Positions 1 through 64,000 of a stretch of DNA of 64,000 nt are shown here, piece by piece; position 1 is the first letter of the stretch, and each line of letters opens with the position of its first letter. This DNA is from Amoebophrya sp. A120 (lineage: Eukaryota > Protista > Dinoflagellata), in contig CAJINV010000006.1 in NCBI GenBank assembly GCA_905178155.1, positions 2,297,700 through 2,361,699 of the forward strand, read 5' to 3'. The notes beneath the pieces are model-generated. The model saw nothing but the letters and a program-made list of their open reading frames with translations, ran no database searches and had not been told where the DNA came from. The translations under genes and the position numbers were made by a program.

Positions 1-61
1 TTCTCATGCTGAGGAAATTTGTCATGCGATTTATACTAGTACGATGCTTTTGCATTTCATA
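1..61. mobile_element. Introner family A, partial
   Basis: Ends tagtacgatgcttttgcatttcata. Confidence 0.8.
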
Positions 62-2672
62 GTAGAATCCCCTCTTTTTCACTTTTCATGAAATCCTCTT
101 CCGACTGGGACACATCTGGATGAAGCTCGTCATTGGACTTGCCGCCTGCAGCTTCTTCTTGTTCACCAGGTTTCTCCTTGTTTATTTCACCTTTATTTTC
201 ATCATCACCGGTTTTCTGTTCTGCAGGGGTCTCTTCCTTTTTCTCTTCTGCTGCACCTTCATCGGAACCCCCGTCCGCTTTCATCTTCACGACCGGCTTT
301 CCATCTGGCCCGAGAACGTTGCCGTTTTCATCTTTCAACACGGTCGGGTCGTCGTCTGATTCGTATGCATTGCAAAAACCGCATGACAAATTTCCTCAGC
401 ATGACAAATTGTCCTAAAGTAGTATGAACCGCATGACAACCTTCCTCAGCATGAAAAATGGAATAATTTATAGTGCGGATTTACCTTATTTGTAATGCAT
501 GTTTTGCAATGCATAATTCATCCACCGCCACGTCTTTCTCGTCTTTCGCATCCCGCAACTTTTTCCCCGGGACCCACAGACAGTGCGTGTCGTCGTCGAA
601 CTCGCACTCCTTTTTCTTCCGAATCGCATTGTCGTACCATCTCGCCAGATCCACTTCTCCCCCGGGGTTGTCCGGCTCGATCATTTTGAACTTCTGCGGA
701 CACGAATGCGAGGAGAAAATACTTGTGTAATTGCAGTAAGTCTGTAAAATGCAATTGCAAAGCATGCAACACAGTTACACTTGTCATGCTAGCCAGCCAT
801 GAAGTCCTACTATCTCGTCATTTGTCGTGTATTCACCGATACTAGCTGTGCGTGACACGCTTTCTTGTCTGTCATGCAGAGCAGATTTGTCGTGCTGTCA
901 TCCCAACAAGACACCTACTGTACTAAACACAGTTTTTTTCCATCTGGGATAACACGGTTGCCAGTCCTCTGCCTTCACCGGGTCGTGCTTGAACACGTTC
1001 GGATCCTCGTCCTCCTTGACCCCATGGTCTCGGCACGGGACCCAGTTAAACGGGTGGCGGATCCAGCTCGGGCAGGTGTACGGATACTGGTCGCCTCCGT
1101 CACGCCACAGCACGTGGATGCACCGGCCTTGGCCGTTTTTCCCGTCCAGGTTGCAGTTATGAACTGCAAAATTATCGTACTAGTAGTAATTGCAATACAA
1201 ATTAGCCCAGCATGACAAATCGAATTTGTCATGCTGTTTTGCCTTTGGATGGACATTTGTAATGCATGGCTGCGATTACTACGAGTACGATACTTTTGCA
1301 CAGGATAGCAGTCCGTCGTCTCCGGGTCCGTGTTTTGCAAATCGTTCACAATTCGTGCTATGCATTGCAAAATAGTATTATCGGACTTTAGTGGTTCTAC
1401 TAGAGATTCTTGCAAGACAAATTTCAATTTGTTGCTGAACCAACACTGTAGTGCTGCAAAACTTCTACAAGCAAACGCAGTTTCTAGACCGATGAGATAC
1501 AGGCTACGCAGCTTTCTTCTTGACAGAACAAGATCGATGAAATACATGAAGGGTTGTTCTCGTTGCAAGGATTGGCACTTGTACCGCAAAGTACGATATC
1601 GTTATCTTTGACACCGCATACGTGCCTTCTGCCAGCAGAACTCCTTGCTGGTGTCGTCGCACACGGTCTCGAAAATCTTTCCGCCCTTTTTGCCCGTATG
1701 CTATGCAAAAACGTCCCCGCCTCGTACTCAAGATGCCAAATCTGCTAGGCAAATTTCTCAGCTTTGGGCGCTGCGCATGACAAGCTTGGCCTCGTTGTGT
1801 AATCCTGTTTAGCTAGTTCCAGCAGAATCACAGATCTAGCATACCATGCTGCTTCGAGCATCACCAATTCCAAAATACGACTAGCAAATGCTTTTCATGG
1901 GGCCCCACATAAGAAACATTTTTACCTTGCAGATTTGCATGACAACTTCTCTGGGGTGCTGGGGAGGTTTTTAGTACACTGGATAGCCCGGGTAAAAAAC
2001 CCACGTCTCCGTACCGAACAGCATGCGGTAGTTGATGTCGTTCTGGCGCTATGAACTGCAAAAGCATCGCACTCGTATAACTATAAATGCATTACAAATT
2101 TCGTCAGCATGAGAAATAAAATTTGTAATGCAGATTTACCTTAAGAAAAAGATTTGTAATGCATGATTGCAATCCGCGTACGATACTTTTGCACAGGATA
2201 GGCGCGGCGCGTGGGCAATTTGCATCGTGTCCGTTAACCGGTTTTTCCGCAGGAGAGAATCTACGTCCTTGGAGGTGGTCCCGAGGTTGCACTGGGTTTC
2301 GGAAAGCGCGGCGGAACTGTTCTCCTCGTCATCGTCGTCCTGACCAGCATCCTCCAGCGGTGGTCGCGGAATCAAGGAACGGTTTTTTTCCAGGATGAGA
2401 AAAGAAGATGTCTTTGCCGATTTGTCAGATCTTCTACTTGATGGGGCCGAAGCAGAACACCAAGGCGCCAACGGCGCAGGGACAGAAGGGAGCGAGGCAC
2501 TTCTTGATGGGGCCGCAAAGCTTGTTGAACAACTGTTGCGGCCTCGTCTCCAAGTAGTTACGCCACCCGTAGTTGTAGTCCACCTCGGGATCTCCACTTG
2601 AAGATCAGCGTGGTCTTCCGGGACGATAGAAGCCCCCGCGGCGTCTAGAAGATGCCGGGTCAGCCAACCCAT
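62..2672 (-). CDS. Cys-containing hypothetical protein, 3' end runs off the window; 6 introner introns plus a partial one
   Basis: Removing the elements at 2050, 1697, 1359, 1158, 705 and 364 (each plus 5 nt) gives one ORF: MGWLTRH...HAPR|QNDINYRMLFGTETWVFYPG|KKGGKIFETVCDD...QKAR|IVNDLQ...TTDC|NLDGKNGQGRC...WQPC|PQKFK...AVDE|SDDDP...EGILL. Confidence 0.75.
364..515. mobile_element. Introner, A-like
   Basis: TIR tatgcattgcaaaa; TSD attcg/attca. Confidence 0.85.
705..951. mobile_element. Introner family G, degenerate
   Basis: AAT..ATA; TSD acacg. Confidence 0.8.
1158..1307. mobile_element. Introner family A
   Basis: TSD gcagt. Confidence 0.9.
1359..1620. mobile_element. Introner, degenerate TIR
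   Basis: TAT..ATA; TSD cgtgc. Confidence 0.8.
1697..1985. mobile_element. Introner family F
   Basis: aaaaacgtcccc TIR; TSD gcccg. Confidence 0.85.
2050..2200. mobile_element. Introner family A
   Basis: TSD ggcgc. Confidence 0.9.
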
Positions 2673-3251
2673 ATTTTTGATCGGGATGTTTGACGATTTA
2701 CGTATTCTAATTTTGTTTCCGTACTAGGGTTAGATTTAGAACAATATCCGTATCGATTGATCTACTGCTGCTTCCTCGCGTCGCGTACTTGTATCGATCT
2801 TCCGGAAGTAGAATGAAACACGACGAAAATTGGCTGGTTTAGGAACTACAAATAAGACGAACACCGGCTTCCGATCGGGCGAAACTAGCGAGTAGTAGAC
2901 TGAGCTATTGGAGCTACTAATTAGTACTAGTACACCACGTGCCGAATTGGAATTACTCTACGTCTTGCTCGTGGAGGTCCCTCATTTCCTCGAATAGTTC
3001 CCTCATCAAGTGACACACGATTTCGAGCTCGACAAAGAACTTCTGTGGTCGAAGTTCTAGAAACAACTTTTACTTTAGTACAACACTTGTTTTCGGTTGT
3101 CATAGTGGTCTCATCGTCATAATCTTGATCATAATCTTCTGATGATCGATCTATCAAAAATCAAAAATTCTGTAAAATTCATCGTCTTTAGCCAGGGGAG
3201 CACAACTGCATCTGCACCTGAGTGTGCTTTCGTTCCATTCATTCTGTTTAT

Positions 3252-6200
3252 TCAAAAATAATTCAGCAACGCCTGCTTTCGCTGCTCAGCCGCGTCTGCA
3301 GAATGATCGTCCAATTTTGTTTGGAGGTGGCCCTTTCTGCTTTCATCCGCTCTACCGGAATTCAACATCGTGGTTTTTGCGGCTCCTGCCGCCGCAGTTG
3401 TTCCAGCGCTAGCTGCTTTCTCACCCTCACTCCCGGAGTTTAACCTGATCTTTTTCTCTACTGGTGCTTGTTCACCTCGGCCTCGCGAGGTTGTTGTACA
3501 ACTTTTCGGATCCTGTAAAAGCAACTCCTGCTGTCGTGCCTTTTTCACGGTCGTCGCGATGGTGCGCAGGGGCAATGCTGTTGAAATAAGTGAAGTCCCT
3601 GGTGGTGGTGCTGGCGCGCCGCCACTGCTACTTATACTCGCAGACGCTGTAGTGGAAGTCGCAGATGAATCCATGATGTGCGCGAAAGAACTGGTTCCCC
3701 TCTCAACATCTGTGGTTCCTCGACGTTCCCCTGACGATGTTGAACTAGCTGCCGTGTCGTGGCTACTAGTACTGGGGCCGCTGTTGATGTTGTACCCATC
3801 ACGACCATTCTGTTCCTCACAACTCCTGCTTTGAAATAGATGCTGTTCCTCCTCCCCCTCCTGCTGTAGTTTCTTCGCCACCGTCGTTTTGATTCTCGGA
3901 ATCATATCGAAAATTTTCGAGCCAAAATCTTCGAAACTTGGAAACGAAGTCGCTGCAATATGATTTTTAAATCCATTCTCTTCTTGATCATTAGGCTGCT
4001 GTACACCAGCGACCGGAGTCGAGGCCACACTGTGTTCAGTGCCACTCCTTTCCTTGCTTGACGAAGACTTTTTCTTTTTCTTCTTTTCCGCCCTGCTTGA
4101 TGTTCGCTTACGTGGTTTTTCTGCCTGGGTTGTAGTTTCTTCGGCCAACAACAACTCATGATCATCGGCTTTAGTATTCATCTCGGAAGTTCTCGATGAT
4201 TTTCTGCTTTTCTTTTCTTTACTGGACTTTCTATGGCGGCGGTGGGGGGCGGGTTCCTCGTCTTTGCTATCATGTTGCCCTGTGCCACCTCGATGGACCA
4301 TGGAGTGACGCGCCAGGTGGTCTGACAGTACCGATTCACTTTCACAGCCTTGGGCTTGGCGTCGACGTGGGTCGTGGATTAGTTGCTGTTTTTGTGCAAC
4401 TGCAAGTTTGTCATGCTCCACGTCCTCTTCGTCAACATCATGCGCACCATGGTGCTTCACCTCAACATTAGAAATCGGCGCGGATGTATTAAACATCATG
4501 CTCTCAGCAGCCGCTTTGTTTGACGCTGCGGAAGGCGAAGGTCGTTGGTACAACTTCTCCGTTGTTGTATTATCGCTGCTTACTTTTCTGGACGACGACG
4601 ATGAAGCCGGTACAACTCCTAATAAGTTTAGCGAAGTTTGTTGATGCTGGTCGTTATGGGAATCAACATTCGCTCGTCCTCCTCCTCCTCCTTCTAGATG
4701 ATGATCTGTAAATTGATCGTGTTCCAAGGATCCCAGCCTGCTGCTTCTACTCCCCGAAATCTTAACCTTCCTTGTGTTGAGAAGCGTTGTAGAAGCAGCC
4801 ACCGGGGGCACAACCCCACCGCTGCTCTTCCTCGTGTTTTGATCCAGTTCTGACGTCGAGCTGAAATTCAGCGGCTGTATAGGGGTTGTGGCACCACCAG
4901 CTTCAGATCCGGACAGAAATTGATCCAACGGACTGGGTGCGGCTCTACTCCCGCTCCCAGAAGCCGGCGCGACTGCCGGTCGTGTTTCTGCACGTTCGTG
5001 TTTGCTCATGTCCCCAGTATTTCTTCGCCTAGTCGACGTGTGGTCGGAGGAAATAAAGCTTTGCGCCGAGCTGCTGCTGACACTGATGCGCGGTCCAGGT
5101 ACTCCACCAACGTCGGAAAGGACATAAGAACCCGGGGAGTGTCTGGCCGCTTTGGGGCGGATGAAATTTGAATCTCGTTCCTCATCGAAGTTCAATTTAT
5201 TCTCTCCAGCAACTTCAGTCTTGTTTTCCAAAGACCACGACGACGAAGCTGGTTTCATTTCCCCTAAGGTCGAGGACATTGTGCAGGAGGGTTTTCGTGA
5301 TGCTGGAGGATCATGTGCAGCAGATGACAAGGAATCACGACCATAAAGCGTATCCTGTGCAAAAGTATCGCACTCGTATTGTAATCATGCATTTACAAAT
5401 CGTTCTCTTAAGGTAAATCAGCATTACAAATTTTATCTCTCACGCTGAGAAAATAATTTGTAATGCATTTATACGAGTACGATACTTTTGCAATCCATAA
5501 AGCGAGGAAGAAGACAAAACTGATGTGGTCAATGGTGTCGCACTTGTTGAAGCAAAACTTAAGCCCGTCGCACTACTTGCGGAAGTAGATGCGGAGGAAG
5601 AAGCAGCTCCGGAACAATTTTTGAAGGTTTGATTCGACATAATTCGGGGCTCCGGGCGAAATACAACAGCACCTGCACCGCTGGGGAGGACATTCCCACT
5701 TCGCCTGAATTTGTTCAGCATTTTCGACGACGTGCCTTTATTTTTGACGCGCCTGCTTCTTTCAAAAGCCGAGATTCCACCAGCCGAAAACTCTTCGGAA
5801 ACGTAATTTGCACCCAGCTCCGACTGCTGTTCATCTTCGTCTTCATCATCAAAAATCTGGTTCTGATTGTGGTTATAACCTCGTCCTCTGTCATGATAGT
5901 TGCTTTCTTCCTCTGATGTAGTTGACGTTGACGCGCCGTCGACGTCGTGTCGAAATCGAGCATGGATCTTTCGTCGCTCTTCCTTCGGAGTCACCTGGAT
6001 CCTCGCCCGGGCGCTGCGTAGAGGGGCGGGCGGGGACTGGAACTCGAACTGGAAGAAGTTCTTCGTAGCATCAACCGACAGCTTATCTTGCCCTCCTCGT
6101 TCTCCATACCGCCCATTATTCAACCCCCCGGAGGTCTTTTTATTCGTACGGCTTGTTCCAGTAGTTTTGCTCGCAGAAGTGATTTTGGTCGTTTTCGACC

Positions 6201-9200
6201 TCGTCTTCTTGCGAGCCAAAAACAAACCAGAGGTGGTGGGCTTCGTGTTGTTAGAGTGTGCTGCAGACCGCGAAGTCGCCCTTGGTAGTTGTCTTTGCGC
6301 GGCGGTGGAAGGACCTGTCTTAGCGGTTGCGGTAGTCGTAGTTCCATTTCCATTAGGTTCCGAAAATAAAGAAGTCCCCGTAGGCCGCACCAAAGCCGCG
6401 CTATTGCAGCTAGTATTCATCCCAGCGCTAGTACCACCGCCAAGCAGCAGCTGCACCACATCGGAGCCGGACATTTTTTGCAGCTCCTCATTGTAATTTG
6501 GACAGAACTTTGACAACAAACCCTTCATATCAATTGTAAAAATGTCTGGGTCTGGAAGAATTCATGTTTGTCATGCTTGTCTGGCATGACTCTTAAATCT
6601 GTCATGCACGTTACCCAAGAGCTCCGTTTTTCTGTGATGCAGAAGCGCAGTTTGTCATGCAGGATAGGCTTCACCTAGGAGCTCAGAAACTTGTCATGCT
6701 GAGCCAGCATTTGTAGCCCCATCATGACACGCCACCCAGCATCACAAGTTTCCAGACCCAGACATTCTTACATTTGATACTTCAGCAATTGGTTCTCCAT
6801 CTGCAGCTGCGAGGCGGACGCGGATGCTGTTGTCGTATTTCTTTGGTTCTCCATCTGCAGTTGCGAGGCGGACGCACTTGCTGTCGCCGTGTTTCTCTGT
6901 TCGTGCATTGCAGGTAGAGGTCCTTGCGGTGGTACAACAGCTACAGCTTCAGGAGGAGCTGCAGGTATTTCCATGAGAATCGCTGCGCTTTGATTTGGTC
7001 GTGTAACTACGGAAGTGTTCGTGCTAGTAGAGTCCATTACTGCGCTGGAGTTGCCCCGCGGGAAATCATGACCCGCTTCTAGTACAACTCCAGGAGCCCC
7101 CGCCGAAGTTTCATTTTTTCCACTAGCAGGAGCAGCTCCTCCAGTGGAGGTCGTGATACCAGAAGATCTCGTAGTACCACCTCCACCTGGTACGACGTCC
7201 ACTGATGTAGTTGGAATTATCGCTGAGACAGTGGAGGAGGATTCTGCTGCAACTGCAGCAGTGGAAACAACTGCAGGAGGCATCTGGTCGGGGTGCTGCG
7301 CAGAAGCTGAAGCGCAAGTGGTTTTTTCTCCTGCAACTTCAGCTCTATTGCGGCCCCGCATGAGAACAAGTTCCGCTTCCCGTTTCTCCAACTCTAACTG
7401 TTTCCTCTCTAGCTCCAATTCCCTTTTCAACCGGATCCGCTCCCGAATTTGCTGTAGCTTTTCCTGAAAACAGCACCCCTGTCTCTTGACCAGCTTCACG
7501 CGTAACACGAACCCGACCAGCCAAAACCAGTGGTAGCAGTTGTTCCTGACCGAAACTTTGTGCTTCGCTTTCTTAGCCCAACGGAAGAGTAAAGGGATTA
7601 ACAGTGTTTTCACGCACGCACGCAACATTCTCGTGCATTTCCTCGCCCGCTCTTGCCGGAATTTTCTCCGGATCCGTTCGCACCACTTGTGAATCCGGAG
7701 CAGGTTTCGCGCCATAGTCTGCAGCTTGTGAAGCAATTTGCGGACCCGGATTTCGCGCAGCAACTTCCTTTCACAATACAAGCAAAATTGCACCGCGAAA
7801 ACGCAGCGGCGGAATTTTTTCCGCAGCACAAAGTGCTTGATCTGTCGCTGCAAGGTTGATTTATCCGCGTTTGCTATCGCGTGCAGGATTTTCTCTTGTA
7901 AAAGCCCGGACTTCAGGAACAGCTTGGAAATACCCAGTTTGAAGAAATCGTTGCTGTTTTTATTACATGAAATCGTCCTAGAACGCTGTTTTTGGCTCAT
8001 CGCACAGGAGCTTGCGTCGCCTTTTTGCATGCTAGCAACTTTTTCTCCTTCATCCACCACTTCCGAAACAAACAACTCGGCAATCAGCTTCGTCGACATC
8101 AAGGCCTCCACGAGTAATCTGGGATCCTGCTCCAGTTCTGGTCCAAAGGAGCAGGTTTTTGATCTGTCACACTGGAGAAGATCAGTACCTCCACTCTCCA
8201 AAGAAGACGACCCTGCTTGTTCTTCTTCGGAGGTTGATATCTTACCAACAAGTTTCTCCATTATACTTGCGTAATTCACCCGGAACGGCCAACCATTTTT
8301 CATCAGAGGAATTAATTCCAGAGTTCCTGACTGCTTCAACTGCAGAAGAGTGACATTGTCGTCAAATTTTCTCGGTTTCGCCTCCAGATTCGGTTTATGA
8401 AATGGAATGACGTCTGGGTCTGGGACAGTGGAACTTGTGATGCGTGTCTTGCATAATTCCTGGAAAATCTGTGTTGCAAGAGGAGCAAATAAAGAGGAGC
8501 TTGCACTTGCTTTGCCATGCAAAAACGCAATTTGTGACGCGTGGTAGGCATCAGCAGGCGTCTTTCAAACTTGTCATGCCTGGCTGCCATTGCAAGCGCT
8601 TCAATCATGCACAATTCAGCATCACAGATTTCCAGACCCCGACATATATGCAATCCATACGGTTTGAAACACTTGATGTAGTGTATCTGGGACTGTTGGA
8701 GCGTCTGTAGCAGACTTTCTAAATCTCGCAGGTATTGCTTGGTAACGGAAGTGGGTTTCGTTGCTTTATTGGAGGAAGAAGCAGTTATGCAGCCGGGATG
8801 ACCCCCCCCTGCTAGGTCGTGTGTCGCGCCACCACATGCCGACAGGCTGAGCGGATGGGGGCGACCACGGGGTTGCTGTGGTTCCGGAGAATCACGATGC
8901 TGCCGCACACTTTCCTCTTGCTCGACGTCCACACCTGCTTCTGTAGTTGTTAATGTTTCTGTCGGTATAATATTTTCAAATAACTGCTCTAGTTCTGGCG
9001 GCATTTCGACCACGTTTTTCTCAAGCCAGTTCAATGTTGAATACTGCACCTCACCGGCGTAGTGGGTGACGATAAAGCTGATGTCGAGATTGTTCTTAAT
9101 CAGGTTTGAGCAGGACTTCAAATCTTTATTGGTCGGCTTGCGGAAGTAAGGAAATAATCCCGATGATCCGGTTGTACTATCACAAATCCGCTTGTTGTTG

Positions 9201-12200
9201 ACAACATTTTCGCCATGCTCCTTGTGCAGAACCTGCAAAACCTCCCTCGTAAACCTTTCGTCGGTGGTCTTCACATTTTTGCGAAGCTGCGAGAGGTGGT
9301 CGTCCAAGGTCCGGAAGCAGGACGCAATCGCGGTGGAGCAGAGATACAACGGAGGTGCAGCTTCAGGAGGATGAAACGGAGCGTCCTGGCCGTTTTTCTG
9401 TTCTTCCACGGACGATAGCGAAGATGTTGCCGAAGATGGCAACATCATTATCCCCTCCTTGACATACAGATCGCGTTCGAAGATGAGGAAATTGTCCTGG
9501 AAAAACGACTATGAAGTGCAAAAGTGTCTGGGTCTGGAAGATTCTGAGACTTGTCATGCACGTTTTGCATGGGCCATGATGTCTGTGATGCATGTCCTAG
9601 CATCACAGAATTTGTGAGGGCTCTGTGATGCCTATTCCGCATGGCAAATGCCCTCTCCGCGTGGCCAAAATTGCATTCCCTTTGCTGCTTATGCAATACA
9701 GATTTTTTTGGAAAAATCCAAATGCAGCACCACAAGTTCGGATTCTTCCAGACCCAGACATTTTTGCATTTGATAACGACTGCAGCCGTTCGTTCGCCAG
9801 GTTGATGCACATCTGCTCTAGCGAATTTTCCGCGAGCTGCTCAAACCCGTAGATGTCCAAAATTCCGATGTATTTAGATTTACTCTTGCTGGTGATGTAG
9901 TTGTTTTTGATTTTGCGGTTGAAATGATCATCATGATCATCTAATACTTCTTCCTCATCTTCGTCCCCTTCCCCACAGCTAAAACTAGAACAATTCGAGG
10001 ACACGCAGCTGCTACTTCGAGACCGCGCCGCAGCAGGCTTGTGGTGTTCGCTTGAAGATGTTTTGTTCTCGTCCGGGATGAGTTTGTCGTTCACGCACTT
10101 TTCCACGATGACATATGTGAAAAGTCTGTTGTACAGCGTTTTTCGCAGGGCGGTGAGACACTGGTAAGCTTGCGTTGCGGACCGGGAAACGGTGATCCTT
10201 TCAGTTTCACCGTGGTGGTCTACAACTTTGGTCGTCGACGTGCTGTTTTCATTCTTTTTAAAGCCCCTGCCAGCGCTGATGCTCATTTCCCGGCTGATCA
10301 GTGCTCTTTCCAGATTTTTCCCGCAGATCCCGAGATACTTCGCCGCCACAGAAATCCCGAGTTTCTTCGTATCAGCGCGGACCTCGATGCTGTTGTCGTT
10401 GGTTTTGTTGATGCTTTTGCTTGCGTTGTTGTTCCGGTGTTGTTGTTCAAACGAGTCGCCTGCCTCATCATCATCATCATCATCTCCGCCACCACTAGAG
10501 ACGAATTCCACACCCCCCAGCAACGCTATTCCCTTCAAAAAATCCCAGACTTTCATGGTCTCAAAGTCTTTTTCCAGGTTCAAAACCTTCATCGCTTCCT
10601 CAAATTCTTTATGAACTGCAAAAGTACTATCGCACTTGTAGTAATTGCAGTCATGCATTACAAGTATTTTTCTTCAGGTAAATCCGCATTACAAATTTCA
10701 TTTCTCATGCTGTGGAAATTTGTAATGCATTTATACGAGTTCGATGCTTTTGCATTTCATATTCTTCAAAAAACTTCTGATCGATCTTGTCCTCCTGTTT
10801 CTGGACTCTTCGCGGACTGTTTCTGGTTTTTTCATAGTCCCGAAACATTTTCCAGTCTTGGAGCGTTTCGGGTTCGACTTGTTCATTATCGTTTTTATCG
10901 ACGATGCTTGATTTCTTCATATCCCGACTTTTATGTTGATCTTGATTTCGCGAAAGCAAGTAGTAAAACACGTGAAAACTGTATGCAGGAAAGAAACTGT
11001 GTAAGTGTAACTTTCTTGGAGGAATAGCATCACAAGTTTGCTCTTCAGAACACAGAAAACCTGTCATGCGGAGCTAGTATCAGTGAAAACACGTACGAAA
11101 AGAACCTCTGATGCATGTGTCTAGCATGACAGGTGATAAGTGTTTTACATACGTCTGCAACACAAAGTTACACTTACACAGCTTTTTTCTTGGATAAACT
11201 GCGCTCCCCCATCTCGCTGTTCCACCCGCACACCCGGCTATCCTGTGCAAAAGCATCGCACTCGTAGTAATCGCAGTCATGCATTACAAATCTCCATCCC
11301 AAGGCAAAACAGCATGAGAAATTCCACTTGTCATGCTGAGCTAATTTGTATTGCAATTACTGCTAGTACGATACTTTTGCAATTCATACCGGCTGGATTC
11401 CAGCAAATAGGTTTGAATTTTCGCGGTTTTGAAATCCCCATAGGGCTTGTTGAAGTGCAGAGTCGAGAATTTTCCAAACCGGCTGGAATTGCGATTCCTT
11501 AAAGTGGTCGCGTTTCCAAACGCTTCCAGTAAAATGTTCCCCGCTTGTAATTTTTTGTTGTGGTTTTGTACGATTTGGTGTCCGACCACAGGCTGCAAGT
11601 TGTTTCCAGCATGATCGTCCGCACAAGGCTGGTGTCCACCCCCTTGCCCTTGGAGGTAGTCGGGAATAGAAGTTTTCGCACTAATATTCCGCTCCCTCGT
11701 GATATCGCAAGAAAAAACTGTTACAAGTACACACTTGTAGTCAATTTAGCAACACAAATTTCTCTGCATGAGAGAGAAAACTTGTAATGCAGAAATCCGA
11801 AGGGAAAACACCTATGAAACGAGGCTGCCATGCGTATCCGGCATGACAGAGCTTGTCTGTCTTGCTCGTCCTGCAACACAATGTGTAACTGTAAAACTTT
11901 TTTCTAAACCATACGTGAAGTATTCCACGAGAACCTTTGCGGTTTCGGTTTTCCCCGCACCGCTATCTCCAGAGATGATGAAGGCTTGGGACGAAGAAGT
12001 AGAAGAAGCACCAGCGGAACATGTAGCACCTCCTGTTGTACTCTGGTCTACTTCCTCGCCAGTTCTCGAACCAGAAGTTCTTATCCTCGCGTAACTACCA
12101 CTACCCTGATTCACTATCCGCCTGAGAGCAAGTTCCGCCAACACGTGGGGATGCGGCTTGGTTTGTAGTTGTTTAGAAGTGGTCCTGGTCGATGTTCTTG

Positions 12201-12417
12201 TCCCGTCGTTCGTACAACTGATCTTGCAGTACGGATTCACGGCCAATAACACTGCGGAAGAAACATACGTGTAGATCTCGTTTTGCAGATACCGCTGCTT
12301 CAAGTTCTCCAGAATTTGCTTCTCCGAAAGCTCCTCGAGCTCGCAGCAGTCCTGGACGCTGAGCTGCTGCTTCGGAGTAGAGGTGGAGCTGCTGCCTTTT
12401 GCGGATGGTTTCAACAT
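3252..12417 (-). CDS. Unconventional myosin: motor domain, IQ-like neck, coiled coil, long low-complexity tail; ~2488 aa, 8 introner introns
   Basis: Motifs LLAVNPY, P-loop [26 protein letters not shown] and ILDIYGFE. Excision rebuilds YLLESSR|[12 protein letters not shown]|[15 protein letters not shown]|FFQDNF..YVKEGI and HYIKCFKP|NLEAKP. Spliced length 7467 nt (2489 codons). Confidence 0.93.
5351..5499. mobile_element. Introner family A
   Basis: TIR tatcctgtgcaaaagtatcg; TSD aagcg. Confidence 0.9.
6528..6779. mobile_element. Introner family B
   Basis: TIR ...aaaaatgtctgggtctggaa; TSD cttca; close copy at 45353. Confidence 0.9.
8396..8659. mobile_element. Introner family B
   Basis: TSD cggtt. 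Confidence 0.9.
9510..9775. mobile_element. Introner family B
   Basis: TSD acgac. Confidence 0.9.
10610..10761. mobile_element. Introner family A
   Basis: TSD ttctt. Confidence 0.9.
10982..11196. mobile_element. Introner family G
   Basis: TIR ..ctgtgtaagtgtaact; TSD aactg. Confidence 0.9.
11239..11388. mobile_element. Introner family A
   Basis: TSD ccggc. Confidence 0.9.
11703..11913. mobile_element. Introner, E/G-like
   Basis: TSD cgtga. Confidence 0.85.
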
Positions 12418-13039
12418 TTTCAAGTCGAAAGCGGATTTAGGATTCTGCTTTAATGTTGAGTACTCAACAGGGTTTTCCGAACAAAAAAGGCCAAAAAGAA
12501 AAACTTCTTGTTTGAGTATATATAAAAAGCCTACAACTTACAACGGGGGAGAAAGCCACAATATAGAGAAAGGCGATCCGGAAGAACGTAACGGTAACAT
12601 ACAGCCCATGACCATGGAGTTTGATCGGGAAAACGTCGCGCAGAAAGGGTTCCGAGTCGATCTTTCCATCCTACTCCAATTGATGTACAAGCTCTTCGTT
12701 GACAACACGCGACGAAGGGCAGATCACTTGTCGACGAAGCGAGTAATACGAGAAGATGAAGATCTTGATAGAGCAGGATCTGCTGGTGCGATCATTTACT
12801 CATGTAGTACATGTAGTGGTCGGCGCTCCATGGAGAAGCGAACTTCAATCGAAAGCAGCCAACGAGAACGATGACACGACTCCTACAACTCGGAGGTTTG
12901 TTCATCACCATTGATCACCATCACATCGACGGTGGAAACGAACAACAATAACTGATGGAAAGAAGATCGCAACGGCAAATGTCGAGAGCCACGCGAGTGA
13001 GTATGAACAACATGAACGGGTGAGGAGCTACGTAGCATT

Positions 13040-14860
13040 TTCACGCAAGTCGCTTTGTTTCCCGGCGACAGAAAGTAAGGGGTCCGCCCCGCCTGGCGAG
13101 CAGCTCCACCGCCACCAGTAGCAGCTTATTGGAAAAGGCGGCGCCACTCCTCCTGGGCCCTCGTCTGGGTACGATCCATCGATACGAAGCGCGGCGCGCC
13201 ATCCTGCAGCGGGATGCGCCCCCGGGCCCCCACGGAGGGGTGCGTCCCTGCCAACATGCGACAGGCGCGCGGGGGCGCAGAATTGAGGGCGGCAAGCCTA
13301 GTCCCGGCTTCGCTTCTGCTGGGTTGCGGAACGAAGGAACGAGGCAAAAAGCACCCCAAGGCACTGATGCATGCGACACCGACCACCGGAATGAATGAAA
13401 GGGGCCAGGCAGGTCCGGGCGGCAGGCTGCGTCCCTCCCGCCCTCCGTTCCTTCTGGTCCGCGCCCTGCGCCGGGGGGGTGCCGGAACCTGCAGCCAGCA
13501 GGCCGCCGCCCCCCGTCCGGCGCCACCGCCCCCCCCGAGCCGCGTCGCCTTTGGCCACGGTCGGGGGGGTGGCGCGCTAAAAATGGCGAGTGGGCGGCCA
13601 TGGCCCACCAACATCAACCCAACCGCCTCGGCGCGCCGGCTTTGGAGTTTTTGCGGAGGGCCGGCCGATTGTCGCGGCCGGCGGGCCGGCGCAATGGCCC
13701 GGCGGCCGCGCCAACCAGGCAGGGAAAGGGCCAAAGGGCGCGCCAGCCTTCTTCGATCAGGAACTGACTGTCCTTGCAGGGGACGGCAGACCAGCCTTCT
13801 TCGACCCGCGATACCTTCGCCAGAGACTCGATTTCCTTCATCATCGCGGGCGGCAAGATTTTGCTCGATTGGGAAAGGAGAAGCGAACTGATTTGGGTAG
13901 GATCCTTCCATCCGGGGTCACGATAAGCGGTCAGGTCGGGGTGGACCAGGATCTTGGGCATCACCGTGCCGAGCGAGCCCGACAAAGTCACCGGAACACT
14001 CACCCATTGCAAGCGCGGCGAGGGAAATTCCTTCAGTCGAGTCATTCCAGACCCGGGAGAGACGTTCCACGTTCGTTTCCTTCAGCATGCGGATGTGGGA
14101 CAGGCCCGGATCCACCGCAGGCACCGTCTCCTCTGTCTTCGTCGTTCCTCTGGCGTTTAGCAGCACCTGACGAGCCTTGTGCGTGCATCTTATCGCTTAG
14201 CTCTTTGTAGTATATGATCGTCAATCCATGACCTGGACGGGGCCACCAATGGGCTTGCCCCCCGGGCGGGGCTGCGCCCGCGCTTGGCCGGGCGGCCAAT
14301 GACCCCACCGGCCCGCGCGTGGGCGGCGGATGCACAGCGGCCCCCTCGGGTGCGGGCGCAGTCGGCCAGAGCAGCATCCCCGCGGCTTGGTTTTGCGATT
14401 GGGCGCGGTAGTTCGGTCCGCGGGCGGCGAACAAACCCCCGGCGTTTTGGCAGGAGGGCCCGCCGCGCCTCCTCAATGCATTGCCGGAACTTCTTCTGGA
14501 AGTGCGGACCGTTGTCGCACCGTGCCCGCCGGTAGCAAGCCTGAACCCGCCGGGGCAAAGGCGTCGCGGATGCCTGCAAAGAAGGGGGCGGGCCACGAAA
14601 CCGGCGCGGGCGCAGGGCATTGGCGTCAATGCCAATAAATAAGGGCCGGCGACGCAGCCTCCGCTTCCTTCCAGGCCCGGCTTCGCGCGCTAGCCTGTCG
14701 GCCTGGCGGCCCCGCCAAACATGGGGCCAAAGATCCATCTACCACCCGAATGCACAAGCGCCACTCCGGTGTCTGCCCGTCAAAAATCCGCCAGGGCTTC
14801 GTCTCGCCCAGGCCCGCCGTCCCTCTCTCTGCTAGACACGGAGCGCGCCCCGGGTTATTC
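13040..14860. other. GC-rich intergenic island, possibly a degraded mobile-element fragment
   Basis: Abrupt switch to very high GC with G/C runs; no introners; no recognisable protein. Confidence 0.4.
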
Positions 14861-15324
14861 TGCTAGAGCCTGAGGTCGTACGAACTGCATCCGCTCCTTG
14901 TGAACGCGTCACGAACAACTCAAAAAGAAATTCTCAAGCAAACCACGACCAGAGACTACTGCTCGCAGCTTGACGGGAACACACAGAAGCTCCTCAAAGA
15001 ACGACCTGGGGGCTTCCTTGCGCTTGGTTCATTTATTGTGTCATACTACTTGATGTCGAAGACTTCTTGTTGGTGTTATGTATATGATTCTACAGTGTTC
15101 GTGAACGTCGTGCAAAAATGAAAATCTTGATAAAGTAATGTAAGTAAAAGCGTTCCTGTTTGAAATAAATGACGATCTCAAACCTGCATAATAGTGTACA
15201 TCTTCAAAACCTCTGACTGGTACTAGACGAAACAACAGCTTGCCAATGTAATTTCGCAGTCAGATAACTTCCTCTAGCTTCTCTACCCCAAAAAGTCGCA
15301 GAGCCTCGAATAAAAGTGCAACCG

Positions 15325-18300
15325 TTAAGAACCCGAGCTGCGGGGCACGTGACCCATAATACTGTCCTCCATCGCTGCACCGGGACCGGTTGTTGCTGTC
15401 GGATCATACTTCGATGACGACATAACCGCACTACTAATCGGTGATCCCTTGGCACCAGGAGTTCCTTCGTCTCCAGTTGTATCGGAGTTCTCCTCGTCCT
15501 CGTCGGGTATAATGGTCGCATTTAGAAGAAGACTTTCACTTACCCCGCCCGCCACTCCTTCTGCCGGAGATCCCTGAAGACCTGCCGTTCGAGCAGCCAA
15601 AGGATTTCTACTCAGCAACGCGTCGTGGTTCGAGGGTAAGGACCGCACGGAATGATCTTTGGCGCCTCTGCTCAGCAATCCTGAGGCTTTGCTTTGTTCT
15701 TCATCATCTGGCGACGGACCTGCAGCTGCCAGTTGAGCCGTGTGGGCTCTCTGATCTCTACTGTTGGCACTAGCCCCAGCAGCAGCACCAGCAGGAGCTA
15801 GTACAGCTCCGTCTTTTTTACTCATCTTCTGCGAAGTAGCCGATTTGGATGATTTTCTAGCAGGAGCCGCCGGGTCGACGTTCGCAGCTGCTGCTTCATC
15901 TCCCTTCTTTGATAGGCAGCACCCGATGCAAAAAATCACGGCCAGGAGTACGGTGGCGGCGAAGACGATGTCGGGCCAATATTTCTGGAAAAACCCAGCG
16001 CCAGCCTCGTCCTCGTTTACAACCGGGGGGGCCTCGCCCGGTGCCACCCATTGGCAGCATTGGAAATCTATATCTAATGGGTAGAGGTCTTCAAATATTA
16101 AACTGGTGTCCGTTGATGTGCTGTTTTCTACTTCTGCACTTGCAGCTCCATCACTTATTTGTCGAGCTATCTTCACCCGCTTCGCTTCGTTGCAAGGGAC
16201 TTTGCCGACGCCGTGGTTTTTGAATCCAGTAGTGATCACAGCCTCGTCGGCATTTTTGGCGAGGGTTGTGCTGCTGTCCTGTGAGGACGTCGTTAAACCG
16301 GCTAGGAAGTTCGACGTTGCCCCATATGTAGTACTACTATCCGCGAAGAACGTGGAGTTCTTCGTGCCTAGGAAGTAAAGCAGCGACGCGTAGCTGTCCC
16401 ACCGAATCCCGATTTTGTCCGGAGAAACAGAAGTCTGGTGCTCCTCCGGAAGCAACACTGTGACGCTCGCCTCCATTGCATTTTTCGTCGCCTGAATCGG
16501 GTAGTCGTGCGAGCTACAGTAGGTGTTAATTGGTCCACACCGGGGTAGGTCGTCGATGCTGGGAAGCGTTGTGACTTTGTTCATCGTAGTAGAAGTTCTT
16601 GTCTGATGCAGATATGTAGTTGTGGCAGTTCTCCTCTTCTTTCCGCTCCTTCGTGAAGCAGAGAAAGAACTTTTGGAAAATAACACTTTCTCGAGGAACG
16701 ACACGGCAGTGGATAAAGAAGCTCCTGCAGCAGCCTCAAGGCCATCATCTTCCGCCAGATCCTCTTCCCCCTCGTACTCCGCCGCGCCAACCGCGTTGGC
16801 GCAGTACCCCTGCGCCTCAATCTGCGTCACGAACGTGCAACACGGTCCGAGCTGTATGGCGTGCTCAGATGTGACAATCTCAAAGGTTACAACTTAATCT
16901 GGCTTCTGTATTGCATGACGAGCATGACAGACTCGCAGAGCGTTCCACTTTCTCCAATACAAATTTCGCCAGGTTGTAGTGCGGTTTGGGACAACTCGGG
17001 AACTTGTCATGCGCAATCCTGTGCGAGTAGGAGTACGCTAGATCATGTACTCTTGCATCACAGATTTCCATTATTCTACTTATTTTTATTGTAACGCTTG
17101 AGATTGCAACAGCTGAGCAGGTCATAAGCTGTGCGCAGGGCTTCTGGAACTTCGCGGCACTGCAATCCGTGTTGCTGCATTCGTGTTTTATCGTTCCGGT
17201 GGTTTGGTTTTTCACCACCTCACAAACCCCCGGGAGCATCTCGGGGAGGTGGGCTAGGGGATCGGCTTCTTGTGGGTTGTCGTCGGTTAGAACTTCCGTC
17301 GCCTTGGCATTTGTCCCGCCTTCGTCTTCCGGTGCACTCGTGCTTGTACTGCTACTAGATGTTGTACTGCTCTGAAGCCCCTTGAACAAATACTCAAAAA
17401 TTTCCACGAAGTCAGTCGTTCTACTCTTGATGTTGGAGTTCCCACTCGTCGTCTCATCATCATCATCATCATCATTTCCAGGAGCTGGCGTTGTACTGCC
17501 GCCGTCGCCGTCGTTGTCCACCACAGAAGTCACGTCTTTCAACAGTTCTCTCAACACTGGATCCCCTGTCGCGATCTCGTCCAGGTGGAGCGCGTCGTTT
17601 AAAATTTTCTAGTATCAAATGCAAACATGTCTGGGTCTGGAAGAATGCAACGTTTGTCATGCTTGTCTGGCATGACTGAAGAGTTTGTGATGCGTGTCCA
17701 AGAAGAGACGCTTTTGCGCCGCCATGCCAAAACGCAGCTCGTCATGCGGAAAACGCAACACGAAACCGCGCAAATATTTCTCATGCTTGGCTGTGCATGT
17801 CAGAGCACTTACTATTCACAACCCAGCATTACAAGTTTCCAGACCCAGACATTTTTCAATGCATATCTCCACGGTCTCCACCGGTTCGATTTTCGCAAAG
17901 ATCTCGCTCAACTCCTGAACGGGGCTTGATGTTCCACATCTTCCTGTGCAAAAGTATCGTACTCGTAGTAATCGCAATCATGCATTACAAATTTCTTTCT
18001 CAAGGCAAATCGGCATTACAAATTTAATTTGTAATGCTGGGCTAATTTGTAATGCAATTTTTACTAGTACGATGCTTTTGCAGTTCATATTCCAAAAGTT
18101 TTGACAACAACGTCGTACAATACTCTTTTCAAGTGCTCAATCGACGCCGCGGAAAGAATAGCACCTTCGTCGATCGACGACATCGATATCCTCTGCAAAA
18201 GTATCGCACTCGTAGCAATCGTAAACATGCATTACAAATCTCCTTCTTCAAGTAAATTCGCACTACAAATTCCATATTTCATGCTGAGGGGATTTGTCAT

Positions 18301-21300
18301 GCGAAGATTTCTATTAGTACGATGCTTTTGCACTTGATAATCGAAAAATCCTGCTTACTCAATTCGACCGCAAACTGGGTCAACTTAGCAAGTTCTGCTG
18401 GGGTTAAACTCTGCGTAAGTTTGTCCAGGTCAACCCAGAAATTATCGGCGAGTTTTACCAGAGTTGTTGGAGTTGTGGGGATCGATGTTGGTGTCGTGGT
18501 GGTAACCGTGACAACTGAAACTGTGGTTGTCGTGGTGGTCGTGGTCGTACTCGTTGGGACGCAGTACCCCAGTGGAGGTGATGTGGTAGAAGTTGGAGTA
18601 AGTTCTTGTGTGCTAGTACTGGTAATTTGTGGCGGCACCGCCAAGGCTTGATGTTCCACCGGTGGCACAGGCAGAGACCCGGCTGTCGTGATGAGATCCG
18701 GGTCCTGGCGCGTGCGGTGAAGGCTTGCATCGTCAGGATCATCAGACGAGGTCGTTACACTTTCACCTTGCACAACTTCCGTCGTGTAGTGAAGGCGGTA
18801 TTCACTTTCTTGTCGTGATGAAAGATGACGATGAGTCTCCTGTTTTGAAGATGTTGCGAAGATGTTTGTGTTCATACTTTCGCGGTTGTTCGACGTTCGT
18901 GCTAGAAAGGAAGACGAGGAACGACCTGAAGATGAACTATGCGCGGACGAGGACTGCGTGGGCGAAGATGTAGTCCCCTGCTCTCCTGCACTGCCGCTGT
19001 CCCCCACCACGACCTCTGGTGCGAAACAGCAAATTTTCAACTGGTCCGCCAAATTACTCTCATTCCTCGCGACGTCAAGAGGAATCGTTGCGTTTTTTTT
19101 CGTGAAGAATTCAGTCGTGTAATTGACTCCCGGTGCGACGGCGCCGAAGTTGGACACGTCATAATGCTCCATCACCGACCCGCACAAATTTTCGTGGCAT
19201 TTCTGTTCCATACCCGGCCAGTTTCGGCAGGACAAGATTGTGGGTGCAACGGTTGTGGTGGTGGAGGTGGTAGTAGTGGTATATGTCGTGGTCGTGGTCG
19301 TTGTTGTCAGTGCTGCGAGCAAATCTGGGTATCTATCATTTTCTGTCGTGATTTCGTCGGTGAAGAGGGGGATGTTGTATCCACAATAAATTTCCCGTAC
19401 ACGTACAAATGCAGTCGCTGCATGACAAAACTTGCCTTCAGTCCTAGTCTAGCATCACAAGTTGGACACTGCAAGTTAGCGAAATTTGTCATGCATTTTG
19501 TACATGTACGGGAAATTTGTATTGCATATGTTGTACTGGTTCGCAACGTAAATGATTTGAACCACCGCTTGGTCCAAACTGTGTAGTAGTTGTTGATCAT
19601 GTTGTAGTATCCTGTGCAAAAGTATCGTACTCGTATGAATGGCAGTCTTGCATTACAGATCCACCATTTTACCTCAATCAGAATTACAAATTCCATTTTT
19701 CCTTTTGCAAAAATTTGTCATGCTATTTGTACTAGTACGATAGTTTTGCAATGCATATGTAGTAGCACAGAATTTGAACCTGTATCCTCGTCGTCGTCCG
19801 AATCTCCTGGTCCTGTCGCAAGAACTACTTCCCTCCCCTCAAACAGCACATCTGTCAATCCCCAGGAGGCAATATCAAATGCAAAAGTGTCTGGGTCTGG
19901 GAGATTCTGAGACTTGTCATGCACGTTTTGCATGAGCCATGACGTCTGTGAAAGATGCATGCCGTAGCGTCACAGATTTTTCGAGGGGTTCTTGATGCCT
20001 ATTTCGCATGACAAATGCCCTATCCGCGAGCGTAGCAAAAATTAGAATTACATTCCCTTTGCTACTCATGCAATACAAATTTTTTTGGAATCCAAATGCA
20101 GCATCACAAGTTGGATTCTTCCAGACCCAGACATTTTTTCATTTGATAGGCAAAGTCTGTCTCCGCTCTCAAATCCGCACTTGCAAACACCGGCCACAAC
20201 ACCTTCCTCAAAGCCGCCGCGTTCGGCAACTGCAAGTCGCGGATCGCAAGTTCGAGGGAGTGGAATTGCCGCTCGCTTTTTTTCCTTGCGTCCAAAAACC
20301 AGGACAGGTTGATCGACGTCGTCTGCACATGTAGTTGATCAGCACCAGGGACGACGTCGAGAGATGATGATGATGATGAAAACGCCGATTCATATGAGGC
20401 CAAGTTCAATCCCAATTCCACAAACTTCTGTTGCAAAAAGCTCTTGTTTTCGTACTCCGGAGCGTCGGTCTTGTTGTCCCGTAAGGCTATTTCTTCTGCG
20501 GCGAAGGAAATTCCGTACGCCGATTTCTCCGCGAAGGGCTCCACGATTTCCAACGGGTGATGCAAATGCTTCCACAACTCTACTCGGTCGGTTAGGAGGG
20601 ACTGGAAGAACGCGGTTTCGACGTTTGATGTTGCGTTGGCGATGTGGCAAATCCCGAAGCTTGCCGGGATGCCCGATGGGATCTCCAGGCTCTTCTCCGC
20701 AAGGGTTAACTGTTGTAGGTAGGTTACGAGCAATTGTTTTAAATCGAACACAGTTTTGTTCCTGAGCTCCCTGTGCGAAAGCTCGGCGAAAGCTACGTGC
20801 TCGAACGTGGACTCCCGCTCCCGCCGTTCCAGTGGCGTCAGCCGTCCGTAGCTGTCTGTTTGGGGGGCGTTTTGTTGCGCGAGTTCTTCACCCGTCATGC
20901 CGTACACGCACTGCTCCAGCTTCGACTTCGACGCGCCGTCGTACTTCAGCGAGAAATAAGGGGATTCTTGTCCTGCGTCGCTCAACACGCCTTCTTCAAA
21001 ATCGAAGTTCAACATAATTTTCCCCTGCTCAGCCTCCGCCTCGACATACCTCGAGTGCGCCTTTTCCTGCACTTCCGGGCGCACTTCTAGCAGCCACTTC
21101 TTTAACCCTGGGTCCATTCGCGCAAATGGGGGGGCAACGCCGGAAATCGAATGCTTTATGTGATCCCCCTTCTCCAGCTTATTCACAAGCGCCAGCTTCT
21201 TCCGAATGTCGTCCCAGGTTTGCACTTTCTCCGCCTGGGTGGTGATTGCGTCTTCCAGAAGTTTGAAAGCCGCGACCTGTCGCTGCAGCCAAGTCAAGGA

Positions 21301-22359
21301 GGAGTCGTCGTGGTCACTTTCATTTTGTGCTTGTCCTTGTTCCTCTCCAGATTGTCTTAAAAGAAACTCCTCTACCAGGTCATGCACTTCGTCTTTGTGT
21401 GTTTCCGATTCCGACCCTTCTGCCGTCAAACTGATTCTCGTTAAAGCCGGAAAACTGGTCTGGTTCAGAAGAAGTGCTGCTTGATGTTGTGCTTCTTCAA
21501 CAGGATTCCCGCCGAGGAGGACCACACCATGGGAAGTAGTAGTAGTAGTTGTCGTCGCCAACAGCTGTTCCGAAGCCACGCAGTGGGACAGGAGCTTGGC
21601 CACGAGCACGGGCTCCAACAGCTCGAGTTCTTCATCTGTGAAAGTACTGTCTAACACGCCTGATGAAGAGGCAATAGTACTACTTCCGTCAGCTACAGGC
21701 GGGTTTGGTGCCACGACCACGTCTCCATCCTCCCCCGGGCAGTTTTTTGTCTCGCGGATGTAGGAGTGCAGCGAGGGGCAGTAGATCAGAGAGGACTTGC
21801 TCTCGACTACTTCCAGTAGCGAAGAGGTTGAGGTAGAAGTAGTACTTGTTCTAGTTGATGTACTGGATTGAAACTGCACGGCAGCTCCAGCTGCTTGTTC
21901 TTGTTGCTCTTGTTCATCTACATCTTCTACTTCTCGCGGCCCACGATCATGTGTGGAGTGTGCTAGTCGTTCATGTTCTGTTCTGGAGGTTTGAGTAGTG
22001 GATCTTCTTCCGCGAAGGAGCGAGCGGTTGTCTACTGCGGTGTTAATGTTATGCTCATGTCTATGAGAAGGCGTCGTGGTGGTCCTCCTGCTTCGGATCC
22101 TAGTGCTAGTTCGTGCGGCCTCCACAAGTCGAAGTCCCGTGAGCGAGCTGCTCTTTCCATTATTTTCGACGGAGGAAGCAGGAGCATCCCTCTGTTGCTG
22201 GCCACCCGCGCAAAAAGAAAGAAATACTGCTGAAGACGAGTTGTAGGTTAACCAACCGCAGGTGGCGGTGAAGATGCGAGTATAATGATCATCTTCCAGG
22301 CCGCTGAGGCCGACCAGCAGCAAGCGCTGAAACACGGTATTGACCTTGGGCACGACCAT
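15325..22359 (-). CDS. Large type-I membrane/surface protein (~1863 aa) with Thr-rich mucin-like tracts and Cys modules; 7 introners
   Basis: Provided ORFs 20104-22359, 18297-19322, 16880-17557 and 15325-16830 join in frame after excision (5592 nt). Single TM DIVFAATVLLAVIFCIGCCL; poly-Thr tracts. Confidence 0.8.
16855..17126. mobile_element. Introner family C
   Basis: TSD agctg. Confidence 0.85.
17613..17865. mobile_element. Introner family B
   Basis: TSD tctag/tctcc. Confidence 0.85.
17937..18089. mobile_element. Introner family A
   Basis: CAT..ATA; TSD ttcca. Confidence 0.85.
18187..18339. mobile_element. Introner family A
   Basis: TSD atcga. Confidence 0.9.
19378..19528. mobile_element. 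Introner, singleton TIR type
   Basis: TIR aaatttcccgtaca; TSD tgttg. Confidence 0.85.
19608..19757. mobile_element. Introner family A
   Basis: TSD tgtag. Confidence 0.9.
19873..20148. mobile_element. Introner family B
   Basis: TSD ggcaa. Confidence 0.9.
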
Positions 22360-23272
22360 CTGCCAATAGAAAAGTTAAAGTTTTCAGTAGCAAGGACTTG
22401 TAGCAAACAATCGTAGTGCCCGTGGCTGCTCGAGTAGATCAACACGGCCAGCAATAAACGGTCGTGGTTTAATAGCAAGCAAAAGACGATCTTGGTTGAG
22501 TACAAGACCTCTATCTAAAGAGGGTTAAGGAGGAAGATAAATGGTCGTTTCCTGTGCTGACAATGGATGGGAATGTGTATTACACACGAAGACGAACAAG
22601 AAGCCAATACGAATTTAGGACAGGCGGTGCGCCGCACGACTAAGATATCATGACTTTTTCAAGCCAACGACGTTTCATGACTCAGGTTTTAATGATAGCA
22701 CGACTTTTGCCACGACGGACGCTGACAGGAGCAGGACGAGATGTGATACTAGACGTAATTGGCAGTAGTTAGAATCTGTCACATTTAGTACTTATTTATT
22801 GATTTCCTTACACTAGAAGTAGAATGAACGAACGAGAAACGACGAGGACGTTGCAGCGGCACGAGCGCAGTAGAGGACGAAACAGAGACGACGGTTGACG
22901 GCAATACAATACAATCAGTCACTACGGCTCCGTGGTCTTCGCTGTAATTATCCAATAGAATTGTTACGACGCTTTCAACAACGGACTTTGAGCGAACATC
23001 GAATGCCGGAGGGATTTTCGGCTTGTAACCTGTACAACTCGGTCTTCTCCCAGTGCGAGCTCCTTGGGTTTCGCCTTGGCTTTTCCTTTTGAAGTGAAAA
23101 TCATAAATTCGTTGACTGAACAAGAGATGTGCGAGGAAAAAAAACGTGCATTGTTTTTTGAAAAAAATCGACGCAGGTGGTGAACAACCAATTGCGCAGG
23201 TATTCGAGTTGAGTTGAAGCCGTCCTGCCTGGCAAATCGACACATAATTCTCTATCCCAAATTGATTCTTCA

Positions 23273-26200
23273 TCACGCCAAAACGTCGTGAAACACCGTC
23301 AAAACCGCGTATGCACTGCACATATGTCTGCGTTTGGAAAGAAGATGATGCGAGGTGGATTTGTATTCCTGATTTATTCTGCAAAGAATCGGCGCCCCGT
23401 CGAGGAAGAAGACCAAATACGAAATTCACAGCTTTATTTCATGCACTACCACTACACGACACGAGATGACTGATCCTCGTGTCGGAGAGAAGATCGTGAC
23501 TACACACGACATACTCAGAAGATCCAGGCCCAGACACACGTGCCGATGCATACCGCGTCACACAGCGCAAACACGTTGTAGTCCACTTGATTGGAAAACC
23601 GCTCCGAAGTATATGAACTGCAAATATGTCTGAGTCTGGAAGCTTGTGATGCAAGTCAGCGAACTACAATGTGCACACTGTATGTAATGCACTGCGAAGC
23701 ATGACAAGTTTTTCCGTGGTTCTGCGTTGCGTATTCCGCATTAGAAACTGCGTTTTCGTATGACAGGCAAGAGGTGCTCTTTGCGGCCACGCAATACAGA
23801 GCTCAGAGTCATGCCAGACTAGCATGACAAATTCCGAAATCATTCAGACCCAGACATTTTTGCAGTTGATAAAGTATGACAGCGCACAACTCGCCTGCCT
23901 CCTGCTTCTCTCATGCAAAAGTGTGCTTGATGAAGCTGGAGGTGCACAACGATGAACCAGACGTTTCTCATCTTTAGCACCGTCTTGCATCTGGCAAGTA
24001 GCGGTAGCAGCATTGCAAAGGCTACTGCAAACATGACCAAGGCGTATGCAGATTAGCGTCGGTTTATCCATTCGATTGACTGTATTGCTGCTTTTCATGC
24101 CCTGCAAATTTTCTTAGGGGGGCAGAGGCAGTTCGTGTACATTCGCATACACCGCTCCACCCAACGAGTCGCACATTAGCTTGTACCTTGTATCAAAATC
24201 AAATAGAAACATGAAGATCACTATTCGTTTTTACTGCAACACAAGGAACAAGACACTGTTGTTGCGTGTCATGCTAAACACTGAATTTGACATGGTGAGC
24301 AGGAGATTTGCAACAAAAAGTGTGAAAAATCAACTGACAAAACCAAATTCCAAAAGTCAGATTTTGATAAAGTTTTCCCATCTTCAAACAATGTGACTGT
24401 ACCGCTCCGTCGCCACGCCGGACAAAACTGCGGGTTCGCAGGTGCTCTTCCACGTTCGCACCAGCTCCGTCCCAAAAACGTTGTGCGACTTCATATGCTC
24501 TGCAAAAGTATTTCGCTCGTAGTAATTCTAAATCTAATTGCTGTTATGCATGACAAATCGAAATCTCCCTACTAAGTCTAAGGTGAAACAGCATTACAAA
24601 TTTGTCTTGTAATGCTCAGCAAATCTGTAATGCAATTACTTCTAGTACGATACTTTTGCCTTGCATACTTCACCTCCCGCGCGAATTTTACGCACTGGTC
24701 CCACCCTTTGGGCTTCGGTCCCCTGGGGGCCAGCGCTGGGGTGATGCCGGGGGCGGAACCTTATTGATGATAATAAATACGAAATACGATTTCTTTTCAA
24801 TTTCTTGATTTTGCTCCAAGTTCTTCCTGCCAGTACAGCTTATCGCTATTTTCATGGCGTATACCAAAAACAACGAAAATTTTTCCCATTTTGTTCGTCC
24901 CAACAAGGCAAGCACAAGTACCACTTCCGGAGCCCCCCGTTGGCTGCGCGACTGCTATCCAGTGCAAAAGTAGTTGTGTCACGGTTCATATACGATCATT
25001 CTCGACGTACCTCTACCTGCTTTTTCATTTCTCATGCACTCTACATACACTAGATACGCTACTACGTCGCGTAAGTACATGACACTGACTTGTTTTGCCC
25101 GTAGACATATTGGCGGCCGGGTCTTGCTCCTGTTCGTGCAACACGAGGCTCATGGCATTGGGGTTGGCATTTGAGGCCAAGCTGGCACGCCCGGCTGCAG
25201 TGCCGACCTTCAGTTCAGTAGTTGCTCCCGCAGTTTGTTGTTGTTTCTTCATCGCCATGGCCTTGGCCAGCTCCTCCCGCTCTTGCCGCGCGATCTCCTG
25301 GTGTCGCAGCAGCTGCGCGTTTTGCCGGTCCAGTTCGATTTTTGTCATGGCCTCCTGCTCGATGTCAACGCCGGTGTTGGTGTTGGTTCCTATGGCGTTC
25401 TCAAATGTTACATTCTCAACTGTTACATGAATTTGTCATGCAAGAATAGCACAGGTCAGAGGGAGAACCCTGCGCGTCTTGCATTACAGATTTGGTGCGG
25501 ATTCTAGTGCTATGTAGCCCTCCGAGAATTTGTCATGCGAGGCACCTTCATCGTCTGATGACTCATGGTCATTTTGCATGACAAATCATGTAAAAGTTGA
25601 GAATGTAACGGTTGAGCTCCCCATAGTTCCGAATAAAGCCTTCTGCGCCTCCTCCTGCTCGCGGTCCATTCTGGCTAGCACCGCGGCGCCCGAACTCGGG
25701 TCGACGATGTCCGTTGTAGTTGCATATGAATTGCAAAAGTATCGTACTCGTAGTAATCGCAATCATGCATGACAAGCCTCCATCTTAAGGGAGATCCGCA
25801 TTACAAATTCCATTTCTCATGTTAAGCTAATTTGTAATGCGATTCCTACTAGAACGATACTTTTGCACAGGATATTGCAGCCGCACCAGCATCCCCTCCA
25901 GATGAGTTCTGGTAAAAGCTGTCCGCCGTGGGCAGCTCAAACACTTTCACCTCCTTGTGCACACGGTTGATGTTTCTGTTGCTGTTCAGCCCCCGGGAGG
26001 AAGACTTGCTATGCACTGCAAAAGCATCGCACTCGCAGTACTCAATTGCAATGTTGCACGATAGATGTGCTATGACACTTGTTTCTACATGTTGGTCAAG
26101 TCCATTTTTGATTTTGAGAAAATTCGTACTCATGGTCATGCAAGGATTACTGTTACTACCAGCACGACGTCGATATAGATTTAGATTTTTGCGTTGCATA

Positions 26201-27127
26201 TGCGCTATTCATTTGCAATTCGCTTGCGGCTTGGCGGGATTTCATCCCTTCACTCCGGCTACTACCGTTGGTGGTCCCGGCTTGCAGAAAGTTGGTCTTC
26301 ATGATAGGCAACGGCAGCTGCCCAGCACCATCCCTGCTAGTACTACTTCCCTCATTCACCTCCAGCAGCACAGACGATGGCCTCCGCTTGTGCTCGTACA
26401 CGGTGCGTTATGAGAGTGCACAACTCTCCCTCCCCTGATTTGTCATGCAAAATCCCAAATCTACCTCCTGGTCCTGCCTGTTAGCACTTTTTGCATGAGA
26501 GATTCCGAAAGCCAAAACGGCCCTTCAATCCTCTACGAATTTGTCATGCAAAAGCTGCATCTTTGCCAGCACTTGCGTTGCTGTTCATGCAACACAAATT
26601 CAAATGAGGGGGCGGGGGTGGAGTTGTGCACTCTCATATGCGCTCCGCGGCACCGAGGTCCAGCGCAGTACCGACATTCGACCAGGGGGAGGAAGCGTGT
26701 GCTGAGTAAAAACGTCCCCACCCCAGAGTTGTCACGCAAGGACGCATGCCCAAAATGTTTCTCTTGCGGAGCCCCGTGACAGGAGTTTTCTAGTCAGGTT
26801 TTGGAATTTGTAATGCTCCAATCACCATGGTAGGCGGAATTTGTGATGCTTCTGAACGATGTAAACAAGATTACAGCAAAAGGCCGAGTTTGTCATGCGC
26901 AACACCCTAAGCGTGTAGATTTGTCTAGCAGATTTCCCATCTTCACTATGGAGTGGGGACGTTTTTACTCAGGATAAAGCGAGGGCCTTCTTCGCCGCTG
27001 TGGAAGCGGTTTTACTTGCTGAAGAGAAGACAGAGAAACCGGCGGTCACGTGCAGGAAAGTCGTCGTCTTGACAAGAAACTTGCTCATGTTTTCGCGAGG
27101 TCGAGGTGCCGCTGCCACGGGCCGCAT
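23273..27127 (-). CDS. Hypothetical, probably secreted protein with coiled coil and C-terminal Cys domain; ~10 introners plus 2 GT-AG introns
   Basis: Reconstructed MSKFLVKTTTFLHV...AERT|VYEHK... and C-terminus WDQCVKFAREVK|SHNVFGTELVRTWKSTCEPAVLSGVATER|YKLMCDSLGGAV|ERFSNQVDYNVFALCDA|VLTVFHDVLA*. Junction near 24956-25090 unresolved. Confidence 0.65.
23310..23552. mobile_element. Introner family B, degenerate
   Basis: TSD ccgcg. Confidence 0.85.
23612..23871. mobile_element. Introner family B inserted in the terminus of a D element
   Basis: TSD aagta overlaps the TA of the D element. Confidence 0.85.
23875..24149. mobile_element. Introner family D
   Basis: TIR tatgacagcgcacaact; decayed TSD cgaag/caccg. 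Confidence 0.75.
24187..24402 (-). other. Canonical GT-AG intron containing a TIR relic
   Basis: GTACAGT...ATACAAG; removal gives ATER|YKLMC. Confidence 0.65.
24494..24667. mobile_element. Introner family A
   Basis: TSD cttca. Confidence 0.85.
24760..24921 (-). other. Canonical GT-AG intron
   Basis: GTACTTG...AATAAG; joins GGSGS-G-SAPG. Confidence 0.65.
25391..25625. mobile_element. Introner family C
   Basis: TIR tatggcgttctcaaatgttacattctcaac; TSD gttcc. Confidence 0.9.
25725..25874. mobile_element. Introner family A
   Basis: TSD ttgca. Confidence 0.9.
26010..26200. mobile_element. Introner family A, degenerate
   Basis: TSD decayed (cttgc/tgcgc), but removing element plus 5 nt keeps the frame. 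Confidence 0.65.
26409..26638. mobile_element. Introner family D
   Basis: TSD tgcgt/tgcgc. Confidence 0.9.
26698..26976. mobile_element. Introner family F
   Basis: TGT..ATA; TSD aagcg. Confidence 0.85.
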
Positions 27128-27588
27128 GCCACGGGCTGCAGCTGCCCTCGTAGTTCACAAGGGCAACACTCTCTGTGGTCGCCTCCGGGGCTCTGAGTGC
27201 GTGCTTCTGTTCCTCTTCCTCCCGCCACGGGGGTTCAGGTTTTCTAAAATTCTTATACGCTTATTTTTCCATTTCCTATTGGCACACTACAACTGCTGGT
27301 GATTGTGACGACCACACAAGTGCTTGTGCTCCTCCCTCTCTCTGTAGACCCTGCGCTTCTATAAATGTGTCGACTTCGCTTGATGAGGACATCAAGTTGA
27401 TGAGAATGTGCCTTTGTTTTTCGCAAAACCAAAAGCCAAAGCCCCATTAGTTCTTACATTTGACTTTTCCTCGTCTCCGCTCGGAGCTGAAGACTGTGTC
27501 ATCTCTGGTGCCTCTCTCTCATCTGGTGGTAAGTCGTGGTCGTTTTGTCTTCTGCTCATTGATTCTAGTTCTACTTTCTAGTAGAGAA

Positions 27589-27651
27589 AATCTTTTAATG
27601 AAGCAATAGCAAATCTGTATTACAGATTTGCTATTGCTTCATTAAAAGATT
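27589..27651. repeat. Perfect inverted repeat, 31-bp arms with 1-nt loop
   Basis: aatcttttaatgaagcaatagcaaatctgta-t-tacagatttgctattgcttcattaaaagatt. Confidence 0.95.
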
Positions 27652-29250
27652 ACAGTGTAATCCTCGTGCTCGCAGTAATCAAGAGTTTGAAGCGCGGTGC
27701 ACCACCAGCTCCGAACAATATCAGGAACACCAATTCAAAATAATCACCTGCTCCTTCTACTGCAGGCCTATCAAATTTGCACACGGCTTCCCCGCTGCAT
27801 CTTCTACCCGCGGGGGGTCGTGAAAGTGTAGTTCTATCGATCTTTTTAATTTTATTCTTCCAGCCTTATTGCGTGGCGCCAGTTTCAATTTAGTCGCGTT
27901 CTTGTTTTACATCTCTAACGTGCGAGAAGAATGTTGGAGGTCCTCACTGGAACGAAAACGAAATGTTGGTCAGAATGATCCGTTGAGTGCAGCGTCTTAA
28001 ACCTACTTCACACCACCAGTGAGTCTTCAACATTTTCCACAGATGAGGATATCATCTTCGCGACACTTTATGTTTGGCTGTTCAACGAGGGGGCTCGTCG
28101 TCAGCAAGTGGAGGATCAAAAAAAACAGCGACACGACGACGATCTGCTACTACCTCGGGGCTTGCTCTACTTTGGCCTCTGCTGAGAAGCTGCATGAACA
28201 GCAGGGCATGGTGCTACTGCTTCTCCAAAATGTAAGCACCTGTGTTAGTAAGTTGCCGGCAGAAGTTGCAACATCGGGTTTTCTTTCTCTGGAACGAGGT
28301 CAGTGCCGCTGCTCCTCGTGATGTGATTTTACTCCACCACGGACCTGCTCAAGGACCACAAGGGGATACCTTGCAGCTCCCGCACACAATCAATGGCTCC
28401 CGGCGTCGTCGGACAAAATTTTCCGAAACTCTATGTGTTCGAGCGCGGCTGCAGTTATGGGCAAGGTCGTGGTTTTCTGGCTAAAATAAAGCGAAATCGG
28501 ATACAATATGCTGGGTGAGGCTGAAAGATTTCTGATGACTTCGGGTCATGTCTACAAGTGATAAAAGCAAAGCTAATATCCTGCGGGGAAATAACAGGCA
28601 CAAAAATCTTCAACGGGGCTATACTGATCTAATTATCAAGGGGATACCTTGATATTAGTGCGTCTTTATGTATGAAACGATACGGTCAGATGCTTTCGTA
28701 GTTTTGGAATTAAACATTTCTCACCTTCTCGTGTTGCAACTAACTAAAAATTTCTTTCGTGAAAAAAAAAAACTGAATATACTATGCATGGATATGGAAC
28801 ATAACGTAATTTGAACAAATAAAAATCGGAAAACATCAAAATTGGATCGACTTTGACGTTGTTGAATTTGGTAATGATGTATGAAATAAAATTGCACATG
28901 GAAAAAAATTCGTAAAAATTCTAGGCTGCTGGGCTTCCTTTTGAACCGCCATGAAACACGGTAGACAGCAGGTTGATTTCATAACATGATACTGATGTCG
29001 AGGTTATTCAGACGTTGCATTTTCTTTTTCATTTTCTATCCAAAAGCGTGAGGAAAATTTAGTCTTAGTGCGCATTTCTAAAAATAACGTCGGGCCCGAA
29101 GGCAGAAAAAAATTTTCGTAAAGCTAAAGACTGGAGTGACCACCACTATGGTACGCACGTGCACGGCAGTTCTTGTTAGCGATGTCAGTAGAGCTGCCCA
29201 CCGCCTCCATCCTCCGCTAGACGTACTTTTTTTTAAAAAGTACCACCTGC

Positions 29251-32200
29251 TCACAACAATCCATCAAACATGCCCCCGCCGCCCTGGCTCGTCTTCGGTT
29301 CCTGCTTGGCCTTTGCAGACGATCGGCGCGCGGCCTGCGAAGCTCGCTGCGACTGCTCCGGCTGCTGAGTCTCCTCAACTCCAACTCCCGGCTGCTGCAG
29401 CTGACTGCCCATGATTTGCTGGGTCACCGGCGCGTTTGACGCCCGGTTGGACTGACGGCCAAAGATTCCGGTCTTAATCGCTTCTCCACCCACCGGACCA
29501 CCTGAAGACCGTTGCGAGGTTGGTGCGCCAGCTTGTTCTTGCGTGCCCGAAACCCGCGCGATGACCTCCTGCTGTGTCGGGTCGGTGCCCAGGGGAAAGG
29601 AGCCAGATTGGCCGTACAGCGGGGACGTAGGTGTTGACCCAATGTCCGCTGGCGCCAAGAGTTGCCCGTCCGTTCCGACCTGGTATTGTTGTTCCTGTTG
29701 CAGGAGTGCCGTAGCTGCTGGGTCGGCGGTCTGCTGGTCCGGGGACGTCGGAGGTGCAACGCGGCCCATGGAGGCCAGGGCCCCGGATTTCAGTGCGTCA
29801 GTGATTTGCGCGGAGGTCAGCTGCTTCGTCAGCGACGAACCGGGCGAGGGGGCCTTCGCACCCACCGGTGACAGGCCTCCCGGCGCGCCGCCCGGCTGCC
29901 GCGGAACGGCGGTTGGGGCCGGCGTTTGCTGTCCTTTGACGAGGAGGATGACGACCAAGCAAATGACGAGAGGGATAGCGATACATCCGATCGCAATGCA
30001 GAAGTAGCAGCAGCAGGCAGCACAGCCAGTTAAGTAGCCAAGCGGCCAGCTTCCGCTGTGAGTCTCGTCCACGTAGTCCTCTTCATTGTGCTCGTGTCCG
30101 TGGGTCGACGAGTTGTTCGAAGCGATACACCGGGGGTTGTCGACCGATTCGTCTTGAGTGGAGTCGAAATCTGGGTTCTCGACAAACCCCTCCTGGCAGG
30201 TAGCTTCCCCACTCCGGTGGGTGGAACCCCCCGGGTAAATGAACTCACAGCACTCGTGCTGATGTGGCACGTTCTTCTCCGGAGAGTCTTCCAACTGGTG
30301 GTCGGCCGGCACGAATTGATTCTCCGTAGGACTCTCTATGCAAGAAAAAAACTGTGTGTAGTGAAAGTCTACGTTTATAAAATGCAATAAAGAATGTACT
30401 TAGCACAATATTTACACTAACTTATCATGCCAGACAGCCACGAGGTTTTCCCCTTACCCTTGATTTCATACATATTAAATTATGTTTTTTCATTTTCACA
30501 CGCTAGCCATGCATAGGACAGGCTTTGATTTGCCTGTCATGTAGAGCAAGTTTGTGATGCTGTCAGCTGCTCAACAAAGTTCTTACGCTGACACAGTTTT
30601 TTTCCTGGGTACTCTCGCAGGTGGCTTCATTGAAGCTGCGGCTCGCGCAGATGTCCGGCGAACAAACTTTGGCGTCCTCGGCAAGAAGTTCGCTCGGGTC
30701 GGGCTTGCCTTCATCGGTCTCACTTAAATTGGCCAGCACGTCAGCTTTTTGGTCCCCCTGCTCTCCCGGGTGGCGAATCGAAATCTTGATTGCCGGTTTC
30801 GAAGACGAGCGGTCATGATCATCATCGTGATCGCCCCATAAAAACATCCGCGACAGCGCCGCGGATTTCTCCTGGTAAAACCGCTGAAATTTGGTCGACC
30901 ACAGCTCGGCTTGCAGGAAAGAAGTAGAGGAGCTGCTCTATGACAGTGCACAACTCCCCGTCCCCCTCATTTGTCATGCAAAATTCCAAATCCAGGCTGT
31001 ATTTCTTGGCACAGTTTGCATGACAAACTTCGGAAGCCCAAAAAATAGCACAACACTCCTGTGGAAATTTGTCATGCAAAACCGGCATTCTTGCTGACGC
31101 TTGTATTTCCGTTCATGCTATACAAATGAGGGGGAGGGGGGGTTGTGCACTCTCATATGCTCGAAGATGCTCCCACGAGCGGAGCCGCCCCGGCGCTGTC
31201 CAGCTTGCCCAGCTGTTTTTCCAGGTCGTAGTCGTTCGCTGCACTAGAATATCAAACGCAAAAGTGTCTGGGTCTGGAAGAGTCATGCTGTAGTTTTTGC
31301 ATGACACAGAAGGTCTGGCATGGAAGCTCTAGCATCACAGGTTTCGCGAGGCGTTCGCAATGCCGCATCCACATGGCAAATCCCTGACTTTGGTGACAGA
31401 AAGTAGGCAACTTTTGCTGCCTACGCATGAGAGATTTTTCTGTGTTCCTTCTGAAATGCGCATCACAAGTTTATATTCTTCCAGACCCAGACATTTTTGC
31501 ACTTGATACAGAAGCTCCCGCGAGAGTGTCTTGCTCGGCCAGCTCCTTTAAGTGCTCCGCAATGGCGCGAACCGACGGGTCCCCCATCTTCAGCTTGCAC
31601 TGCCCCTGCGTCTGATTCATGGCCTGGAAGGTGCAACACGCAGACCGCTGCGTCTCCTCGGCGGTGGGCTGTTTGTTTTTAGGAAGAGAAAATGCATACT
31701 ATGCGACAGATTCTGGCGACAACATGAACTACAGGCCCTGTGTCTTTCTTCTCACACGGTCCGTCTACTTCACATTATGACGAAGATATAGAAGATGATG
31801 AAGAAGATCTCCTCTACTACGTACGTGATCAACCTTTGTAAGTTGACTTCGTCCATAAACCCTAGCTAGAAGTGCTGAAGTGGTCGTAACGTAATCATTA
31901 GTAATTGAGTAAGCAAGTACCTCCCGCCCCTCCATCACGGTGCCCTCGCACTGTTCTTTCGCGCCCTGCAAGTGCAGGCTTGCTTCCGTCAACCCTTGTC
32001 CGCAGTCCACATCAAGGCAAGCGCCACTCGGTTTTCCGGTCTCCATATCCAACACAGTTTCGCAGCGGGGCTTGGAAGTGTCATCTTCCTCGACAAATTT
32101 GTCCTCTCCATCAGACTCCTCCGGTACACCCGGCTGAAAGCAGGGCAACTGCTTCATGTCCTCGTAATGCTGCCACTCCGTCATCGGCTTGGAACTGAGC

Positions 32201-35200
32201 CAGCACTGCGATATCCAGGAAAAAAACTGTGTAAGTGTAACTTTGTAGGTGTAGGTGTAGGAAGAGCAGCATCACAAATTGATTTCGCATTACAGGGAGA
32301 ACCTGTCATGCGCAGGTAGTAAGTATGTGAAAACACGCATGAAAGTGACCTATGACGCACATCCAGCATGACAATCGTATACGCTTGTGCATTTTCTGCA
32401 TCACAGACTATTACACTCACAGAGTTCTCTCCTTGGATATGCGACATCCGCCATTCAATGGGCGAGTTCGCGCGCTTCTTGGGCGGGGAAAAGAGGAAGG
32501 ACTTGCATTTCTGCACGGTCGGCTGCTCCCCATACCCCGGGTTGTTCTCCGCCTGGCACAACCGCTCACAGACCAGGGAGTTCCATTGCAACATGTAACG
32601 GTTGTAAAATCCGTCCTCAGGCTTGGGGACAATCATGGCCTCGAAGTTCAACATTTGCATGTTATCCGCGGAACTACCTCCCGAGGACAACACTTGGCCG
32701 CTTTATGCATTGCAAATATGTCTGGGTCTGGATTTGTGATGCGAGAATTGAAGGACAGGAAGATCTGTAATGCATGAATGCGAAGATGCGCCAGTTTTTT
32801 TGTCGTGCTGGAAGAAGTTTGTCATGCGTTTTATGAATGAATCAGCAACCAGCCTTGCCAAACTTCTGATGCTATTATGCCGTATAAGCGGCTACCCTCT
32901 GAATCTGAAAATGCGAGTGTCAGCAACACAAATTTCCAAACCCAGATATATTTGCAATGCATATGCTTTGTTGTAGACGGACCGATGTCTGGCTCATCCT
33001 CATGGCCATCGCCTTCTGGTCGGCATTTATGGCGCTCTCAACTGTTACATTCTCAACTGTTACATGATTTGTCATGCAAAAACAGCAATTGGGGAAGGGG
33101 CAAGCTTGCAAGTCTTGCATCACAAATTTGGCATGGATTTAGATGCTATTTAGCCCTTCGACAATTTGTCATGCGAAGCAGCTTGATTGTCTTGCGGCTC
33201 ATGGTCATTTTGCATGACCAATCATGTAACAGCTGAGAATGTAACGTTTGAGAACGCCATAGCATTTTGGTACGTCGTGTGATCATGATCGTGGTCATGA
33301 TCGTGGTCGCCCCGACGCTGCTCCGCGAGGGCCTGATAATCCATCCGGGCGGAAGTTCTTTTTGTGCTGTCGAGCTTCTTCGCCTCGAACAGAAACGAGG
33401 ACGCCGCATCAACATCACTGCTGCTGCTTGGAAGTAGACCTTCCAGAAAGGACGACCCAGCCTGTGGCGGGGGGGTCGTGCTGTTCAAATGCGGTTCCAC
33501 TTTCTCCCAAGTCTGCGTGCCGTTGTTGTACAGCATGTCGGACCCGGCAATATGACAGTTCACAACTCCCCCTCCCCCTCATTTGTGTAGCATGAACGGC
33601 AATTATACAAGCGCCAGCCAGAATGCAGGCTGTGCATGACAAATTCAAATTTGCACTCAGGATTGTAGTGCCATTTGGGCAGCTGCCAGAACTTGTCATG
33701 CAAACAGGGCTAAGAGGCACAGCCTGGATTGGGCATTTTGCATGACAAATGAGGGGGAGGGGGAGTTGTGCACATTCATAGGCAATCTGCCGCGGACACA
33801 AGCTCAGATCCGCGCCCTGGATTTTCACGAAGGAGAATATCAAATCCAAAAATCCCTGGAGGTCTGGAACAAAGCAACTTGTCATGCTAAATTTGAATCA
33901 TGCAAAAATTTGCGTTGCATCATTACCAAAATCTGTCCACCTCTGACCTAATCGCGAGGCAGTTTCTCATGCAGGATTGGCATGATACAACTCTCACAGA
34001 ATCTGTCATGCTATGTCCTACATACCAGGCCTCATGGGTCATGGAAAACTCGCATGACAAGTCTGGCATTCTTCCAGACATCCAGGTATTTTTGCAGTTG
34101 ATAGAGAAAGTAGATCCACTAGTCGCGGACGATCGCCTCGTTCGGCCCGTCAACAAGAAAGAGGACGAATTTGTTGAATCTCCCCCGGCGGTCGTTGCAT
34201 TTGCATCCTGCAGCCCTTCGGCAACAGTATCAATGATCTCCTCTTCCTCCTCCTTGAAATACACGGGGCAGAAGGCGGAGCCGGAGTGCTGGCTCCAGTC
34301 GGCCCGCTTCACCCAGGTGTCCCGAGCCGTGGCGAGTAGTGTTAGTGCAGCCGGAGTTGTGGCGTTTATCGAATGCAAATTTATCGATCTGGGTCTGGAA
34401 GATTTTTGCTAGATTTGATGTCCTCAAGCCTGTGTGACATGTACTCAACGAGACTCCGTGAAGATGCGTATCGGCATCGACGGAAAATAAGGTCCTCTAC
34501 TTACGACCTGTGATGCAAAAACGCAGTTTATTGCCATGCGGAAAAATACGCAATAAACAGCGGCCCAAGAATTTGCCAACATGCTCGGCTGCGTATTCTT
34601 CCAGTGCGCCTACGCTTAGCACTCGCTCTTAGCATCACAACTGTCCAGACCCAGACATACTTGCACCTGATAGCGTTGCCCAGGGTTTCGCTGCCACCAG
34701 TCGCGCTGGTCGCATCCGCACCCACACCGCCAGCACCCGCACCGCCGGCACCCGCACCGCCGGCACCCACACCGCCGGCACCCGCACCGCCGGCACCCGC
34801 ACCGCCGGCACCCGCGCCGCCGGCACCCGCGCCGCCGGCACCCGCGCCGCCGGCACCTGCACCGCCGGCACCCGCACCGCCGGCACCCGCACCGCCGGCA
34901 CCCGCGCCGCCGGCACCCGCACCGCCGGCACCTGCACCGCCGGCACCCGCACCGCCGGCACCCGCACCGCCGGCACCCGCACCGCCGGCATCCGCCGCAT
35001 CCGCATCCGCGTCCTCGTGCAGCCTCTGCTCCATGTTTATCTCAATGAACGAAGCAGCACTAGCCGCTGTCTATCGTACGAAAAAAGTGTGTCACTGTAA
35101 GGATCTTGCAAGTTTTGCATCACGCGTTTGCTCTACATCACAGAGAAAATTTCCCATGCAAAGTTCCTAAGGGAAAACACAGCTAAAAATCCACTGTCTT

Positions 35201-38200
35201 GCATGTGTAGCAATACAAATCCTTCTGAGATACTATTTCTGCATTACAAGTTTACAGTGAAACACTTTTTTTCTGCGATACTGTCGGGCTGGTCTGCAGT
35301 GTCATCTCCACACCGTGCGCATTCGTTCCAGAGTCGATGGGGACGCTGCTCTGCTGCAGCTGCTATCCCGGGGAAAAATCCCCCCTCCCCATATCGAAAA
35401 GGCACGTCGCAGAAAATTTGCAATGCTGATTTGCGACCACAAATGATCTCTGTCTTGCAAGAAGGCAACTTCACAGGCTCCGCTGCACTATGCAGGCGTT
35501 TTGTGATGCTGTTTGGCCTACGGCGCAGACGTTTGCGTTTCTCATGCTAAGCGCCTAGGCCAAAACCTCTCAACTCAGGCTTGATGTGGGCCTGCAGTCC
35601 TCTTCAGCAAGACAAATCTGATTTGTGTACTCAAATCCAGCATCACAAATATTGCTTTCGATATGGGGAGGGGGGATTTCTCCTTTTGATAGCTGCACCT
35701 GGTTGTTCAGCAAATGGTGTTCCGACATGGCGTGCGTTTCGTAGTACCTCTGCTGCTATCAAATGTAAAAATGTCTGGGTCTGGAAGAATGCAACCTGTC
35801 ATGCTAAATCTGAAGCATGCGCAAATCTGTGTTGCATGATTACCAAAAGTAGTCGTCCTGTTTTCACCAAGTCGGGAGGGAGTTTCTCATGCGGAATAGG
35901 CATGAGAGAGATCGCACAGAATCTGTCATGCTAGGTCCTGCATTCCAGACCTCATGGGTCATGGAAAACCTGCATCACAAATCTTGCATTCTTCCAGACC
36001 CAGACATTTTTGCATTTGATAGCTGCCACTCCAGCCCGCCGGCTGGGCATTCGAACGTGCTGGAACCATCGTCCGTGATGCCCTCCATCTCGGGATGCAT
36101 GCGCAGCAGGTCGCGCGGCTCACCCTGGTACCCCACGTAAGCCGCGAGCGTCCCGGCGGGCGGAGCGAGCTCCTCACCTTTCGAGGTTCCCGCCACGGTT
36201 TCCGCCGTCACGTTCTTGATTCCCGTGTTTATCATCAGTTCCTCCTCGGGCGTCAGCTGCGCTACGGCTGCTTCCGCATAGAGCAGCCGGCAGAAGGACA
36301 GTCCGGGCAAATAACTGGCACCATCCACTTCCGTCCCGTTCACGCCGACACCGTTGGCGTCTCGGTACCCGACCACCTCGAACCCGTCGCAGTTGGCCGC
36401 AAATTTGTCGCACACACTCGCGCACCAATGGAGGGCCGCTGGGTAGCTGTAGAAAAACCTGCCACCGTTCGCATTGATGAACTGGTTAACCTGCGGACTG
36501 GGAGGCTCCTGGATGCCCGTGACCACGTCGGGAAGCAGCATTTTTTCGATGTTGTCAAATTCGTACAATCCGTCAGCACTCGGACTCGCGTCCGCCTGCG
36601 GCACAATGGGGAAGACAAAGGTAGACTGCGACGCGTAGCTGGTGGCGCAGGTGTATCAAATGTAAAAATGTCTGGGTCTGGAAGATTCTGAGACTTGTCA
36701 TGCATGTTTTGCCTGGGCCATGATGTCTGTGATGCACGCCCTAGCATCACAGATTTTTTGAGGGCCCCGCGATGCCTATTCCGCATGACAAATGCCCTCT
36801 CCGCGTAGCAAAAATTACACTCCCTTTGCTGCTCATGCAATACAGATTTTTTTGGAATCCAAATTTAGCATCACAAGTTCCAATCTTCCAGACCCAGACA
36901 TTTTTACACTTGATAAGGTGCTGTTTGCCACCATGGAGTAGACGTTCGCGCGGGGAAGGTCATGATATCATTTGTAAAAACGTCCCCACCCCAGAGTTGT
37001 AATGCAAATCTGCATGCTGAGAATGTTTCTCATGCGGAGACCCATGAGAGGCAGTCTCTATTCGTGTTGTGGGATTGGTGATGCTAGAATCAGCATGATG
37101 TGCTAGATCTGTGACGCTGCTGAACAAGCTAAACAGGATTACACTGCGAGGCCAAACTTGTCATGCGCGACAGCAAAAGCTGACAGATTTGTCTAGCAGA
37201 TTTCCCAGCTTGACTCTGGTCGTGGGGACACGTTTTTACTCAGGATACATGAGTCACCTCCTTCAGTTCCCCCGTCGCGCTGTCGTGAACCATGCGCGGC
37301 GGAATGGTATCAAATGCAAAAATGTCTGGGTCTGGAAGGATGCAACTTGTGATGCTGAATTTGGATTCTACAAAAATCTGTATTGCGTGAACAGCAAAAG
37401 AGGTCCAGTTTTTGCCACGGCGAGAGGGCATATCTCATGCGGTACAGGCATCAGGAAGCCCTCACAAAATCTGTGATGCTAGAGCCTGCGTCACAGACTT
37501 CAGGAGTCATGCAAAGTGTGCATGACAAACCTTGCATCCTTCCAGACCCAGACATTTTTGCAGTTGATAAATGGGGTAGCAGGACCACTTGTTCCGCTGG
37601 CGGATCAGATTGAAGTAATGGTATCCCAGCTGCGCTGTCAGCGCTTGGCACTTGTGTTTCACGTAGTCCGCTGTGTAGGCTCCCTGCATCTTCTCCTTTT
37701 GTTGCTGATAGTACGCGTAGTTCAGGTCCTCGTCCTTTGGTAAATCGTACCATTTCACGGTCAGATCGTCCGCGACGTCTTCCAAATCCTGCATCGGGGT
37801 GAGGTGCCCCTCGGCGTTTTGGTAGTACGCCGGGAACAAATTGGATCCTGCACCCGCAGCTTCTTCAGCGCCGTCATAGATCACTGCGACCGGAGGGGTG
37901 GTCAAAATGTACTGCGTCAAATTTAAATCGATAGTAGTGTCGTTCTGCAGGAGCTTTTCGACCGCGGTCAAGTAAAATTCTCTCGCGGCCAATGCCGCCG
38001 AGGTACTCAGGTCCACGCGGGGGATGATGGAGTAAGAGTCGTCGTAGAGATCGTCGGTGCATCAAATGCAAAAATGTCTGGATGTCTGGAACATAGCAGC
38101 AACTTGTCATGCTAAATCTGAATCATGTATAAAATCTGTGTTGCATGATTACCAAAAGCTGTTCACTTTTGACCTGATCGCGACGCAGTATGTCATGCAG

Positions 38201-38838
38201 GATAAGCATGGTAGAACGTCGCTCACAGAATCTGTCATGCTATGTCCTACATACCAGACCCGATGGGTCATGGAAAACCTGCATGACGAGTCTGGCCTTC
38301 TTCCAGACCCAGACATTTTTGCATTTGATACGGTACGCCAGATTTCGTCGGCCTGGGTTGGGAAGGCGCAGGGAGGTGCTTGTTCCTCCTCAGAGGCTCC
38401 TTCGGCATTCTGATTCTCGTCGTGTTCATGGTCAGCATATCCCGCATTGTGATCATCCCTCGTCTCCGTGCGCTGCACGATCAGGTGTTTTTGTTTTTCC
38501 ACCTGGATTTTGCTGACAAAAGAATCTTTCCTCTCCTTTCCAGCACGAGAACTACGAGAGGACATCACTAGGCCGTAGCTGCTCTTCTGCGACGTAGTTG
38601 TGGCCCTCCTCCTGCTTGTTTCATCCACCTCGTCGTTCCCGCCCTTGTTTATTCGCCTCTCCGCCGCGACGGCGGCAAGCTGCGTCTTCCGGTAGCGGTC
38701 GACACGAAACGAGGGTCGCTTGCTCGCGTCGGCCACCGTCTGTACGGCGGCAACTGTGCTGGGACCTCCATTTCCCAGTGGGGAGGAGGTGACGATCGCA
38801 ATTGCGGCGAGTCCCGTGGTGGAGATGCTGTTGCTCAT
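29251..38838 (-). CDS. Type-I membrane adhesin-like protein (~1699 aa) with PAN/apple-like domains and a (GGAGA)n tract; 16 introners plus 1 GT-AG intron
   Basis: Hydrophobic N-terminus MSNSISTTGLAAIAIV; apple-like WCASVCDKFAANCDGFEV..CRLL and CERLCQ..CKSFLF..QCWL; TM CIAIGCIAIPLVICLVVILLV; spliced length 5100 nt, divisible by 3. Confidence 0.8.
30337..30611. mobile_element. Introner family G
   Basis: TAT..GTA; TSD ctctc. Confidence 0.85.
30939..31157. mobile_element. Introner family D
   Basis: TSD tgctc. Confidence 0.9.
31250..31508. mobile_element. Introner family B
   Basis: TSD tagaa/cagaa. Confidence 0.9.
31669..31920 (-). other. Canonical GT-AG intron
   Basis: GTACTTG...AAACAG; joins EGRE|PTAEETQRSACCTF. 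Confidence 0.75.
32212..32439. mobile_element. Introner family G
   Basis: TSD tgcga. Confidence 0.9.
32704..32963. mobile_element. Introner family B
   Basis: TSD cgctt/tgctt. Confidence 0.9.
33028..33261. mobile_element. Introner family C
   Basis: TSD gcatt. Confidence 0.9.
33551..33780. mobile_element. Introner family D, opposite orientation to 30939
   Basis: TSD ggcaa. Confidence 0.9.
33838..34103. mobile_element. Introner family B
   Basis: TSD gagaa. Confidence 0.9.
34367..34672. mobile_element. Introner family B
   Basis: TSD gcgtt. Confidence 0.85.
34724..34990 (-). repeat. 15-bp coding tandem repeat (~18 units) encoding (GGAGA)n
   Basis: Repeating gcaccgccggcaccc. Confidence 0.95.
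35072..35280. mobile_element. Introner family E
   Basis: TIR ..gaaaaaagtg..tcactgtaa; TSD ctgtc. Confidence 0.9.
35364..35691. mobile_element. Introner, singleton TIR type
   Basis: TIR aaatcccccctccccatatcgaaa; TSD gctgc. Confidence 0.9.
35757..36021. mobile_element. Introner family B
   Basis: TSD gctgc. Confidence 0.9.
36654..36915. mobile_element. Introner family B
   Basis: TSD aggtg. Confidence 0.9.
36966..37247. mobile_element. Introner family F
   Basis: TSD catga. Confidence 0.9.
37308..37569. mobile_element. Introner family B
   Basis: TSD aatgg. Confidence 0.9.
38060..38330. mobile_element. Introner family B
   Basis: CAT..ATA; TSD cggtg/cggta. Confidence 0.85.
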
Positions 38839-39770
38839 CTTGTTTTTTCTTCAAAGGATGTTTTTGCGGGGATCGGTGTCGTGCCGGGAGGGGATTTCTG
38901 TTTCTCTAAAAACAAAAAGTAAAAGTCCGGTGGAAAATGAAACTCCCTCCGGAAGATGAGTTTTAGTACGGTGTGAAGGTGTAGCAGCCCAAGGGTTTTG
39001 GGTCTGCGTAAAAGTTCAATCAAGTATAGAAAGAATCAACTTCAAATTGCTATTGCTGGGTGGGTGTGTGGATTATCACGCCAAATAATCCTCACAAGCA
39101 AGAGGAAACTAACATCATATCATAAGTCGGGGGCCTCAAGTTATGGGAAGGAGCTGCGATTGCTTCTCCTGTAGTGTTACATCGCGAATGAAGTCTTTAC
39201 CCCAGCAACATGGCACACTTTCGCATAGTCTAAGTTTAACATTGCTCGCATGCGACTTTATTTTCTTTGCGCGATTACTCAACATGGACACCATCACAAC
39301 AAGCGCGCCGTGTGTACGACAAACAAGTAGAGGCAGGATTTTATATTCCAGGTTCGCAGGTGGACGAAAACGAAAACCACGAATAGCGGAAGGACGAAAT
39401 AATTACAGCACAAGCAAACATAGTTATTTTAGCCTTGTTGTTACACCGAGTGTTGTTCAATTTGAATTTCACGAAACCGAACTACGCAACGCACAAAGAA
39501 TAAAACGAGGTTCGTTTCGACGAAATGGCAACTGAAACTTTGCTATTGTTTCTTGGACGATAAAAACAGTAGAACTTGTCTGACAAGAACAGCATATCCG
39601 TACACAACAGCCGCCTCTTCTTGCTACAAATGAGCATCCTGAGTGAAATTGAAATTGCGCACGCTTTGGTTACCAGATCAAGAAACTGCTATGCATTTCA
39701 TTTTCATTTCAGCCACTGTACTCATAAATCGGAAAAAAACCAGGCTGCAACTCCTCCGTCACCCTTGTGC

Positions 39771-42700
39771 CTACCTTGCCTGGAGCTCTTTCACAGCTTG
39801 GTCGTAAAAAGTTGTCGCGTAGTCTTTTTTGACCCAGTACCGTTTACACTCCCACCACGCCCCTGCCGCCGCGTTGATGGGCCCAAAAGCGGTTATGAGC
39901 GACCGGGTATGCCGCGACGAGATCGTGCACGGGTGTCCGTCCGCCATATCCTTCCGGATGCCAGGGCTGTTCTGTTGTACGGTCACGTGGATCTGCGTTA
40001 CCGGCTCCAGCGTGCGCTCGGCTTATCCTGTGCAAAAGTATCGTACTCGTACTAATTGCGTTTATGCATTACAAAACGTTGTGATAAGGCAAATCCGCAT
40101 TACAAAGTCAATTTGTAATGCTAAGTCAATTTGTAATGCAATCTATACTAGTACGATGCTTCTGCATTTCATACGGCGTACTCGAAGACAAACACATCCT
40201 CACGGCCCTCCATGTTCCCCGTTCCCCCGGTGAAGGACAAGGTCAAATGCGCGTCCTGATTGACGATAAACGTGTACCCCTGCGGTTTGATGTTGTGCTC
40301 GCACTTCTCCCAGCCGCGAACCGACCCCCAGGTCCCGTCTGGCGCGCTCGGCGCCCCGTGCCGCCAACAGCCGGGCGTCACGGCACCGCCGCTCCAGCCC
40401 TTGCCGTGGCCTATGAAGGGCACGTCGAACCATCGGTCATGGTTGTAGACTCTTAACATCCCGCGGTCTGGGCTGTGGATGCGCACGATCCGGAGCTCCA
40501 AGTCCCGGGGGCAGTAGTGGAGACCCTGAGAGGGGGCCGGCTGAGTCCTGCAACGGCTGGTGTCGAAAACCCGGGCCGCGTCGGTGGACATGAGGAACCT
40601 GTCGTGTAGCAAAACGAGCGAATCCGACCGCGCCCGGCCCCGCTCATGCTGTGACCAGAAGTTGATTTGCGGGGTTTGCCAGTCCGTACCCCCGTGGAAG
40701 GACGAAAGCCGGTAGTCGAAGTGGGAAGCACAGAGTCCCCCCGTGTCTTCGTCGTTATTCAAGTTGCAATGGTGGTTAAAGGACACAACCATGGCGGGGT
40801 TGTGATGCTCTTCTGCGGAAGTGTAAAATTTGTTGTTCACAAATTCCACGTGGCCGCTGCCTATCCTGTGCAAAAGTATCGTACTCGTATAAATGCAAAT
40901 ATTGCATTACAAATCTCGTACTCGTTCCCAAGGCAAATCTGCATTACAAATCTCATTTCTCATGCTGAGGAAATTTGTACTGTACTTATACGAGTACGAT
41001 GCTTTTGCAATTCATACTGCCCCCCGGTCCTTCCATCTGCTGGTTGTTCGCCATAAAAAGTATCAAATGTAAAAATGTCTGGGTCTGGAAGAATGCAACT
41101 TGTCATGCTAAATCTGAAGCATGCAAAAATCTGTGTTGCATGACTACCAAAAGTCGCCCAGTTTTGACCAAGTCGGGAGGCAGTTTCTCATGCAGGATAG
41201 GCATGAGAAAGATCGCACAGAATCTGTCATGCTAGGTCCTGCATTCCAGACCTCATGGGTCATTGAAAAGCTGCATGACAAGTCGCGCATTCTTCCAGAC
41301 CCAGACATTTTTACATTTGATAAAAAGACAGTCCCGGCTATCCCAGAGAAAAAAGCTGCTAAGTACCGACGGCACATTTGCATTTCTGATGCAACTGCTA
41401 ATGCAAAAAGAACAAACACAAACAGGCAGTAAATAAAAATCTGTCATGGGCAGCAGGCCCGGATCGCCATGGTGCTTAGGCCTAAATTAGCTTGCTGGAA
41501 ACAAGCGGATAGGATTTTCGAAACTACATGCGGAGGCAGGTTTTGGCAATCGATGAGAAGAACGGGCGGATAGGATTTTGAAAAAGGCAATGAGTAGACC
41601 GGGATGAAAGTGTGCCGCTTTGTTTATTTTCTGCGCAAGCGATTTGCCGTTCCGGGCCCGAGTCGCGGGTCGTTCACTTTTGCCGTTACAAATGTGGCAA
41701 CTACATGCTAGCAGCTTTCTTCTCCGGGATCATACCGACAGAACGGCCCAGCTCCCTCCCCCCTTCGGTACGTTTTCCAGTAGAAGCCCTTCAAGTTCCC
41801 AAAAGCCACGTAATATCCTGTGCAAAAGTATCGTACTAGTATAAATCGCAATACAAATTAGCTCAGCATTACAAACTTAAATTTGTAATGCTGATTTACC
41901 TTAACAACTAGATTTGTAATGCATAACTGCAATTAGTACGAGTGCGATACTTTTGCACTGCATACGTAGTTCTCGAACGTGATGTCCCCCATAGAGTAGG
42001 TTCCCGCCGCGAAGTCGTTGAAGGCTTCAAAGTATCAAATGTAAAAATGTCTGGGTCTGGAAGGTTCCGAGATTTGTAATGCAGTTTTTCCAAGCTCCAC
42101 CAAGTCTGGAATGCCGGGTCTAGCATCACAGGATCTGCAGCCCCTTGGTGATGCCTGTTCTGCATGACAAATGCCCTCTCAGCATGGCCAGAAATGGGCA
42201 CCTTTTGAGAGCCACGCAACACAGAGTTTTATGCGATTCACAACATGCATCACAAGTTCGAATCCTTGCAGACCCAGACATATTTGCAATCCATACAAAG
42301 TGGTTTTTCACCAAAATGGGACTCGCGTTGTCCAACCCCTCCCGCGTAAAGGGGAGACACGAGCTATCGCATTCAAAAACATCCCGACCTCCCCATAGTT
42401 GTACTTATTATGCAAATCTGCATGCTAAGAATGTTTGTCATGCGGAGCTCCATAGGAAGCATTTTCTTTTTGTGTTTCGGAATTTGTCATGCTCTAATCG
42501 GCATGGTATACTAGATCTTCTATGCTGCTGAACTACCTCAAACAGTAGTACGCTCCGAGTCCAAATTTGTCATGCAAAACAGCCAAAGCTTGTGGATTTG
42601 TCTAGCCGACTCCCCATCTTGACTCTGGGGTGCGTGGGGGCGTTTTTACATAGGATACGAGCCCCAGTCGGATACGAACCCGTTTCGGTCGGTGCGGACC

Positions 42701-45700
42701 TTTATGCATTGCAAAAGTATCGCACTTCTCGTATAAATGCATTACAAATTTCCTAAGGATGAGAAATAAAATTTGTAATGCAGAGTTGCCTTGCAAAGAA
42801 GATTTGTAATGCGAGACTGGCATTTGTACGAGTACGATACTTTTGCACAAGATAACCTTGCGCGGCCAGTGGTTGTTGGTGCCGTACCAGCCGATATGGA
42901 TTGCAAAAATGTCTGGGTCTGGAAGATTGCAACTTGTCATGCTAAATCCGAACCATGCAAAAGTCTGTGTTGCATGAGTGCCAAAAGCTGTCCACTTTCG
43001 ACCAAGTTGGGAGGGAGTTTCTCATGCAGGGTAGGCATGGAAGAGACCTCACAGGCTCTGTCATGCTAGGTCCCGCATTCCAGACCTCGCGGGTCATGGA
43101 AAACCTGCATGACAAGTTCACACTCTTCCAGACCCAGACATTTTTGCGTTTCGTACCCGAATCCGTTGTTGTTGTGGAAACTGTTGTCTTCAAACCTCCC
43201 GTATCAAACGCAAATATGTCATCTGGGTCGGGGAGATTGCAAGACTTGTCATGCTCTGATGATAGGACGAGAAAAAGATCTGTCATGCATATTGCGCTAC
43301 TGCGCTATTTTTTTGTATTATGCAAAAACGCTGTTTCCCATGCAGTATACGCAAGACCTAGTCGCTCAGAAACTTGTCATGCGCGTCCCCATGTTGGAGG
43401 TCGCTCACGATTCGCAAACTAGCATCACAAGTTTCCAGACCCAGACATATTTGCAGTGGATATCCCGTAGGGCAGATTCTGCTGGCAAATCCGGCCGGCC
43501 GCGGCTTCGATTCCGCGCCCGCCGTGGCCCCCCTGGTCGTTCACGTAAAAGGCGTTTTATGCTGTGCAAAAGCATCGTACTCGTAGTAATCGCAGTCATG
43601 CATTACAGATCTCCTTCTTAAACTAAATCCACATTACAAATTCCATTTTTCATGCTGAGGGAATTTGTCATGCGATTTCTACTAGTACGATACTTTTGCA
43701 ATGCATACGTTCTCGTGGCCGACAATGTGGTTGTTGATAATGTCGTTCGTGGGGCTTAGCAGGTACAGGGCCGACTGCTCTTTAAAATCCGAGTCGACGT
43801 TTTCCTTCACGTTCGCGGAATTTTCAAATCTGCAGTTCGCTCTTTTCAGGCAAACGAGGAAATTATTGGACAAAACGTTGTTTTTCTCGTTCCCATCCTC
43901 CACATACAGGCTCACGCCCCGCACATTCACGACAACATTCTGATCGACCAGGGCGTTTTGCGTTCCGTGCACCGTGATCCCCTTGGCCGTGCCGTCCTCG
44001 ACCACGTTCCCCACAAACCGGCAATTCTCCTGCCGCGCACAAAAGCCGACTTGGTGCAGGTGCAAGCAGTAGCTACCCCGGTACCGCCTCCCGCAGTTTT
44101 CGATTCTCGTGTGCAAAATTTCCATCGCGCCAGGCTCTCCACTCCAACCCGTCATCTGCATCGTCGTGATTCCCTGCGACCCCTTTTCCGGGTCGTGGTT
44201 GAGATACGGGTAAAACGGCCCCGTGATGACGATCCCCCGCGATAGGTTCCCCACTTCGGCTTGCAAGGGGATCAGATCGCGGATCCACTTGCCCCGCTAT
44301 CCCACGAAAAAAGTGCTTCACTGTAAGGATTTTGCAGGTTTTGCATCACAAGTTTGCTTCACATGACAGAGAAGGAGCTTTGCCATGCGAGGTTCCTAAG
44401 CGAAAACCCAGCTAAAAATCGACTGTCTTGCATGTTGAGCATGCGTAAGTAGCAAGACAAGCACTTCTAAGATTGCACTTTCTGCATTACAGGTTTACAG
44501 TGAAACAGTTTTTTTCCTGCGATACCCGCCGCATCCGGTGTAACCCCCAGTCCGTCTCGATTTTGCAATAGTTTCTCGAGTATCAAATGCAAAAAAGTGG
44601 CTGGGTCTGGAAGGATGCGAACTTGTGATGCATACTTGGATCACACAAAAATCTGTCATGCTTAGACAGGAAAGGGAGCTCCTTTTCCTGTCGCCGAAAG
44701 AAGGTGTTTGTCATGCGGATTGAGCATTGGGAAACCGTCTGCAAACCTGTGACGCGAGGCCTCGCATGGCACACCTTCCATGTCAAGCAGACACAGCATC
44801 ACAAACCTCAGCAATCTTCCAGACCCAGACATATTTGCATTTGATATCGAGCACTGGGGCGTCGCATCCGTCCCCCGGCCCTTTTGGCTCCAGCAAATTT
44901 CCGGCCCGTTGTAAATCCGGTCGACTTATCGAATGCAAAAATGTCTGGGTCTGGAAGAATGCAAGTTTGTCATGCTTGTCTGGCATGACTCGAGAATCTG
45001 TCCTGCATAGGCACGAAAGAGCCCTCTTAACTGTCAACATGCGAGAAGGCAGTCTGCCACGCGGAATACGTCTGACATGGCAGCCACATCAAAATTTGTC
45101 ATGCATAGCTGCGTATTGCGGCGCATCTATCAACATTCACTTAGACTTATATTTATAGCATTACAAGTTTCTAGACCCAGACACTTTTGCATTTCATACG
45201 ACTTTGGTGAGCTGCTTTTTCTCGCTCTCCGAGTCCTCGGGCGCTTCCCGCCCACTCGTGCCCAAGTGCTCCCCGCCGGTGGCGGCGACGACAATGGAGT
45301 CCCCCACCTGCCAATTGTCGCACGCCAAAACCGTCATGGTTTTCGCCCATTGTATCAACTGTAAAAATGTGTGGGTCTGGAAGAATGTATGTTTGTCATG
45401 CTTGTCTGGCATGACTCTTAAGTCTGTCATGCACCTTGCCCAAGAGCTCCATTTTTCTGTGATGCAGAAACGCAGTCTGTCATGCAGAATAGGCAACACC
45501 TAGAAGCTCAGAAACTTGTCATGCTGAGCCAGCACTTGTGGCCTCATCATGAGACGCCACCCAGCATCACAAGTTTCCAGACCCAGACATTTTTACATTT
45601 GGTACATTGCGGGCTGTCCTCGATCAGGAGCGACCAGGAAGTTTTCGGTCGTCCATACAAGCGAACAATCCCCCCTTCTGACATCAGCTCCCCTATCAAA

Positions 45701-48700
45701 TGCAAAAGTATCTGGGTCTGGAAGAATCCGAACTTGTGATGCTGCATTTGGATTCCAAAAAAATCTGTATTGCATAAGCAGCAAAGGGAGTGCAATTTTG
45801 GCTACGCGGAGAGGGCATTTGCCATGCGGAATAGGCATCGCAGAGCCCTCAAAAAGTCTGTGATGCTAGGGCATGCATCACAGACATCATGGCCCATGCA
45901 AAACGTGCATGACAAGTCTCAGAATCTTCCAGACCCAGACATTTTTACATTTGATATCTCCACTTTGGAGGCAATTGTCTGGACGGGGGTGGGGGTCGAA
46001 CCCGCAGAAATCGTGGTGCAGAATGATTCTCACGTTCTCCACACCGAGTACTGGATTCTTGTCCACACCGGCAACGAACTTCCCGCTGCTGGACACGTGG
46101 ATTCTTCTCGCCTCGATTTGCGTGTTGGACACGAGTTCCAAATAACCGTCGACGGTGATGAAACTGCTATGACACTGCACGACTCCCCATTCCCCTCATT
46201 TGTCATGTGAAATACCAAATCCAGGCTGTGCCTCTTGGCACTGCTTGCATGACAAACAAATCCGGAAGCCCAAACAGTACTACACTCGTCCTGGGCAACT
46301 TTGTCATGCAAAACCGGCATTCTTGCTGACGCTTGTATTGCCGTAGTTCATGCCATACAAATGAGGGGGAGGGGGAGTGGTGTACTCCCATAACTGCCCG
46401 CACAGCGCGTGAAGACGTCCCCGGACTGGAAAATCACGCACTCGTCGCGGGCGATCCGTATCAACTGCAAATATCGATCTGGGTCTGTGTAATTATTGCG
46501 AGATTTGTCATGCTAGTCTAGCATGTCTCTGAACTTTGTATTGCGCGGCCGCAAAGCGCTTCTGTTCTTGCCTGTCATGCAAAAACGCAGTTTCTCATGC
46601 GGGGTACGCAAATCAGAATCACGGAAAAACTTGTCATGCTTGGCAGCGCATCAGAGTGTGCTCACTATTTGTTCCTTTCTTGCATCACAAGTTTCCAGAC
46701 CCAGACATATTTGCAGTGGATAACCCGACAAGTGTGCCAATTCCCCGCACTGTAAATCATCCTTGCGCAGTTCCGTTTCAGCTCGTTATCAACCACGACC
46801 TCGGGCTCGGGGGCGGCAGTGGTTATTATAGTTGGGCGACTGGTGGTCGTAGCAACGACTACAGGTATAATCGTTGGGTTCCTCGTCTCAGTGGTCGAGC
46901 CAGTGTCTATAATAGTTGGGGTATCAAATGCAAAAATGTCTGGGTCTGGAAGGATTGGAACTTGTCATGCGATTTCTGGAACAGGCAAAAATTTGTGTTG
47001 CATAAGCACCAAAAACTTCCCATTTCTTGCTACGAGGCCTGTGCAAAACCTGTAATGCTTTTGCGTGCATTAGAGACCAGTTGCGTGATCCAGCAGATAC
47101 ATGACAAACTCCTGCAATCTTCCAGACCCAGACATTTTTGCATTCGATATGGGGTTCTCGTCGTGGTGCTTGGACGTACTTGTGGCAATTTTCCTGGGGG
47201 GGCGCGAGTCGTGGTTCTTGGGGTCGTGGTGACCACGAGAGGATTTGCGGTATTGACAGTAGTCCCCGTCGTCGTGTCTTTCAGTAGATTCTGTCCGGGA
47301 CTCGTGGTGGTCTCTGGAATATGCAACTGTGAGGATCGAAATTGACAAAATCGAAAAGTTTGTCATGCATCAAATGCACGACGCGAAATACGTGTGTTGC
47401 AGAGCAGGCAAGTGAGGCCGATTGTAAGCCTGTTTGGGGTTATAGCTCGCGCTGCTAAAGCAGCATGAGAGAATCAGCCTTCTTTGCCTAAACAGCATTA
47501 CAAACTGGATTTGCACACCACCAGAATTTGTCATGCGCCACTTAGAAACTGAGTTCGAACTGGAATCCATTTTATGCATGGCAAATCATTTTGATTTTGT
47601 CAATTTCGATTCTGACACTTCCATACGGAACTGGGTATTCGTATTGTCCTTGCCCGGCACTGCCTTCTACTTCTTCGCCGCTTGCACCAGGAAGATGCTG
47701 ATTTGCAGTTGCACCAATCGCGTTGGCCTCTCCTCCGGTGGCCGGTAGTTGTTCTTGTACGCGCGTGTTTCTACTTTCCTCCTCCCCCCCGTAGCAAAAC
47801 GCGCAGGCCTGCGCCTCTCCCGGCTCACGAGGACGCGGCATGGTGACCAATTTGTCACTCTTAGACGGCTCCCGGTACAGTTCCCCCGTGGTTCTCATTT
47901 GTTCAGGCATGTTATTATCGCCCGACGGCGGTGGTCGTGTGACGCCATCTACATAACGACTCGCAGGTACTAGTACGGCTGCACCAGATCGTCCCGCTGC
48001 GCGTCCTCCTAGGTAGGCTTTTGCGTGATGCGCTGCTGGATTAGGATTTTTGGTACTCTCGTTTACGATTTCTTGTTGACCACGCCCAAGACCTGCTACC
48101 TCCTCGCGCACTCCTGCAACTTCTGAACTAGGACTCGGAAGAGCCACTTTATCATCATCAATCTTCACGACCTCCGGAAAGAATTGGCTACTTCCATGAT
48201 CTCGTCGGGGACTCAAAATCATTATCTCTTCGTACCACGCACTTCTCTGTGCAAGTGGAAACGCGACACACGAGAATTCCCGCATGGAGCACTGAAACTT
48301 CGTGCACATATTCTGCATCTGCTGTGGTTCTGGCGTTTCGCCCACGTGGTCCGGTAGAAGTTCTTGAGGCACCAGCCCCAGCGGCTCTGACGAGGGGACC
48401 AACGATGTTGATCCGTGTGCTGGCCTTTTCATCCGCCCTCTGATTGCGCACTTTTCGAGACAGGCTTTGCACGAAGATTCTTTTGCAATTTCATCCTCGA
48501 GACTGTGCATCCTGTCCTTTTCCATCGGAGACAAAAAAGGACCGGCGATCGTGGTCGTGGCCATGGGTTGCACTTTTTTTTCGGTTGCGTCTGCAATAGT
48601 CGAGGGCAGCTGCACAGGGCGGGCCGTACGAAAGTATTCGGAATTTGTTCTTCCGGTCGTCGTGTCTTGTTCTCCTGATGTAATCGAAAAGACATCGACG

Positions 48701-49170
48701 TCGTCTTTGCTCCTGGGGCCGTAGTCCACCAACAACCGGGGCTTGTTCTCTACAACTTCTACCTGCGCAAAGGATCCTGGTCCGTCTCCTTGACCTTGTC
48801 CTTCCAGACCCGATAATTTCTGTGCCGCATGTAGTTTATGGTTTTCTTGATGTTCCCCGCCCCGCTGGTGCGTTTGTTTGTGCAGAAACGTCGACGTGCT
48901 CGATGTGTAGTGGCTTTGACTTCTTTCCCGACCCCGGTCAAATACACCAGGAGTGGCCTCTTTACGAGGATCAACAGCTTCGTCACCTTTTGTTCTGCGA
49001 GCAGGAGTCGAACCTGCTGTATTAACTAATGTCCTAACATTTTTCTTCTTGCTTATTGTTTTCAACGGCCGCTGCACTAGCGTTAGAGCCACGGGAAAAC
49101 AAGAGGAGAGGGAGTCCAAATAAAGACACCAGAAAGAAATTATGCGAAACCAAAAGCAAAGAGCATTCAT
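39771..49170 (-). CDS. Secreted G8-domain / parallel beta-helix protein (fibrocystin-L/TMEM2/CEMIP-like), ~1500 aa; 20 introners
   Basis: G8-like ITVDGYLELV..IEARRIHV..GKFVAG..IILH; NWQVGDSIVVAAT; QAEVGNLSRGIVITG; YCLHLH; GITVHGT..VDQNV..YVEDGNEKNNVLSNN. Spliced length 4503 nt. The 3' end may extend via a GT donor near 39774. Confidence 0.88.
40024..40173. mobile_element. Introner family A
   Basis: TSD cggct/cggcg. Confidence 0.9.
40862..41016. mobile_element. Introner family A
   Basis: TSD ctgcc. Confidence 0.9.
41061..41322. mobile_element. Introner family B
   Basis: TSD aaaag. Confidence 0.9.
41339..41734. mobile_element. Introner, long singleton type
   Basis: TIR atccc.gagaa.aaagctgcta; TSD ccggc/ccgac. 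Confidence 0.85.
41814..41964. mobile_element. Introner family A
   Basis: TSD cgtaa/cgtag. Confidence 0.9.
42033..42295. mobile_element. Introner family B
   Basis: TSD caaag. Confidence 0.9.
42365..42657. mobile_element. Introner family F
   Basis: TSD cgagc. Confidence 0.85.
42703..42854. mobile_element. Introner family A
   Basis: TSD acctt. Confidence 0.9.
42895..43155. mobile_element. Introner family B
   Basis: TAT..GTA; TSD gccga/cccga. Confidence 0.85.
43202..43462. mobile_element. Introner family B
   Basis: TSD tcccg. Confidence 0.9.
43558..43707. mobile_element. Introner family A
   Basis: TSD cgttt/cgttc. Confidence 0.9.
44298..44524. mobile_element. Introner family E
   Basis: TSD cccgc. 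Confidence 0.9.
44581..44846. mobile_element. Introner family B
   Basis: TSD tcgag. Confidence 0.9.
44927..45198. mobile_element. Introner family B
   Basis: TSD cgact. Confidence 0.9.
45353..45604. mobile_element. Introner family B
   Basis: TAT..GTA; TSD cattg. Confidence 0.9.
45694..45956. mobile_element. Introner family B, inverted relative to 9510
   Basis: TSD tcccc/tctcc. Confidence 0.9.
46168..46392. mobile_element. Introner family D
   Basis: TSD actgc. Confidence 0.9.
46459..46722. mobile_element. Introner family B
   Basis: TSD atccg/acccg. Confidence 0.85.
46922..47149. mobile_element. Introner family B
   Basis: TSD tgggg. Confidence 0.9.
47320..47625. mobile_element. Introner, singleton TIR type
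   Basis: TIR atcgaaattgacaaaatc; TSD tggaa/cggaa. Confidence 0.85.
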
Positions 49171-50221
49171 GATCGAGGAAACAAAGAGGAGGTAGGAGAA
49201 ATGTACTATCTGTAGAATGGATTTCTAATTCTAAGCTTAGAAGGTGAAGGTCTTGTGCCAAGAAGGATCGTGCATGACTCAGGTGGGGGTGCTGGAGTGT
49301 ACTTATTAATTTATGGTACTTCTGCTCCAACTTGTGGCTCACGACGAATTTTAAGTGCTGCAATTTTATCACACTAAACACATGCTTACGCCGGACACGG
49401 ACTCGCCGGAAGCCTAGATGACTGAAGCAGACACGCGTTGTGAAGCGTTACGGAATAGCAGCGCACCGACGAGAGGGAAAATCTTCACAACACAAGTAGA
49501 CATCAGATCAAAGGCGGTTTGTTCGATTTGTCAAGTGCAACGATTGGCGCACGATTGAAGAAAGCGTACGAGTGTTTCTTGTGACTTTCTTGTACGACGA
49601 GGATAACTAGTGTAACGGACGTTGCCAAGAGCGTGCCAACACAGGCCAGCCATAGAAATCTTCCATCAGACGAGAGCAGAGCGCTGGTACAATACGCTTA
49701 TCAAGGACGGAGGACGACAGGACGACGGCAAGGAGAAGATTTCTATTTCAAGATATGAAGAGGAACAAGCAGGAGAGCAGAGAAACAAACTAACAAGAGC
49801 CTCAGCACCGTTTTTCTCCTTCTTGGGAGATCCTCAATGCTGGCTTATTTCGGTTGCACGAATACAAATTGAAAAAACTTTGGGTACCTGCGAATATAAA
49901 GTTTCAGTACGCGTGGGAGGGCGCATAAATAGCTACTTTCTCCTTCTATCCAAGGAGCCGTGCGCGACAGTTTCTGTTCTGAATTTGCTCCTTTCACAGG
50001 CCGCAAGAGAACACCAGGGTGGCATTCATAGAAAGCTGTGAAATTGAAATGTGATGAAGATATCGTAATGGGGAGGGACAATTGAACCCGAAAGACGTAT
50101 AGGCACCACAAGATCACGAGCTCTGCCGAGGCTGCACACCATTTTTGTTCCTTTTACTGTATTGTAACCATTCTACTGCAACACATCCAACCCTAATCTT
50201 TTCGGTTTCTTCATACTATTC

Positions 50222-51520
50222 TCAAATCCGATCGTAATCCCCTGTTCTGTCCGCAAACGCCTCGCTGCCACAGCAGAAGACGTAAAAGAAAACGGCGCCG
50301 AGAAGGAAAAATACGAAGAACCCAAAAAGCGCCAGGTGGAGTAGGTGACACACACAGGAGCTATCTATATCTTCGTTTTCATCTATCATTTCCTCGCTGC
50401 GCCCTGAATTTTTGGATGATGCTGTAGTTCCACCCGTGTTCTTCGTCCCGAGGTCGGTCGTTGTTTCACTACTGCTCAAAGGGGGTGTTGCCGCGCCCTC
50501 GGGCAGTTGAAAGGCTGGATTTGCTTGCGGAGGCGGGGGCTTTTTTGTTGTACCACTGCTCTCCGGTGGCTCCGACCCCGGCGCGCCAGGGTTGTTTTCC
50601 ATGGTACCGCCAAAAATGAAGGGGTCTTGGGGCGAACCGGGCTGCTTGTTCTTGGTGGCACCGGAACGACGTCCTCGCGTTTGTTCTACAACAACTCGGT
50701 TGGTCGTAGTTCTACTTGATTCAGACTCTCCGACTTTCAACAAAATCTGCTGCTTTTCGCTCGTACTTCGACTAGCAATGGAGGACCTGCTCCGTGTAGA
50801 AAAGAACCTCGTCTTACCACTTGTTTCCGTTTGAGAAAAAGAGCTGCTGGTGCTGGTACTCTTCCTGCTTGGCTCCCCCGGGTGGTCATCGTCTTGCGGA
50901 CTACGGATACGATCCTGCCCTTGAAGATCATGGGCTCGGTTTGTCAGTGAAGCATGAGCCGTGAGGTCGTCGACCCTTGATGTCTCTACTGAATCATTTG
51001 ATTTGGATTTATGGTCATGGGATGCTCCCTGCAGGAAAAACCCGAGCACTGTTCTTGGCCGCCCACGGCGCTGCTCCTCCCGTTGCAAATTTTTGCGCCG
51101 AAGTTTCTCAAATCGAAAGTCCGCTATGAGTCGGTCCGCTGTTTGATGTTCTGGTGAAGATGTCGCGCTCGCGCCTACTGCACCTTGTATTGGTGGTGCT
51201 GGTGCCGCGTCGTGTTGCATCAACCCGATGTGTGCTTTTCTTTCTGACTGTTCAAGAATCGACGACGCAGCTCTTGCTGTCGACTTCGCTCGTTGTTCCT
51301 GAGATTGTTCTTGCTCGTCTTTCGCTCTTCGCCGCCCGCTCTGACTGGTGCTCGTGCTGGTGCTCGCCGTCCCAACACTCTTCTGCTTGAATACCGCGAC
51401 GGCACTTATGGTTGGTGTTATGACCACCCCGGAGCGGGCGCAGAAATAAAAAACTGCCGCGACCACGGTTCTTGCGGTAGAACGGCGCAGAAGTTCTTGC
51501 TTGGGTAGATAAGCCAACAT
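50222..51520 (-). CDS. Intronless 432-aa hypothetical protein with N-terminal hydrophobic segment and C-terminal TM
   Basis: Long ORF; VVAAVFYFCA near the N-terminus; LLHLALFGFFVFFLLGAVFFYVFCC near the C-terminus. Confidence 0.75.
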   Translation of the reverse strand: MLAYLPKQELLRRSTARTVVAAVFYFCARSGVVITPTISAVAVFKQKSVGTASTSTSTSQSGRRRAKDEQEQSQEQRAKSTARAASSILEQSERKAHIGLMQHDAAPAPPIQGAVGASATSSPEHQTADRLIADFRFEKLRRKNLQREEQRRGRPRTVLGFFLQGASHDHKSKSNDSVETSRVDDLTAHASLTNRAHDLQGQDRIRSPQDDDHPGEPSRKSTSTSSSFSQTETSGKTRFFSTRSRSSIASRSTSEKQQILLKVGESESSRTTTNRVVVEQTRGRRSGATKNKQPGSPQDPFIFGGTMENNPGAPGSEPPESSGTTKKPPPPQANPAFQLPEGAATPPLSSSETTTDLGTKNTGGTTASSKNSGRSEEMIDENEDIDSSCVCHLLHLALFGFFVFFLLGAVFFYVFCCGSEAFADRTGDYDRI

Positions 51521-52627
51521 CTTCCTCGGAAACCTACTTGTAGTATGAGTATGTAATATTAAGGACTACTTACTGCTGCAACAGAAATTGGCCTGGTCAT
51601 TCTTCGAAAAGATCGTGTGTTAAAGAAACTCCTAGCATATTACCTACACAGCACTTGTGTCCTACTTAATCCTGATCGTGCAGTAGGCCGTGTTAGTAAA
51701 GATGAATGACTAAAAACTGCGACGAATCATCGCCATATTCTTGCTAGCAACTGCAACATAAGGTTAAGGGAAGGACTGCTAGGGGCTCACTGTTATTCCT
51801 TTCAAGTTCTATATGTTTTCCTGTGACGCCACGACAACGAGTCGTCTTGTTCATAGCCGACTAAAATGGAACGGAACTACTATTGACGCCACGACAACGA
51901 GTCGGATTAATGTTCTTGCACTTGCATGCTGTGTACTTTTTGATTTGCACGATCGATTTCGTCAGCTGATGACGAGAGGAACCAGGGGTTGCAAACAACG
52001 AAACAGAACGACAAAACGAAAGAGCCGCACGAGCAGAGTAATATGAAGCACGACCACGACACGGTGAGGTATATAAATATTTGAGGGACGAAGAGCGGCC
52101 AGATCATACGATAAGTTCGACAAACACAAAAAGGAGCAAGCCGCGCAGGAGAAAAAGAAAAAGAACATCAGAAGCACCAGATATAGTGTCACTTCACAAA
52201 GATTCTACTCAAGAAAAATTCTCCCGGTGCACGCTCAGGTGGCATAGGATCTAGGGTGGATTTATTAATGCCTTGCTTCGTATGTTGAACCTTTACCTTC
52301 TGTCAGGGGGGAAATACTAGAATAAATGGATTTCAACTACTTTCTAGAAGGAACAGAAACTCAATCACAGTGTGGGGCGGGGAGTCGCAGTAGTAGATCA
52401 TCATCATACGCACTTGAGAACTGGGGTGGGTCTACGAGGTACAGAAATTAAAAAAAAAACAAGAACAACTACAAAGCATATTACAGCTACAGGAGGAAAA
52501 GCAAAACAAAGACAAAAAGTTGACGTTGAGCATCATATTGAAATAAACAAAAATGTGGTAGTACAGTGGGTCGAAAGAGCATCCTGCTCGCAGGTATTTT
52601 TATGCGTCCATTTTTGTTCCACTCTCC

Positions 52628-55600
52628 TCAACCTTCGCCCAAATCAGGGGTCGGCCGGCTGTTGTCCGTGCTCCTTGGCGCGGCCATCAGAGGCGGTTCT
52701 TCTGACATTGGCGCCACTTGCGAGGCCCTGGTAGCTCCCGCAGAAGTGGTCCCGCCAACCTGCGACGCCCTCGTCGTCCCAGCACCTCCACCAGCAACAC
52801 TGTGGCGCGAGGCCGCGGTCTGCGAAGCCCGTTGTTCCTCTCTTTTCGATATGGAATGTAAAAGTGTCTGGGTCTGGAAGCTTGGAACTTGTAATGCTAG
52901 CTTTCCATACCTAGAAAATCTGTATTGCACTATAACCAACAAAAGTCGCAGCCTCTTTTGTCATGTTGGGAAGCTAAGGGCTGGGCGTCCCTGTCGTTCT
53001 GTAAACCTTAAAACGGTAGCCACTTACTCGACAAACTCTAAATAGAATAAGTTTGGACAAAGTGATCACTACCGAGAGACAACAACAAAATAAAGGCTCC
53101 TGGGACGGCAGCCTCTTTTGTCATGCAAAACCGCAGTTTGTCATTCGGATTGCCTACGAGAAAGCGTTTTGGGAAGTTGTCATGCCGGATTGCATTCGGA
53201 AGTGTTTTGTTTCATCATGCACATTTTAGCACCACAAGTTTCCAGACCCAGACATTTTTGCATTTCCTATTCGAAGGGCTTTTCGACATCTCGGAACTGC
53301 GTTTGTTCATCTCCGAGGTCCGTTTTTTTGACGCCTGGCGACTGGATCGACCAGACGAGGCATTGTTTGCCCCCGCCTGATATGCATTGCAAATATGTCT
53401 GGGTCTGGAAACTTGTAATGCTAAAAGTGAATGATAGACGCACTGCAATACGCAGCTATGCATGACAAATTTTTTGGCTGCCATGTCTTACTTATTCCGC
53501 ATGGCAAACTGCGTTTTTGCATGACAGGTAAGAGGGCCTTTTCGTGCCTATGCAACACAGATTCTCGAGTCATGCCAGAAAAGCATGACAAACTTGCAGT
53601 CTTCCAGACCCAGACATTTTTGCATTTGATACTTCAGAGTGGGAAGAGTGGCTGTGGTGTGCGGATTTATTCATTTGCGAGGTGCGTTTGCTGGAGCGCG
53701 ATTTCCGGCTACTTCTTCCTCCCGAGGATTTCATAGCGTTCTTAATGGCGTCGCCGAAGGCTATCATTTGTAAAAACGTCGACGTCCCCACCCCACAGTT
53801 GTAATGCAATTCTGCATACTGAAGACGTTTCTCATGCGGAGCCCAATGAGAAGCATTTTCTAGTTGTGTTTCGGAGTTTGTCATGCTCCAATCAGCATGA
53901 TGTGCTAGGTTTGTGAAGATGCTGGTGAACTACCTAAACGAGATGACACTACGAGGCCAGACTTGTCATGCGCAACAACCAAGCCTCGTGGATTATTTGT
54001 CTAGCAGATTACCCATCTTGACTATGGGGTGGAGACGTTTTTACACAGGATAAAGGCTGCGCCGTCCTCTAGGATGTTCACCGAACTCTCCAGGCGCTGT
54101 CGCTCCATCTTCTCTTGCTTTTCCGTCAGCGTGGCCAGCTGCTTTTTCAACACGGAGACCCGCTCGTTCCGGCTCTTCCTGTATCCTGTGCAAAAGTATC
54201 CGATACTCGTAGCAATCGCAATACTGCATGACAAATCTTCAATCTTAAAGTAAATCCGCATTACAAATTTTATTCCTGATTCTGAGGATGAAATTCAAAT
54301 TTGTAATGCAGTTTAATACGAGTACACGATAGTTTTGCAATTCATATCCTGCCCTCGTGCGTGCTCCCGAAGGCCAGGGAATTCATCATGGCCGAGGTCA
54401 TCGACTTTTGCTGCTCGGACCGCAAGTCTTGCAGCTCCTTTTTCAGACCGTCAATCTCCTTCGCCAGGGCCTCCTCCCGTGGATCGATGCCCCGACTGAC
54501 CAGCAGGGCAGATTTGCTGCGGCCCGCGAGGCTCTTATCCGGCTTCCCGTCATCACCCATAACCAAATGCTCGCTCTTCCTCCGAACGACTTGCCGATCC
54601 ACCTCACAGCATATCCTGTGCAAAAGTATCGCACTCGTAGTTGTAGTCGCATTTTTGCACGACAAACCTCTTTTTCAAGGTAAATCAGCATGAGAAATTC
54701 CATTCGTCATGCTGAGCAAATTTGTAATGCGATTACTACTAGTACGATACTTTTGCAGTTCATACAGCACCAGGCGCAACAGCATTTTATCGGGATCACG
54801 ACGAAAAGGACGACCAAGATATGCATTGCAAACATGTCTGGGTCTGGAAACTTGTAATGCTGAATGATCATGATTGACTGTGCCTTTGAGTGCATTGCAG
54901 CATGACAAATGTTTCAAACGCTCTCTCATGCGCAGAACGCATTACAAACTGCGCTTTTGCAGGACGAAAGTGTGGCGCTTTGTGTGCTGCCTATGCAATA
55001 CAGATTTTTTAGGAATGCGAAACATGCAATACAGGTTCAACCTTCCAGACCCAGACATATTTGCATTTGATACAAGAGGAAGATGAGCAAAAACCCGAGC
55101 AGGGTTCCGAGGATCATCATGCAGTACCAGTTGTATCCTGAGCAAAAGCGCCCCCGCCTCATAGCTAACATGAGAAATCTGCTAAACAAATCAGCCAGCT
55201 TTGGTTGTTGCGCATGACAAGTTTCGCCTCGCAGTGTGATCCTGTTTAGCTTGTTCAGCAGCATCACAGACCTAGCCTATTGTGCTGATTTGAGCATTAC
55301 AAATTCCACACCACGGCTAGAAAATGCCTGTCATCGGGCTCCGCATGAGAAACCTTCTGAGCCTGGGGACGTTTTCACACAGGATAAGTTGCAGCTTTTT
55401 CCCTTCTCCTCCATACTTTGGTCGTAACTCCGGATTCCCGCGGGAACGGTTCTTCCATCCGGGTATTGATAGTGGTACTCCTTCGAATCGTATCGCAACA
55501 AAAAGTGTTACAGTATACACATTGTGTTGCAGGAGCCGCAAGACAGTAGACAACCTTTGCCATGCAAGAAATGGTTGCGAACTTCATTTCGTACGTGTTT

Positions 55601-57977
55601 TATTCCCTTAGGATCTCTGCATTGCAAGTTTTCTGTGCCACACAGAGAAAATTTGTGTTGCTGAAGGTCCAAAAAATGTTCAACTGTAACACTTTTTTCT
55701 TGTGATAAAACGTCCGGGGGCACAATCAAACACGGCTGGTTCGCCACATCGAGCATGTATCATTTGTAAAAACGTCCCCACTCCAGAGTCAAGTTCTTGG
55801 GGATTTTGCAACATAAACGTTGAAGTTTTGGGAACCACGCATAACAAGTTCTTGCAGGCTGTAGTGTAGTGCAGATTAGCAAGCGAAGCCGCATAGCACA
55901 TTCATCTCCTCATCCTGTTTACAGCATTACAAGTTCCGAAACACTATGGGAAATGCCTCTCATGGGGATGCGCAAGACTAACGCTCTTGTGTGCTTCCAG
56001 ATCTGCATGACAAGAACTCTGGGGTGGGGGTGTTTTTACACAGGATAGCATGGTGGTATTGTCAACGCCGTACGCGGCGATGTCAAAATTCGGGTTTTTC
56101 ACCACCCGTACGCGCGCGTAGGTCGTCGTTTCCGTCTCCCCCGTTTCGGCGTTTTTCACGGTTTCGTTTCTGAACAGAAAGGCCTCGTCGATGTGGTCGT
56201 GCGCGTAGGAAAACCCGGTCTGCTCCTTTTCCTTTTCGAAAAGAACCCCGAGGACCACCCGGTCGAGGTAAATGTCCGATTCGAGACAGTCGTAGACAAA
56301 CTCGCAGCAGGTCGGGTAGGGTTCTTGTAGGTCTTGGTTGTCGTTGTGGTACTGCTCTACCTCGCACTGGGCTTTCCGATACAGAGGTGACGGGAGCAAA
56401 ATCTTCTCCGACAACACCATGCGCGTGACGAGGGGCACTTCTGGCGTCGAAGAAGTAGATTCTTCTGCTAAATGTTCTTGTATGTCTCTACTCCCGCAGA
56501 CCGCCGGCAGGCACACATGTTGCGGCTCCCCTTGTGGCTCGATACTCTCTCCGTCTTGCCCCGCCTGCGAGGAAGCAGGGGCAGCGAGAAGCCCTTGCCC
56601 CGTCTGCGCGGCCTGCGAGGAAGCAGGGGCAGCGAGAAGAGCCTGCTTCGCCTTTGGCTTTATCTTTGATCCACCTGGTGGTGGATCTTCCCGTCCAGCG
56701 GCAAGAAAAGAAACGCCGGCTTGTTGTTCCTCTGTCGTGACGTTGTTGGTGCCATTTTGCTCTGGGTGGAGCGGGTTCGCGCTGGCCCCCCCGGCTCCGT
56801 CTCCTGTTACTGTTTCATTGTTCGTACCGCCTGCAGTTCCCGAAGGTTCTGCCACAACTCCTGTCGTTGCGTTTGTACTACCGTCTGCTTGCTGTGTTTC
56901 ATTACTACCGCCTGCATCTACTGTGTGACCACCCGCTGCACTGGCTCCGGTCCCGTCTGAAGACGTTGCCTCTACTTCTCCAGCTGCGCTCTCAGTTGCA
57001 TTTGTGGTCCCCTCCCCGCGACCACTCTCATCGCCTTCCTCAATTGCCCCGGCCTCGGCCGGGGTTCCCTGCAGGTGCGGTCCCGTGGCCGCCGGCGCAC
57101 ACCGACCATTATCGTGGACGAAGTGCGTGTAGAGCTCGACCACCTTCCGCCTGATCACCTCCTGGTCGTTTTCCTCGTCCTTCGTGCCCATAATTTGCAG
57201 TTCGACCACCGGGATTCCGTTGTGGGTCGGCCCCTTCCAACCCGTCGGCAGGAACTTTTCTTCTTGCTCATGTTCTTGAGCCGCATGATTTTGAATACTA
57301 TGCTTCTGGGTTAGGATTTTCTTGTTCTGGACGAGCTTTGTAGTCCTTGACGTGGTTGCGAAAGAGGAAGTTGGGACTTTTTCGACCGTTTTTGCGCTTC
57401 TTGTTCTTTCCTCACTCGTCCTGGAAGTTGTTGATGATGCTCTCTTCTTTTTTACCAGCACTCGCTCTTGTTTATTTCTTGCCGGCGAGAAGGTCCTCCG
57501 CGTGGAAGAAGATTTTCCATTTCCCAGCTGAACCGCGGAGGTGACCGAACAAGTACAACATATCGAAAGAAAAACCTGTTATTTCATCACTGTGAACTTG
57601 TAAATCGCATACGATAAGTACGTGTTTGTGGACTTGCTTCTCGTACACATGCAGGACAATGCATACTTTTTGGCGTGTTTATTTTCCTTGGGTGGCTGCT
57701 CACATGGCAAACAACTTCTCATTTGTGATGTGGAGCAAACTTGTGATGCAATAAAACTAGCTTGCACAATGAAAATCATCACAGTGAAACAGTTTTTTCG
57801 TGGGATACTCCAGGTGTTCAAAATTATATCAACGCCGATGATGATCCACCATGACGACGACGACGACCTTCCTGTGTAGCATAATACTCCCGGAATTAGG
57901 TTGGACATTCGTCCCCCGATCAGTTTGCAAGCACTTCTCGTCCGCCGGCCACGACTGGAGGTCGCCCGCTGGTTCAT
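52628..57977 (-). CDS. Type-I membrane protein (~919 aa) with cytoplasmic coiled coil; 10 introners
   Basis: Spliced length 2760 nt. TM rebuilt across an element: MMILGTLLGFLLIFLL|VVLFVVIPIKCCCAWCC; coiled coil EEALAKEIDGLKKELQDL. Confidence 0.75.
52850..53269. mobile_element. Introner family B carrying a nested insertion
   Basis: TAT..CTA; TSD ttcga. Confidence 0.85.
53381..53631. mobile_element. Introner family B, now GT-AG bounded
   Basis: TSD cctga/cttca. Confidence 0.85.
53762..54052. mobile_element. Introner family F
   Basis: TSD aaggc. Confidence 0.9.
54182..54346. mobile_element. Introner family A
   Basis: TSD tcctg. Confidence 0.9.
54612..54764. mobile_element. Introner family A
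   Basis: TSD cagca. Confidence 0.9.
54820..55072. mobile_element. Introner family B
   Basis: TSD caaga. Confidence 0.9.
55134..55386. mobile_element. Introner family F
   Basis: TSD agttg. Confidence 0.9.
55491..55707. mobile_element. Introner, E/G-like
   Basis: TIR tatc.caa.aaaaagtgttacag; TSD aatcg/aaacg. Confidence 0.85.
55758..56047. mobile_element. Introner family F
   Basis: TSD gcatg. Confidence 0.9.
57561..57807. mobile_element. Introner family E
   Basis: Decayed TSD caaca/ctcca; frame kept. Confidence 0.8.
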
Positions 57978-58731
57978 TTTTTTTTTTCGAAAACCGCGAA
58001 AATTTTGCTAGTAATAGACACCACCAACAAGCTGACGCTATCAAGAATGTCGAAGCTGCTGAAGCACTATTGTTTTTACTTGTTACGCTAGGTGGCGACT
58101 CTTAACACGAGACGATTTCCAACTAGTACAACGTCCTTCGTCTATTTGTAAACTGATGATGCGGGTCAAGAATGTGCAAGATTTCTTTCTTAGCTATAGG
58201 GACGAGGAGGAGGCGATGTTGTATGTTCATGTTCCTGTTTCTTCTATCATCGGGGACCACCACAATAGATGAAACAGCTGTGGTGCTGCACAAGATTCAT
58301 TTTCAAAAACTGAAGAGGTGAACGACGACGACGACGACTGTCAGCATCAAGCTGCACATGATGAAGTACGTAGGATTCGTCGTAGTTTTACGATTTGCTC
58401 CTGCTTCACGACGCAAGTATTAAAGCGCACGACATATCGGAACGAGCGAAGAAGACTAGGACGTGGGGGCATCAGCGCGGCGCAATAGAAGGGGTGCACC
58501 ACGACGAATTTCCAGAAAGACGATCAAAGACGAACGAGAAGCTGCTGCACACCAGGACGATACATAGGACTAGAGGATGAAGAACGACAACGAAGAGAGA
58601 CGAACGATGCTAGGCAATAAAAAAAAGCAAAACCAAAATGATTTAAACCATCGGGGTCACTCCATAATTGCATGGATTTGCGCACAAGAGACAGAGAGAA
58701 TGAGAAACAGAAATAACCAGAACTACATTTC

Positions 58732-61201
58732 TCACAAAACCACGAAGCAGGAGGCGCTGAGCGCGGTCGCGACATCGACATTGCTCCTTCACACGAACAC
58801 CGTGTACTGGTTTGTCACGCATCACAAGTTCTTCAGTCATGCCAGACAAGCATGACAAACCTCGCACAAGCATGACAAACCTTCCACACATATTTGCTTT
58901 TGATAAAAGTACTCGAAAAACAAATTCTTCCCCTCGGTGGGACAGTGGTCGAGTTGGATCCGCACCAGCCGCTGTAGCTCCTTCGCGTCCAGGTTCGCCG
59001 CACATTGGAGAAAGAACGCTTCCTTTCCCCTCGTCTTGTACTCTCGGAGAACGTAGCAGCACTCCAAAAAGCGCTTCCGGAGTATGAACTGCAAATATGT
59101 CTGGGTCTGGAAGATTCTAAGCTTGTGATGCTGTCTCTGGATTCAAAAGAAATCTGTATTGCGTGACCAGCAACAGGACTCCAGTTTGTGCTACGCGGAG
59201 AGGGCATTTCCTATCCGGAATAGGCATTCGGAAGCCCAGCAAAAGTCTGTGATGCTAGTGCATGCATTACAGACTCCATGGGTCATGCAGAATATGCATG
59301 ACAAACCTGGCAATCTTCCAGACCCAGACATTTTTGCAATTCATACGTAGGTAGACGTGCTCATTCCGGTTGATGTGCTGCGGGGGTGGATCCTGAGCAA
59401 AAACGTCCCCACGACCCCAGAGAAGTTTGGCATTTGTAATGCTGTAAACAGGATGAGGGGTTTGGTTTGTAATGCGGTCGCCCTTGCAGCTATTAACGTG
59501 CACTACCATAGTACAGAGACCACGAACTTGTCATGCGTGACTTCCAACACTTGTCGATTTGTGTAGCGCAGTCGCCATCTTGACTCTGGGGCGAGGACGT
59601 TTTTAGTCAGGATAAGGTGGTTGGAAAACCGGCGGGGCGCTGGAAGAAGAGGATTTGTGCTGTGGAAGATGAGATGCGCTCATCACCGCGGGGGGCGACA
59701 TCTTGTTTATTTTGCAATCGACGTCACACTTGTTGTGAATTTGCCGGTGGTCGTGTTTATCTTTATTCCCTACATACTTAACTATCCATACCTCGCTTGT
59801 GCTTTTCGGGAAGATGAGGACCTTCCACCTGTTGTCTTTGTGCCGAAGATTATTAGTCATACAGAATGACTTCTTCCTCCGTTAGCGGCTTGGTGAAGAT
59901 TTTTTCACAAATTTCATCTACCACCTTCTGATCATTCTTGCTCCTTCACACGAACACCGTGTACTGGTTTGTCATATGTATCAGCGTCGCTTAAAAATAC
60001 TGAAGATTCAATACGCCTTCGTCGTATGAAGAGTCGTGTCGTACTTACTTCTTCGTGGTAAAGAAATCCACTGCAGCAGAGGTTCCAGCTCGTCTTCCAC
60101 TTCCTTGATGTGCAGTCGAAGATTGAAAATAAATCAGTAGCGACCACAAGAGCTTGTTGTTCAACATGAAGATTTCAATTTCTTCACTGTATTTTATTCA
60201 CCGTCGCTAGTGTTTTGTCCAGATTTTTCAGCGCTTTCGGCACTAAATCGTTCGAGATCATCTTCTTCGTTGGAATCCATTTTCCGTACTCTTCCAACTT
60301 TTTCTCCTCCGCGTCAACATCGTGCAAGTCCTTTCGTATTATGAATTTTTGCAAAAGTGTAATCGTTTACTAGAACAACTTGCAACTGCTTTTTACATCA
60401 CAAATTTGCGCAGCATAATGCGAAAGGCAATTGGTAATGCGGATTCAGCTTGACAAAGAAATTTATGCATAAACGCACTAGTACGAGTTAGTACGATACT
60501 TTTGCAGAGGATAGGTATTTTTGTCAGCGAATTTACCGCTTCGTCCACCTCGCGAATGGAGCTGGAGTAGGAGCTATGCACTGCAAATAGAAGATGTCTG
60601 GATTTCCAATGCAAGACTTCAATGACAAGAAGATCTGTAATGCATCAATGCGATAATTGTTGAGCAGTCCTTTTTTTGTCGCGCTGGATTGAAGTCATTT
60701 GTCATGCGTTTTACGAATGAATTACGAATAAAGAGCCTTTCCAAACTTCTGATGCTGTTCTACTGCCTGATTGTGATTATACAAGGGGCTAATAGTATTG
60801 ACCCAAGAATGCGAGTACAACTTACTATCACTATCAGCAAGACAAATTTCCAGATCCAGACACATTTGCACTTGATAGGAGAAAGAAGTTCTGGTCTGCG
60901 GCCTCCTGGTGGTGGTCGTTGCGGAAGATGCGGTCGCGGTTGTTTCATTTTCTCGCAGCACTGTTGACAAGAAGGATGTGCCTTGTAGTTTTGCGGCTGA
61001 ACAAGATGATGCCTGGTTCTCTTGCGGTGGTACTACAAGAACTGACCCCCGCGGCCCATCCGAGAAACAATCACGCGTACAGTGCTGCAGGCTCTTGCTG
61101 CTCGAGATCATGCTGCCCCCGGCCGGGACAAGAAGCGCAAGATCATGATCGCAGATAAATGACTCCGCGTGGAGGTTCTGCAGGAGGTCACGCAACAACA
61201 T
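58732..61201 (-). CDS. Hypothetical protein; 4 introners plus probable GT-AG introns (60104-60201, 59944-60044, 58787-58912)
   Basis: In-frame joins RTSFS|YSSSIREVDE..KI|RKDLHDVD and FQPP|PQHINRNEHVYL|RKRFLECC; structure at 59700-59870 unresolved. Confidence 0.5.
58818..58905. mobile_element. Half (one-ended) family B introner
   Basis: Only one TIR remains (..cacatatttgcttttgata). Confidence 0.65.
59083..59345. mobile_element. Introner family B
   Basis: TSD cggag/cgtag. Confidence 0.9.
59389..59614. mobile_element. Introner family F
   Basis: GAT..ATA; TSD gggtg/aggtg. Confidence 0.85.
60340..60513. mobile_element. Introner family A
   Basis: TSD cgtat/ggtat. Confidence 0.85.
60575..60877. 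mobile_element. Introner family B
   Basis: TSD ggagc/ggaga; related to 32704. Confidence 0.85.
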
Positions 61202-62110
61202 TTTCTAGTAGTCTTTGTCCTAACGAAGTAGATCGGAAACAAAGACGATTGTTAACAATGCAGCAGAAAAACTCAGTTTTTACAGTTGCTCGCTATTGAT
61301 TTTGCTAAGTACTGTAGTTGAACAAGCCGCAAAGAGGGCGGAAGCTACTGTACTTCTTCAGAAAGTTCGTAAAATAATATAAATATTTTATCACAACTGT
61401 CGAAGAGCTGCTGCAGGTGGTGGACTCGACGAATTTATATTCATTTTGAAAGAGAAATACGATCTACACGACGCGGTGTAGTATAGCAAGCCTTCGTCGC
61501 TCATGACTATATATAATTCTGTCGACCGGGAATTACTTCTGCGACTGCGACGACCACGACTCCGCTGCATATGTACTTATTTTTAAAGTGAACCACGACT
61601 ACGACACGACGAGGGAACAAGATTTCTGTGCGATCACGATGAAACGTAGAGGTAGACGAGCAGAATACTACAAAACTTCTGATTGTTCTTCACGACCAGG
61701 GGGGCCGTGGTCGGACAAAAACTTCAGCAACTCTGCAGATAAAACAAAGAATGCGAAACTTTATTTTGCGCATAAGCAATGCAACTACAGTGCGTGCGAG
61801 GCGATGACGAAAGGTAGGAGTTCATCTTGGCGTTTTTGTTTTCGGAAGGCGCTATAGATAGAAGATGAAGTTGTTGCTTCTTTGAAGAGAACATTTCCGT
61901 GCCATAGAAGTTGTCTCCAGGCACCACAAGTATGCACCTTGATGTTCAAGAAAACTTCTTCTATTTGTTGGTAAGAAGTCCCACGACAACTACCAGTCTC
62001 GTCTTGATGTTTCTGCTACTTATTTCGTGCGCCTTGCAGCTGTTGGCCTTCTTGATATCACTATGCTTTGCTACTCTTGACACCACTAGAAGCTGTTGGC
62101 CTTCTAGTCT

Positions 62111-64000
62111 TTATTTGGCCGTATGATCCTTGTCCCCTCCCGCTTTATCAGTCCGATGCTCGTGCTGTCCAGAAACTGCCGTGCGACCAACGCGGCCGTC
62201 AGAGTTGTCCATTGAACCTCCCACAGCTGCCACGTCCTCGTCGTCCAAGCGTGGTCTTTCTTTCGGTGCAAAGTCATCACTTCCAGACGTCTTGTTTAGC
62301 TGTACTGGCACAGTAGAGGGTACTAAGGGACGAGTCCTGGGGGACGATGTAGAAGAAGTGCCAGCTTTTGTAGTTTTTTCTGCGCCATCGTCGATTGCAG
62401 CTTCTTGCTGCTGCACTTGTTCATCTCCTGTTGTAGCTCCTGCAGTTTTTCTTTTATCGCAAGAAAAAACTGTTTCACTGTGAACTTGTGATGCATAGAA
62501 CGGAACGCAAATGTGTTTCTCTTGCTATACATGCAAGGCATTGGATTTTCACGCGTGTTTTCCCTTGGGAAGCGCGCATGACAAATTTTCAGTTTCATGT
62601 GTAGCAAACTTGTGATGCAGATCCTGCAAAGTCATCACAGTGAAACAGTTTTTTCGTAGGATATGTTTCCTCTTTATTACTACAATCGCTTTGAGGCTCT
62701 TTCGCCCGCACTCTCTGAATGTGGTCCATAACCATATGGCGTTCGCAACTGTTATACTCTCAACTGTTACATGAATTTGTGATGCCAGAAAGGCAAAAGT
62801 GAAAGTGGAAAGGTTGCGCCTTTTGCATTACAGGTTTGGAGGAGCACAGTGTAATGCTATAATCTAGCGCGTCGAGAACTTGTCATGCGGAGAAGGCTTG
62901 AAAATGAAATTGTGAAAAGTCATGATAGTGTTTTTGCATGACAAATCATGTAACAGTTGAGAATGTAATGTTTGAGAGTCCCATAAACCAGTTTGCGCAC
63001 GTCGACTTCTTGCGTCAAACTTGCCACCGGAAGTTCAACATCCCGAAATTTCCGCACGTAGTTATGCATTGCAAAAGGAAAAGCATCGTACGTAGTATAA
63101 ATCGCATGACGAATTTTATCAGGAAGAAAATTGGAATTTGTAATGCAGATTTGGATAGGAAACCAGATTTGTCATGCATTCCTGCAATTCATACGAGTAC
63201 GATACTTTTGCACAGGATAGTAGTCGTTCAGCCACGATTTCCGCGAAACTAGAAACGCACCCAGCTCCTGCTTGTACGGAATCATCATGCCGAGATCCCA
63301 GATTTTGATCCCGCGCTCGAGTAAAAACTCGCCGAGCAGAAGCAGCTGCACCTTCCCAGCGCCCGAATTCTCCTCCATATTGTCACGGTTGAAAAAGCCG
63401 GTCAAGCTCGTGTAAATCAGGCCGTTAGTGTATTGTGAGGAAAATAAATCGTCCCCCCTCGCCCTAGTGAAGATTGATGAAAAAGCGTATGCTTCTAAAA
63501 AATGTTTGCGATGCTGATTTGTGACAACATGAAATCCAGCGGGTCCGCCACATCACGCAGGCGATTTCTTTGTAATGCTGTTACGCCTACCTTGCAGGCC
63601 TCTGCTATTCGCCTACCTTGCGCCTACACCATCCAAAGCACCCCTAAAAAGGCTCGGGCTTTGCCTGCAGTGCCTCACTGCAATACAGAGCTAATTTGTG
63701 TAGACAAATCCAGCAACAGAAATTTTCGTTCGAATTGGAGACGAGGGGGGCTTTTTTATTTCGATATTGTGTACCCGAGCTCGCCTGCAATCAGCTGCCC
63801 TTTGTCGTTAAACAGCTCGACCGACCAAAAATTCACGTTCTTGTACACTTTCGGTGCAGGAGGAGGCGGCGGAAGTGAGGGCCCCTTCGACGAAGCGCCA
63901 GAGGACGACGAAATTTTCGCATTTTCCTTCCCAGCTGCCGATCGCATGTTGGCGCGACTAGTCGTGCCTGTGGTGTGCACGACCTCGGTGCGCGGCTTCT
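62111..64000 (-). CDS. Leucyl/phenylalanyl-tRNA--protein transferase-like (Aat/ATEL1 family) protein, 5'-partial; 4 introners
   Basis: WSVELFNDKGQLIAGELGYT|NGLIYTSLTGFF..GAGKVQLLLLGEFLLERGIKIWDLGMMIPYKQELGA fits the eukaryotic L/F-transferase-like pattern; frame continues to the stop at 62111. Confidence 0.82.
62455..62663. mobile_element. Introner family E
   Basis: TSD tcttt/tgttt. Confidence 0.85.
62735..62985. mobile_element. Introner family C
   Basis: TSD aacca. Confidence 0.9.
63063..63219. mobile_element. Introner family A
   Basis: TSD gtagt. Confidence 0.9.
63431..63766. mobile_element. Introner, singleton TIR type
   Basis: TIR ..cccccctcg; TSD tagtg/ttgtg. Confidence 0.85.

Follow-up and report, generated by a model that had tools for sequence, protein, structure and literature searches.

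The closest published relatives of the elements described here come from the same organism. In Amoebophrya sp. A120, Farhat et al. 2021 (PMC7789003) reported RNA-seq-supported non-GT-AG introns of about 240 nt, termed introners, whose inverted repeats read TAT, seven variable bases and at least three A, and whose direct repeats are 5 bp in the legend of Fig. S19 within a range of 3–5 nt. A hairpin model was already proposed there, no transposase was found in A120, repeat lengths were variable, and the authors speak against transposase mobilisation as the general rule. The paper left open how tens of thousands of such introns are removed in Amoebophrya, and marked their borders as unknown or variable. 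Gozashti et al. 2025 (PMC12130899) describe A120 TIR DNA introners of 150–320 bp, similar in size to ours. Family 38 is listed there as ‘Ginger; 5-bp TSD, TA/TA Termini’ with Copia/Gypsy-like ORFs inside the inverted repeats, whereas in 56 of the 58 A120 rows the automated duplication lengths of the other families are 2–11 bp or none and the superfamily is mostly ‘Unknown’.

More distant systems share some of these features. The MITE-derived introns of Fritillaria borealis are likewise genome-scale, transposon-derived and non-GT-AG, and are removed by a U2-type spliceosome, but U1 is kept and AG-AC and AG-AT are the preferred ends (PMC13326754, PMC11282704); in our elements both terminal positions are host-derived and free. 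Euglenid nonconventional introns, thought to be non-spliceosomal, have purine/pyrimidine borders; as here, their ends are joined by a stem that lies inward of the splice sites, they carry repeats resembling duplications, and GT-AG introns occur alongside them (PMC6221363, PMC11282704). Their CAG/CTG at +4..+6 and -8..-6 (PMC11282704) is absent from our elements.

Here we analyse the window, a stretch of 64,000 nucleotides of A120 DNA (CAJINV010000006.1:2297700-2361699), for which an earlier note had proposed that TIR transposons bounded by TAT...ATA and a 5-bp duplication are excised precisely as introns. The element class is already known: the note's citation of Farhat et al. 2021 is right and most of its rule is stated there. 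The TAT-N7-A(≥3) start, the direct repeat overlapping the border and the repeated families that carry no transposase gene all recur in the window. Compared with that account, our elements have a uniform 5-bp duplication and, as far as sequence comparison goes, a probable single register of removal, invariant bases that depend on direction and a shared internal motif. The last three appear to be new; our literature search found no report of them, and figures S19–S25 of Farhat et al. may show some. The note's interpretation as a whole is partly supported.

Results

A relaxed scan for inverted-repeat elements gave 75 hits in the window against 0–3 per shuffle (three shuffles). After one hit was dropped and ten decayed copies were added by eye, the set comprises 84 complete elements of 149–420 bp. 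The dropped candidate, 16156-16682, was taken as a chance match with a low score inside an open frame. The genes and their elements are:

Up to 61: partial seventh element of gene G1, cut by the window edge
62..2672, minus strand: gene G1, running off the window; 6 elements (364-515, 705-951, 1158-1307, 1359-1620, 1697-1985, 2050-2200)
3252..12417, minus strand: myosin gene, 7467 nt spliced; 8 elements (5351-5499, 6528-6779, 8396-8659, 9510-9775, 10610-10761, 10982-11196, 11239-11388, 11703-11913)
15325..22359, minus strand: gene G3, 5592 nt spliced; 7 elements (16855-17126, 17613-17865, 17937-18089, 18187-18339, 19378-19528, 19608-19757, 19873-20148)
23310..24667, minus strand: four elements not covered by the first gene models (23310-23552, 23612-23871, 23875-24149, 24494-24667)
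25025..27127, minus strand: gene G4; 5 elements (25391-25625, 25725-25874, 26010-26200, 26409-26638, 26698-26976)
29251..38838, minus strand: gene G6+G5, 5100 nt spliced; 16 elements, 13 of them covered by public models P0018 and P0019 (30337-30611, 30939-31157, 31250-31508, 32212-32439, 32704-32963, 33028-33261, 33551-33780, 33838-34103, 34367-34672, 35072-35280, 35364-35691, 35757-36021, 36654-36915, 36966-37247, 37308-37569, 38060-38330)
31669..31920, minus strand: ordinary GT-AG intron in G6+G5, also in the public model
39771..49170, minus strand: G8-domain / CEMIP beta-helix gene G7 (Pfam), 4503 nt spliced; 20 elements (40024-40173, 40862-41016, 41061-41322, 41339-41734, 41814-41964, 42033-42295, 42365-42657, 42703-42854, 42895-43155, 43202-43462, 43558-43707, 44298-44524, 44581-44846, 44927-45198, 45353-45604, 45694-45956, 46168-46392, 46459-46722, 46922-47149, 47320-47625)
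52628..57977, minus strand: gene G9, 2760 nt spliced; 10 elements (52850-53269, 53381-53631, 53762-54052, 54182-54346, 54612-54764, 54820-55072, 55134-55386, 55491-55707, 55758-56047, 57561-57807)
58837..59860, minus strand: frame G10; 2 elements (59083-59345, 59389-59614)
60184..61201, minus strand: frame G11; 2 elements (60340-60513, 60575-60877)
62111..63998, minus strand: frame G12, which starts past the window edge; 4 elements (62455-62663, 62735-62985, 63063-63219, 63431-63766)

The four elements at 23310..24667 likely belong to G4, in an extension at its 3' end that two GT-AG introns would connect. Many donor and acceptor choices fit such an extension, and element 23612 is located within the sense 3' end of element 23875. 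G10 terminates in a truncated element remnant at approximately 58820-58905.

Perfect TAT...ATA ends are found in 75 of the 84 elements, an exact 5-bp duplication in 59 (mean identity of copies 0.92) and both together in 53, which bears out the anatomy proposed earlier. Duplication lengths of 3, 4, 6 or 7 bp are exact in only 0–2 elements and were rejected. In a scan that presupposed no motif and no duplication length, 177 strong stems were inspected, of which many are cross-pairings between copies; a 5-bp duplication flanks 40, and all 40 start with TAT. For finer comparison, 80 window elements were oriented by sense and combined with 55 from six further contigs (L001-L006). In these 135 elements TAT is conserved in 130–135 and A at positions 11–14 in 106–121, and sequence clustering yields 10 multi-member clusters and 18 singletons. 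The families, previously described as having unrelated sub-terminal repeats, are not wholly unrelated: they share the TAT-N7-AAAA end and an internal motif, TGTnATGC, which is carried by 123 of 135 elements and occurs 230 times in 19.8 kb of element DNA compared with 8 times in the 44.2 kb outside. Elements insert in both orientations without bias in two large families (23:19 and 12:17). No Rfam family was found in the window.

The ends and duplication invite comparison with integrase-related enzymes. These move the inverted-repeat elements Ginger1, Ginger2-TDD and IS3EU/GingerRoot. Ginger duplications are 4 bp, with the 5 bp seen here only in TDD-4/5, and Ginger ends read TGTNR instead of TAT (PMC2836005). 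IS3EU/GingerRoot elements have TA..TA termini like ours but usually a 6-bp duplication (PMC10045372), a length exact in 0/84 elements here. TAT ends with 5 bp match neither group. The same ends, duplication length and internal motif throughout make the single transposase type suggested earlier a fair inference, although duplications of the Mutator type, 8–9 bp long, occur in at least one A120 family (PMC12130899). Scans up to 1.5 kb found no autonomous element in the window or in L001-L006, no element above 460 bp was confirmed, and a search of viral contigs gave 0 matches; the elements themselves are too short for a transposase gene. Family 38 is a lead to the transposase.

Deleting each element plus 5 nt leaves 11/11 frames open, while deleted lengths of another class modulo 3 leave 0–1 of 11, and retention of any single element is never tolerated (0/80). 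The spliced lengths 7467, 5592, 4503 and 2760 nt given earlier are reproduced, as are the rebuilt myosin motifs; 5100 nt is obtained only if the ordinary intron at 31920-31669 is also removed. These lengths hold, but divisibility by 3 cannot separate removal of 5 extra nt from 2 (9/11 frames open) or 8 (10/11). Homologues reject both alternatives at 16 of 20 G7 junctions. Three of the other junctions fall where nothing is aligned, and at 46168 removal of 8 nt gives the better score against distant homologues, even though the public protein has 5 nt there. Proteins that carry the name Amoebophrya sp. A120 match the window exons at 100% identity. In four public A120 models, which were built from transcript alignments, 42 of 43 junctions agree with the element-plus-5-nt product. 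The G7 product equals public P0001 over 1500/1500 aa, and the proteins are intact, with distant homologues aligning without gaps. The sole exception is 53381..53631 (minus strand), where the public model removes 53665-53432 and retains 51 nt of the element, an element that would be GT-AG at the register proposed below.

GT/GC-AG borders are possible at any of six registers in only 3 of 80 elements, and an in-frame GT..AG pair within 12 nt exists for 30 and is missing for 50. Use of cryptic GT-AG sites was rejected as a general route on these counts. Together with the public junctions, this indirectly supports the earlier proposal that the elements are removed precisely, with 5 nt, and mostly without GT-AG.

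Imperfect duplications at seven junctions allow the register of the cut to be read through public gene models and stop codons; the value of four was fixed before the comparison with public proteins. The public Val at 46459..46722 (minus strand, mismatch at position 4) and the public residue at 57561 in G9 require that at least four upstream bases are kept, and the residue at 55491 in G9 requires at least three. A stop is avoided only if at least two upstream-copy bases are kept at 17613..17865 (minus strand, copies differing at sense positions 1–2) and at least one at 40024. The public Gly at 32704..32963 and Ser at 31250..31508 (both minus strand, mismatch at position 5) allow at most four, two results that may be biased given that public models set borders by motif preference at perfect duplications (in A120 family 1, 892 of 1322 start N-T and 864 of 1322 end A-N; PMC12130899). 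Four is the only register that satisfies 7/7 constraints, an agreement with a chance of 0.039 under random registers for the five residues and 0.021 with the stops included. These junctions point to one register, in which four duplicated bases would remain upstream and the intron would read N-UAU...AUA-NNNN. The outcome at 46459..46722 is contrary to the choice expected of a GT- or AC-seeking aligner.

Mismatches between the duplication copies number 8, 3, 5, 6 and 7 by sense position, with no pile-up at one position, and 17 of 29 fall at codon position 3 (p=0.007), which makes selection on the protein visible. No support was obtained for selection preserving intact duplications.

At the inferred register, +2U, +3A and -7A are invariant in 135/135 elements. 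The 5' end has 0, 0 and 5 changes at positions 1–3 and the 3' end 7, 1 and 0 at the mirror positions, an asymmetry (p=0.0008) that rests on 13 changes in a set whose detection restricted the allowed end mismatches. The pattern was first noticed in the window, and 4/4 variants in L001-L006 conform to it. End decay follows the direction of transcription. A change of the -7 A to G, which wobble would tolerate, is never seen; this A is followed by U and has no CTRAY context, and the confirmed GT-AG intron 31669..31920 lacks an A at -7. The 135 elements show no splice-site consensus past +4 (C in 82 and G in 52 at +5; a single U at +6). An excess of G at intron +1 is mirrored at the other end (50 vs 45 of 135), which indicates target preference, and selection by splicing was rejected as its cause.

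Discussion

The core of a spliceosomal donor is +2U and +3A. The U2-type feature, +2U and +3A/G, is present in 135/135 elements, conditional on the inferred register, and the GT/GC...AG termini of U2-type introns are largely lacking. Most spliceosomal proteins and U2, U4, U5 and U6 occur in A120 (PMC7789003), and fixed distances from branch to intron end occur in other eukaryotes (PMC2483917). The reading that we favour, at somewhat better than even, is that one integrase-type DDE transposase spreads the A120 introners and that an altered spliceosome cuts them at a fixed register with no need for GT or AG.

A non-spliceosomal nuclease and ligase guided by the hairpin, as proposed for euglenid introns (PMC6221363, PMC11282704), with the staggered cut 1 nt before and 4 nt after the stem as the enzyme footprint, is less likely but a serious competitor. 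It would explain a fixed register equally well as well as the lack of any terminal dinucleotide rule, and U1 was undetected in A120 (PMC7789003). The predicted folds also suit it: for 70 of 84 elements folding is much stronger than in shuffles, end-joining hairpins reach z -6.6 and -13.6, and both ends are paired in 72 of 84, as in the stable stem of the euglenid type. However, hairpins are expected of any inverted-repeat transposon, the 12 elements without predicted end pairing occur in the same genes, and decay at the three terminal pairs tracks base identity and transcription direction instead of pairing, with the invariant bases coinciding exactly with +2U and +3A. Guidance by the terminal hairpin alone, as suggested earlier, fits less well than base-specific reading because the ends decay asymmetrically with transcription direction, and the hairpin may still help to join the ends. 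The same hairpin could instead place a relaxed spliceosome that cuts anywhere equivalent within the duplication, the direct repeat equalising the product. Splice sites that vary relative to the hairpin (PMC7789003, Fig. 3 legend), the 59 duplications that are still perfect and the mismatches at synonymous positions, expected if both copies sometimes reach mRNA, are in keeping with this. We consider it improbable, given that all seven constraints give one value, that copies with two or three mismatches persist in intact genes, two of which would acquire stops at other registers, and that the published variability can stem from alignment ambiguity.

Two further explanations place the event outside RNA processing. 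Excision from DNA in a developmental stage, like that of ciliate internal eliminated sequences, with transcripts made from cleaned copies, would account for TA-bounded transposon-like ends, TA being invariant at one of them, and for the precise loss of one duplication copy. It is very unlikely: the asymmetry follows the direction of transcription, to which DNA excision would be blind, both the window and six further contigs still contain the elements, and dinoflagellates are not known to have a germline–soma split. Hairpins with short direct repeats are also the classic setting for template switching, and reverse-transcriptase jumps across them could mimic removal in genes that are transposon-riddled pseudogenes; the odd junction at 53381 may be one such event. 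This is the least credible alternative, with intact proteins that align gaplessly to distant homologues, no tolerated in-frame retention and visible selection at codon position 3.

Under the favoured combination of transposase and altered spliceosome, a dimeric integrase-related transposase of the Ginger/IS3EU kind would bind both the TAT-N7-AAAA ends and the TGTnATGC sites, which point inward, and would make a 5-nt staggered cut. On removal the upstream exon would retain four duplicated bases and the downstream exon one; every intron would then read N-U-A-U...A-U-A-N-N-N-N, and the spliceosome would read U+2 and A+3 and count from a branch A, perhaps assisted by a hairpin that brings the ends together. 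We propose that the mirror symmetry of the ends gives either orientation the same signals, so that any insertion into a coding exon becomes a clean intron. In a bolder form, which we hold only tentatively and with some doubt, the A120 spliceosome would ignore the first and last intron bases, take +2U/+3A from the terminal TA and make the 3' cut seven bases past the invariant A, such that one family of integrase-mobilised elements sharing the TGTnATGC site would have given rise to perfect introns tens of thousands of times, wherever in coding sequence it landed and whichever way round.

A fixed register provides a sharp test at each imperfect duplication and puts forward one nucleotide as the candidate branch. 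Should the spliceosome be responsible, bases that pair in exon ligation in other eukaryotes would be dispensable in Amoebophrya, and this would explain how a transposon could spread through coding sequence while the protein pays nothing for it.

Results

The elements, short introners with inverted repeats and TAT...ATA ends between 5-bp direct repeats, are far more frequent than expected by chance. A strict scan for TAT...ATA flanked by exact 5-bp repeats returned 66 pairs in the window, of which 54 had at least 11 of the 20 terminal bases complementary, compared with 0–3 such pairs in each of 20 local shuffles. When the scan was blind to motif and duplication length, 177 strong stems were examined: 40 carried a 5-bp duplication, every one of them with a TAT start, and 109 had no duplication, many being pairings between different copies. 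A relaxed scan gave 75 hits, from which one weak hit within an open frame was removed and to which 10 decayed copies were added by eye. The resulting 84 complete elements (149–420 bp) fill 31% of the window. Ends are perfect in 75 and the 5-bp duplication is exact in 59 (other lengths, 0–2 of 84). The pattern in the earlier note is real and was accurately described. A pattern scan of metagenome contigs yielded 58 further elements obeying the same rule at six loci. The identical 385-bp elements at L002 4592–4976 and L006 3585–3969 have the same flanking codons and represent a single site present on two contigs rather than a new transposition.

All window genes are on the minus strand. Eleven frames hold 80 elements, none of which can be retained, and removal of each element plus one 5-bp copy (element+5) opens all 11; the remaining four elements probably sit in a 3' extension of the gene G4. 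Further features of the gene landscape are as follows.

25025–27127, minus strand: G4
29251–38838, minus strand: one open frame, split by the public annotation into partial 638-aa and 842-aa models at a Gly-Ala repeat (~34730–35000)
39771–49170, minus strand: G7, which encodes a G8/CEMIP beta-helix protein; a paralogue in A120 is P0002 (66% over the exon used as query)
58837–59860, minus strand: the frame G10, which may be truncated through rearrangement or mis-assembly, since one copy of an exact 37-bp duplicate (58781–58817 and 59938–59974) cuts off an element remnant at its end
13001–14800: GC-rich, element-free intergenic block (0.57–0.79 per 200 bp versus ~0.49 overall), in which two frames had no Pfam match
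27574–27631: short near-perfect intergenic palindrome

Exon queries hit identical (100%) proteins that carry the name Amoebophrya sp. A120, and spliced G7 equals the public protein P0001 over 1500 of 1500 residues. Of 43 element junctions covered by four public models, 42 correspond to element+5, which, together with the open frames, supports the proposal that excision is precise. At the sole exception (53381, elements being named by start coordinate), the public model cuts elsewhere, leaves 51 nt of the element in place and changes the reading frame. The public pipeline chooses the longest ORF, which may account for this departure, given that the product is 921 aa in the public model versus 919 aa under element+5. 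For G7, a profile of 16 homologues favours +5 over both alternatives, +2 and +8, in 16 of the 20 junctions. The myosin gene is genuine, with successive exons matching Pfam Myosin_head in the right order. One exon terminates with YLLESS, where a solved myosin has YLLEKS, another with NERLQ (compared with NEKLQ), and at element 8396 profile positions 585 and 588 lie three residues apart across the junction. The motifs are thus rebuilt by element+5, as the earlier note had claimed, and its view that removal mostly dispenses with GT-AG is also supported, given that GT/GC-AG is available at one or more of the six equivalent positions in only three of 80 elements. Ordinary GT-AG introns occur alongside the elements (for example, 31920–31669).

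The two ends decay differently. Among 135 sense-oriented elements (80 from the window and 55 from the loci, two of the latter being one site in two contigs; three further loci elements with unclear strand were omitted), the first T and A at the 5' end are invariant and the third base is altered five times, whereas at the 3' end it is the third-last base, A, that never varies, with eight changes in the final two (P = 0.0008). Insertion is orientation-neutral in two large families (23:19 and 12:17) and a transposase treats both ends alike, hence the asymmetry must reflect selection on the transcript.

From this decay, before any junction was looked up, we predicted that four duplicated bases are left on the upstream exon, giving an intron N-UAU...AUA-NNNN (register four). 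Where the 5-bp copies differ, the product reveals the source copy of each base. Public residues indicate that at least four upstream bases are kept at 46459 and 57561, at least three at 55491, and at most four at 32704 and 31250, while stop codons demand at least one at 40024 and at least two at 17613. The single value common to these seven constraints is four (probability under random registers, 0.021). The lower bound is likely read-driven, because the residues at 46459 and 55491 run contrary to what an aligner looking for GT or AC would have selected. The upper bound carries less weight, since motif preference clearly sets the public borders within perfect repeats. In elements 53381–53631 and 17613–17865, the downstream copy has mutated so that CAG or TAG falls precisely on the inferred 3' boundary; the introns become GT-AG and AT-AG, which looks like drift towards canonical ends.

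With register four, these invariant positions correspond to +2U, +3A and −7A of the intron; the first two form the core of a spliceosomal donor, and −7A is a candidate branch nucleotide. In strain A25, whose repeats begin with TTA, the model would again give +2U/+3A. No consensus wider than these bases was found in the 135 elements and the hairpins are strong, which keeps removal by a structure-guided enzyme a serious rival to splicing. Fixed short branch-to-end distances are described in Yarrowia, Trichomonas and Giardia (PMC2483917), but the introns described there have a full branch motif and AG.

Several elements show unusual arrangements. Element 23612–23871 sits in the sense 3' end of 23875–24149 and its duplication includes the terminal TA of that outer element, so the inner one must leave first to rebuild the outer end, as in a stwintron. 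The outer downstream copy mismatches at positions 2–4 and matches at 5, which register four permits. A candidate GT-AG intron at 24187–24402, reading G-TAC...GATA-CAAG, has element geometry with A at −7 and may derive from an old element whose ends have become canonical. At 24950–24990, a very short decayed element-like piece lies within a likely GT-AG intron after G4.

The elements also share an internal motif, TGTnATGC, with 230 copies within elements versus eight outside. It is carried by 123 of the 135 elements, points inward and peaks 30–50 nt from each end. Target composition is symmetric. Shared ends, duplication length and motif support one enzyme type mobilizing these families, as the earlier note proposed; other families of A120, among them the Mutator-like family 65, obey other rules (PMC12130899). 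TA ends and 5 bp point to the integrase-related transposase group but match neither Ginger, which has TGT ends (PMC2836005), nor IS3EU/GingerRoot, which usually has a 6-bp duplication (PMC10045372). No element-mobilizing transposase was found in the window or the six loci (L001–L006).

Discussion

As first described, the element system is already known from two reports. Farhat et al. 2021 (PMC7789003) report more than 60% non-canonical, RNA-seq-supported introns in A120, with U1 undetected, inverted repeats starting TAT-N7-AAA, 3–5-nt direct repeats (5-bp repeats appear in a supplementary legend), an intron border described as variable or unknown, and no transposase found. In Gozashti et al. 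2025 (PMC12130899), one A120 family combines inverted repeats with Copia/Gypsy-like ORFs and is tabulated as '5-bp TSD, TA/TA Termini'. Our literature searches on the subject found no report of the fixed register, the direction-dependent invariant bases or the shared motif. These rest on small numbers and public gene models, not reads, and they bring the splicing question within reach of a direct test.

Follow-up and report, generated by a model that had tools for sequence, protein, structure and literature searches.

Introner elements of the window and their removal from RNA

The window, by which we mean the whole 64,000-nucleotide stretch of the Amoebophrya sp. A120 genome analysed here, contains 79 delineated elements between coordinates 364 and 63219. 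They are 149–420 bp long, together occupy 18,339 bp (28.7% of the window), and fall into 21 sequence clusters. The elements resemble MITEs: they begin with TAT and end with ATA, carry terminal inverted repeats and are flanked by a 5-bp target duplication, and the 5-nt direct repeat is matched at four or more of its five positions in all 57 elements recovered under strict criteria. The same criteria yield no elements in either a shuffled or a reversed window; because reversal preserves inverted repeats, the reversed sequence is an unsuitable control for the gapped element detector, for which the shuffle and strict-criteria controls were used. The pattern TAT-N4-[TC]GCAAA fits 41 termini on the left and 39 on the right; in families D and G the initial TAT is present, but the run of A is missing from the expected place.

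Deletion of the elements, each with one copy of its repeat, restores long minus-strand reading frames of 2528, 1205, 1200 and 929 codons. Transcript contigs lack exactly one element and one duplication, with no GT-AG, while the DNA run X1 retains the elements; ten consecutive elements are missing from transcript contigs and present in X1. For 11 of the 14 joints analysed there is no GT-AG-type border anywhere in the ambiguity window. The transcript evidence consists of the Logan contigs X3, X4 and X8, which we infer to derive from RNA because they skip an ordinary intron along with the elements, while X1 keeps the elements. This GT-AG intron (31669–31920, minus strand, CT..AC on the plus strand) is skipped by the same contig as the elements; the family D element at 30939–31157 (terminus TATGACAGTGCACAACTCCCC) is skipped by a transcript contig together with its 5-bp repeat TGCTC. 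The raw RNA-seq runs X9–X11, which carry the same species label, place only 2, 2 and 1 reads on 20 kb.

The elements match the published introners of Amoebophrya A120. As set out in the main text of Farhat et al. 2021 (PMC7789003), these have inverted repeats of TAT, seven variable nucleotides and AAA, border direct repeats of 3–5 nt, a length of about 240 nt, no GT-AG and hairpin-forming potential, and they occur in many families with tens of elements per gene in co-oriented genes. The window elements have all of these traits, including the TAT-type inverted repeat, direct repeats within the 3–5 nt range and non-GT-AG removal. The same text (PMC7789003) gives tens of thousands of introners in A120, amounting to about 17% of the genome, and reports that neither U1 snRNA nor a putative transposase was found.

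A word common to the introner families

The interiors of the elements carry repeated copies of a short word, TTGTVATGC (TTGT followed by C, A or G, then ATGC), in one or both orientations. The window has 182 exact matches on the two strands against 2.52 expected from 100 dinucleotide-preserving shuffles (sd 1.51, maximum 7), and 174 of these lie within the 79 elements (9.5 per kb), the other eight being spread over the remaining 45.7 kb (0.18 per kb). Both the recurrence of the word in introners and its near absence elsewhere, which the preliminary description had noticed from the sequence alone, are thus borne out. Four of the eight outside matches belong to truncated element remnants, one at 19 and three at 58819, 58850 and 58870; these last three copies (58819–58878, minus strand) are 31 and 20 nt apart in a remnant ending near 58896. 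Two others fall in exon sequence (4408 and 40800), about the level expected by chance. The ordinary intron carries no copy, and no match occurs between 31460 and 32269, a span that includes it. Across related contigs totalling 646 kb, automatically detected elements contain 8.5 matches per kb and the remaining sequence 0.67 per kb.

The fuller form of the word is RAAY-TTGTVATGC, present in about four copies per element, and information across families is restricted to its 13–14 positions with none in the flanks. The fifth letter of TTGTVATGC is C in 94 cases, A in 54, G in 34 and T in one (1/183), and the other positions are nearly fixed. An unbiased ranking of 7-mers by cluster count places pieces of the motif first among words common to clusters: GTCATGC occurs 128 times in 63 of the 79 elements and 16 of the 21 clusters, and in 16 of 21 families no other shared internal word ranks above the motif. 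It is found, as had been claimed, in clusters whose terminal repeats are unrelated. A position-weight matrix finds 2335 sites in 522 elements (79 from the window and 443 from related contigs; mean 4.5), with the reservation that the matrix was trained on the data it later counted; the exact-word counts are free of this circularity. An Rfam 15 search of the 64-kb window gave no matches at the gathering score. The peptides LSC, FVMQ and HDK that fill spurious open reading frames are, as suggested, a direct consequence of translating the word.

The 150-bp family A element at 40024–40173, examined by word search, by alignment of 18 family A copies and by folding, has the typical four copies, two leftward ones (40066–40074 and 40097–40105) followed by two rightward ones (40113–40121 and 40131–40139). 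The family A element at 1158–1307 lies in the opposite orientation and has copies at 1210(-), 1226(+) and 1257(+). Among family B elements, that at 6528–6779 has copies at 6568, 6652, 6691(+) and 6739(-), and the 262-bp element at 41061–41322, with perfect 20-nt terminal repeats, has five matrix sites of which 41100(+) and 41273(-) are exact. The family G element at 25391–25625 (terminus TATGGCGTTCTCAAATGTTAC) has copies at 25433(+), 25530(+) and 25576(-), the family D element three copies, and the family C element at 36966–37247 has six matrix sites in one direction, antisense in the transcript, with exact matches at 36997(+) and 37158(+). All of the places that the preliminary description had cited as examples therefore hold the word. 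Its statement that elements carry the word in both orientations holds for 65 of the 79 elements; 12 others, including all eight of family C, are one-directional (5 sense, 7 antisense) and two have no copy.

The distance of the word from the element ends, proposed earlier as a check, is regular: in the window and related contigs the first internal copy lies 30–49 nt from 847 of 1036 ends (82%). Neighbouring copies in the same direction are 30–33 nt apart in 529 of 1201 adjacent pairs (44%), a spacing that ranks first in 12 of the 14 largest clusters; the spacers between paired copies are not conserved among 21 module types. Family-specific spacings of 18, 20, 39, 49 and 54 nt do not fit multiples of 10.5, and we have dropped strict helical periodicity and limit the claim to the 30–33 nt class. 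The copy nearest the end varies in direction by family: it points inward in B and outward in A, and family C is asymmetric in this respect. Of 1044 termini, only 63 score as a copy in their own right, and the idea that the internal words are in general copies of the terminus was rejected.

Conservation of the word and indifference to strand

All families share the TAT...ATA ends and the 5-bp duplication and so are likely to have a common origin, which lends some credit to the word being a neutrally decaying leftover of a single ancestor, the explanation named beforehand in the preliminary description as fatal to its proposal. Leave-one-out, subfamily and tip-change comparisons all reject it. 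In leave-one-out comparisons within the window, pairwise mismatch is 0.06–0.15 at the motif, 0.24–0.31 over the whole interior and 0.09–0.24 in the terminal 30 nt; motif columns are 2 to 4 times less variable than neighbouring interior columns, and in seven of eight families or subfamilies none of 1000 permutations reaches the observed motif value. Among 338 elements in 14 subfamilies, every subfamily shows a lower frequency of non-consensus letters at the motif than over the rest of the interior, and in every one the motif is conserved to the same degree as the terminal repeats. The absence of information in the flanks, the preservation of the 30–33 nt spacing across spacers of unrelated sequence, and the freedom of one position while the rest are fixed also speak against passive inheritance, and we regard a decaying leftover as exceedingly improbable.

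Because variable columns hide singletons, singleton counts were judged unreliable for mutations arising after insertion, and a nearest-neighbour tip test and a close-pair test were used instead. Tip changes affect 3.78% of motif positions (509/13,463), 6.28% of other interior positions (2137/34,002; odds ratio 0.59, p ~1e-28) and 3.99% of positions in the terminal repeats. Pairs at a distance below 8% show a weaker depletion (4.7% at the motif versus 6.5%, p 0.006); only two pairs lie under 3% distance and ten under 5%, with the nearest neighbour at about 0.1. At such distances the constraint seen in both tests is compatible with selection before insertion as well as with selection on inserted copies, the latter of which would point to a host-side role such as splicing.

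A different explanation is that the copies are mere complementary arms of a long hairpin formed by the element as RNA or single-stranded DNA, kept for pairing and not for their sequence. Predicted folds of the 79 elements agree with this in part, since 74% of motif core positions are paired as compared with 60% of the other interior, 37% of motif core positions pair with another copy, and the outermost copies are predicted to lengthen the terminal stem in families B, D and G. However, mirrored copies show no covariation at the variable letter: at eight of eight site pairs the observed numbers equal those expected under independence, and the consensus combinations, C/G or G/C, would be mismatched. 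Family C and much of family B are one-direction arrays incapable of pairing together, and a stem has no need of an identical word in unrelated families, so that an account in terms of pairing seems very improbable to us.

The transcribed strand has no detectable influence on the word. Each subfamily has been inserted both ways relative to transcription (82 versus 96), 283 of 490 copies are intact in the sense orientation and 246 of 452 in the antisense (p 0.32), and mismatch is 6.8% and 7.0% respectively. The copy closest to the 3' end is UUGUAAUGC in family A and GCAUSACAA in family B, which are opposite strands. Family C arrays run one way, yet its elements are spliced out whether sense or antisense: two contigs join 53756 to 54053 across the '+' element at 53762–54052, and the oppositely oriented elements at 55134–55386, whose five sites are all sense in the transcript, and 55758–56047 are removed as well. 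For these last two the evidence is arithmetical, the transcript contig having 250 nt across 54606–56046, that is 1441 nt minus the 1191 nt of five elements and their repeats; removal restores the frame, and the next piece starts at 56047.

The preliminary description had offered, without ranking them, a transposase-binding site, an orientation-proof branch site and a site for a dedicated splicing factor. The branch site is unsupported: there is no GT-AG, the 3'-proximal copies of families A and B lie on opposite strands, family C is spliced both ways, and intactness is blind to sense. A sense word is not consistently placed shortly upstream of the 3' splice site, selection is not confined to the transcribed sense (283/490 versus 246/452), and the complementary word would contain UAAC only with the fifth letter that is excluded. 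The same results disfavour a splicing factor reading one RNA strand. RBFOX recognises GCAUG and PUF proteins UGUA...; both likenesses were dropped, as only some variants fit or the spacing is wrong, and the strand test goes against an RNA reader. Conservation, strand-blindness and the lack of compensatory change thus leave neutral decay, the branch site and a mere stem unsupported. Since the word is strand-blind and its orientations are mixed, a reader of single-stranded RNA is unlikely; a splicing-related factor that recognises duplex DNA is conceivable.

The word might nevertheless serve the host as the recognition site of the machinery that excises non-GT-AG introns, whether recognised in the transcript itself or on the DNA template, in the latter case by a factor that marks the element as it is transcribed. 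All 79 elements sit where removal is required, frames being restored and transcript contigs lacking the elements, so purifying selection on inserted copies is plausible; moreover, the depletion of tip changes at the motif equals that of the hairpin-forming terminal repeats, and a weaker depletion remains in close pairs. Conservation is unaffected by the transcribed strand, though, and the one-directional and copy-free elements (12 and two of 79), the splicing of family C with the motif in either sense, and the opposed 3'-proximal copies of families A and B all weigh against such a role, which we consider unlikely.

A putative binding site for a mobilising protein

Of the candidates, a transposase site fits all the measurements, unproven as it is, because the copies are subterminal or internal, conserved like the termini, indifferent to strand and paired at 30–33 nt. 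We therefore lean, by a modest degree, towards RAAY-TTGT(C/A/G)ATGC being a putative double-stranded-DNA binding site for a transposase, or an accessory protein, that mobilises all of the families. Such a protein would recognise the word as duplex DNA and would bind paired copies, separated by about three turns of the helix, cooperatively and from one face, and only lineages keeping the sites would continue to transpose, which may explain why families that look unrelated have the word in common. Excision of an element and one duplication from RNA in the absence of GT-AG would then rely on the terminal hairpin, with no part played by the word. As the terminal repeats differ between families, a single shared transposase is an assumption, and the varying direction of the end-nearest copy is unusual if one protein needs a fixed placement relative to the cleavage site.

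The window and related loci contain 114 raw reading frames of 300 codons or more; Pfam detected no transposase or integrase in the largest 94 of these, and no autonomous partner combining element ends with a coding frame was found in about 0.7 Mb. Terminal inverted repeat pairs 700–12,000 bp apart gave four candidates, one of 4.2 kb and three of about 1 kb; the 4.2-kb pair was rejected as an autonomous element, being two elements around a host exon.

Subterminal motifs are a feature of several transposons, such as AAACGG in Ac/Ds and 12-mers in En/Spm, and the introners resemble these in that a short word, different from the terminal repeat and better conserved than the interior around it, recurs inside both ends. 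Members of the hAT family generate 8-bp duplications; that of introners is 5 bp, and in elements as short as these the copies occupy the whole interior. Sleeping Beauty-type Tc1/mariner elements, with their IR/DR arrangement, have two or more binding sites at each end, set at a fixed distance, and introners likewise have several sites per end at a set distance; family A inner copies repeat a terminus-like word in the direction of the end, but those of families B and C do not. From the text of the report on the hAT element Herves (PMC3143072), its short subterminal motif CG/AATTCAT is sufficient for transposase binding, and the likeness extends to a word of 8–12 nt in both orientations, within the first 100–250 bp of each end and distinct from the terminal repeat. 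Emigrant, a non-autonomous element with terminal inverted repeats as here, has repeated subterminal motifs that are cooperatively bound by the transposase of a related element, according to the text consulted (PMC1636448). Its short motifs lie within the terminal repeats, whereas the introner word recurs in families whose terminal repeats differ; introners are, moreover, introns taken out at the RNA level, their duplication is 5 bp, and the partner protein is only putative. Nonconventional introns of Euglena share with introners the lack of GT-AG, pairing ends, precise removal and an abundance beside ordinary introns (PMC12501133). Their signature is N3-CDG ... CHG-N5-6, and the abstract and introduction of that report describe no transposon ends, duplication or internal repeated word (PMC12501133).

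Farhat et al. 2021 (PMC7789003) describe terminal inverted repeats and direct repeats only; their main text and supplementary legends make no mention of the internal word or of its spacing or conservation, and the passages of Gozashti 2025 covered by the search mention no internal motif. A literature string search for the word returned primer lists only.

A 13-nt word common to families with differing ends offers both a bait for the protein that recognises it and a simple classifier of elements. It is conceivable, if quite improbable, that a single sequence-specific protein, which may derive from a transposase, recognises the paired words as duplex DNA in every family, and that besides mobilising the elements it marks them while they are transcribed, so that element and duplication are removed precisely from RNA without GT-AG; were this so, introns would be defined from the DNA template, and splicing and motif conservation would be blind to orientation for that reason. 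If the protein belongs to the excision machinery, the word would provide a way into a non-canonical splicing system, and if it is a transposase, a single enzyme family would explain the whole introner diversity of the lineage.

Introner elements and their removal from RNA

The copies of the TTGT(C/A/G)ATGC motif sit in short repeated units that run from TAT to ATA and have terminal inverted repeats, as is evident both from reading the sequence and from the repeat families; the pattern TAT-N4-[TC]GCAAA fits 41 left and 39 right termini. A strict search (TAT and ATA 80-600 bp apart, terminal repeats agreeing at 14 or more of 20 positions, and a 5-nt direct repeat on the flanks matching at no fewer than four of five) finds 57 elements in the window and none in its shuffled or reversed versions. 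Relaxed and gapped criteria together with inspection give 79 elements in 21 BLAST clusters, occupying 18,339 bp (28.7%) of the window. Family B has 24 copies of about 262 bp in the window with the terminal repeat TGCAAAAATGTCTGGGTCTGGAAG, family A 18 copies of about 150 bp with TGCAAAAGTATCGTACTCGTAG, and family C eight copies of about 290 bp with TGTAAAAACGTCCCCACC; families D, F, G and others have fewer copies, various lengths and quite different terminal repeats. The two ends of family A are unequal, with TATCCTG-TGCAAAAG at one and TATGAAC, TATGAAT or TATGCAT-TGCAAAAG at the other (for example at 1158-1307, 40024-40173 and 54612-54764), and this asymmetry is a property of the element and not of the direction of transcription.

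This anatomy is that of the Amoebophrya sp. A120 introns of Farhat et al. 2021 (PMC7789003), which are non-canonical, ~240 nt long and bordered by direct repeats of 3-5 nt, and whose inverted repeats open with TAT followed by 7 nt and AAA; the same paper reports genes that are co-oriented and no U1 snRNA, and the elements themselves are already known from it. Gozashti et al. 2025 (PMC12130899) likewise describe introners flanked by terminal inverted repeats, with integrase-like frames, in A120, and report there an integrase-like 'family 38' type, a candidate for a coding element of this kind.

A 20-nt word from the family B terminal repeat was used as a query against a metagenome contig collection and identified 142 loci (860 kb, 646 kb non-redundant, the window itself not among them) with the same element families as the window. 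Automatic detection in these loci yielded 443 additional unique elements, a set that leaves out elements failing the TAT/ATA, repeat or terminal-repeat criteria and in which family B is over-represented because the loci were found through a family B word. Three elements of ~1 kb (L015 505-1608, L054 9990-11020 and L061 11013-11984) combine ends of the introner type and 5-bp repeats with a length four times that usually seen. In L012 (2624-6079, plus strand) two adjacent frames have hits to C-5 cytosine DNA methylase, at E values of 4e-16 and 2e-37, and look like a single gene split by an element or intron.

Between 30001 and 50000, contigs of the X3 set, for which an RNA nature is inferred, skip an ordinary intron at 31669-31920 that reads CT..AC and is therefore GT-AG on the minus strand, and lack each element exactly, together with one copy of its 5-nt repeat. 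The excision point can be moved anywhere within that repeat, and at 11 of the 14 joints analysed a GT-AG-type border is impossible within this ambiguity. Family A elements do have GT and AG a few bases in from their ends, yet the observed joints are the borders of element plus repeat. At 52600-58100 the X3 contigs and those of X4, a second set of inferred RNA nature, join exons across all ten elements, whereas contigs of the DNA run X1 continue from element into exon at the depth of unique sequence; the elements are thus kept in DNA and absent from transcripts. In both regions removal from RNA equals precise transposon excision in outcome. Raw RNA-seq runs X9-X11, whose species label matches that of the DNA, place only one or two reads each on the 20 kb at 30001-50000 and may represent a different strain or stage.

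Deleting the 79 elements with one repeat each restores very long minus-strand frames, at 3255-12537 (2528 codons, spanning eight elements), 31768-38850 (1205 codons, 13 elements), 41711-49224 (1200 codons, 16 elements) and 52631-58007 (929 codons, ten elements). All of the window genes, judged by restored frames, are on the minus strand, an arrangement consistent with the one-directional blocks of genes reported in Amoebophrya. Three exon pieces of the 2528-codon frame have hits to the myosin head domain, with E values from 6e-22 to 6e-6, and the frame at 31768-38850 includes a tandem array (34643-35070) of about 28 copies of a 15-nt unit, with a core 83-94% alike, that would encode a 5-residue protein repeat. 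The segment at 12000-16000 is without elements, has a G+C content of 0.57 versus about 0.48 elsewhere, and has open frames on both strands.

A shared internal motif

Across both strands of the whole window there are 182 matches to TTGT(C/A/G)ATGC, compared with a mean of 2.52 and a maximum of seven in 100 dinucleotide-preserving shuffles, and the occurrence of the motif is real and far above chance. The preliminary description had placed it in the elements and seen little of it elsewhere, and this holds: copies are present at every example position it gave, 174 of the matches are inside the 79 elements (9.5 per kb), and the other 45.7 kb contains eight (0.18 per kb), four of them within remnants of truncated elements and two in exons. 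The density in the further loci is 8.5 per kb in detected elements and 0.67 per kb elsewhere, the latter fraction still holding undetected elements. When 7-mers from element interiors, minus the terminal 25 nt, are ordered by the number of clusters containing them, the top ranks are pieces of the motif; GTCATGC is present in 63 of the 79 elements and 16 of the 21 clusters, with 128 occurrences there and 11 outside elements.

Alignment of copies on the core shows information in RAAY-TTGTVATGC-D and none in the flanks. The fifth core letter is C in 94 copies, A in 54, G in 34 and T in one, and single changes elsewhere in the core are rare. With a 15-column weight matrix there are 329 sites in elements, 26 outside and five in a shuffled window. 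These counts are descriptive, the matrix having been trained on the same data, a dependence that the exact-word counts do not share. Elements have a median of four matrix sites (range 0-7). Recurrence in both orientations, as originally proposed, applies to 65 of the 79 elements by these sites, with 12 having copies in one direction only and two having none.

At 847 of 1036 ends the first internal copy begins 30-49 nt in, and at only eight is it nearer than 30 nt; the direction of this end-proximal copy varies among families. Adjacent copies in the same direction are 30-33 nt apart in 529 of 1201 cases (31 nt in 292, 32 in 126, 33 in 85 and 30 in 26), a class that ranks first in 12 of the 14 largest clusters; spacings of 18, 20, 39, 49 and 54 are family-specific. 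The 22-nt spacers of paired copies are unrelated among 21 module types, which means that the distance is preserved although the sequence between the copies drifts. A distance of 31-33 bp is close to three turns of B-DNA, and the three-turn spacing of paired copies may be linked to protein binding.

Conservation of the motif within families

The preliminary description had allowed that common ancestry with neutral decay might entirely explain the motif. In a leave-one-out comparison within the window, with motif columns set in one copy and divergence taken among the remaining copies, pairwise mismatch is 0.06-0.15 at the motif, as against 0.24-0.31 across the interior and 0.09-0.24 for the terminal 30 nt. 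Random placement, tried 1000 times, never reached the observed motif value in seven of eight families or subfamilies, and did so 100 times in family F. In each of the 14 subfamilies that have ten or more members (together 338 of the 522 elements), non-consensus bases are less frequent at the motif (0.03-0.12) than at other interior positions (0.075-0.205), with a frequency similar to that of the terminal repeats. Tip changes, where a copy departs from three nearest neighbours that agree, affect 3.78% of motif positions, 3.99% of terminal-repeat positions and 6.28% of other interior positions (odds ratio 0.59, p about 1e-28). The nearest sampled copies are ~10% apart, and the rates in close pairs are 2.6% at the motif versus 4.0% below 5% divergence (p 0.21; only ten pairs, two of them below 3%) and 4.7% versus 6.5% below 8% (38 pairs, p 0.006). 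Selection could act on the lineages that propagate, by way of transposition, or on copies already inserted, in a host-side role. The leave-one-out, subfamily and tip-change tests all agree, and neutral decay from a shared ancestor is rejected as the explanation.

Strand-blind conservation and a candidate DNA-binding role

An orientation-proof branch site and a binding site for a splicing factor had also been suggested. Frame restoration gives an inferred coding strand for 325 of 637 element instances in the loci, and insertions occur in both orientations relative to transcription in every subfamily (82 versus 96). Intact sites number 283 of 490 as UUGUVAUGC in the transcript and 246 of 452 as its complement (p 0.32), and consensus mismatch is 6.8% and 7.0%, respectively. 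Family C elements carry three to six copies in a single direction and are removed from transcripts in both orientations, and the copy nearest the 3' end lies on one strand in family A and on the other in family B. These observations do not support the branch site, and a reader of one RNA strand is disfavoured by the equal intactness and mismatch in the two senses and the removal of family C both ways. Conservation for pairing in a stem was also considered. In predicted folds 74% of motif positions are paired, versus 60% of other interior positions, and 37% are paired to another copy; covariation of the free fifth letter between mirrored copies is absent in all eight site pairs, and the mirrored consensus combinations would give C-C or G-G mismatches, so that pairing too is not supported. 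Conservation that is blind to strand, with no covariation, fits a reader of double-stranded DNA and argues against the branch site, the RNA-strand reader and pairing.

In function, the nearest parallels are the repeated subterminal motifs to which transposases bind in MITEs and in transposons with terminal inverted repeats, as described for Emigrant/Lemi1 (PMC1636448) and Herves (PMC3143072). The internal word is not mentioned in the searchable text of PMC7789003 or PMC12130899 or in one supplementary text, and literature searches also returned no mention of it. The transposase-binding site that was among the initial suggestions gains from the fit of duplex reading to strand-blind conservation, and is set against a search of ~0.7 Mb that found no transposase; Pfam analysis of the 94 largest raw reading frames returned nothing but host genes, such as those for myosin head, Rpb1, SNF2 and C-5 DNA methylase, and no autonomous element was found among the few long pairs of terminal inverted repeats. 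The boldest reading, that a signal read in DNA also serves excision from RNA, has a low probability. On the sequence patterns, we lean towards the view that a protein binds the paired motif on DNA, at sites that all of these introner families would need, probably for transposition.

Follow-up and report, generated by a model that had tools for sequence, protein, structure and literature searches.

Elements and host genes in the window

The window, meaning the whole 64,000-nt stretch of Amoebophrya sp. A120 DNA that was analysed, holds 66 MITE-like transposons of 149-420 nt (designated here by their first position). Their termini read TAT...ATA, their terminal inverted repeats (TIRs) measure about 35 nt, and their target-site duplications (TSDs) are 5 bp long. 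Strict pairs, defined by a faultless 5-bp TSD and 18 or more of 24 TIR matches, number 38 in the window vs. 0, 0 and 0 in three shuffles, relaxed TIR and 5-bp TSD criteria yield 61 pairs vs. 0, 1 and 0, and three elements (41334, 44293, and 38055) lie beyond both lists. All copies named by an earlier note on this DNA (9510, 19873, 36654, 45694, 30939, 46168, 33551, 44927, and 53381) were located (Table 1).

The host genes are encoded by the minus strand. Two annotated Amoebophrya sp. A120 proteins, P0007 and P0024, are 100% identical to the window on that strand and are recovered at 1498/1500 residues after splicing out 20 elements with a TSD copy and at 842/842 residues after removal of element and TSD, respectively. 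The myosin-like gene reaches a frame of 2156 codons once its elements are removed: excision of 9510 plus 5 nt fuses a 297-codon frame with one of 391 codons, the myosin homologues P0004 and P0005 align without gaps over this junction, and the annotated model P0001 ends at it. Removal of every element with one TSD copy leaves minus-strand open frames of 2156, 1434, 1200, 964, 802, 668, 591, and 352 codons, the last of which spans seven elements, 53381 among them, and is open at every register. The claim of the earlier note that all hosts lie on the minus strand and all frames are restored is supported for 58 of 63 elements tested, which fall within minus frames 150 codons or more in length (40024 being counted only with its protein/RNA-constrained register), and five (23612, 24494, 26409, 59083, and 62455) lie outside such frames.

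Table 1. Host genes, introns and elements of the window. The strand of an element is the orientation of its interior; k, cut register; joints are those of RNA-like contigs, with the skip given as element length + 5.
Feature	Positions	Strand	TSD	Evidence
Host gene of annotated P0007 (1500 aa)	39774..49170	-		20 element introns
Host gene of annotated P0024 (842 aa)	29254..33536	-		interrupted by 6 elements and 1 canonical intron
Myosin-like host gene	3255..12537	-		Pfam Myosin_head on minus-strand frames; elements 5351, 6528, 8396, 9510, 10982, 11239
Ordinary GT...AG intron, 252 nt	31669..31920	-		in P0024 gene, alongside six hairpin introns
Family 1 (150-nt), reference	41814..41964	+		joint 41807>41964 skips 156 = 151 + 5; k>=1
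Family 1, reference	42703..42854	+		joint 42697>42855 skips 157 = 152 + 5; ends CT..AC at cut +2
Family 1, inverted	40024..40173	-		X3 record 10 joins 40018 to 40174, skip 155 = 150 + 5; k>=1
Family 1, inverted	40862..41016	-		joint 40856>41017 skips 160 = 155 + 5
Family 1, inverted	43558..43707	-		joint 43552>43708 skips 155 = 150 + 5; k>=1
Family 2, reference	9510..9775	+	ACGAC, perfect	inside myosin gene
Family 2, reference	19873..20148	+	GGCAA	within 1200-codon minus frame after removal
Family 2, reference	36654..36915	+	AGGTG	missing from X3 record 9 by length accounting
Family 2, reference	42033..42295	+	CAAAG	P0007 intron; joint 42027>42296 skips 268 = 263 + 5 in X3, X4, X5
Family 2, inverted	45694..45956	-	TCCCC/TCTCC	joint 45688>45957 skips 268 = 263 + 5; k>=3
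Family 2, inverted	37308..37569	-		missing from the X3 contig that also lacks 36654
Family 2, inverted	42895..43155	-	GCCGA/CCCGA	joint 42890>43157 skips 266 = 261 + 5; mismatch gives k<=4
Family 2, inverted	41061..41322	-		P0007 intron; followed by 11-nt micro-exon, then another element
Family 2, inverted	35757..36021	-		within 802-codon minus frame
Family 2, inverted	33838..34103	-		within 964-codon minus frame
Family 2, inverted	59083..59345	-		outside any frame of at least 150 codons
Family 3, reference	44927..45198	+		joint 44921>45199 skips 277 = 272 + 5
Family 3	46459..46722	+	ATCCG/ACCCG	joint 46453>46723 skips 269 = 264 + 5; RNA and protein give k>=4
Family 3	45353..45604	+		joint 45347>45605 skips 257 = 252 + 5
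Family 3	43202..43462	+		joint 43196>43463 skips 266 = 261 + 5
Family 3, inverted	53381..53631	-	poor (3/5)	open frame only
Family 4, reference	30939..31157	+		intron of annotated P0024
Family 4, reference	46168..46392	+		P0007 intron; the 62 nt separating the pieces leave no room for it in the 1982-nt contig
Family 4, inverted	33551..33780	-		open frame only (964 codons); 15 nt upstream of annotated P0024 start, outside annotated coding sequence
Family 7	31250..31508	+	TAGAA/CAGAA	P0024 intron; k<=4
Family 7, inverted vs. 31250	44581..44846	-		joint 44575>44847 skips 271 = 266 + 5
Single-copy element	32704..32963	.	CGCTT/TGCTT	P0024 intron; k<=4
Further element + one TSD copy, 401 nt	41334..41734	.	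GTCGG/GCCGG (gene sense)	k>=2
Further element + one TSD copy, 232 nt	44293..44524	.	GCGGG	joint 44292>44525 skips 232
Further family A-type element + one TSD copy, 276 nt	38055..38330	.		decayed 3' end; X3 record 9 joins 38054 to 38331; k>=1

Copies lying either way round are absent from single RNA-like contigs

Three inversions had been proposed in the earlier note, and each is borne out by interior identities computed with 35 nt trimmed from each element end so that the TIRs are removed. Element 45694 matches 9510, 36654, and 19873 at 94.9, 93.3, and 84.1% as the reverse complement vs. 54.5, 56.4, and 54.9% on the same strand; 33551 matches 30939 and 46168 at 76.7 and 72.8% vs. 54.2 and 56.4%; and 53381 matches 44927 at 81.2% vs. 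48.3%. Comparison of all 63 elements with one another gave an orientation graph free of inconsistent edges. Seven families occur both ways round, with 24 copies in one orientation vs. 23 in the other (family 1, 4 vs. 10; family 2, 4 vs. 7; family 3, 6 vs. 2; families 4 and 5, 3 vs. 1 each; families 7 and 8, 1 vs. 1 each). When four strands in gene sense are aligned with four antisense ones, the mean column identity is 80%, and a shared internal motif is present in both directions in the elements.

For 30 elements, exactly the element plus 5 nt is absent from RNA-like contigs or annotated proteins. All 15 listed joints in runs X3, X4, and X5 skip the element length plus 5, and records 9 and 10 of X3 add five; the RNA nature of X3-X5 and of X8 is our guess, and this evidence consists of contigs, which carry neither strand nor read counts nor a measure of splicing efficiency. 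A single 1982-nt contig found in X3, X4, and X5 skips family 2 elements lying one way (42033) and the other (42895 and 45694) as well as family 1 elements lying one way (41814 and 42703) and the other (43558). In X3 record 9, only 100 nt are left between 36648 and 37570, a length that leaves room for neither 36654 nor 37308. The central proposal of the earlier note, that one element serves as an intron in both orientations, is thus supported: both orientations of families 1 and 2 are missing from the same RNA-like contig. Family members of either orientation lie in genes of the minus strand; individual transcript contigs and annotated proteins lack them both ways round, and DNA-like contigs keep them. 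The evidence for 9510, 19873, 33551, and 53381 is of another sort, consisting of open frames, joined in the case of 9510 by homologue alignments. Element 47320 is apparently retained in contigs of depth 37-39 as well, and two raw RNA runs labelled as this species yielded next to no matches (2 reads each).

Borders, hairpin, and route of removal

No GT-AG, GC-AG, GA-AG, or AT-AC option exists at any of 6 registers in 54 of 63 elements; therefore, these are the non-canonical introner elements already published for A120 and not polar GT-AG introns. A terminal hairpin of at least 17 pairs is present in 63/63 elements (median z -6.5), and the folds of 36654 (-125.4 kcal/mol, z -10.7) and of its inverted relative 45694 (-126.4 kcal/mol, z -9.4) have the same terminal stem, beginning at the first U. 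The absence of canonical borders and a stem alike both ways fit the earlier expectation that the signal must be symmetric, and orientation independence is likely explained by the TIR giving the same end-to-end RNA hairpin whichever way round the element lies. We infer that the excision signal comprises the terminal stem and a UAU(C/G) terminus.

Imperfect TSDs constrain the register (Table 1). At 31250 and 32704, k=5 mismatches the protein and therefore k<=4, and k=4 alone fits ten out of ten imperfect TSDs, a result based on ten introns of which four are tightly informative and for which annotation, and not RNA, supplies two of the three upper bounds. Relative to the stem, the cuts would accordingly have constant positions, one of them 1 nt ahead of the 5' base and the other 4 nt past the 3' base; since 1 + 4 equals the 5-bp duplication, splicing would undo the insertion footprint. 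The enzyme is probably the putative spliceosome lacking U1 that Farhat et al. proposed, and the hairpin would serve to pair the two ends.

Removal could also be guided by the hairpin and yet be non-spliceosomal, a structure-specific endonuclease cutting at the stem base and the exons being joined by an RNA ligase, as is suspected for the nonconventional introns of euglenids, with release of a linear or circular intron and no lariat. Such a route would suit the lack of a conserved border nucleotide (N5 is G in 22, A in 16, T in 15, and C in 10 of 63 elements, with a comparable mixture at the last intron base), the very stable terminal stem of at least 34 bp, and the 11-nt micro-exon between two hairpin introns, which rules out exon definition (the RNA-like joint 41060>41735 has ACAGTC between its sides). 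Euglenid introns with TIR and TSD-like repeats leave as circles, by a possibly spliceosome-independent route, according to a review (Mob DNA 2024;15:15, PMC11282704). We nevertheless consider this route rather unlikely, as UAU(G/C) at +2 to +5 under k=4 reads, in our view, as a 5' splice site minus G+1, canonical and hairpin introns stand side by side in the P0024 gene, 15% of canonical A120 introns have the same repeat organisation, and the A120 spliceosome is nearly complete, without U1 (Farhat et al., 2021, PMC7789003).

Far less probable is removal by a standard spliceosome of ordinary introners of the Aureococcus/Polarella type, in which the element or TSD supplies GT/GC...AG both ways. 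Some introner classes do make introns in either orientation (Roy et al., preprint 10.1101/2020.10.14.339549), and 9/63 elements have some standard dinucleotide option, but the remaining 54 offer none, GT-AG is available in the window only at 42703 (with k=3) and at 53381 (with an imperfect TSD), and the joint ends read CT..TA, AC..AT, CA..TA, etc., with CT..AC in one only. The sole standard option of 45694, GA-AG at k=1, is ruled out by an RNA marker that sets k>=3. The ordinary GT-AG introner reading is largely refuted here. Removal at the DNA level, whether ciliate-style or through polymorphic empty sites, so that the RNA-like contigs would be insertion-free DNA, is equally improbable: what X3-X5 contain is guessed and loss of an element with one TSD copy is also the look of precise transposon excision or of an empty allele, but X1 (DNA-like) contigs pass from exon into element without a single difference and with a depth matching that of unique flanks (41-47 vs. 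44.6), adjacent genes differ 20-fold in X3 contig depth (from 4.7 to 101) as RNA would, X3-X5 also contain element-retaining contigs at lower depth, and introns have been validated by RNA-seq junctions (Farhat et al., 2021, PMC7789003).

We thus favour, with a probability of roughly 0.7, the reading that published A120 introner elements are lost from mRNA as exactly the element plus 5 nt in either orientation, likely by way of the symmetric TIR hairpin.

Relation to known systems

Internal eliminated sequences of ciliates are transposon-derived and are removed from DNA. They resemble the A120 elements in transposon origin, TA-rich termini, and precise, frame-restoring removal, and they differ in the level at which removal takes place, as in A120 the elements are still present in DNA-like contigs and are missing solely from RNA-like ones.

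Canonical introners of the Polarella/Aureococcus type were reportedly the subject of Huff et al. 2016. In Polarella glacialis and Aureococcus anophagefferens, such introners are TIR/TSD DNA transposons whose insertion creates introns, and several classes are intron-forming in either orientation; unlike the A120 elements, they take GT/GC/GA...AG sites from the element or from specific TSD sequences and show an orientation bias (preprint 10.1101/2020.10.14.339549). The TSD of the A120 elements is unconstrained and their borders are arbitrary dinucleotides.

Nonconventional introns of euglenids, another lineage, share non-canonical borders, terminal pairing that joins the ends, direct repeats resembling TSDs, and a suspected descent from MITEs, whereas their pairing is short (CAG/CTG at +4..+6 and -8..-6) compared with the A120 TIR of about 35 bp, and excision as circles after conventional splicing, shown there, is only a candidate in A120 (PMC11282704).

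The closest system is that of the same genome. The A120 inverted-repeat rule of TAT, seven variable bases, and at least three A (Farhat et al., 2021, BMC Biol 19:1, PMC7789003) is obeyed by the TIRs of the window as TAT + 7 nt + AAA, and direct repeats of 5 nt bordering the introns, a hairpin, the absence of GT-AG, many families, and tens of introns per gene mixed with canonical ones are common to both (PMC7789003). The window elements differ in kind from the published ones in nothing and are already known in kind. In that study, the position of the intron border relative to the hairpin is given as variable or unknown, and element orientation is mentioned neither in the main text nor in the supplementary text file (Farhat et al., 2021, PMC7789003). 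What is added to Farhat et al. (2021) is an orientation census, with copies of the same family lying either way round removed from a single transcript; a TSD length of 5 bp that is uniform over all families of this window; and a single cut register, 1 nt and 4 nt from the stem, as suggested by the imperfect TSDs.

Transposon anatomy and host genes

Short repeats pack the 64-kb window of Amoebophrya sp. A120, and pairing of the two commonest terminal cores revealed a common anatomy, an element that runs from TAT to ATA, has inverted termini and sits between 5-bp direct repeats. A motif-free scan looked for segments with TA...TA ends whose terminal 24 bases complement each other at 18 positions or more and which are flanked by an exact 5-bp duplication; it retrieved 38 elements, against 0, 0 and 0 in three shuffles. 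Lowering the thresholds to 16 of 24 for the termini and 4 of 5 for the duplication gave 61 elements, against 0, 1 and 0. The target-site duplication (TSD) is 5 nt long throughout, perfect in the 38 strict pairs and matching at 4 to 5 of 5 bases in the 61 relaxed pairs, and its sequence is without base preference among the 63 elements of the working set. This set consists of the relaxed elements minus the mis-registered 26707 (elements are named by their start coordinate) plus 17613, 17940 and 53381, whose duplications are decayed. Three further elements, 44293, 41334 and 38055, were seen as segments skipped by RNA-like contigs and bring the total to 66. Elements are 149 to 420 nt long, and their terminal inverted repeats (TIRs) start, for example, with TATCAAATGCAAAA..., TATCCTGTGCAAAA... 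or TATGCAGGAAAGAAA..., in agreement with the A120 rule of TAT, seven nucleotides and AAA. With TIRs, a fixed TSD, multiple copies in both orientations and a size too small for encoding a transposase, they have the attributes of MITEs. For an element of length L, (L + 5) mod 3 equals 0, 1 and 2 in 13, 23 and 27 cases, respectively, and this spread over all three classes argues against in-frame translation of the elements.

Though the inverted repeats differ between the 24 families in the window, the terminal trinucleotides and the 5-bp duplication are common to all of them, which suggests, as far as sequence can tell, that a single transposase type mobilises every family. The integrase-like homology mentioned for A120 introners (Gozashti et al., 2025) would fit a 5-bp stagger. 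The interiors of 22 to 23 of the 24 families (63 elements; e.g., 9548-9740) also share the motif GCATGAC(AA), with the variants GCATTAC and GCATCAC and the complement, found 112 times in 10.7 kb of interiors versus 27 times in the remaining 49.5 kb and often forming small local hairpins. They could serve the transposase as subterminal binding repeats or act as an RNA signal. A weak gene-sense excess of GCAT[GTC]AC falls short of significance (32 elements with more, 18 with fewer, 13 equal; sign test, p = 0.065).

The earlier note had placed all host genes on the minus strand, with their frames restored by removal of the elements, and the open frames agree. Once all elements and one TSD copy each are deleted, minus-strand frames of 2156, 1434, 1200, 964, 802, 668, 591 and 352 codons appear, and the longest plus-strand frame reaches 490 codons; minus-strand frames of 150 codons or more contain 58 of the 63 elements, with 23612, 24494, 26409, 59083 and 62455 lying outside. 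Two of these genes correspond to the annotated proteins P0007 and P0024 (see table), both named Amoebophrya sp. A120, which places the elements within the A120 nuclear genome; a euglenid origin was dropped after these matches. Minus-strand frames between 12537 and 6771 encode a myosin head (Pfam Myosin_head) that also matches Amoebophrya proteins. A Pfam search of the G+C-rich open frames at 12-15 kb and of several long minus-strand frames returned nothing except Myosin_head.

Several local features accompany these genes. The annotated A120 protein P0001 (310 aa, labelled “partial”; 9776-12003) begins in the myosin head region and stops exactly at the 9510 junction, past which the open frame and the homologues run on for at least 1850 codons, so that the hairpin intron 9510 seems to have cut this public gene model short. 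Within the 802-codon frame (38850 to 34531), a 15-nt unit is repeated in tandem about 28 times (34643-35070) and would encode a five-residue protein repeat. Between 12000 and 16000, G+C content is 0.57 versus about 0.48 and open frames overlap on both strands, with no Pfam match.

Removal from transcripts in both orientations

Before the interiors were compared, all against all, 30-35 nt were trimmed from each end to keep the inverted termini from aligning in both directions. The resulting orientation graph contains 0 inconsistent edges. In global alignments of ten pairs, the interiors are 46-56% identical when read on the same strand and 69-95% when one copy is reverse-complemented (54.5% and 94.9% for 45694 vs. 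9510), and the alignment of four gene-sense with four antisense strands has a mean column identity of 80%. Every coordinate and inversion that the earlier note had named is borne out. Orientation ratios per family show no significant bias, the numbers being small (family 1, 4:10, p ~0.18; family 2, 4:7, p ~0.55; family 3, 6:2, p ~0.29).

Coordinates of host genes, oriented families, transcript joints and register markers (k, number of duplication bases retained from the upstream copy, gene sense)
Feature	Position or elements	Opposite orientation or value	Source
P0007	49170 to 39774, minus strand	1500 aa; 100% identity in all long exons	annotated protein
P0024	33536 to 29254, minus strand	842 aa; 100% identity in all long exons	annotated protein
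Family 2	9510, 19873, 36654, 42033	33838, 35757, 37308, 41061, 42895, 45694, 59083	interior alignment
Family 4	26409, 30939, 46168	33551	interior alignment
Family 3	six copies including 44927	23612, 53381	interior alignment
Families 1, 5, 7, 8		4 vs. 10, 3 vs. 1, 1 vs. 1, 1 vs. 1	interior alignment
Joints skipping L + 5	40862, 41814, 42033, 42365, 42703, 42895, 43202, 43558, 44293, 44581, 44927, 45353, 45694, 46459, 46922		RNA-like contigs
Register	46459	k at least 4	RNA and protein
Register	45694	k at least 3	RNA
Register	41334	k at least 2	RNA
Register	40024, 41814, 43558, 38055	k at least 1	RNA
Register	42895	k at most 4	RNA
Register	31250, 32704	k at most 4	annotated protein

In total, 30 elements are absent from RNA-like contigs, from annotated proteins or from both. 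The contig runs were sorted into RNA-like (X3, X4 and X5) and DNA-like (X1) by guess, no run being recorded as RNA. The RNA-like contigs lack 23 elements, 19 by listed joints or pieces and 4 by length accounting. One contig of 1982 nt crosses 41807-47319, and all 15 listed joints skip exactly L + 5 nt. By length accounting 46168 is also absent; 41061 and 41334 are both skipped with six letters left between them; in a further contig 38055 is missing and, by length accounting, so are 36654, 36966 and 37308; and a third lacks 40024. The central claim of the earlier note, that the same element works as an intron in both orientations, is upheld within a single transcript contig, which lacks family 2 copies of both orientations (42033 vs. 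42895 and 45694) as well as family 1 copies of both orientations (41814 and 42703 vs. 43558).

Annotated proteins lack 26 elements, a set overlapping with the former. Removal of “element + 5” for 20 elements recovers P0007 at 1498 of 1500 residues, both differences falling at imperfect duplications, and P0024 is recovered at 842 of 842 by removing six elements and one ordinary GT...AG intron. Across these two genes, removal of family 7 is supported in both orientations (31250 in P0024, 44581 in P0007). At the 9510 junction, myosin homologues of other organisms align through without a gap. For 19873, 33551 (15 nt upstream of the annotated P0024 start) and 53381, as for the copies of the 53381/55134 gene, the support for removal consists of open frames alone. 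Of the nine copies named in the earlier note, four (9510, 19873, 33551 and 53381) are thus covered by open frames or homology only. Two raw RNA runs with the same species label, X9 and X10, contributed 2 matching reads each. A ciliate-style DNA elimination was dropped, since contigs of the DNA-like run X1 retain the elements and continue from exon into element with 0 differences at unique-sequence depth (e.g., 35997-36678).

Other segments of these genes are also of note. The segment 47320-47625 is removed in P0007 yet present in RNA-like retaining contigs (47290-47409 and 47413-47622; depth 37-39 in X3) that differ from the window by 1 nt at 47322; the spliced 1982-nt contig ends at its edge, and 47320 is possibly a frequently retained intron. 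The contig that keeps element 41334 (41320-41764) has a depth of 4.7-8.2, versus 101-232 for the spliced one, and seems to be precursor RNA before splicing. Between the hairpin introns 41061-41322 and 41334-41734, both accurately removed in RNA-like contigs, lies a micro-exon of about 11 nt (41323-41338; ACAGTC, six unique letters, plus duplication bases), a size at which exon definition cannot work. The ordinary intron of the P0024 gene (31669-31920, minus strand; 252 nt, GT...AG with a pyrimidine-rich 3′ end) lies beside six hairpin introns, and both kinds are processed in the same transcript.

Predicted terminal hairpin and proposed cut register

Canonical splicing within the freedom left by the duplication was rejected. 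The border dinucleotides of the 63 elements were listed for each of the six registers compatible with the duplication. No GT-AG, GC-AG, GA-AG or AT-AC option turned up in any register for 54 of them; the other 9 have some standard option, and the only one of 45694 is excluded by its RNA marker. What the elements share in gene sense is a predicted fold, with at least 17 pairs between the first and last 40 nt in 63 of 63 and a median z of -6.5 against mononucleotide shuffles. Elements 36654 and 45694, of opposite orientation, have predicted folds of -125.4 kcal/mol (z -10.7) and -126.4 kcal/mol (z -9.4), respectively, with a stem that runs from the element's first U to its last A in both alike. 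As the termini are inverted repeats, the transcript segment has 5′-UAU(C/G)... at one end and the complement at the other, whichever way the element was inserted. The terminal hairpin is the likely excision signal, which would account for orientation independence. The earlier note had argued that the signals must be palindromic, and a TIR hairpin fits the data; the role of the hairpin as the signal is what we infer.

Where the two TSD copies differ, the register k can be read from the mRNA, and k = 4 alone agrees with all ten informative elements, a small sample. At k = 4, with TSD bases numbered N1-N5 in gene sense, the intron would consist of N5, the element and N1-N4; for copies of either orientation this would place the cuts 1 nt ahead of the stem and 4 nt past it. 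According to Farhat 2021 (BMC Biol 19:1, PMC7789003), border position is variable or unknown. A further reading proposed here, to which we give slightly less than even odds (about 0.45), is that the borders are not variable and follow pure geometry, fixed by their distance from the TIR stem (1 nt on its upstream and 4 nt on its downstream side) and independent of flank and orientation. If this fixed register is true, then, since 1 + 4 equals the 5-bp stagger of the transposase, the RNA machinery would remove the footprint of the insertion to the nucleotide, and any exon insertion of the whole MITE superfamily would be born neutral. The register would also make UAU(G/C) the bases +2 to +5 of the intron, a 5′ splice site without its invariant G. 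It offers a cheap genome-wide test of border choice, a matter left open by Farhat 2021.

With 66 elements in one 64-kb stretch, and if the hairpin is indeed the signal, a eukaryote would be removing transposon insertions from its messages by shape and not by splice-site sequence. As strand is irrelevant, a transcribed exon can take up any insertion without harm from the outset, which helps explain the rise of the elements to 17% of the A120 assembly (figure from Farhat 2021), and removal without splice-site sequence explains the failure of standard gene finders on such genomes.

Relation to known introns and introners

In A120, more than 60% of introns were reported to be non-canonical, and a subset of them, the “introner elements,” to carry inverted repeats of TAT, seven less-conserved nucleotides and at least three A, with 3-5-nt direct repeats lying across the exon/intron borders and a hairpin fold; element introns were put at about 30,000, and U1 snRNA was reported as not found (Farhat 2021, PMC7789003). 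Tens of introner introns per A120 gene have since been described, using a filter that aligns 5′ ends with 5′ ends (Gozashti et al., 2025). The window elements have every tested defining feature of the A120 introner elements (genome, TIR, direct repeats and borders), together with a predicted exon-joining hairpin and, for 30 of them, absence from RNA-like contigs or proteins. The finding is therefore the correct reading of an already described system. What it adds is modest: the demonstration of both orientations within one transcript, a uniform 5-bp duplication and a proposed single register read from imperfect duplications. No statement on element orientation was found in the main and supplementary texts of Farhat 2021, as searched, and a literature search turned up no mechanistic work on splicing in Amoebophrya published since.

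Two-way intron creation by introners is itself described in Polarella glacialis, with GT/GC/GA...AG sites, and credited to Aureococcus by citation (Roy et al., preprint 10.1101/2020.10.14.339549), and opposite-orientation insertions were considered in the methods of Gozashti et al. (2022). The canonical introners of Aureococcus, Polarella and Micromonas share with the window elements the hallmarks of transposons, namely TIRs, a fixed-length TSD and many near-identical copies, but they draw GT/GC/GA...AG sites from the element or the TSD, unlike those studied here. Ciliate IESs are missing from somatic DNA, whereas here the DNA-like contigs keep the elements. By analogy, the nearest functional counterpart is the nonconventional intron of euglenids, released as circular RNA after conventional splicing and held by a short pairing of CAG/CTG at +4 to +6 and -8 to -6 (PMC11282704); the introns of the window differ from it in starting with N-U-A-U-(C/G)-... 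at the proposed register and in having a stem of about 35 bp.

What the first reader, a model, noticed from the sequence alone, without database searches (positions are those of the whole stretch)
30337..57807. Mutations place the splice sites inside the TSD and suggest introners are evolving into canonical GTAC-AG introns
Model (sense strand): intron = last base of the upstream TSD + TAT...ATA + first 4 nt of the downstream TSD, so the donor reads N-TAT. Support seen: (i) 53381-53631 reads exactly TGAA|GTAT...ATATCAG|G. (ii) 17613 gained ..ATACTAG| at the predicted acceptor. (iii) All three elements whose sense 5' end changed TAT to TAC (ends 30611, 43155, 45604) follow a G, giving GTAC, the donor of the canonical introns here (GTACTTG twice, GTACAGT). 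(iv) At 31250, 42895 and 47320 only the upstream TSD copy has G at position 5. (v) Decayed TSDs at 23875 and 57561 differ only within positions 2-4 and have GT. By hand count only about 30 of 84 would have a GT donor, so most are AT, CT or TT.
Basis: partly seen in the sequence, partly recalled or inferred. Interest (0 to 1): 0.82.

Follow-up and report, generated by a model that had tools for sequence, protein, structure and literature searches.

The report
Fixed splice register in Amoebophrya introners

Summary
The window is Amoebophrya sp. A120 (two NCBI proteins match its exons at 100%). It holds at least 77 MITE-like elements (150-420 bp, 28% of the DNA). All have TAT...ATA ends, terminal inverted repeats and a 5-bp target-site duplication. 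These are the published A120 "introner elements" (Farhat 2021), so the system is known. That paper left the exact splice position open.

Register: transcript-like contigs of two samples lack exactly element + 5 nt at 19 of 19 readable joints, and a DNA run keeps the elements. Eleven elements with mismatched duplications fix the cut. All 10 mismatched bases at positions 1-4 come from the upstream copy and all 3 at position 5 from the downstream copy (Fisher p=0.0035). This holds in both element orientations and with GT, AT or TT donors. At 46459 a GT one base away is ignored.

Under this register 29 of 77 donors are GT, 6 of 77 acceptors are AG, and one element is GT-AG.

Evolution towards GT-AG is not shown. 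With 126 more elements from other contigs (n=203) there is no strand asymmetry, no AG gain, and "TAC follows G" does not replicate. The only hint is more GT among decayed duplications (23/45 vs 52/158, p=0.035, uncorrected).

The parts
364..63219 (-). Span holding 77 MITE-like introner elements (coordinates listed in the Full report section) inside minus-strand genes. They total 18,102 bp, 28% of the window.
   Evidence: Removing each element + 5 nt, and only +5, restores minus-strand ORFs of 2528, 1434, 1205, 1179, 929, 668 and 559 aa.
53377..53632 (-). Intron at element 53381-53631. TSD copies are TGAAG (upstream) and TCAGG (downstream). It is the only GT-AG case of the 77.
   Evidence: Contigs of X1, X2 and X4 join 53375 to 53632 (table 8). 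Allowed registers are k=4 or 5.
57557..57808 (-). Intron at element 57561-57807. TSD TGGAG/TGTTG; GT donor, TT acceptor.
   Evidence: X1 and X2 contigs join 57553 to 57806. Allowed k = 4-7.
42891..43156 (-). Intron at element 42895-43155. TSD TCGGG/TCGGC; the sense 5' end is TAC, so the donor reads GTAC.
   Evidence: X1 contig joint 42890/43157, with 4 letters fitting either side. Allowed k = 0-4.
45690..45957 (-). Intron at element 45694-45956. TSD GGAGA/GGGGA; AT donor.
   Evidence: X1 joint 45688/45957, with 2 letters fitting either side. Allowed k = 3-5.
46455..46723 (-). Intron at element 46459-46722. TSD CGGGT/CGGAT; TT donor. A GT one base upstream (k=3) is not used.
   Evidence: Protein P0002 has V (k>=4), not I (k<=3), at this junction.
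31246..31509 (-). Intron at element 31250-31508. TSD TTCTG/TTCTA; GT donor.
   Evidence: Protein P0001 has S (k<=4), not G (k=5).
32700..32964 (-). Intron at element 32704-32963. TSD AAGCA/AAGCG; AT donor.
   Evidence: Protein P0001 has G (k<=4), not S (k=5).
38056..38331 (-). Intron at element 38060-38330. TSD TACCG/CACCG; the sense 3' end is ATG instead of ATA, and it is still removed.
   Evidence: X1 contig pieces 37570-38054 and 38331-39169 abut (table 8). Allowed k = 1-5.
30333..30612 (-). Intron at element 30337-30611 (sense 5' end TAC after G; perfect TSD GAGAG).
   Evidence: P0001 matches the conceptual splice across it.
45349..45605 (-). Intron at element 45353-45604 (sense 5' end TAC after G; perfect TSD CAATG).
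   Evidence: X1 joint 45347/45605.
17609..17866 (-). Predicted intron at element 17613-17865. TSD GGAGA/CTAGA; AT donor, AG acceptor.
   Evidence: No transcript was read here.
47316..47626 (-). Intron at element 47320-47625. TSD TTCCG/TTCCA; GT donor.
   Evidence: An X1 contig ends exactly at 47627 (table 8), a weak hint for k<=4. The protein test is silent because the change is synonymous.
41335..41735 (-). Intron at the diverged element 41339-41734. TSD GTCGG/GCCGG; GT donor, CG acceptor. It looks like GT...AG if read one base off.
   Evidence: P0002 spans it.
31669..31920 (-). The only verified ordinary intron: GTACTTG...AAACAG, 252 nt, no TIR or TSD.
   Evidence: P0001 junction MEGRE|PTAEE; GGTACTTG at 31914-31921.
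23875..24149 (-). Family-3-like element with element 23612-23871 nested at its edge. Its putative TSD copies share 2 of 5 bases.
   Evidence: No transcript was read here.

Best explanation
These are the published introner elements (non-autonomous TIR transposons with a 5-bp target duplication) of Amoebophrya sp. A120, and transcripts lack each element plus five bases at one fixed register: the cut falls one base before the element's TAT and four bases after its ATA, whatever dinucleotides lie there. The position is likely measured from the conserved element ends and the terminal hairpin, and is predicted to be read by a spliceosome with a relaxed first intron base and no AG requirement.

Shown:
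- the elements, their TIRs and TSDs;
- exact loss of element + 5 nt from transcript-like contigs, while DNA contigs keep the elements;
- register k=4 from mismatched duplications;
- removal in both element orientations;
- near-random donor first base (GT 38%) and acceptor (AG 8%).

Inferred:
- that the TIR stem forms in the pre-mRNA and holds the two cut sites together;
- that the invariant T-A-T at intron positions +2 to +4 stands in for the canonical GTA(C/T) donor;
- which enzyme cuts. My odds are about 50% a relaxed, U1-less spliceosome, about 35% a structure-guided cut-and-ligate pathway, and 15% something else.
For: Identity:
- P0001 and P0002, 'unnamed protein product [Amoebophrya sp. 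A120]', are 100% identical to window exons.
- The elements fit the A120 description in Farhat 2021 (IR starting with TAT, then 7 variable nt, then at least 3 A; 5-bp direct repeats). I read sections 10 and 11 and the supplement legends.

Removal:
- 14 of the 15 joints shown skip exactly element + 5 nt. Four more come from table 8 and one from table 8. That is 19 of 19.
- Depth differs about tenfold between neighbouring genes (21 to 243) and is 0 in four element bins in X1 and X2.
- The DNA-like run X5 covers all 30 bins, and its contigs run across exon-element borders (records 13, 15, 19).
- Only '+5' restores long ORFs.

Register:
- k>=4 from 53381, 57561 and 46459. k<=4 from 42895, 31250 and 32704. 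k>=3 from 45694. k>=1 from four more.
- 10 of 10 mismatched bases at positions 1-4 come from the upstream copy and 3 of 3 at position 5 from the downstream copy (Fisher p=0.0035).
- The informative elements include both orientations and three families, and GT, AT and TT donors.
- P0002 equals the k=4 conceptual splice over 1174 + 326 residues across 20 elements.

Hairpin: element 53381 with 15 nt of flank folds at -100.6 kcal/mol, z=-5.4, with the TIRs paired.

For a spliceosome:
- Of six possible registers, the one used puts T at +2 and A at +3, as in the verified canonical donor GTACTTG.
- Farhat 2021 reports nearly all spliceosomal proteins, no U1 snRNA, and the same IR/DR layout in 15% of A120 canonical introns.
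Against: - k<=4 rests on three elements, and two of those come from public gene models, not from reads I saw.
- A mixture of registers (say k=5 at some elements and k=3 at others) cannot be excluded element by element.
- Contigs drop rare isoforms, so imprecise minor products would not show.
- X1-X4 are labelled only 'RNA?' by the tool.
- Against a spliceosome: AG at 6 of 77 acceptors; removal in either orientation, so no fixed branch point or pyrimidine tract; no association between intron +1 and -1 beyond the antisense mirror.
- Positions 4-8 of the two arms are often not complementary (for example 53381), so a helix directly next to the cut sites is not required.
Confidence: 0.72

Rival explanations
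1. After insertion, introners are being converted by mutation and selection into canonical GTAC...AG introns: G gained at the last base of the upstream TSD copy, TAT changed to TAC, and AG gained at positions 3-4 of the downstream copy.
For: - In the window, 3 of 3 TAC ends follow G (p=0.045).
- U5 is the only G at 31250, 42895 and 47320. AG is present only in the downstream copy at 53381 and 62455.
- In 203 elements, GT donors are commoner where the TSD has decayed (23/45 vs 52/158, p=0.035). The effect remains after dropping position-5 mismatches (18/34 vs 52/158, p=0.032), and the antisense mirror is flat (13/45 vs 50/158, p=0.86).
Against: - No overall strand asymmetry: G at U5 75 against mirror C at D1 63, of 203 (p=0.35).
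- AG 17/203 against mirror CT 14/203.
- Position-5 mismatches: upstream-only G 5, downstream-only G 3, neither 3.
- Position-3/4 mismatches: downstream-only AG 3, upstream-only AG 3.
- 45694 has AG only in the exonic copy and 32704 has G only in the exonic copy.
- The one TAC end among 126 further elements follows C.
- Divergence from the family consensus is the same for GT and non-GT copies (p=0.24, 0.81, 0.57).
- The p=0.035 is uncorrected for about eight tests. Because it survives removal of position-5 mismatches, it points to survival of insertions that already had G, not to gain of G.
Confidence: 0.2
2. Non-spliceosomal excision. A structure-guided endonuclease plus an RNA ligase recognises the TIR hairpin and cuts at fixed offsets, in the manner of animal SOS splicing or the unknown machinery of Euglena nonconventional introns.
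For: - Cut sites are indifferent to dinucleotides.
- Removal occurs in both orientations.
- No +1/-1 covariation.
- A strong terminal stem.
- SOS splicing is triggered by ITR pairing and rarely uses GU-AG (passages of PMC12779559).
- The Euglena code has fixed spacers on either side of a pairing motif (abstract of PMC12501133).
Against: - SOS splicing cuts at several sites and leaves indels, whereas here 19 of 19 joints are exact.
- The register used is the one that mimics a GT-type donor at +2 and +3.
- Elements that happen to have G...AG are indistinguishable from canonical introns.
- No factor (AKAP17A, CAAP1, RTCB) could be looked for, because no genome is held.
Confidence: 0.3
3. Flexible register. 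The machinery slides within the duplication and picks whichever position gives the best GT/AG-like pair, so there is no single rule.
For: With a perfect TSD (56 of 77) all six registers give the same mRNA, so most junctions cannot speak against it.
Against: - At 46459, k=3 would give a GT donor, but the gene model shows k>=4, a TT donor.
- 32704 and 45694 are cut with AT donors.
- 57561 is cut with a TT acceptor.
- One register fits all 11 informative junctions.
Confidence: 0.05
4. Removal at the DNA level (programmed elimination, as for ciliate IESs), with the 'RNA?' runs in fact being DNA of a processed nucleus.
For: The tool only guesses that X1-X4 are RNA. Excision of element + one TSD copy is also what precise DNA excision would leave.
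Against: - X1 depth varies from 21 to 243 between adjacent genes, and the runs hold only about half of the words.
- X5 at an even depth of about 38-45 keeps the elements.
- Farhat 2021 validated the introns with RNA-seq (section 10).
Confidence: 0.03

Closest known systems
Introner elements / non-canonical introns of Amoebophrya sp. A120 (Farhat et al. 2021, PMC7789003; sections 10-11, passages and supplement legends read)
   Same: Same organism and same elements. The IRs begin with TAT, then 7 variable nt, then A-run. There are 5-bp direct repeats and many families. The elements are removed from RNA at non-GT-AG sites, and the genes lie in one-directional clusters.
   Different: Nothing differs in kind. 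The paper states that the intron border position 'remains unknown' and places the IRs 1-5 nt from the splice sites (legends of Fig. 3 and Fig. S23). The single register (1 nt / 4 nt) derived here from mismatched duplications was not found in the four full-text searches made.
Nonconventional introns of Euglena (Nomura et al. 2025, PMC12501133, abstract and outline read; review PMC11282704, passages)
   Same: Non-GT-AG introns, thought to derive from MITEs. Their ends are defined by a pairing motif with fixed spacers to the exon borders (5'-N3CDG...CH'GN5-6|R). TSD-like repeats sit at the borders.
   Different: Other motif (TAT/ATA, not CAG/CTG) and other spacers (1 and 4, not 3 and 5-6). No purine preference at the first exon base was tested here. 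Unrelated lineage. Circular products are known for Euglena and untested here.
SOS splicing of DNA transposons from animal mRNAs (Nature 2025, PMC12779559; passages read)
   Same: A DNA transposon inside an exon is removed at the RNA level. The trigger is pairing of the inverted terminal repeats. The sites are rarely GU-AG.
   Different: SOS splicing uses several sites in or near the ITRs and leaves indels, so only some products are in frame. Here every joint read is exact (element + 5 nt). The factors AKAP17A, CAAP1 and RTCB could not be tested.
MITE-derived non-canonical introns of Fritillaria borealis (Henriet 2019; seen only through passages of the review PMC11282704)
   Same: Mass gain of introns from MITEs together with tolerance of non-GT-AG borders.
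   Different: Fritillaria has preferred dinucleotides (AG-AC, AG-AT). Here the first intron base and the last four are essentially free.
Introners that take splice sites from the TSD (Gozashti 2022, PMC9860276; passages read)
   Same: A TIR/TSD transposon whose intron borders lie in the duplicated target, with no change in mRNA length.
   Different: Those families use GY-AG sites, so the insertion must supply them. Here only 1 of 77 is GT-AG.

Membership tests
Amoebophrya A120 introner elements (Farhat 2021) | The host is Amoebophrya sp. A120. | tested here: met
   Exons 32442-32696 and 46728-46916 match NCBI A120 proteins P0001 and P0002 at 100%.
Amoebophrya A120 introner elements (Farhat 2021) | Inverted repeats that start with TAT, followed by about 7 variable nt and at least 3 A. 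| tested here: met
   End listings. 73 of the 77 sense 5' ends are TAT (variants: TAC x3, TAG x1).
Amoebophrya A120 introner elements (Farhat 2021) | Direct repeats of 3-5 nt across the exon/intron borders. | tested here: met
   5-bp TSD, perfect in 56 of 77; 24 mismatched of 385 positions.
Amoebophrya A120 introner elements (Farhat 2021) | Removed from transcripts at non-canonical sites. | tested here: met
   19 of 19 joints equal element + 5 nt. GT-AG in 1 of 77 under the register found.
Non-autonomous TIR DNA transposon (MITE) | TIRs, a TSD of fixed length, many copies, no coding capacity. | tested here: met
   155 further loci carry the family-0 TIR core in other contigs. No transposase was sought.
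Canonical U2-type GT-AG intron | GT (or GC) at the 5' end and AG at the 3' end. | tested here: not met
   GT 29 of 77, AG 6 of 77, both in 1 of 77. At 46459 an available GT is skipped.
Canonical U2-type GT-AG intron | Branch point, lariat, spliceosome dependence. | not testable with these tools
   Raw RNA runs X8-X10 gave 2, 2 and 1 reads on the stretch. No genome is held.
Euglena nonconventional introns | Signature 5'-N3CDG...CH'GN5-6|R. | tested here: not met
   The layout here is N1-TAT...ATA-N4. It works alike but is not a member.
SOS splicing substrates | Pairing of the ITRs is required. | tested here: inconclusive
   TIRs are present and predicted to pair. The requirement itself was not tested.
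SOS splicing substrates | Several imprecise cut sites that leave indels. | tested here: not met
   Every joint is exact in contigs of X1, X2 and X4. Contigs can hide rare isoforms.
Programmed DNA elimination (IES-like) | The joined form exists as DNA. | tested here: inconclusive
   X5 contigs keep the elements at unique depth. The joint table for X5 was swamped by repeat joints, so absence of the joined form was not shown directly.

The most novel reading that the evidence does not exclude
Amoebophrya A120 uses a sequence-blind 'ruler' splicing code, N1-TAT...ATA-N4. Any insertion of these transposons, in either orientation and at any 5-mer, is cut out exactly at positions measured from the element ends. 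The code would be convergent with the Euglena N3/N5-6 code. It is possibly run by a U1-less spliceosome that no longer needs G at +1 or AG at the 3' end, or by a non-spliceosomal cut-and-ligate system. The code would hold genome-wide for the tens of thousands of A120 introners.
Probability: 0.45. Interest if true: 0.7.

Novelty: already known. Interest (0 to 1): 0.5.

Why it matters
The elements and their non-canonical removal are published, so the system is not new. What the check adds is the exact splice position, which the genome paper left open.

A fixed 1/4 register that ignores GT and AG, and works in both orientations, turns a vague 'variable splice sites' picture into a testable rule.
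- It predicts every junction, which helps gene models for Amoebophrya and other marine alveolates.
- It says which TSD bases are exonic (1-4 upstream, 5 downstream). That is the precondition for any test of selection on splice signals.
- It narrows the mechanism: cut sites measured from the element ends, with T-A at +2 and +3.

It also bears on how a transposon burst can be tolerated, and so on how introns spread.

Tried and rejected
- Whole genome: none is held. Rfam found nothing in the window.
- A pure-Python TIR scan timed out and was rewritten with numpy.
- The relaxed TIR/TSD scan gave 201 candidates against 130 and 131 in shuffles. It was too noisy on its own. I hand-picked 74 elements, using TAT/ATA ends, length and TSD. 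Three more came from an indel-tolerant scan, in which 11 of the 74 scored under 10.
- Raw RNA runs X8-X10, under the same species label, laid 2, 2 and 1 reads on 20 kb. No RNA holder is on record as RNA.
- In one search only 15 of 51 joints were shown. In one search the joint table was filled by repeat joints of the DNA run X5 (15 shown, 71 not). The junctions there were read from table 8 instead.
- The joints at 31250, 32704, 46459 and 47320 were never seen as contigs. Three of them were read from gene models instead.
- The search with exon 29254-30330 found no protein.
- Age proxies: divergence from the family consensus showed nothing. Most of that divergence predates insertion, since TSD positions mismatch at only 6%.
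- +1/-1 covariation: none.
- Strand assignment in the extra loci succeeded for 132 of 262 elements (126 unique). The other 130 were dropped before the counts.
- Pfam on element-free ORFs at 12-15 kb and elsewhere found nothing apart from myosin.
- Considered and rejected: ciliate-type DNA elimination, and a flexible GT-seeking register (see rival explanations).

Full report
WHAT IS THERE

The window is eukaryotic. Myosin-head pieces lie in order on the minus strand. A self-search with the element at 53381-53631 found dozens of related copies. Fuzzy matching of its 30-nt terminal inverted repeat, with the flanks printed, showed 5-bp direct repeats at nearly every copy.

The repeat finder and a de novo scan for TIR + 5-bp TSD then showed several unrelated families that share the same ends, TAT(C/G)...(C/G)ATA. 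I hand-picked 74 elements. The relaxed scan is noisy: 201 candidates against 130 and 131 in shuffles. An indel-tolerant scan added three more. In that scan shuffled sequence never scored above 8, and 63 of the 74 scored 10 or more.

The 77 elements are: 364-515, 1158-1307, 1359-1620, 2050-2200, 5351-5499, 6528-6779, 8396-8659, 9510-9775, 10610-10761, 10982-11196, 11239-11388, 11703-11913, 16855-17126, 17613-17865, 18187-18339, 19378-19528, 19608-19757, 19873-20148, 23310-23552, 23612-23871, 24494-24667, 25391-25625, 25725-25874, 26409-26638, 26698-26976, 30337-30611, 30939-31157, 31250-31508, 32212-32439, 32704-32963, 33028-33261, 33551-33780, 33838-34103, 34367-34672, 35072-35280, 35364-35691, 35757-36021, 36654-36915, 36966-37247, 37308-37569, 38060-38330, 40024-40173, 40862-41016, 41061-41322, 41339-41734, 41814-41964, 42033-42295, 42365-42657, 42703-42854, 42895-43155, 43202-43462, 43558-43707, 44298-44524, 44581-44846, 44927-45198, 45353-45604, 45694-45956, 46168-46392, 46459-46722, 46922-47149, 47320-47625, 52850-53269, 53381-53631, 53762-54052, 54182-54346, 54612-54764, 54820-55072, 55134-55386, 55491-55707, 55758-56047, 57561-57807, 59083-59345, 59389-59614, 60575-60877, 62455-62663, 62735-62985, 63063-63219.

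They make up 28% of the window, and 56 of the 77 have a perfect TSD. A 78th element, 23875-24149, has 23612-23871 nested at its edge.

THEY INTERRUPT GENES AND ARE REMOVED WITH EXACTLY FIVE EXTRA BASES

- Deleting each element plus 5 nt gives minus-strand ORFs of 2528, 1434, 1205, 1179, 929, 668 and 559 aa.
- Deleting +0, +3, +4, +6 or +7, or nothing, leaves no ORF above 756 aa.
- Deleting +8, which keeps the same frame, gives shorter ORFs.

RNA EVIDENCE

The look-up of sequencing runs gave contig sets X1-X4 ('RNA?', about half of the words), X5-X7 (about three quarters of the words in X5 and X6) and raw RNA runs X8-X10.

On 30300-50299, 14 of the 15 joints shown in X1 skip exactly one element + 5 nt. 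Twelve of these lie at a single depth, 231.7. The fifteenth is a repeat chimera. A further 36 joints were not shown.

On 53300-57900 the joint table was swamped by repeat joints of X5. Table 8, however, shows one X1 contig (3440 nt) and one X2 contig (3063 nt) running exon to exon, with junctions 53375|53632, 53756|54053, 54176|54347 and 57553|57806. An X4 contig from another sample shares the first of these.

X1 and X2 have zero depth in four element bins. Their depth differs about tenfold between neighbouring genes. X5 covers all 30 bins at about 38-45 in unique sequence, and its contigs cross exon-element borders (records 13, 15, 19). I therefore read X1-X4 as transcripts and X5 as DNA. This agrees with the RNA-seq validation reported by Farhat 2021 (section 10). 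The raw runs X8-X10 gave 2, 2 and 1 reads and say nothing.

ORGANISM AND PRIOR KNOWLEDGE

Two exons hit NCBI 'unnamed protein product [Amoebophrya sp. A120]' at 100% identity: P0001 (842 aa) and P0002 (1500 aa).

Farhat et al. 2021 (PMC7789003) report the following for A120:
- more than 60% non-canonical introns;
- introner elements whose IRs start with TAT, then seven less conserved nt, then at least three A;
- direct repeats of 3-5 nt (5 bp in their Fig. S19);
- the same IR/DR layout in 15% of canonical introns;
- no detectable U1 snRNA;

Gozashti 2025 (PMC12130899, passages) notes tens of introners per gene in A120. So the system is known.

Four full-text searches found no paper that fixes the register. 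Subscription papers, for example Roy 2023 in Curr Biol, are not in the library.

THE REGISTER

Let k be the number of upstream-TSD bases (sense strand) kept in the mRNA. With a perfect TSD all k give the same mRNA. For every observed joint I computed the set of k that gives the same joined sequence.

| Element | Source | Allowed k |
|---|---|---|
| 40024, 41814, 43558, 38060 | contigs | k>=1 |
| 45694 | contigs | 3-5 |
| 53381 | contigs | 4-5 |
| 57561 | contigs | 4-7 |
| 42895 | contigs | 0-4 |

Conceptual proteins under different k differ at a few residues.
- P0001 has S, not G, at the 31250 junction and G, not S, at the 32704 junction. Both mean k<=4.
- P0002 has V, not I, at the 46459 junction, which means k>=4.
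- P0001 equals the k=4 splice over 293 + 549 residues. P0002 equals it over 1174 + 326 residues across 20 elements.

Only k=4 fits all 11 informative junctions. Taken base by base, 10 of 10 mismatches at positions 1-4 come from the upstream copy and 3 of 3 at position 5 from the downstream copy (Fisher p=0.0035). An X1 contig that ends exactly at 47627 is a further weak hint at 47320.

The informative elements include both orientations and three families, and GT, AT and TT donors. At 46459 a GT one base upstream is not used.

Caveats: k<=4 rests on three elements, two of them through gene models. Contigs hide rare isoforms.

WHAT THE REGISTER IMPLIES

- The intron is N|TAT(C/G)...(C/G)ATA-NNNN|.
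- Donor first two bases: GT 29, TT 19, AT 16, CT 13 of 77.
- Acceptor AG: 6 of 77. GT-AG: 1 of 77, at 53381.
- Elements of one family sit in both orientations relative to transcription (17:8, 5:12, 5:2), and both orientations are removed.
- The terminal repeats are predicted to pair (z=-5.4). Positions 4-8 of the arms are often not complementary.
- The only ordinary intron I could verify is 31669-31920, GTACTTG...CAG.
- The apparent GT...AG intron at 41.3-41.7 kb is a diverged element.

THE EVOLUTIONARY CLAIM

Within the window:
- G at sense position 5 occurs 27 times and its antisense mirror 25 times, among the 74 elements then listed (chi-square p=0.53).
- GT and non-GT copies do not differ in divergence (p=0.24, 0.81, 0.57).
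- GT is 10 of 19 among decayed TSDs against 17 of 55 among perfect ones (p=0.10).

To gain power I scanned the metagenome collection for the 17-nt TIR core. That gave 155 loci, 257 kb, none overlapping the window, and mostly from one assembly.
- The same detector called 262 elements there, and 0 in 108 kb of shuffled loci.
- ORF restoration assigned a strand to 132 of them, 126 unique. The rest were dropped.

Combined, n=203:

| Measure | Result |
|---|---|
| G at U5 vs mirror C at D1 | 75 vs 63 (p=0.35) |
| AG at D3-4 vs mirror CT | 17 vs 14 |
| Position-5 mismatches | upstream-only G 5, downstream-only G 3, neither 3 |
| Position-3/4 mismatches | downstream-only AG 3, upstream-only AG 3 |
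| GT donors, decayed vs perfect TSD | 23/45 vs 52/158 (p=0.035) |
| Same, without position-5 mismatches | 18/34 vs 52/158 (p=0.032) |
| Mirror control, decayed vs perfect TSD | 13/45 vs 50/158 (p=0.86) |

- The one TAC end in the new set follows C.
- Intron +1 and -1 show no association beyond the mirror.
- The GT result is one nominal hit among about eight tests. If it is real, it indicates longer survival of insertions that already had G, not mutation towards G.

MECHANISM

Shown: exact RNA-level removal at a fixed, dinucleotide-blind, orientation-blind register.

Inferred: the cut sites are measured from the conserved element ends held together by the TIR stem.

I lean, at about 50%, to a relaxed U1-less spliceosome. 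The register used is the one of six that puts T and A at +2 and +3, as in the canonical GTA(C/T). Elements with G...AG grade into canonical introns.

A structure-guided cut-and-ligate pathway gets about 35%. The Euglena code N3CDG...CH'GN5-6|R (abstract) and SOS splicing (passages) show that such systems exist. SOS splicing, however, is imprecise, and this removal is exact.

VERDICT

- The 'evolving into canonical introns' half is not shown.
- The system itself is already known.

Noticed in passing
window, element interiors (e.g. 53440-53600): An 8-mer, GCATGACA / TGTCATGC, and close variants (GCATTACA, GCATCACA) recur inside elements of different families. There are 106 copies in 13 kb of element cores against 9 in 45 kb outside, about 38-fold. 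In sense orientation the counts are 80 against 46. It resembles the terminal ATGCATTGCAAA and may be a subterminal transposase-binding repeat or a splicing signal.
   Followed up: partly
window 23612-24149: Element 23612-23871 (TSD AAGTA) is inserted at the very edge of a family-3-like element, 23875-24149. So elements also land in or beside one another.
   Followed up: partly
window 3255-12537 (-): A myosin gene. Its head domain is split over at least four ORFs by introners. With the elements + 5 nt removed it reads through as 2528 aa.
   Followed up: partly
window 39774-49170 (-): P0002, a 1500-aa protein with G8 and CEMIP beta-helix domains, is interrupted by 20 introners and by no other intron.
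   Followed up: yes
window 29254-33540 (-): The public gene model P0001 joins the C-terminal 293 residues of a 1205-aa open frame (31768-38850) to the next ORF through the one canonical intron. The upstream 860 residues of that frame are not in the model. They include a long (GAGGAGAGG)n-type low-complexity run.
   Followed up: no
window 35359-36026: Two elements of different families (35364-35691 and 35757-36021), 65 nt apart, are both flanked by the same 5-mer, GCTGC. This may be a target hot spot in a GCAGC-rich stretch, or coincidence.
   Followed up: no
window 11914-16854: A GC-rich stretch (57% against about 48% elsewhere) holds none of the 77 listed elements. It has overlapping ORFs on both strands and no Pfam hit.
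   Followed up: partly
None overlaps the window. A few hits lie in other environmental contigs.
   Followed up: partly
runs X8-X10 on window 30300-50299: Three raw RNA-seq runs filed under the same species label put almost no reads (2, 2, 1) on 20 kb of expressed genes. They may come from a different strain.
   Followed up: no
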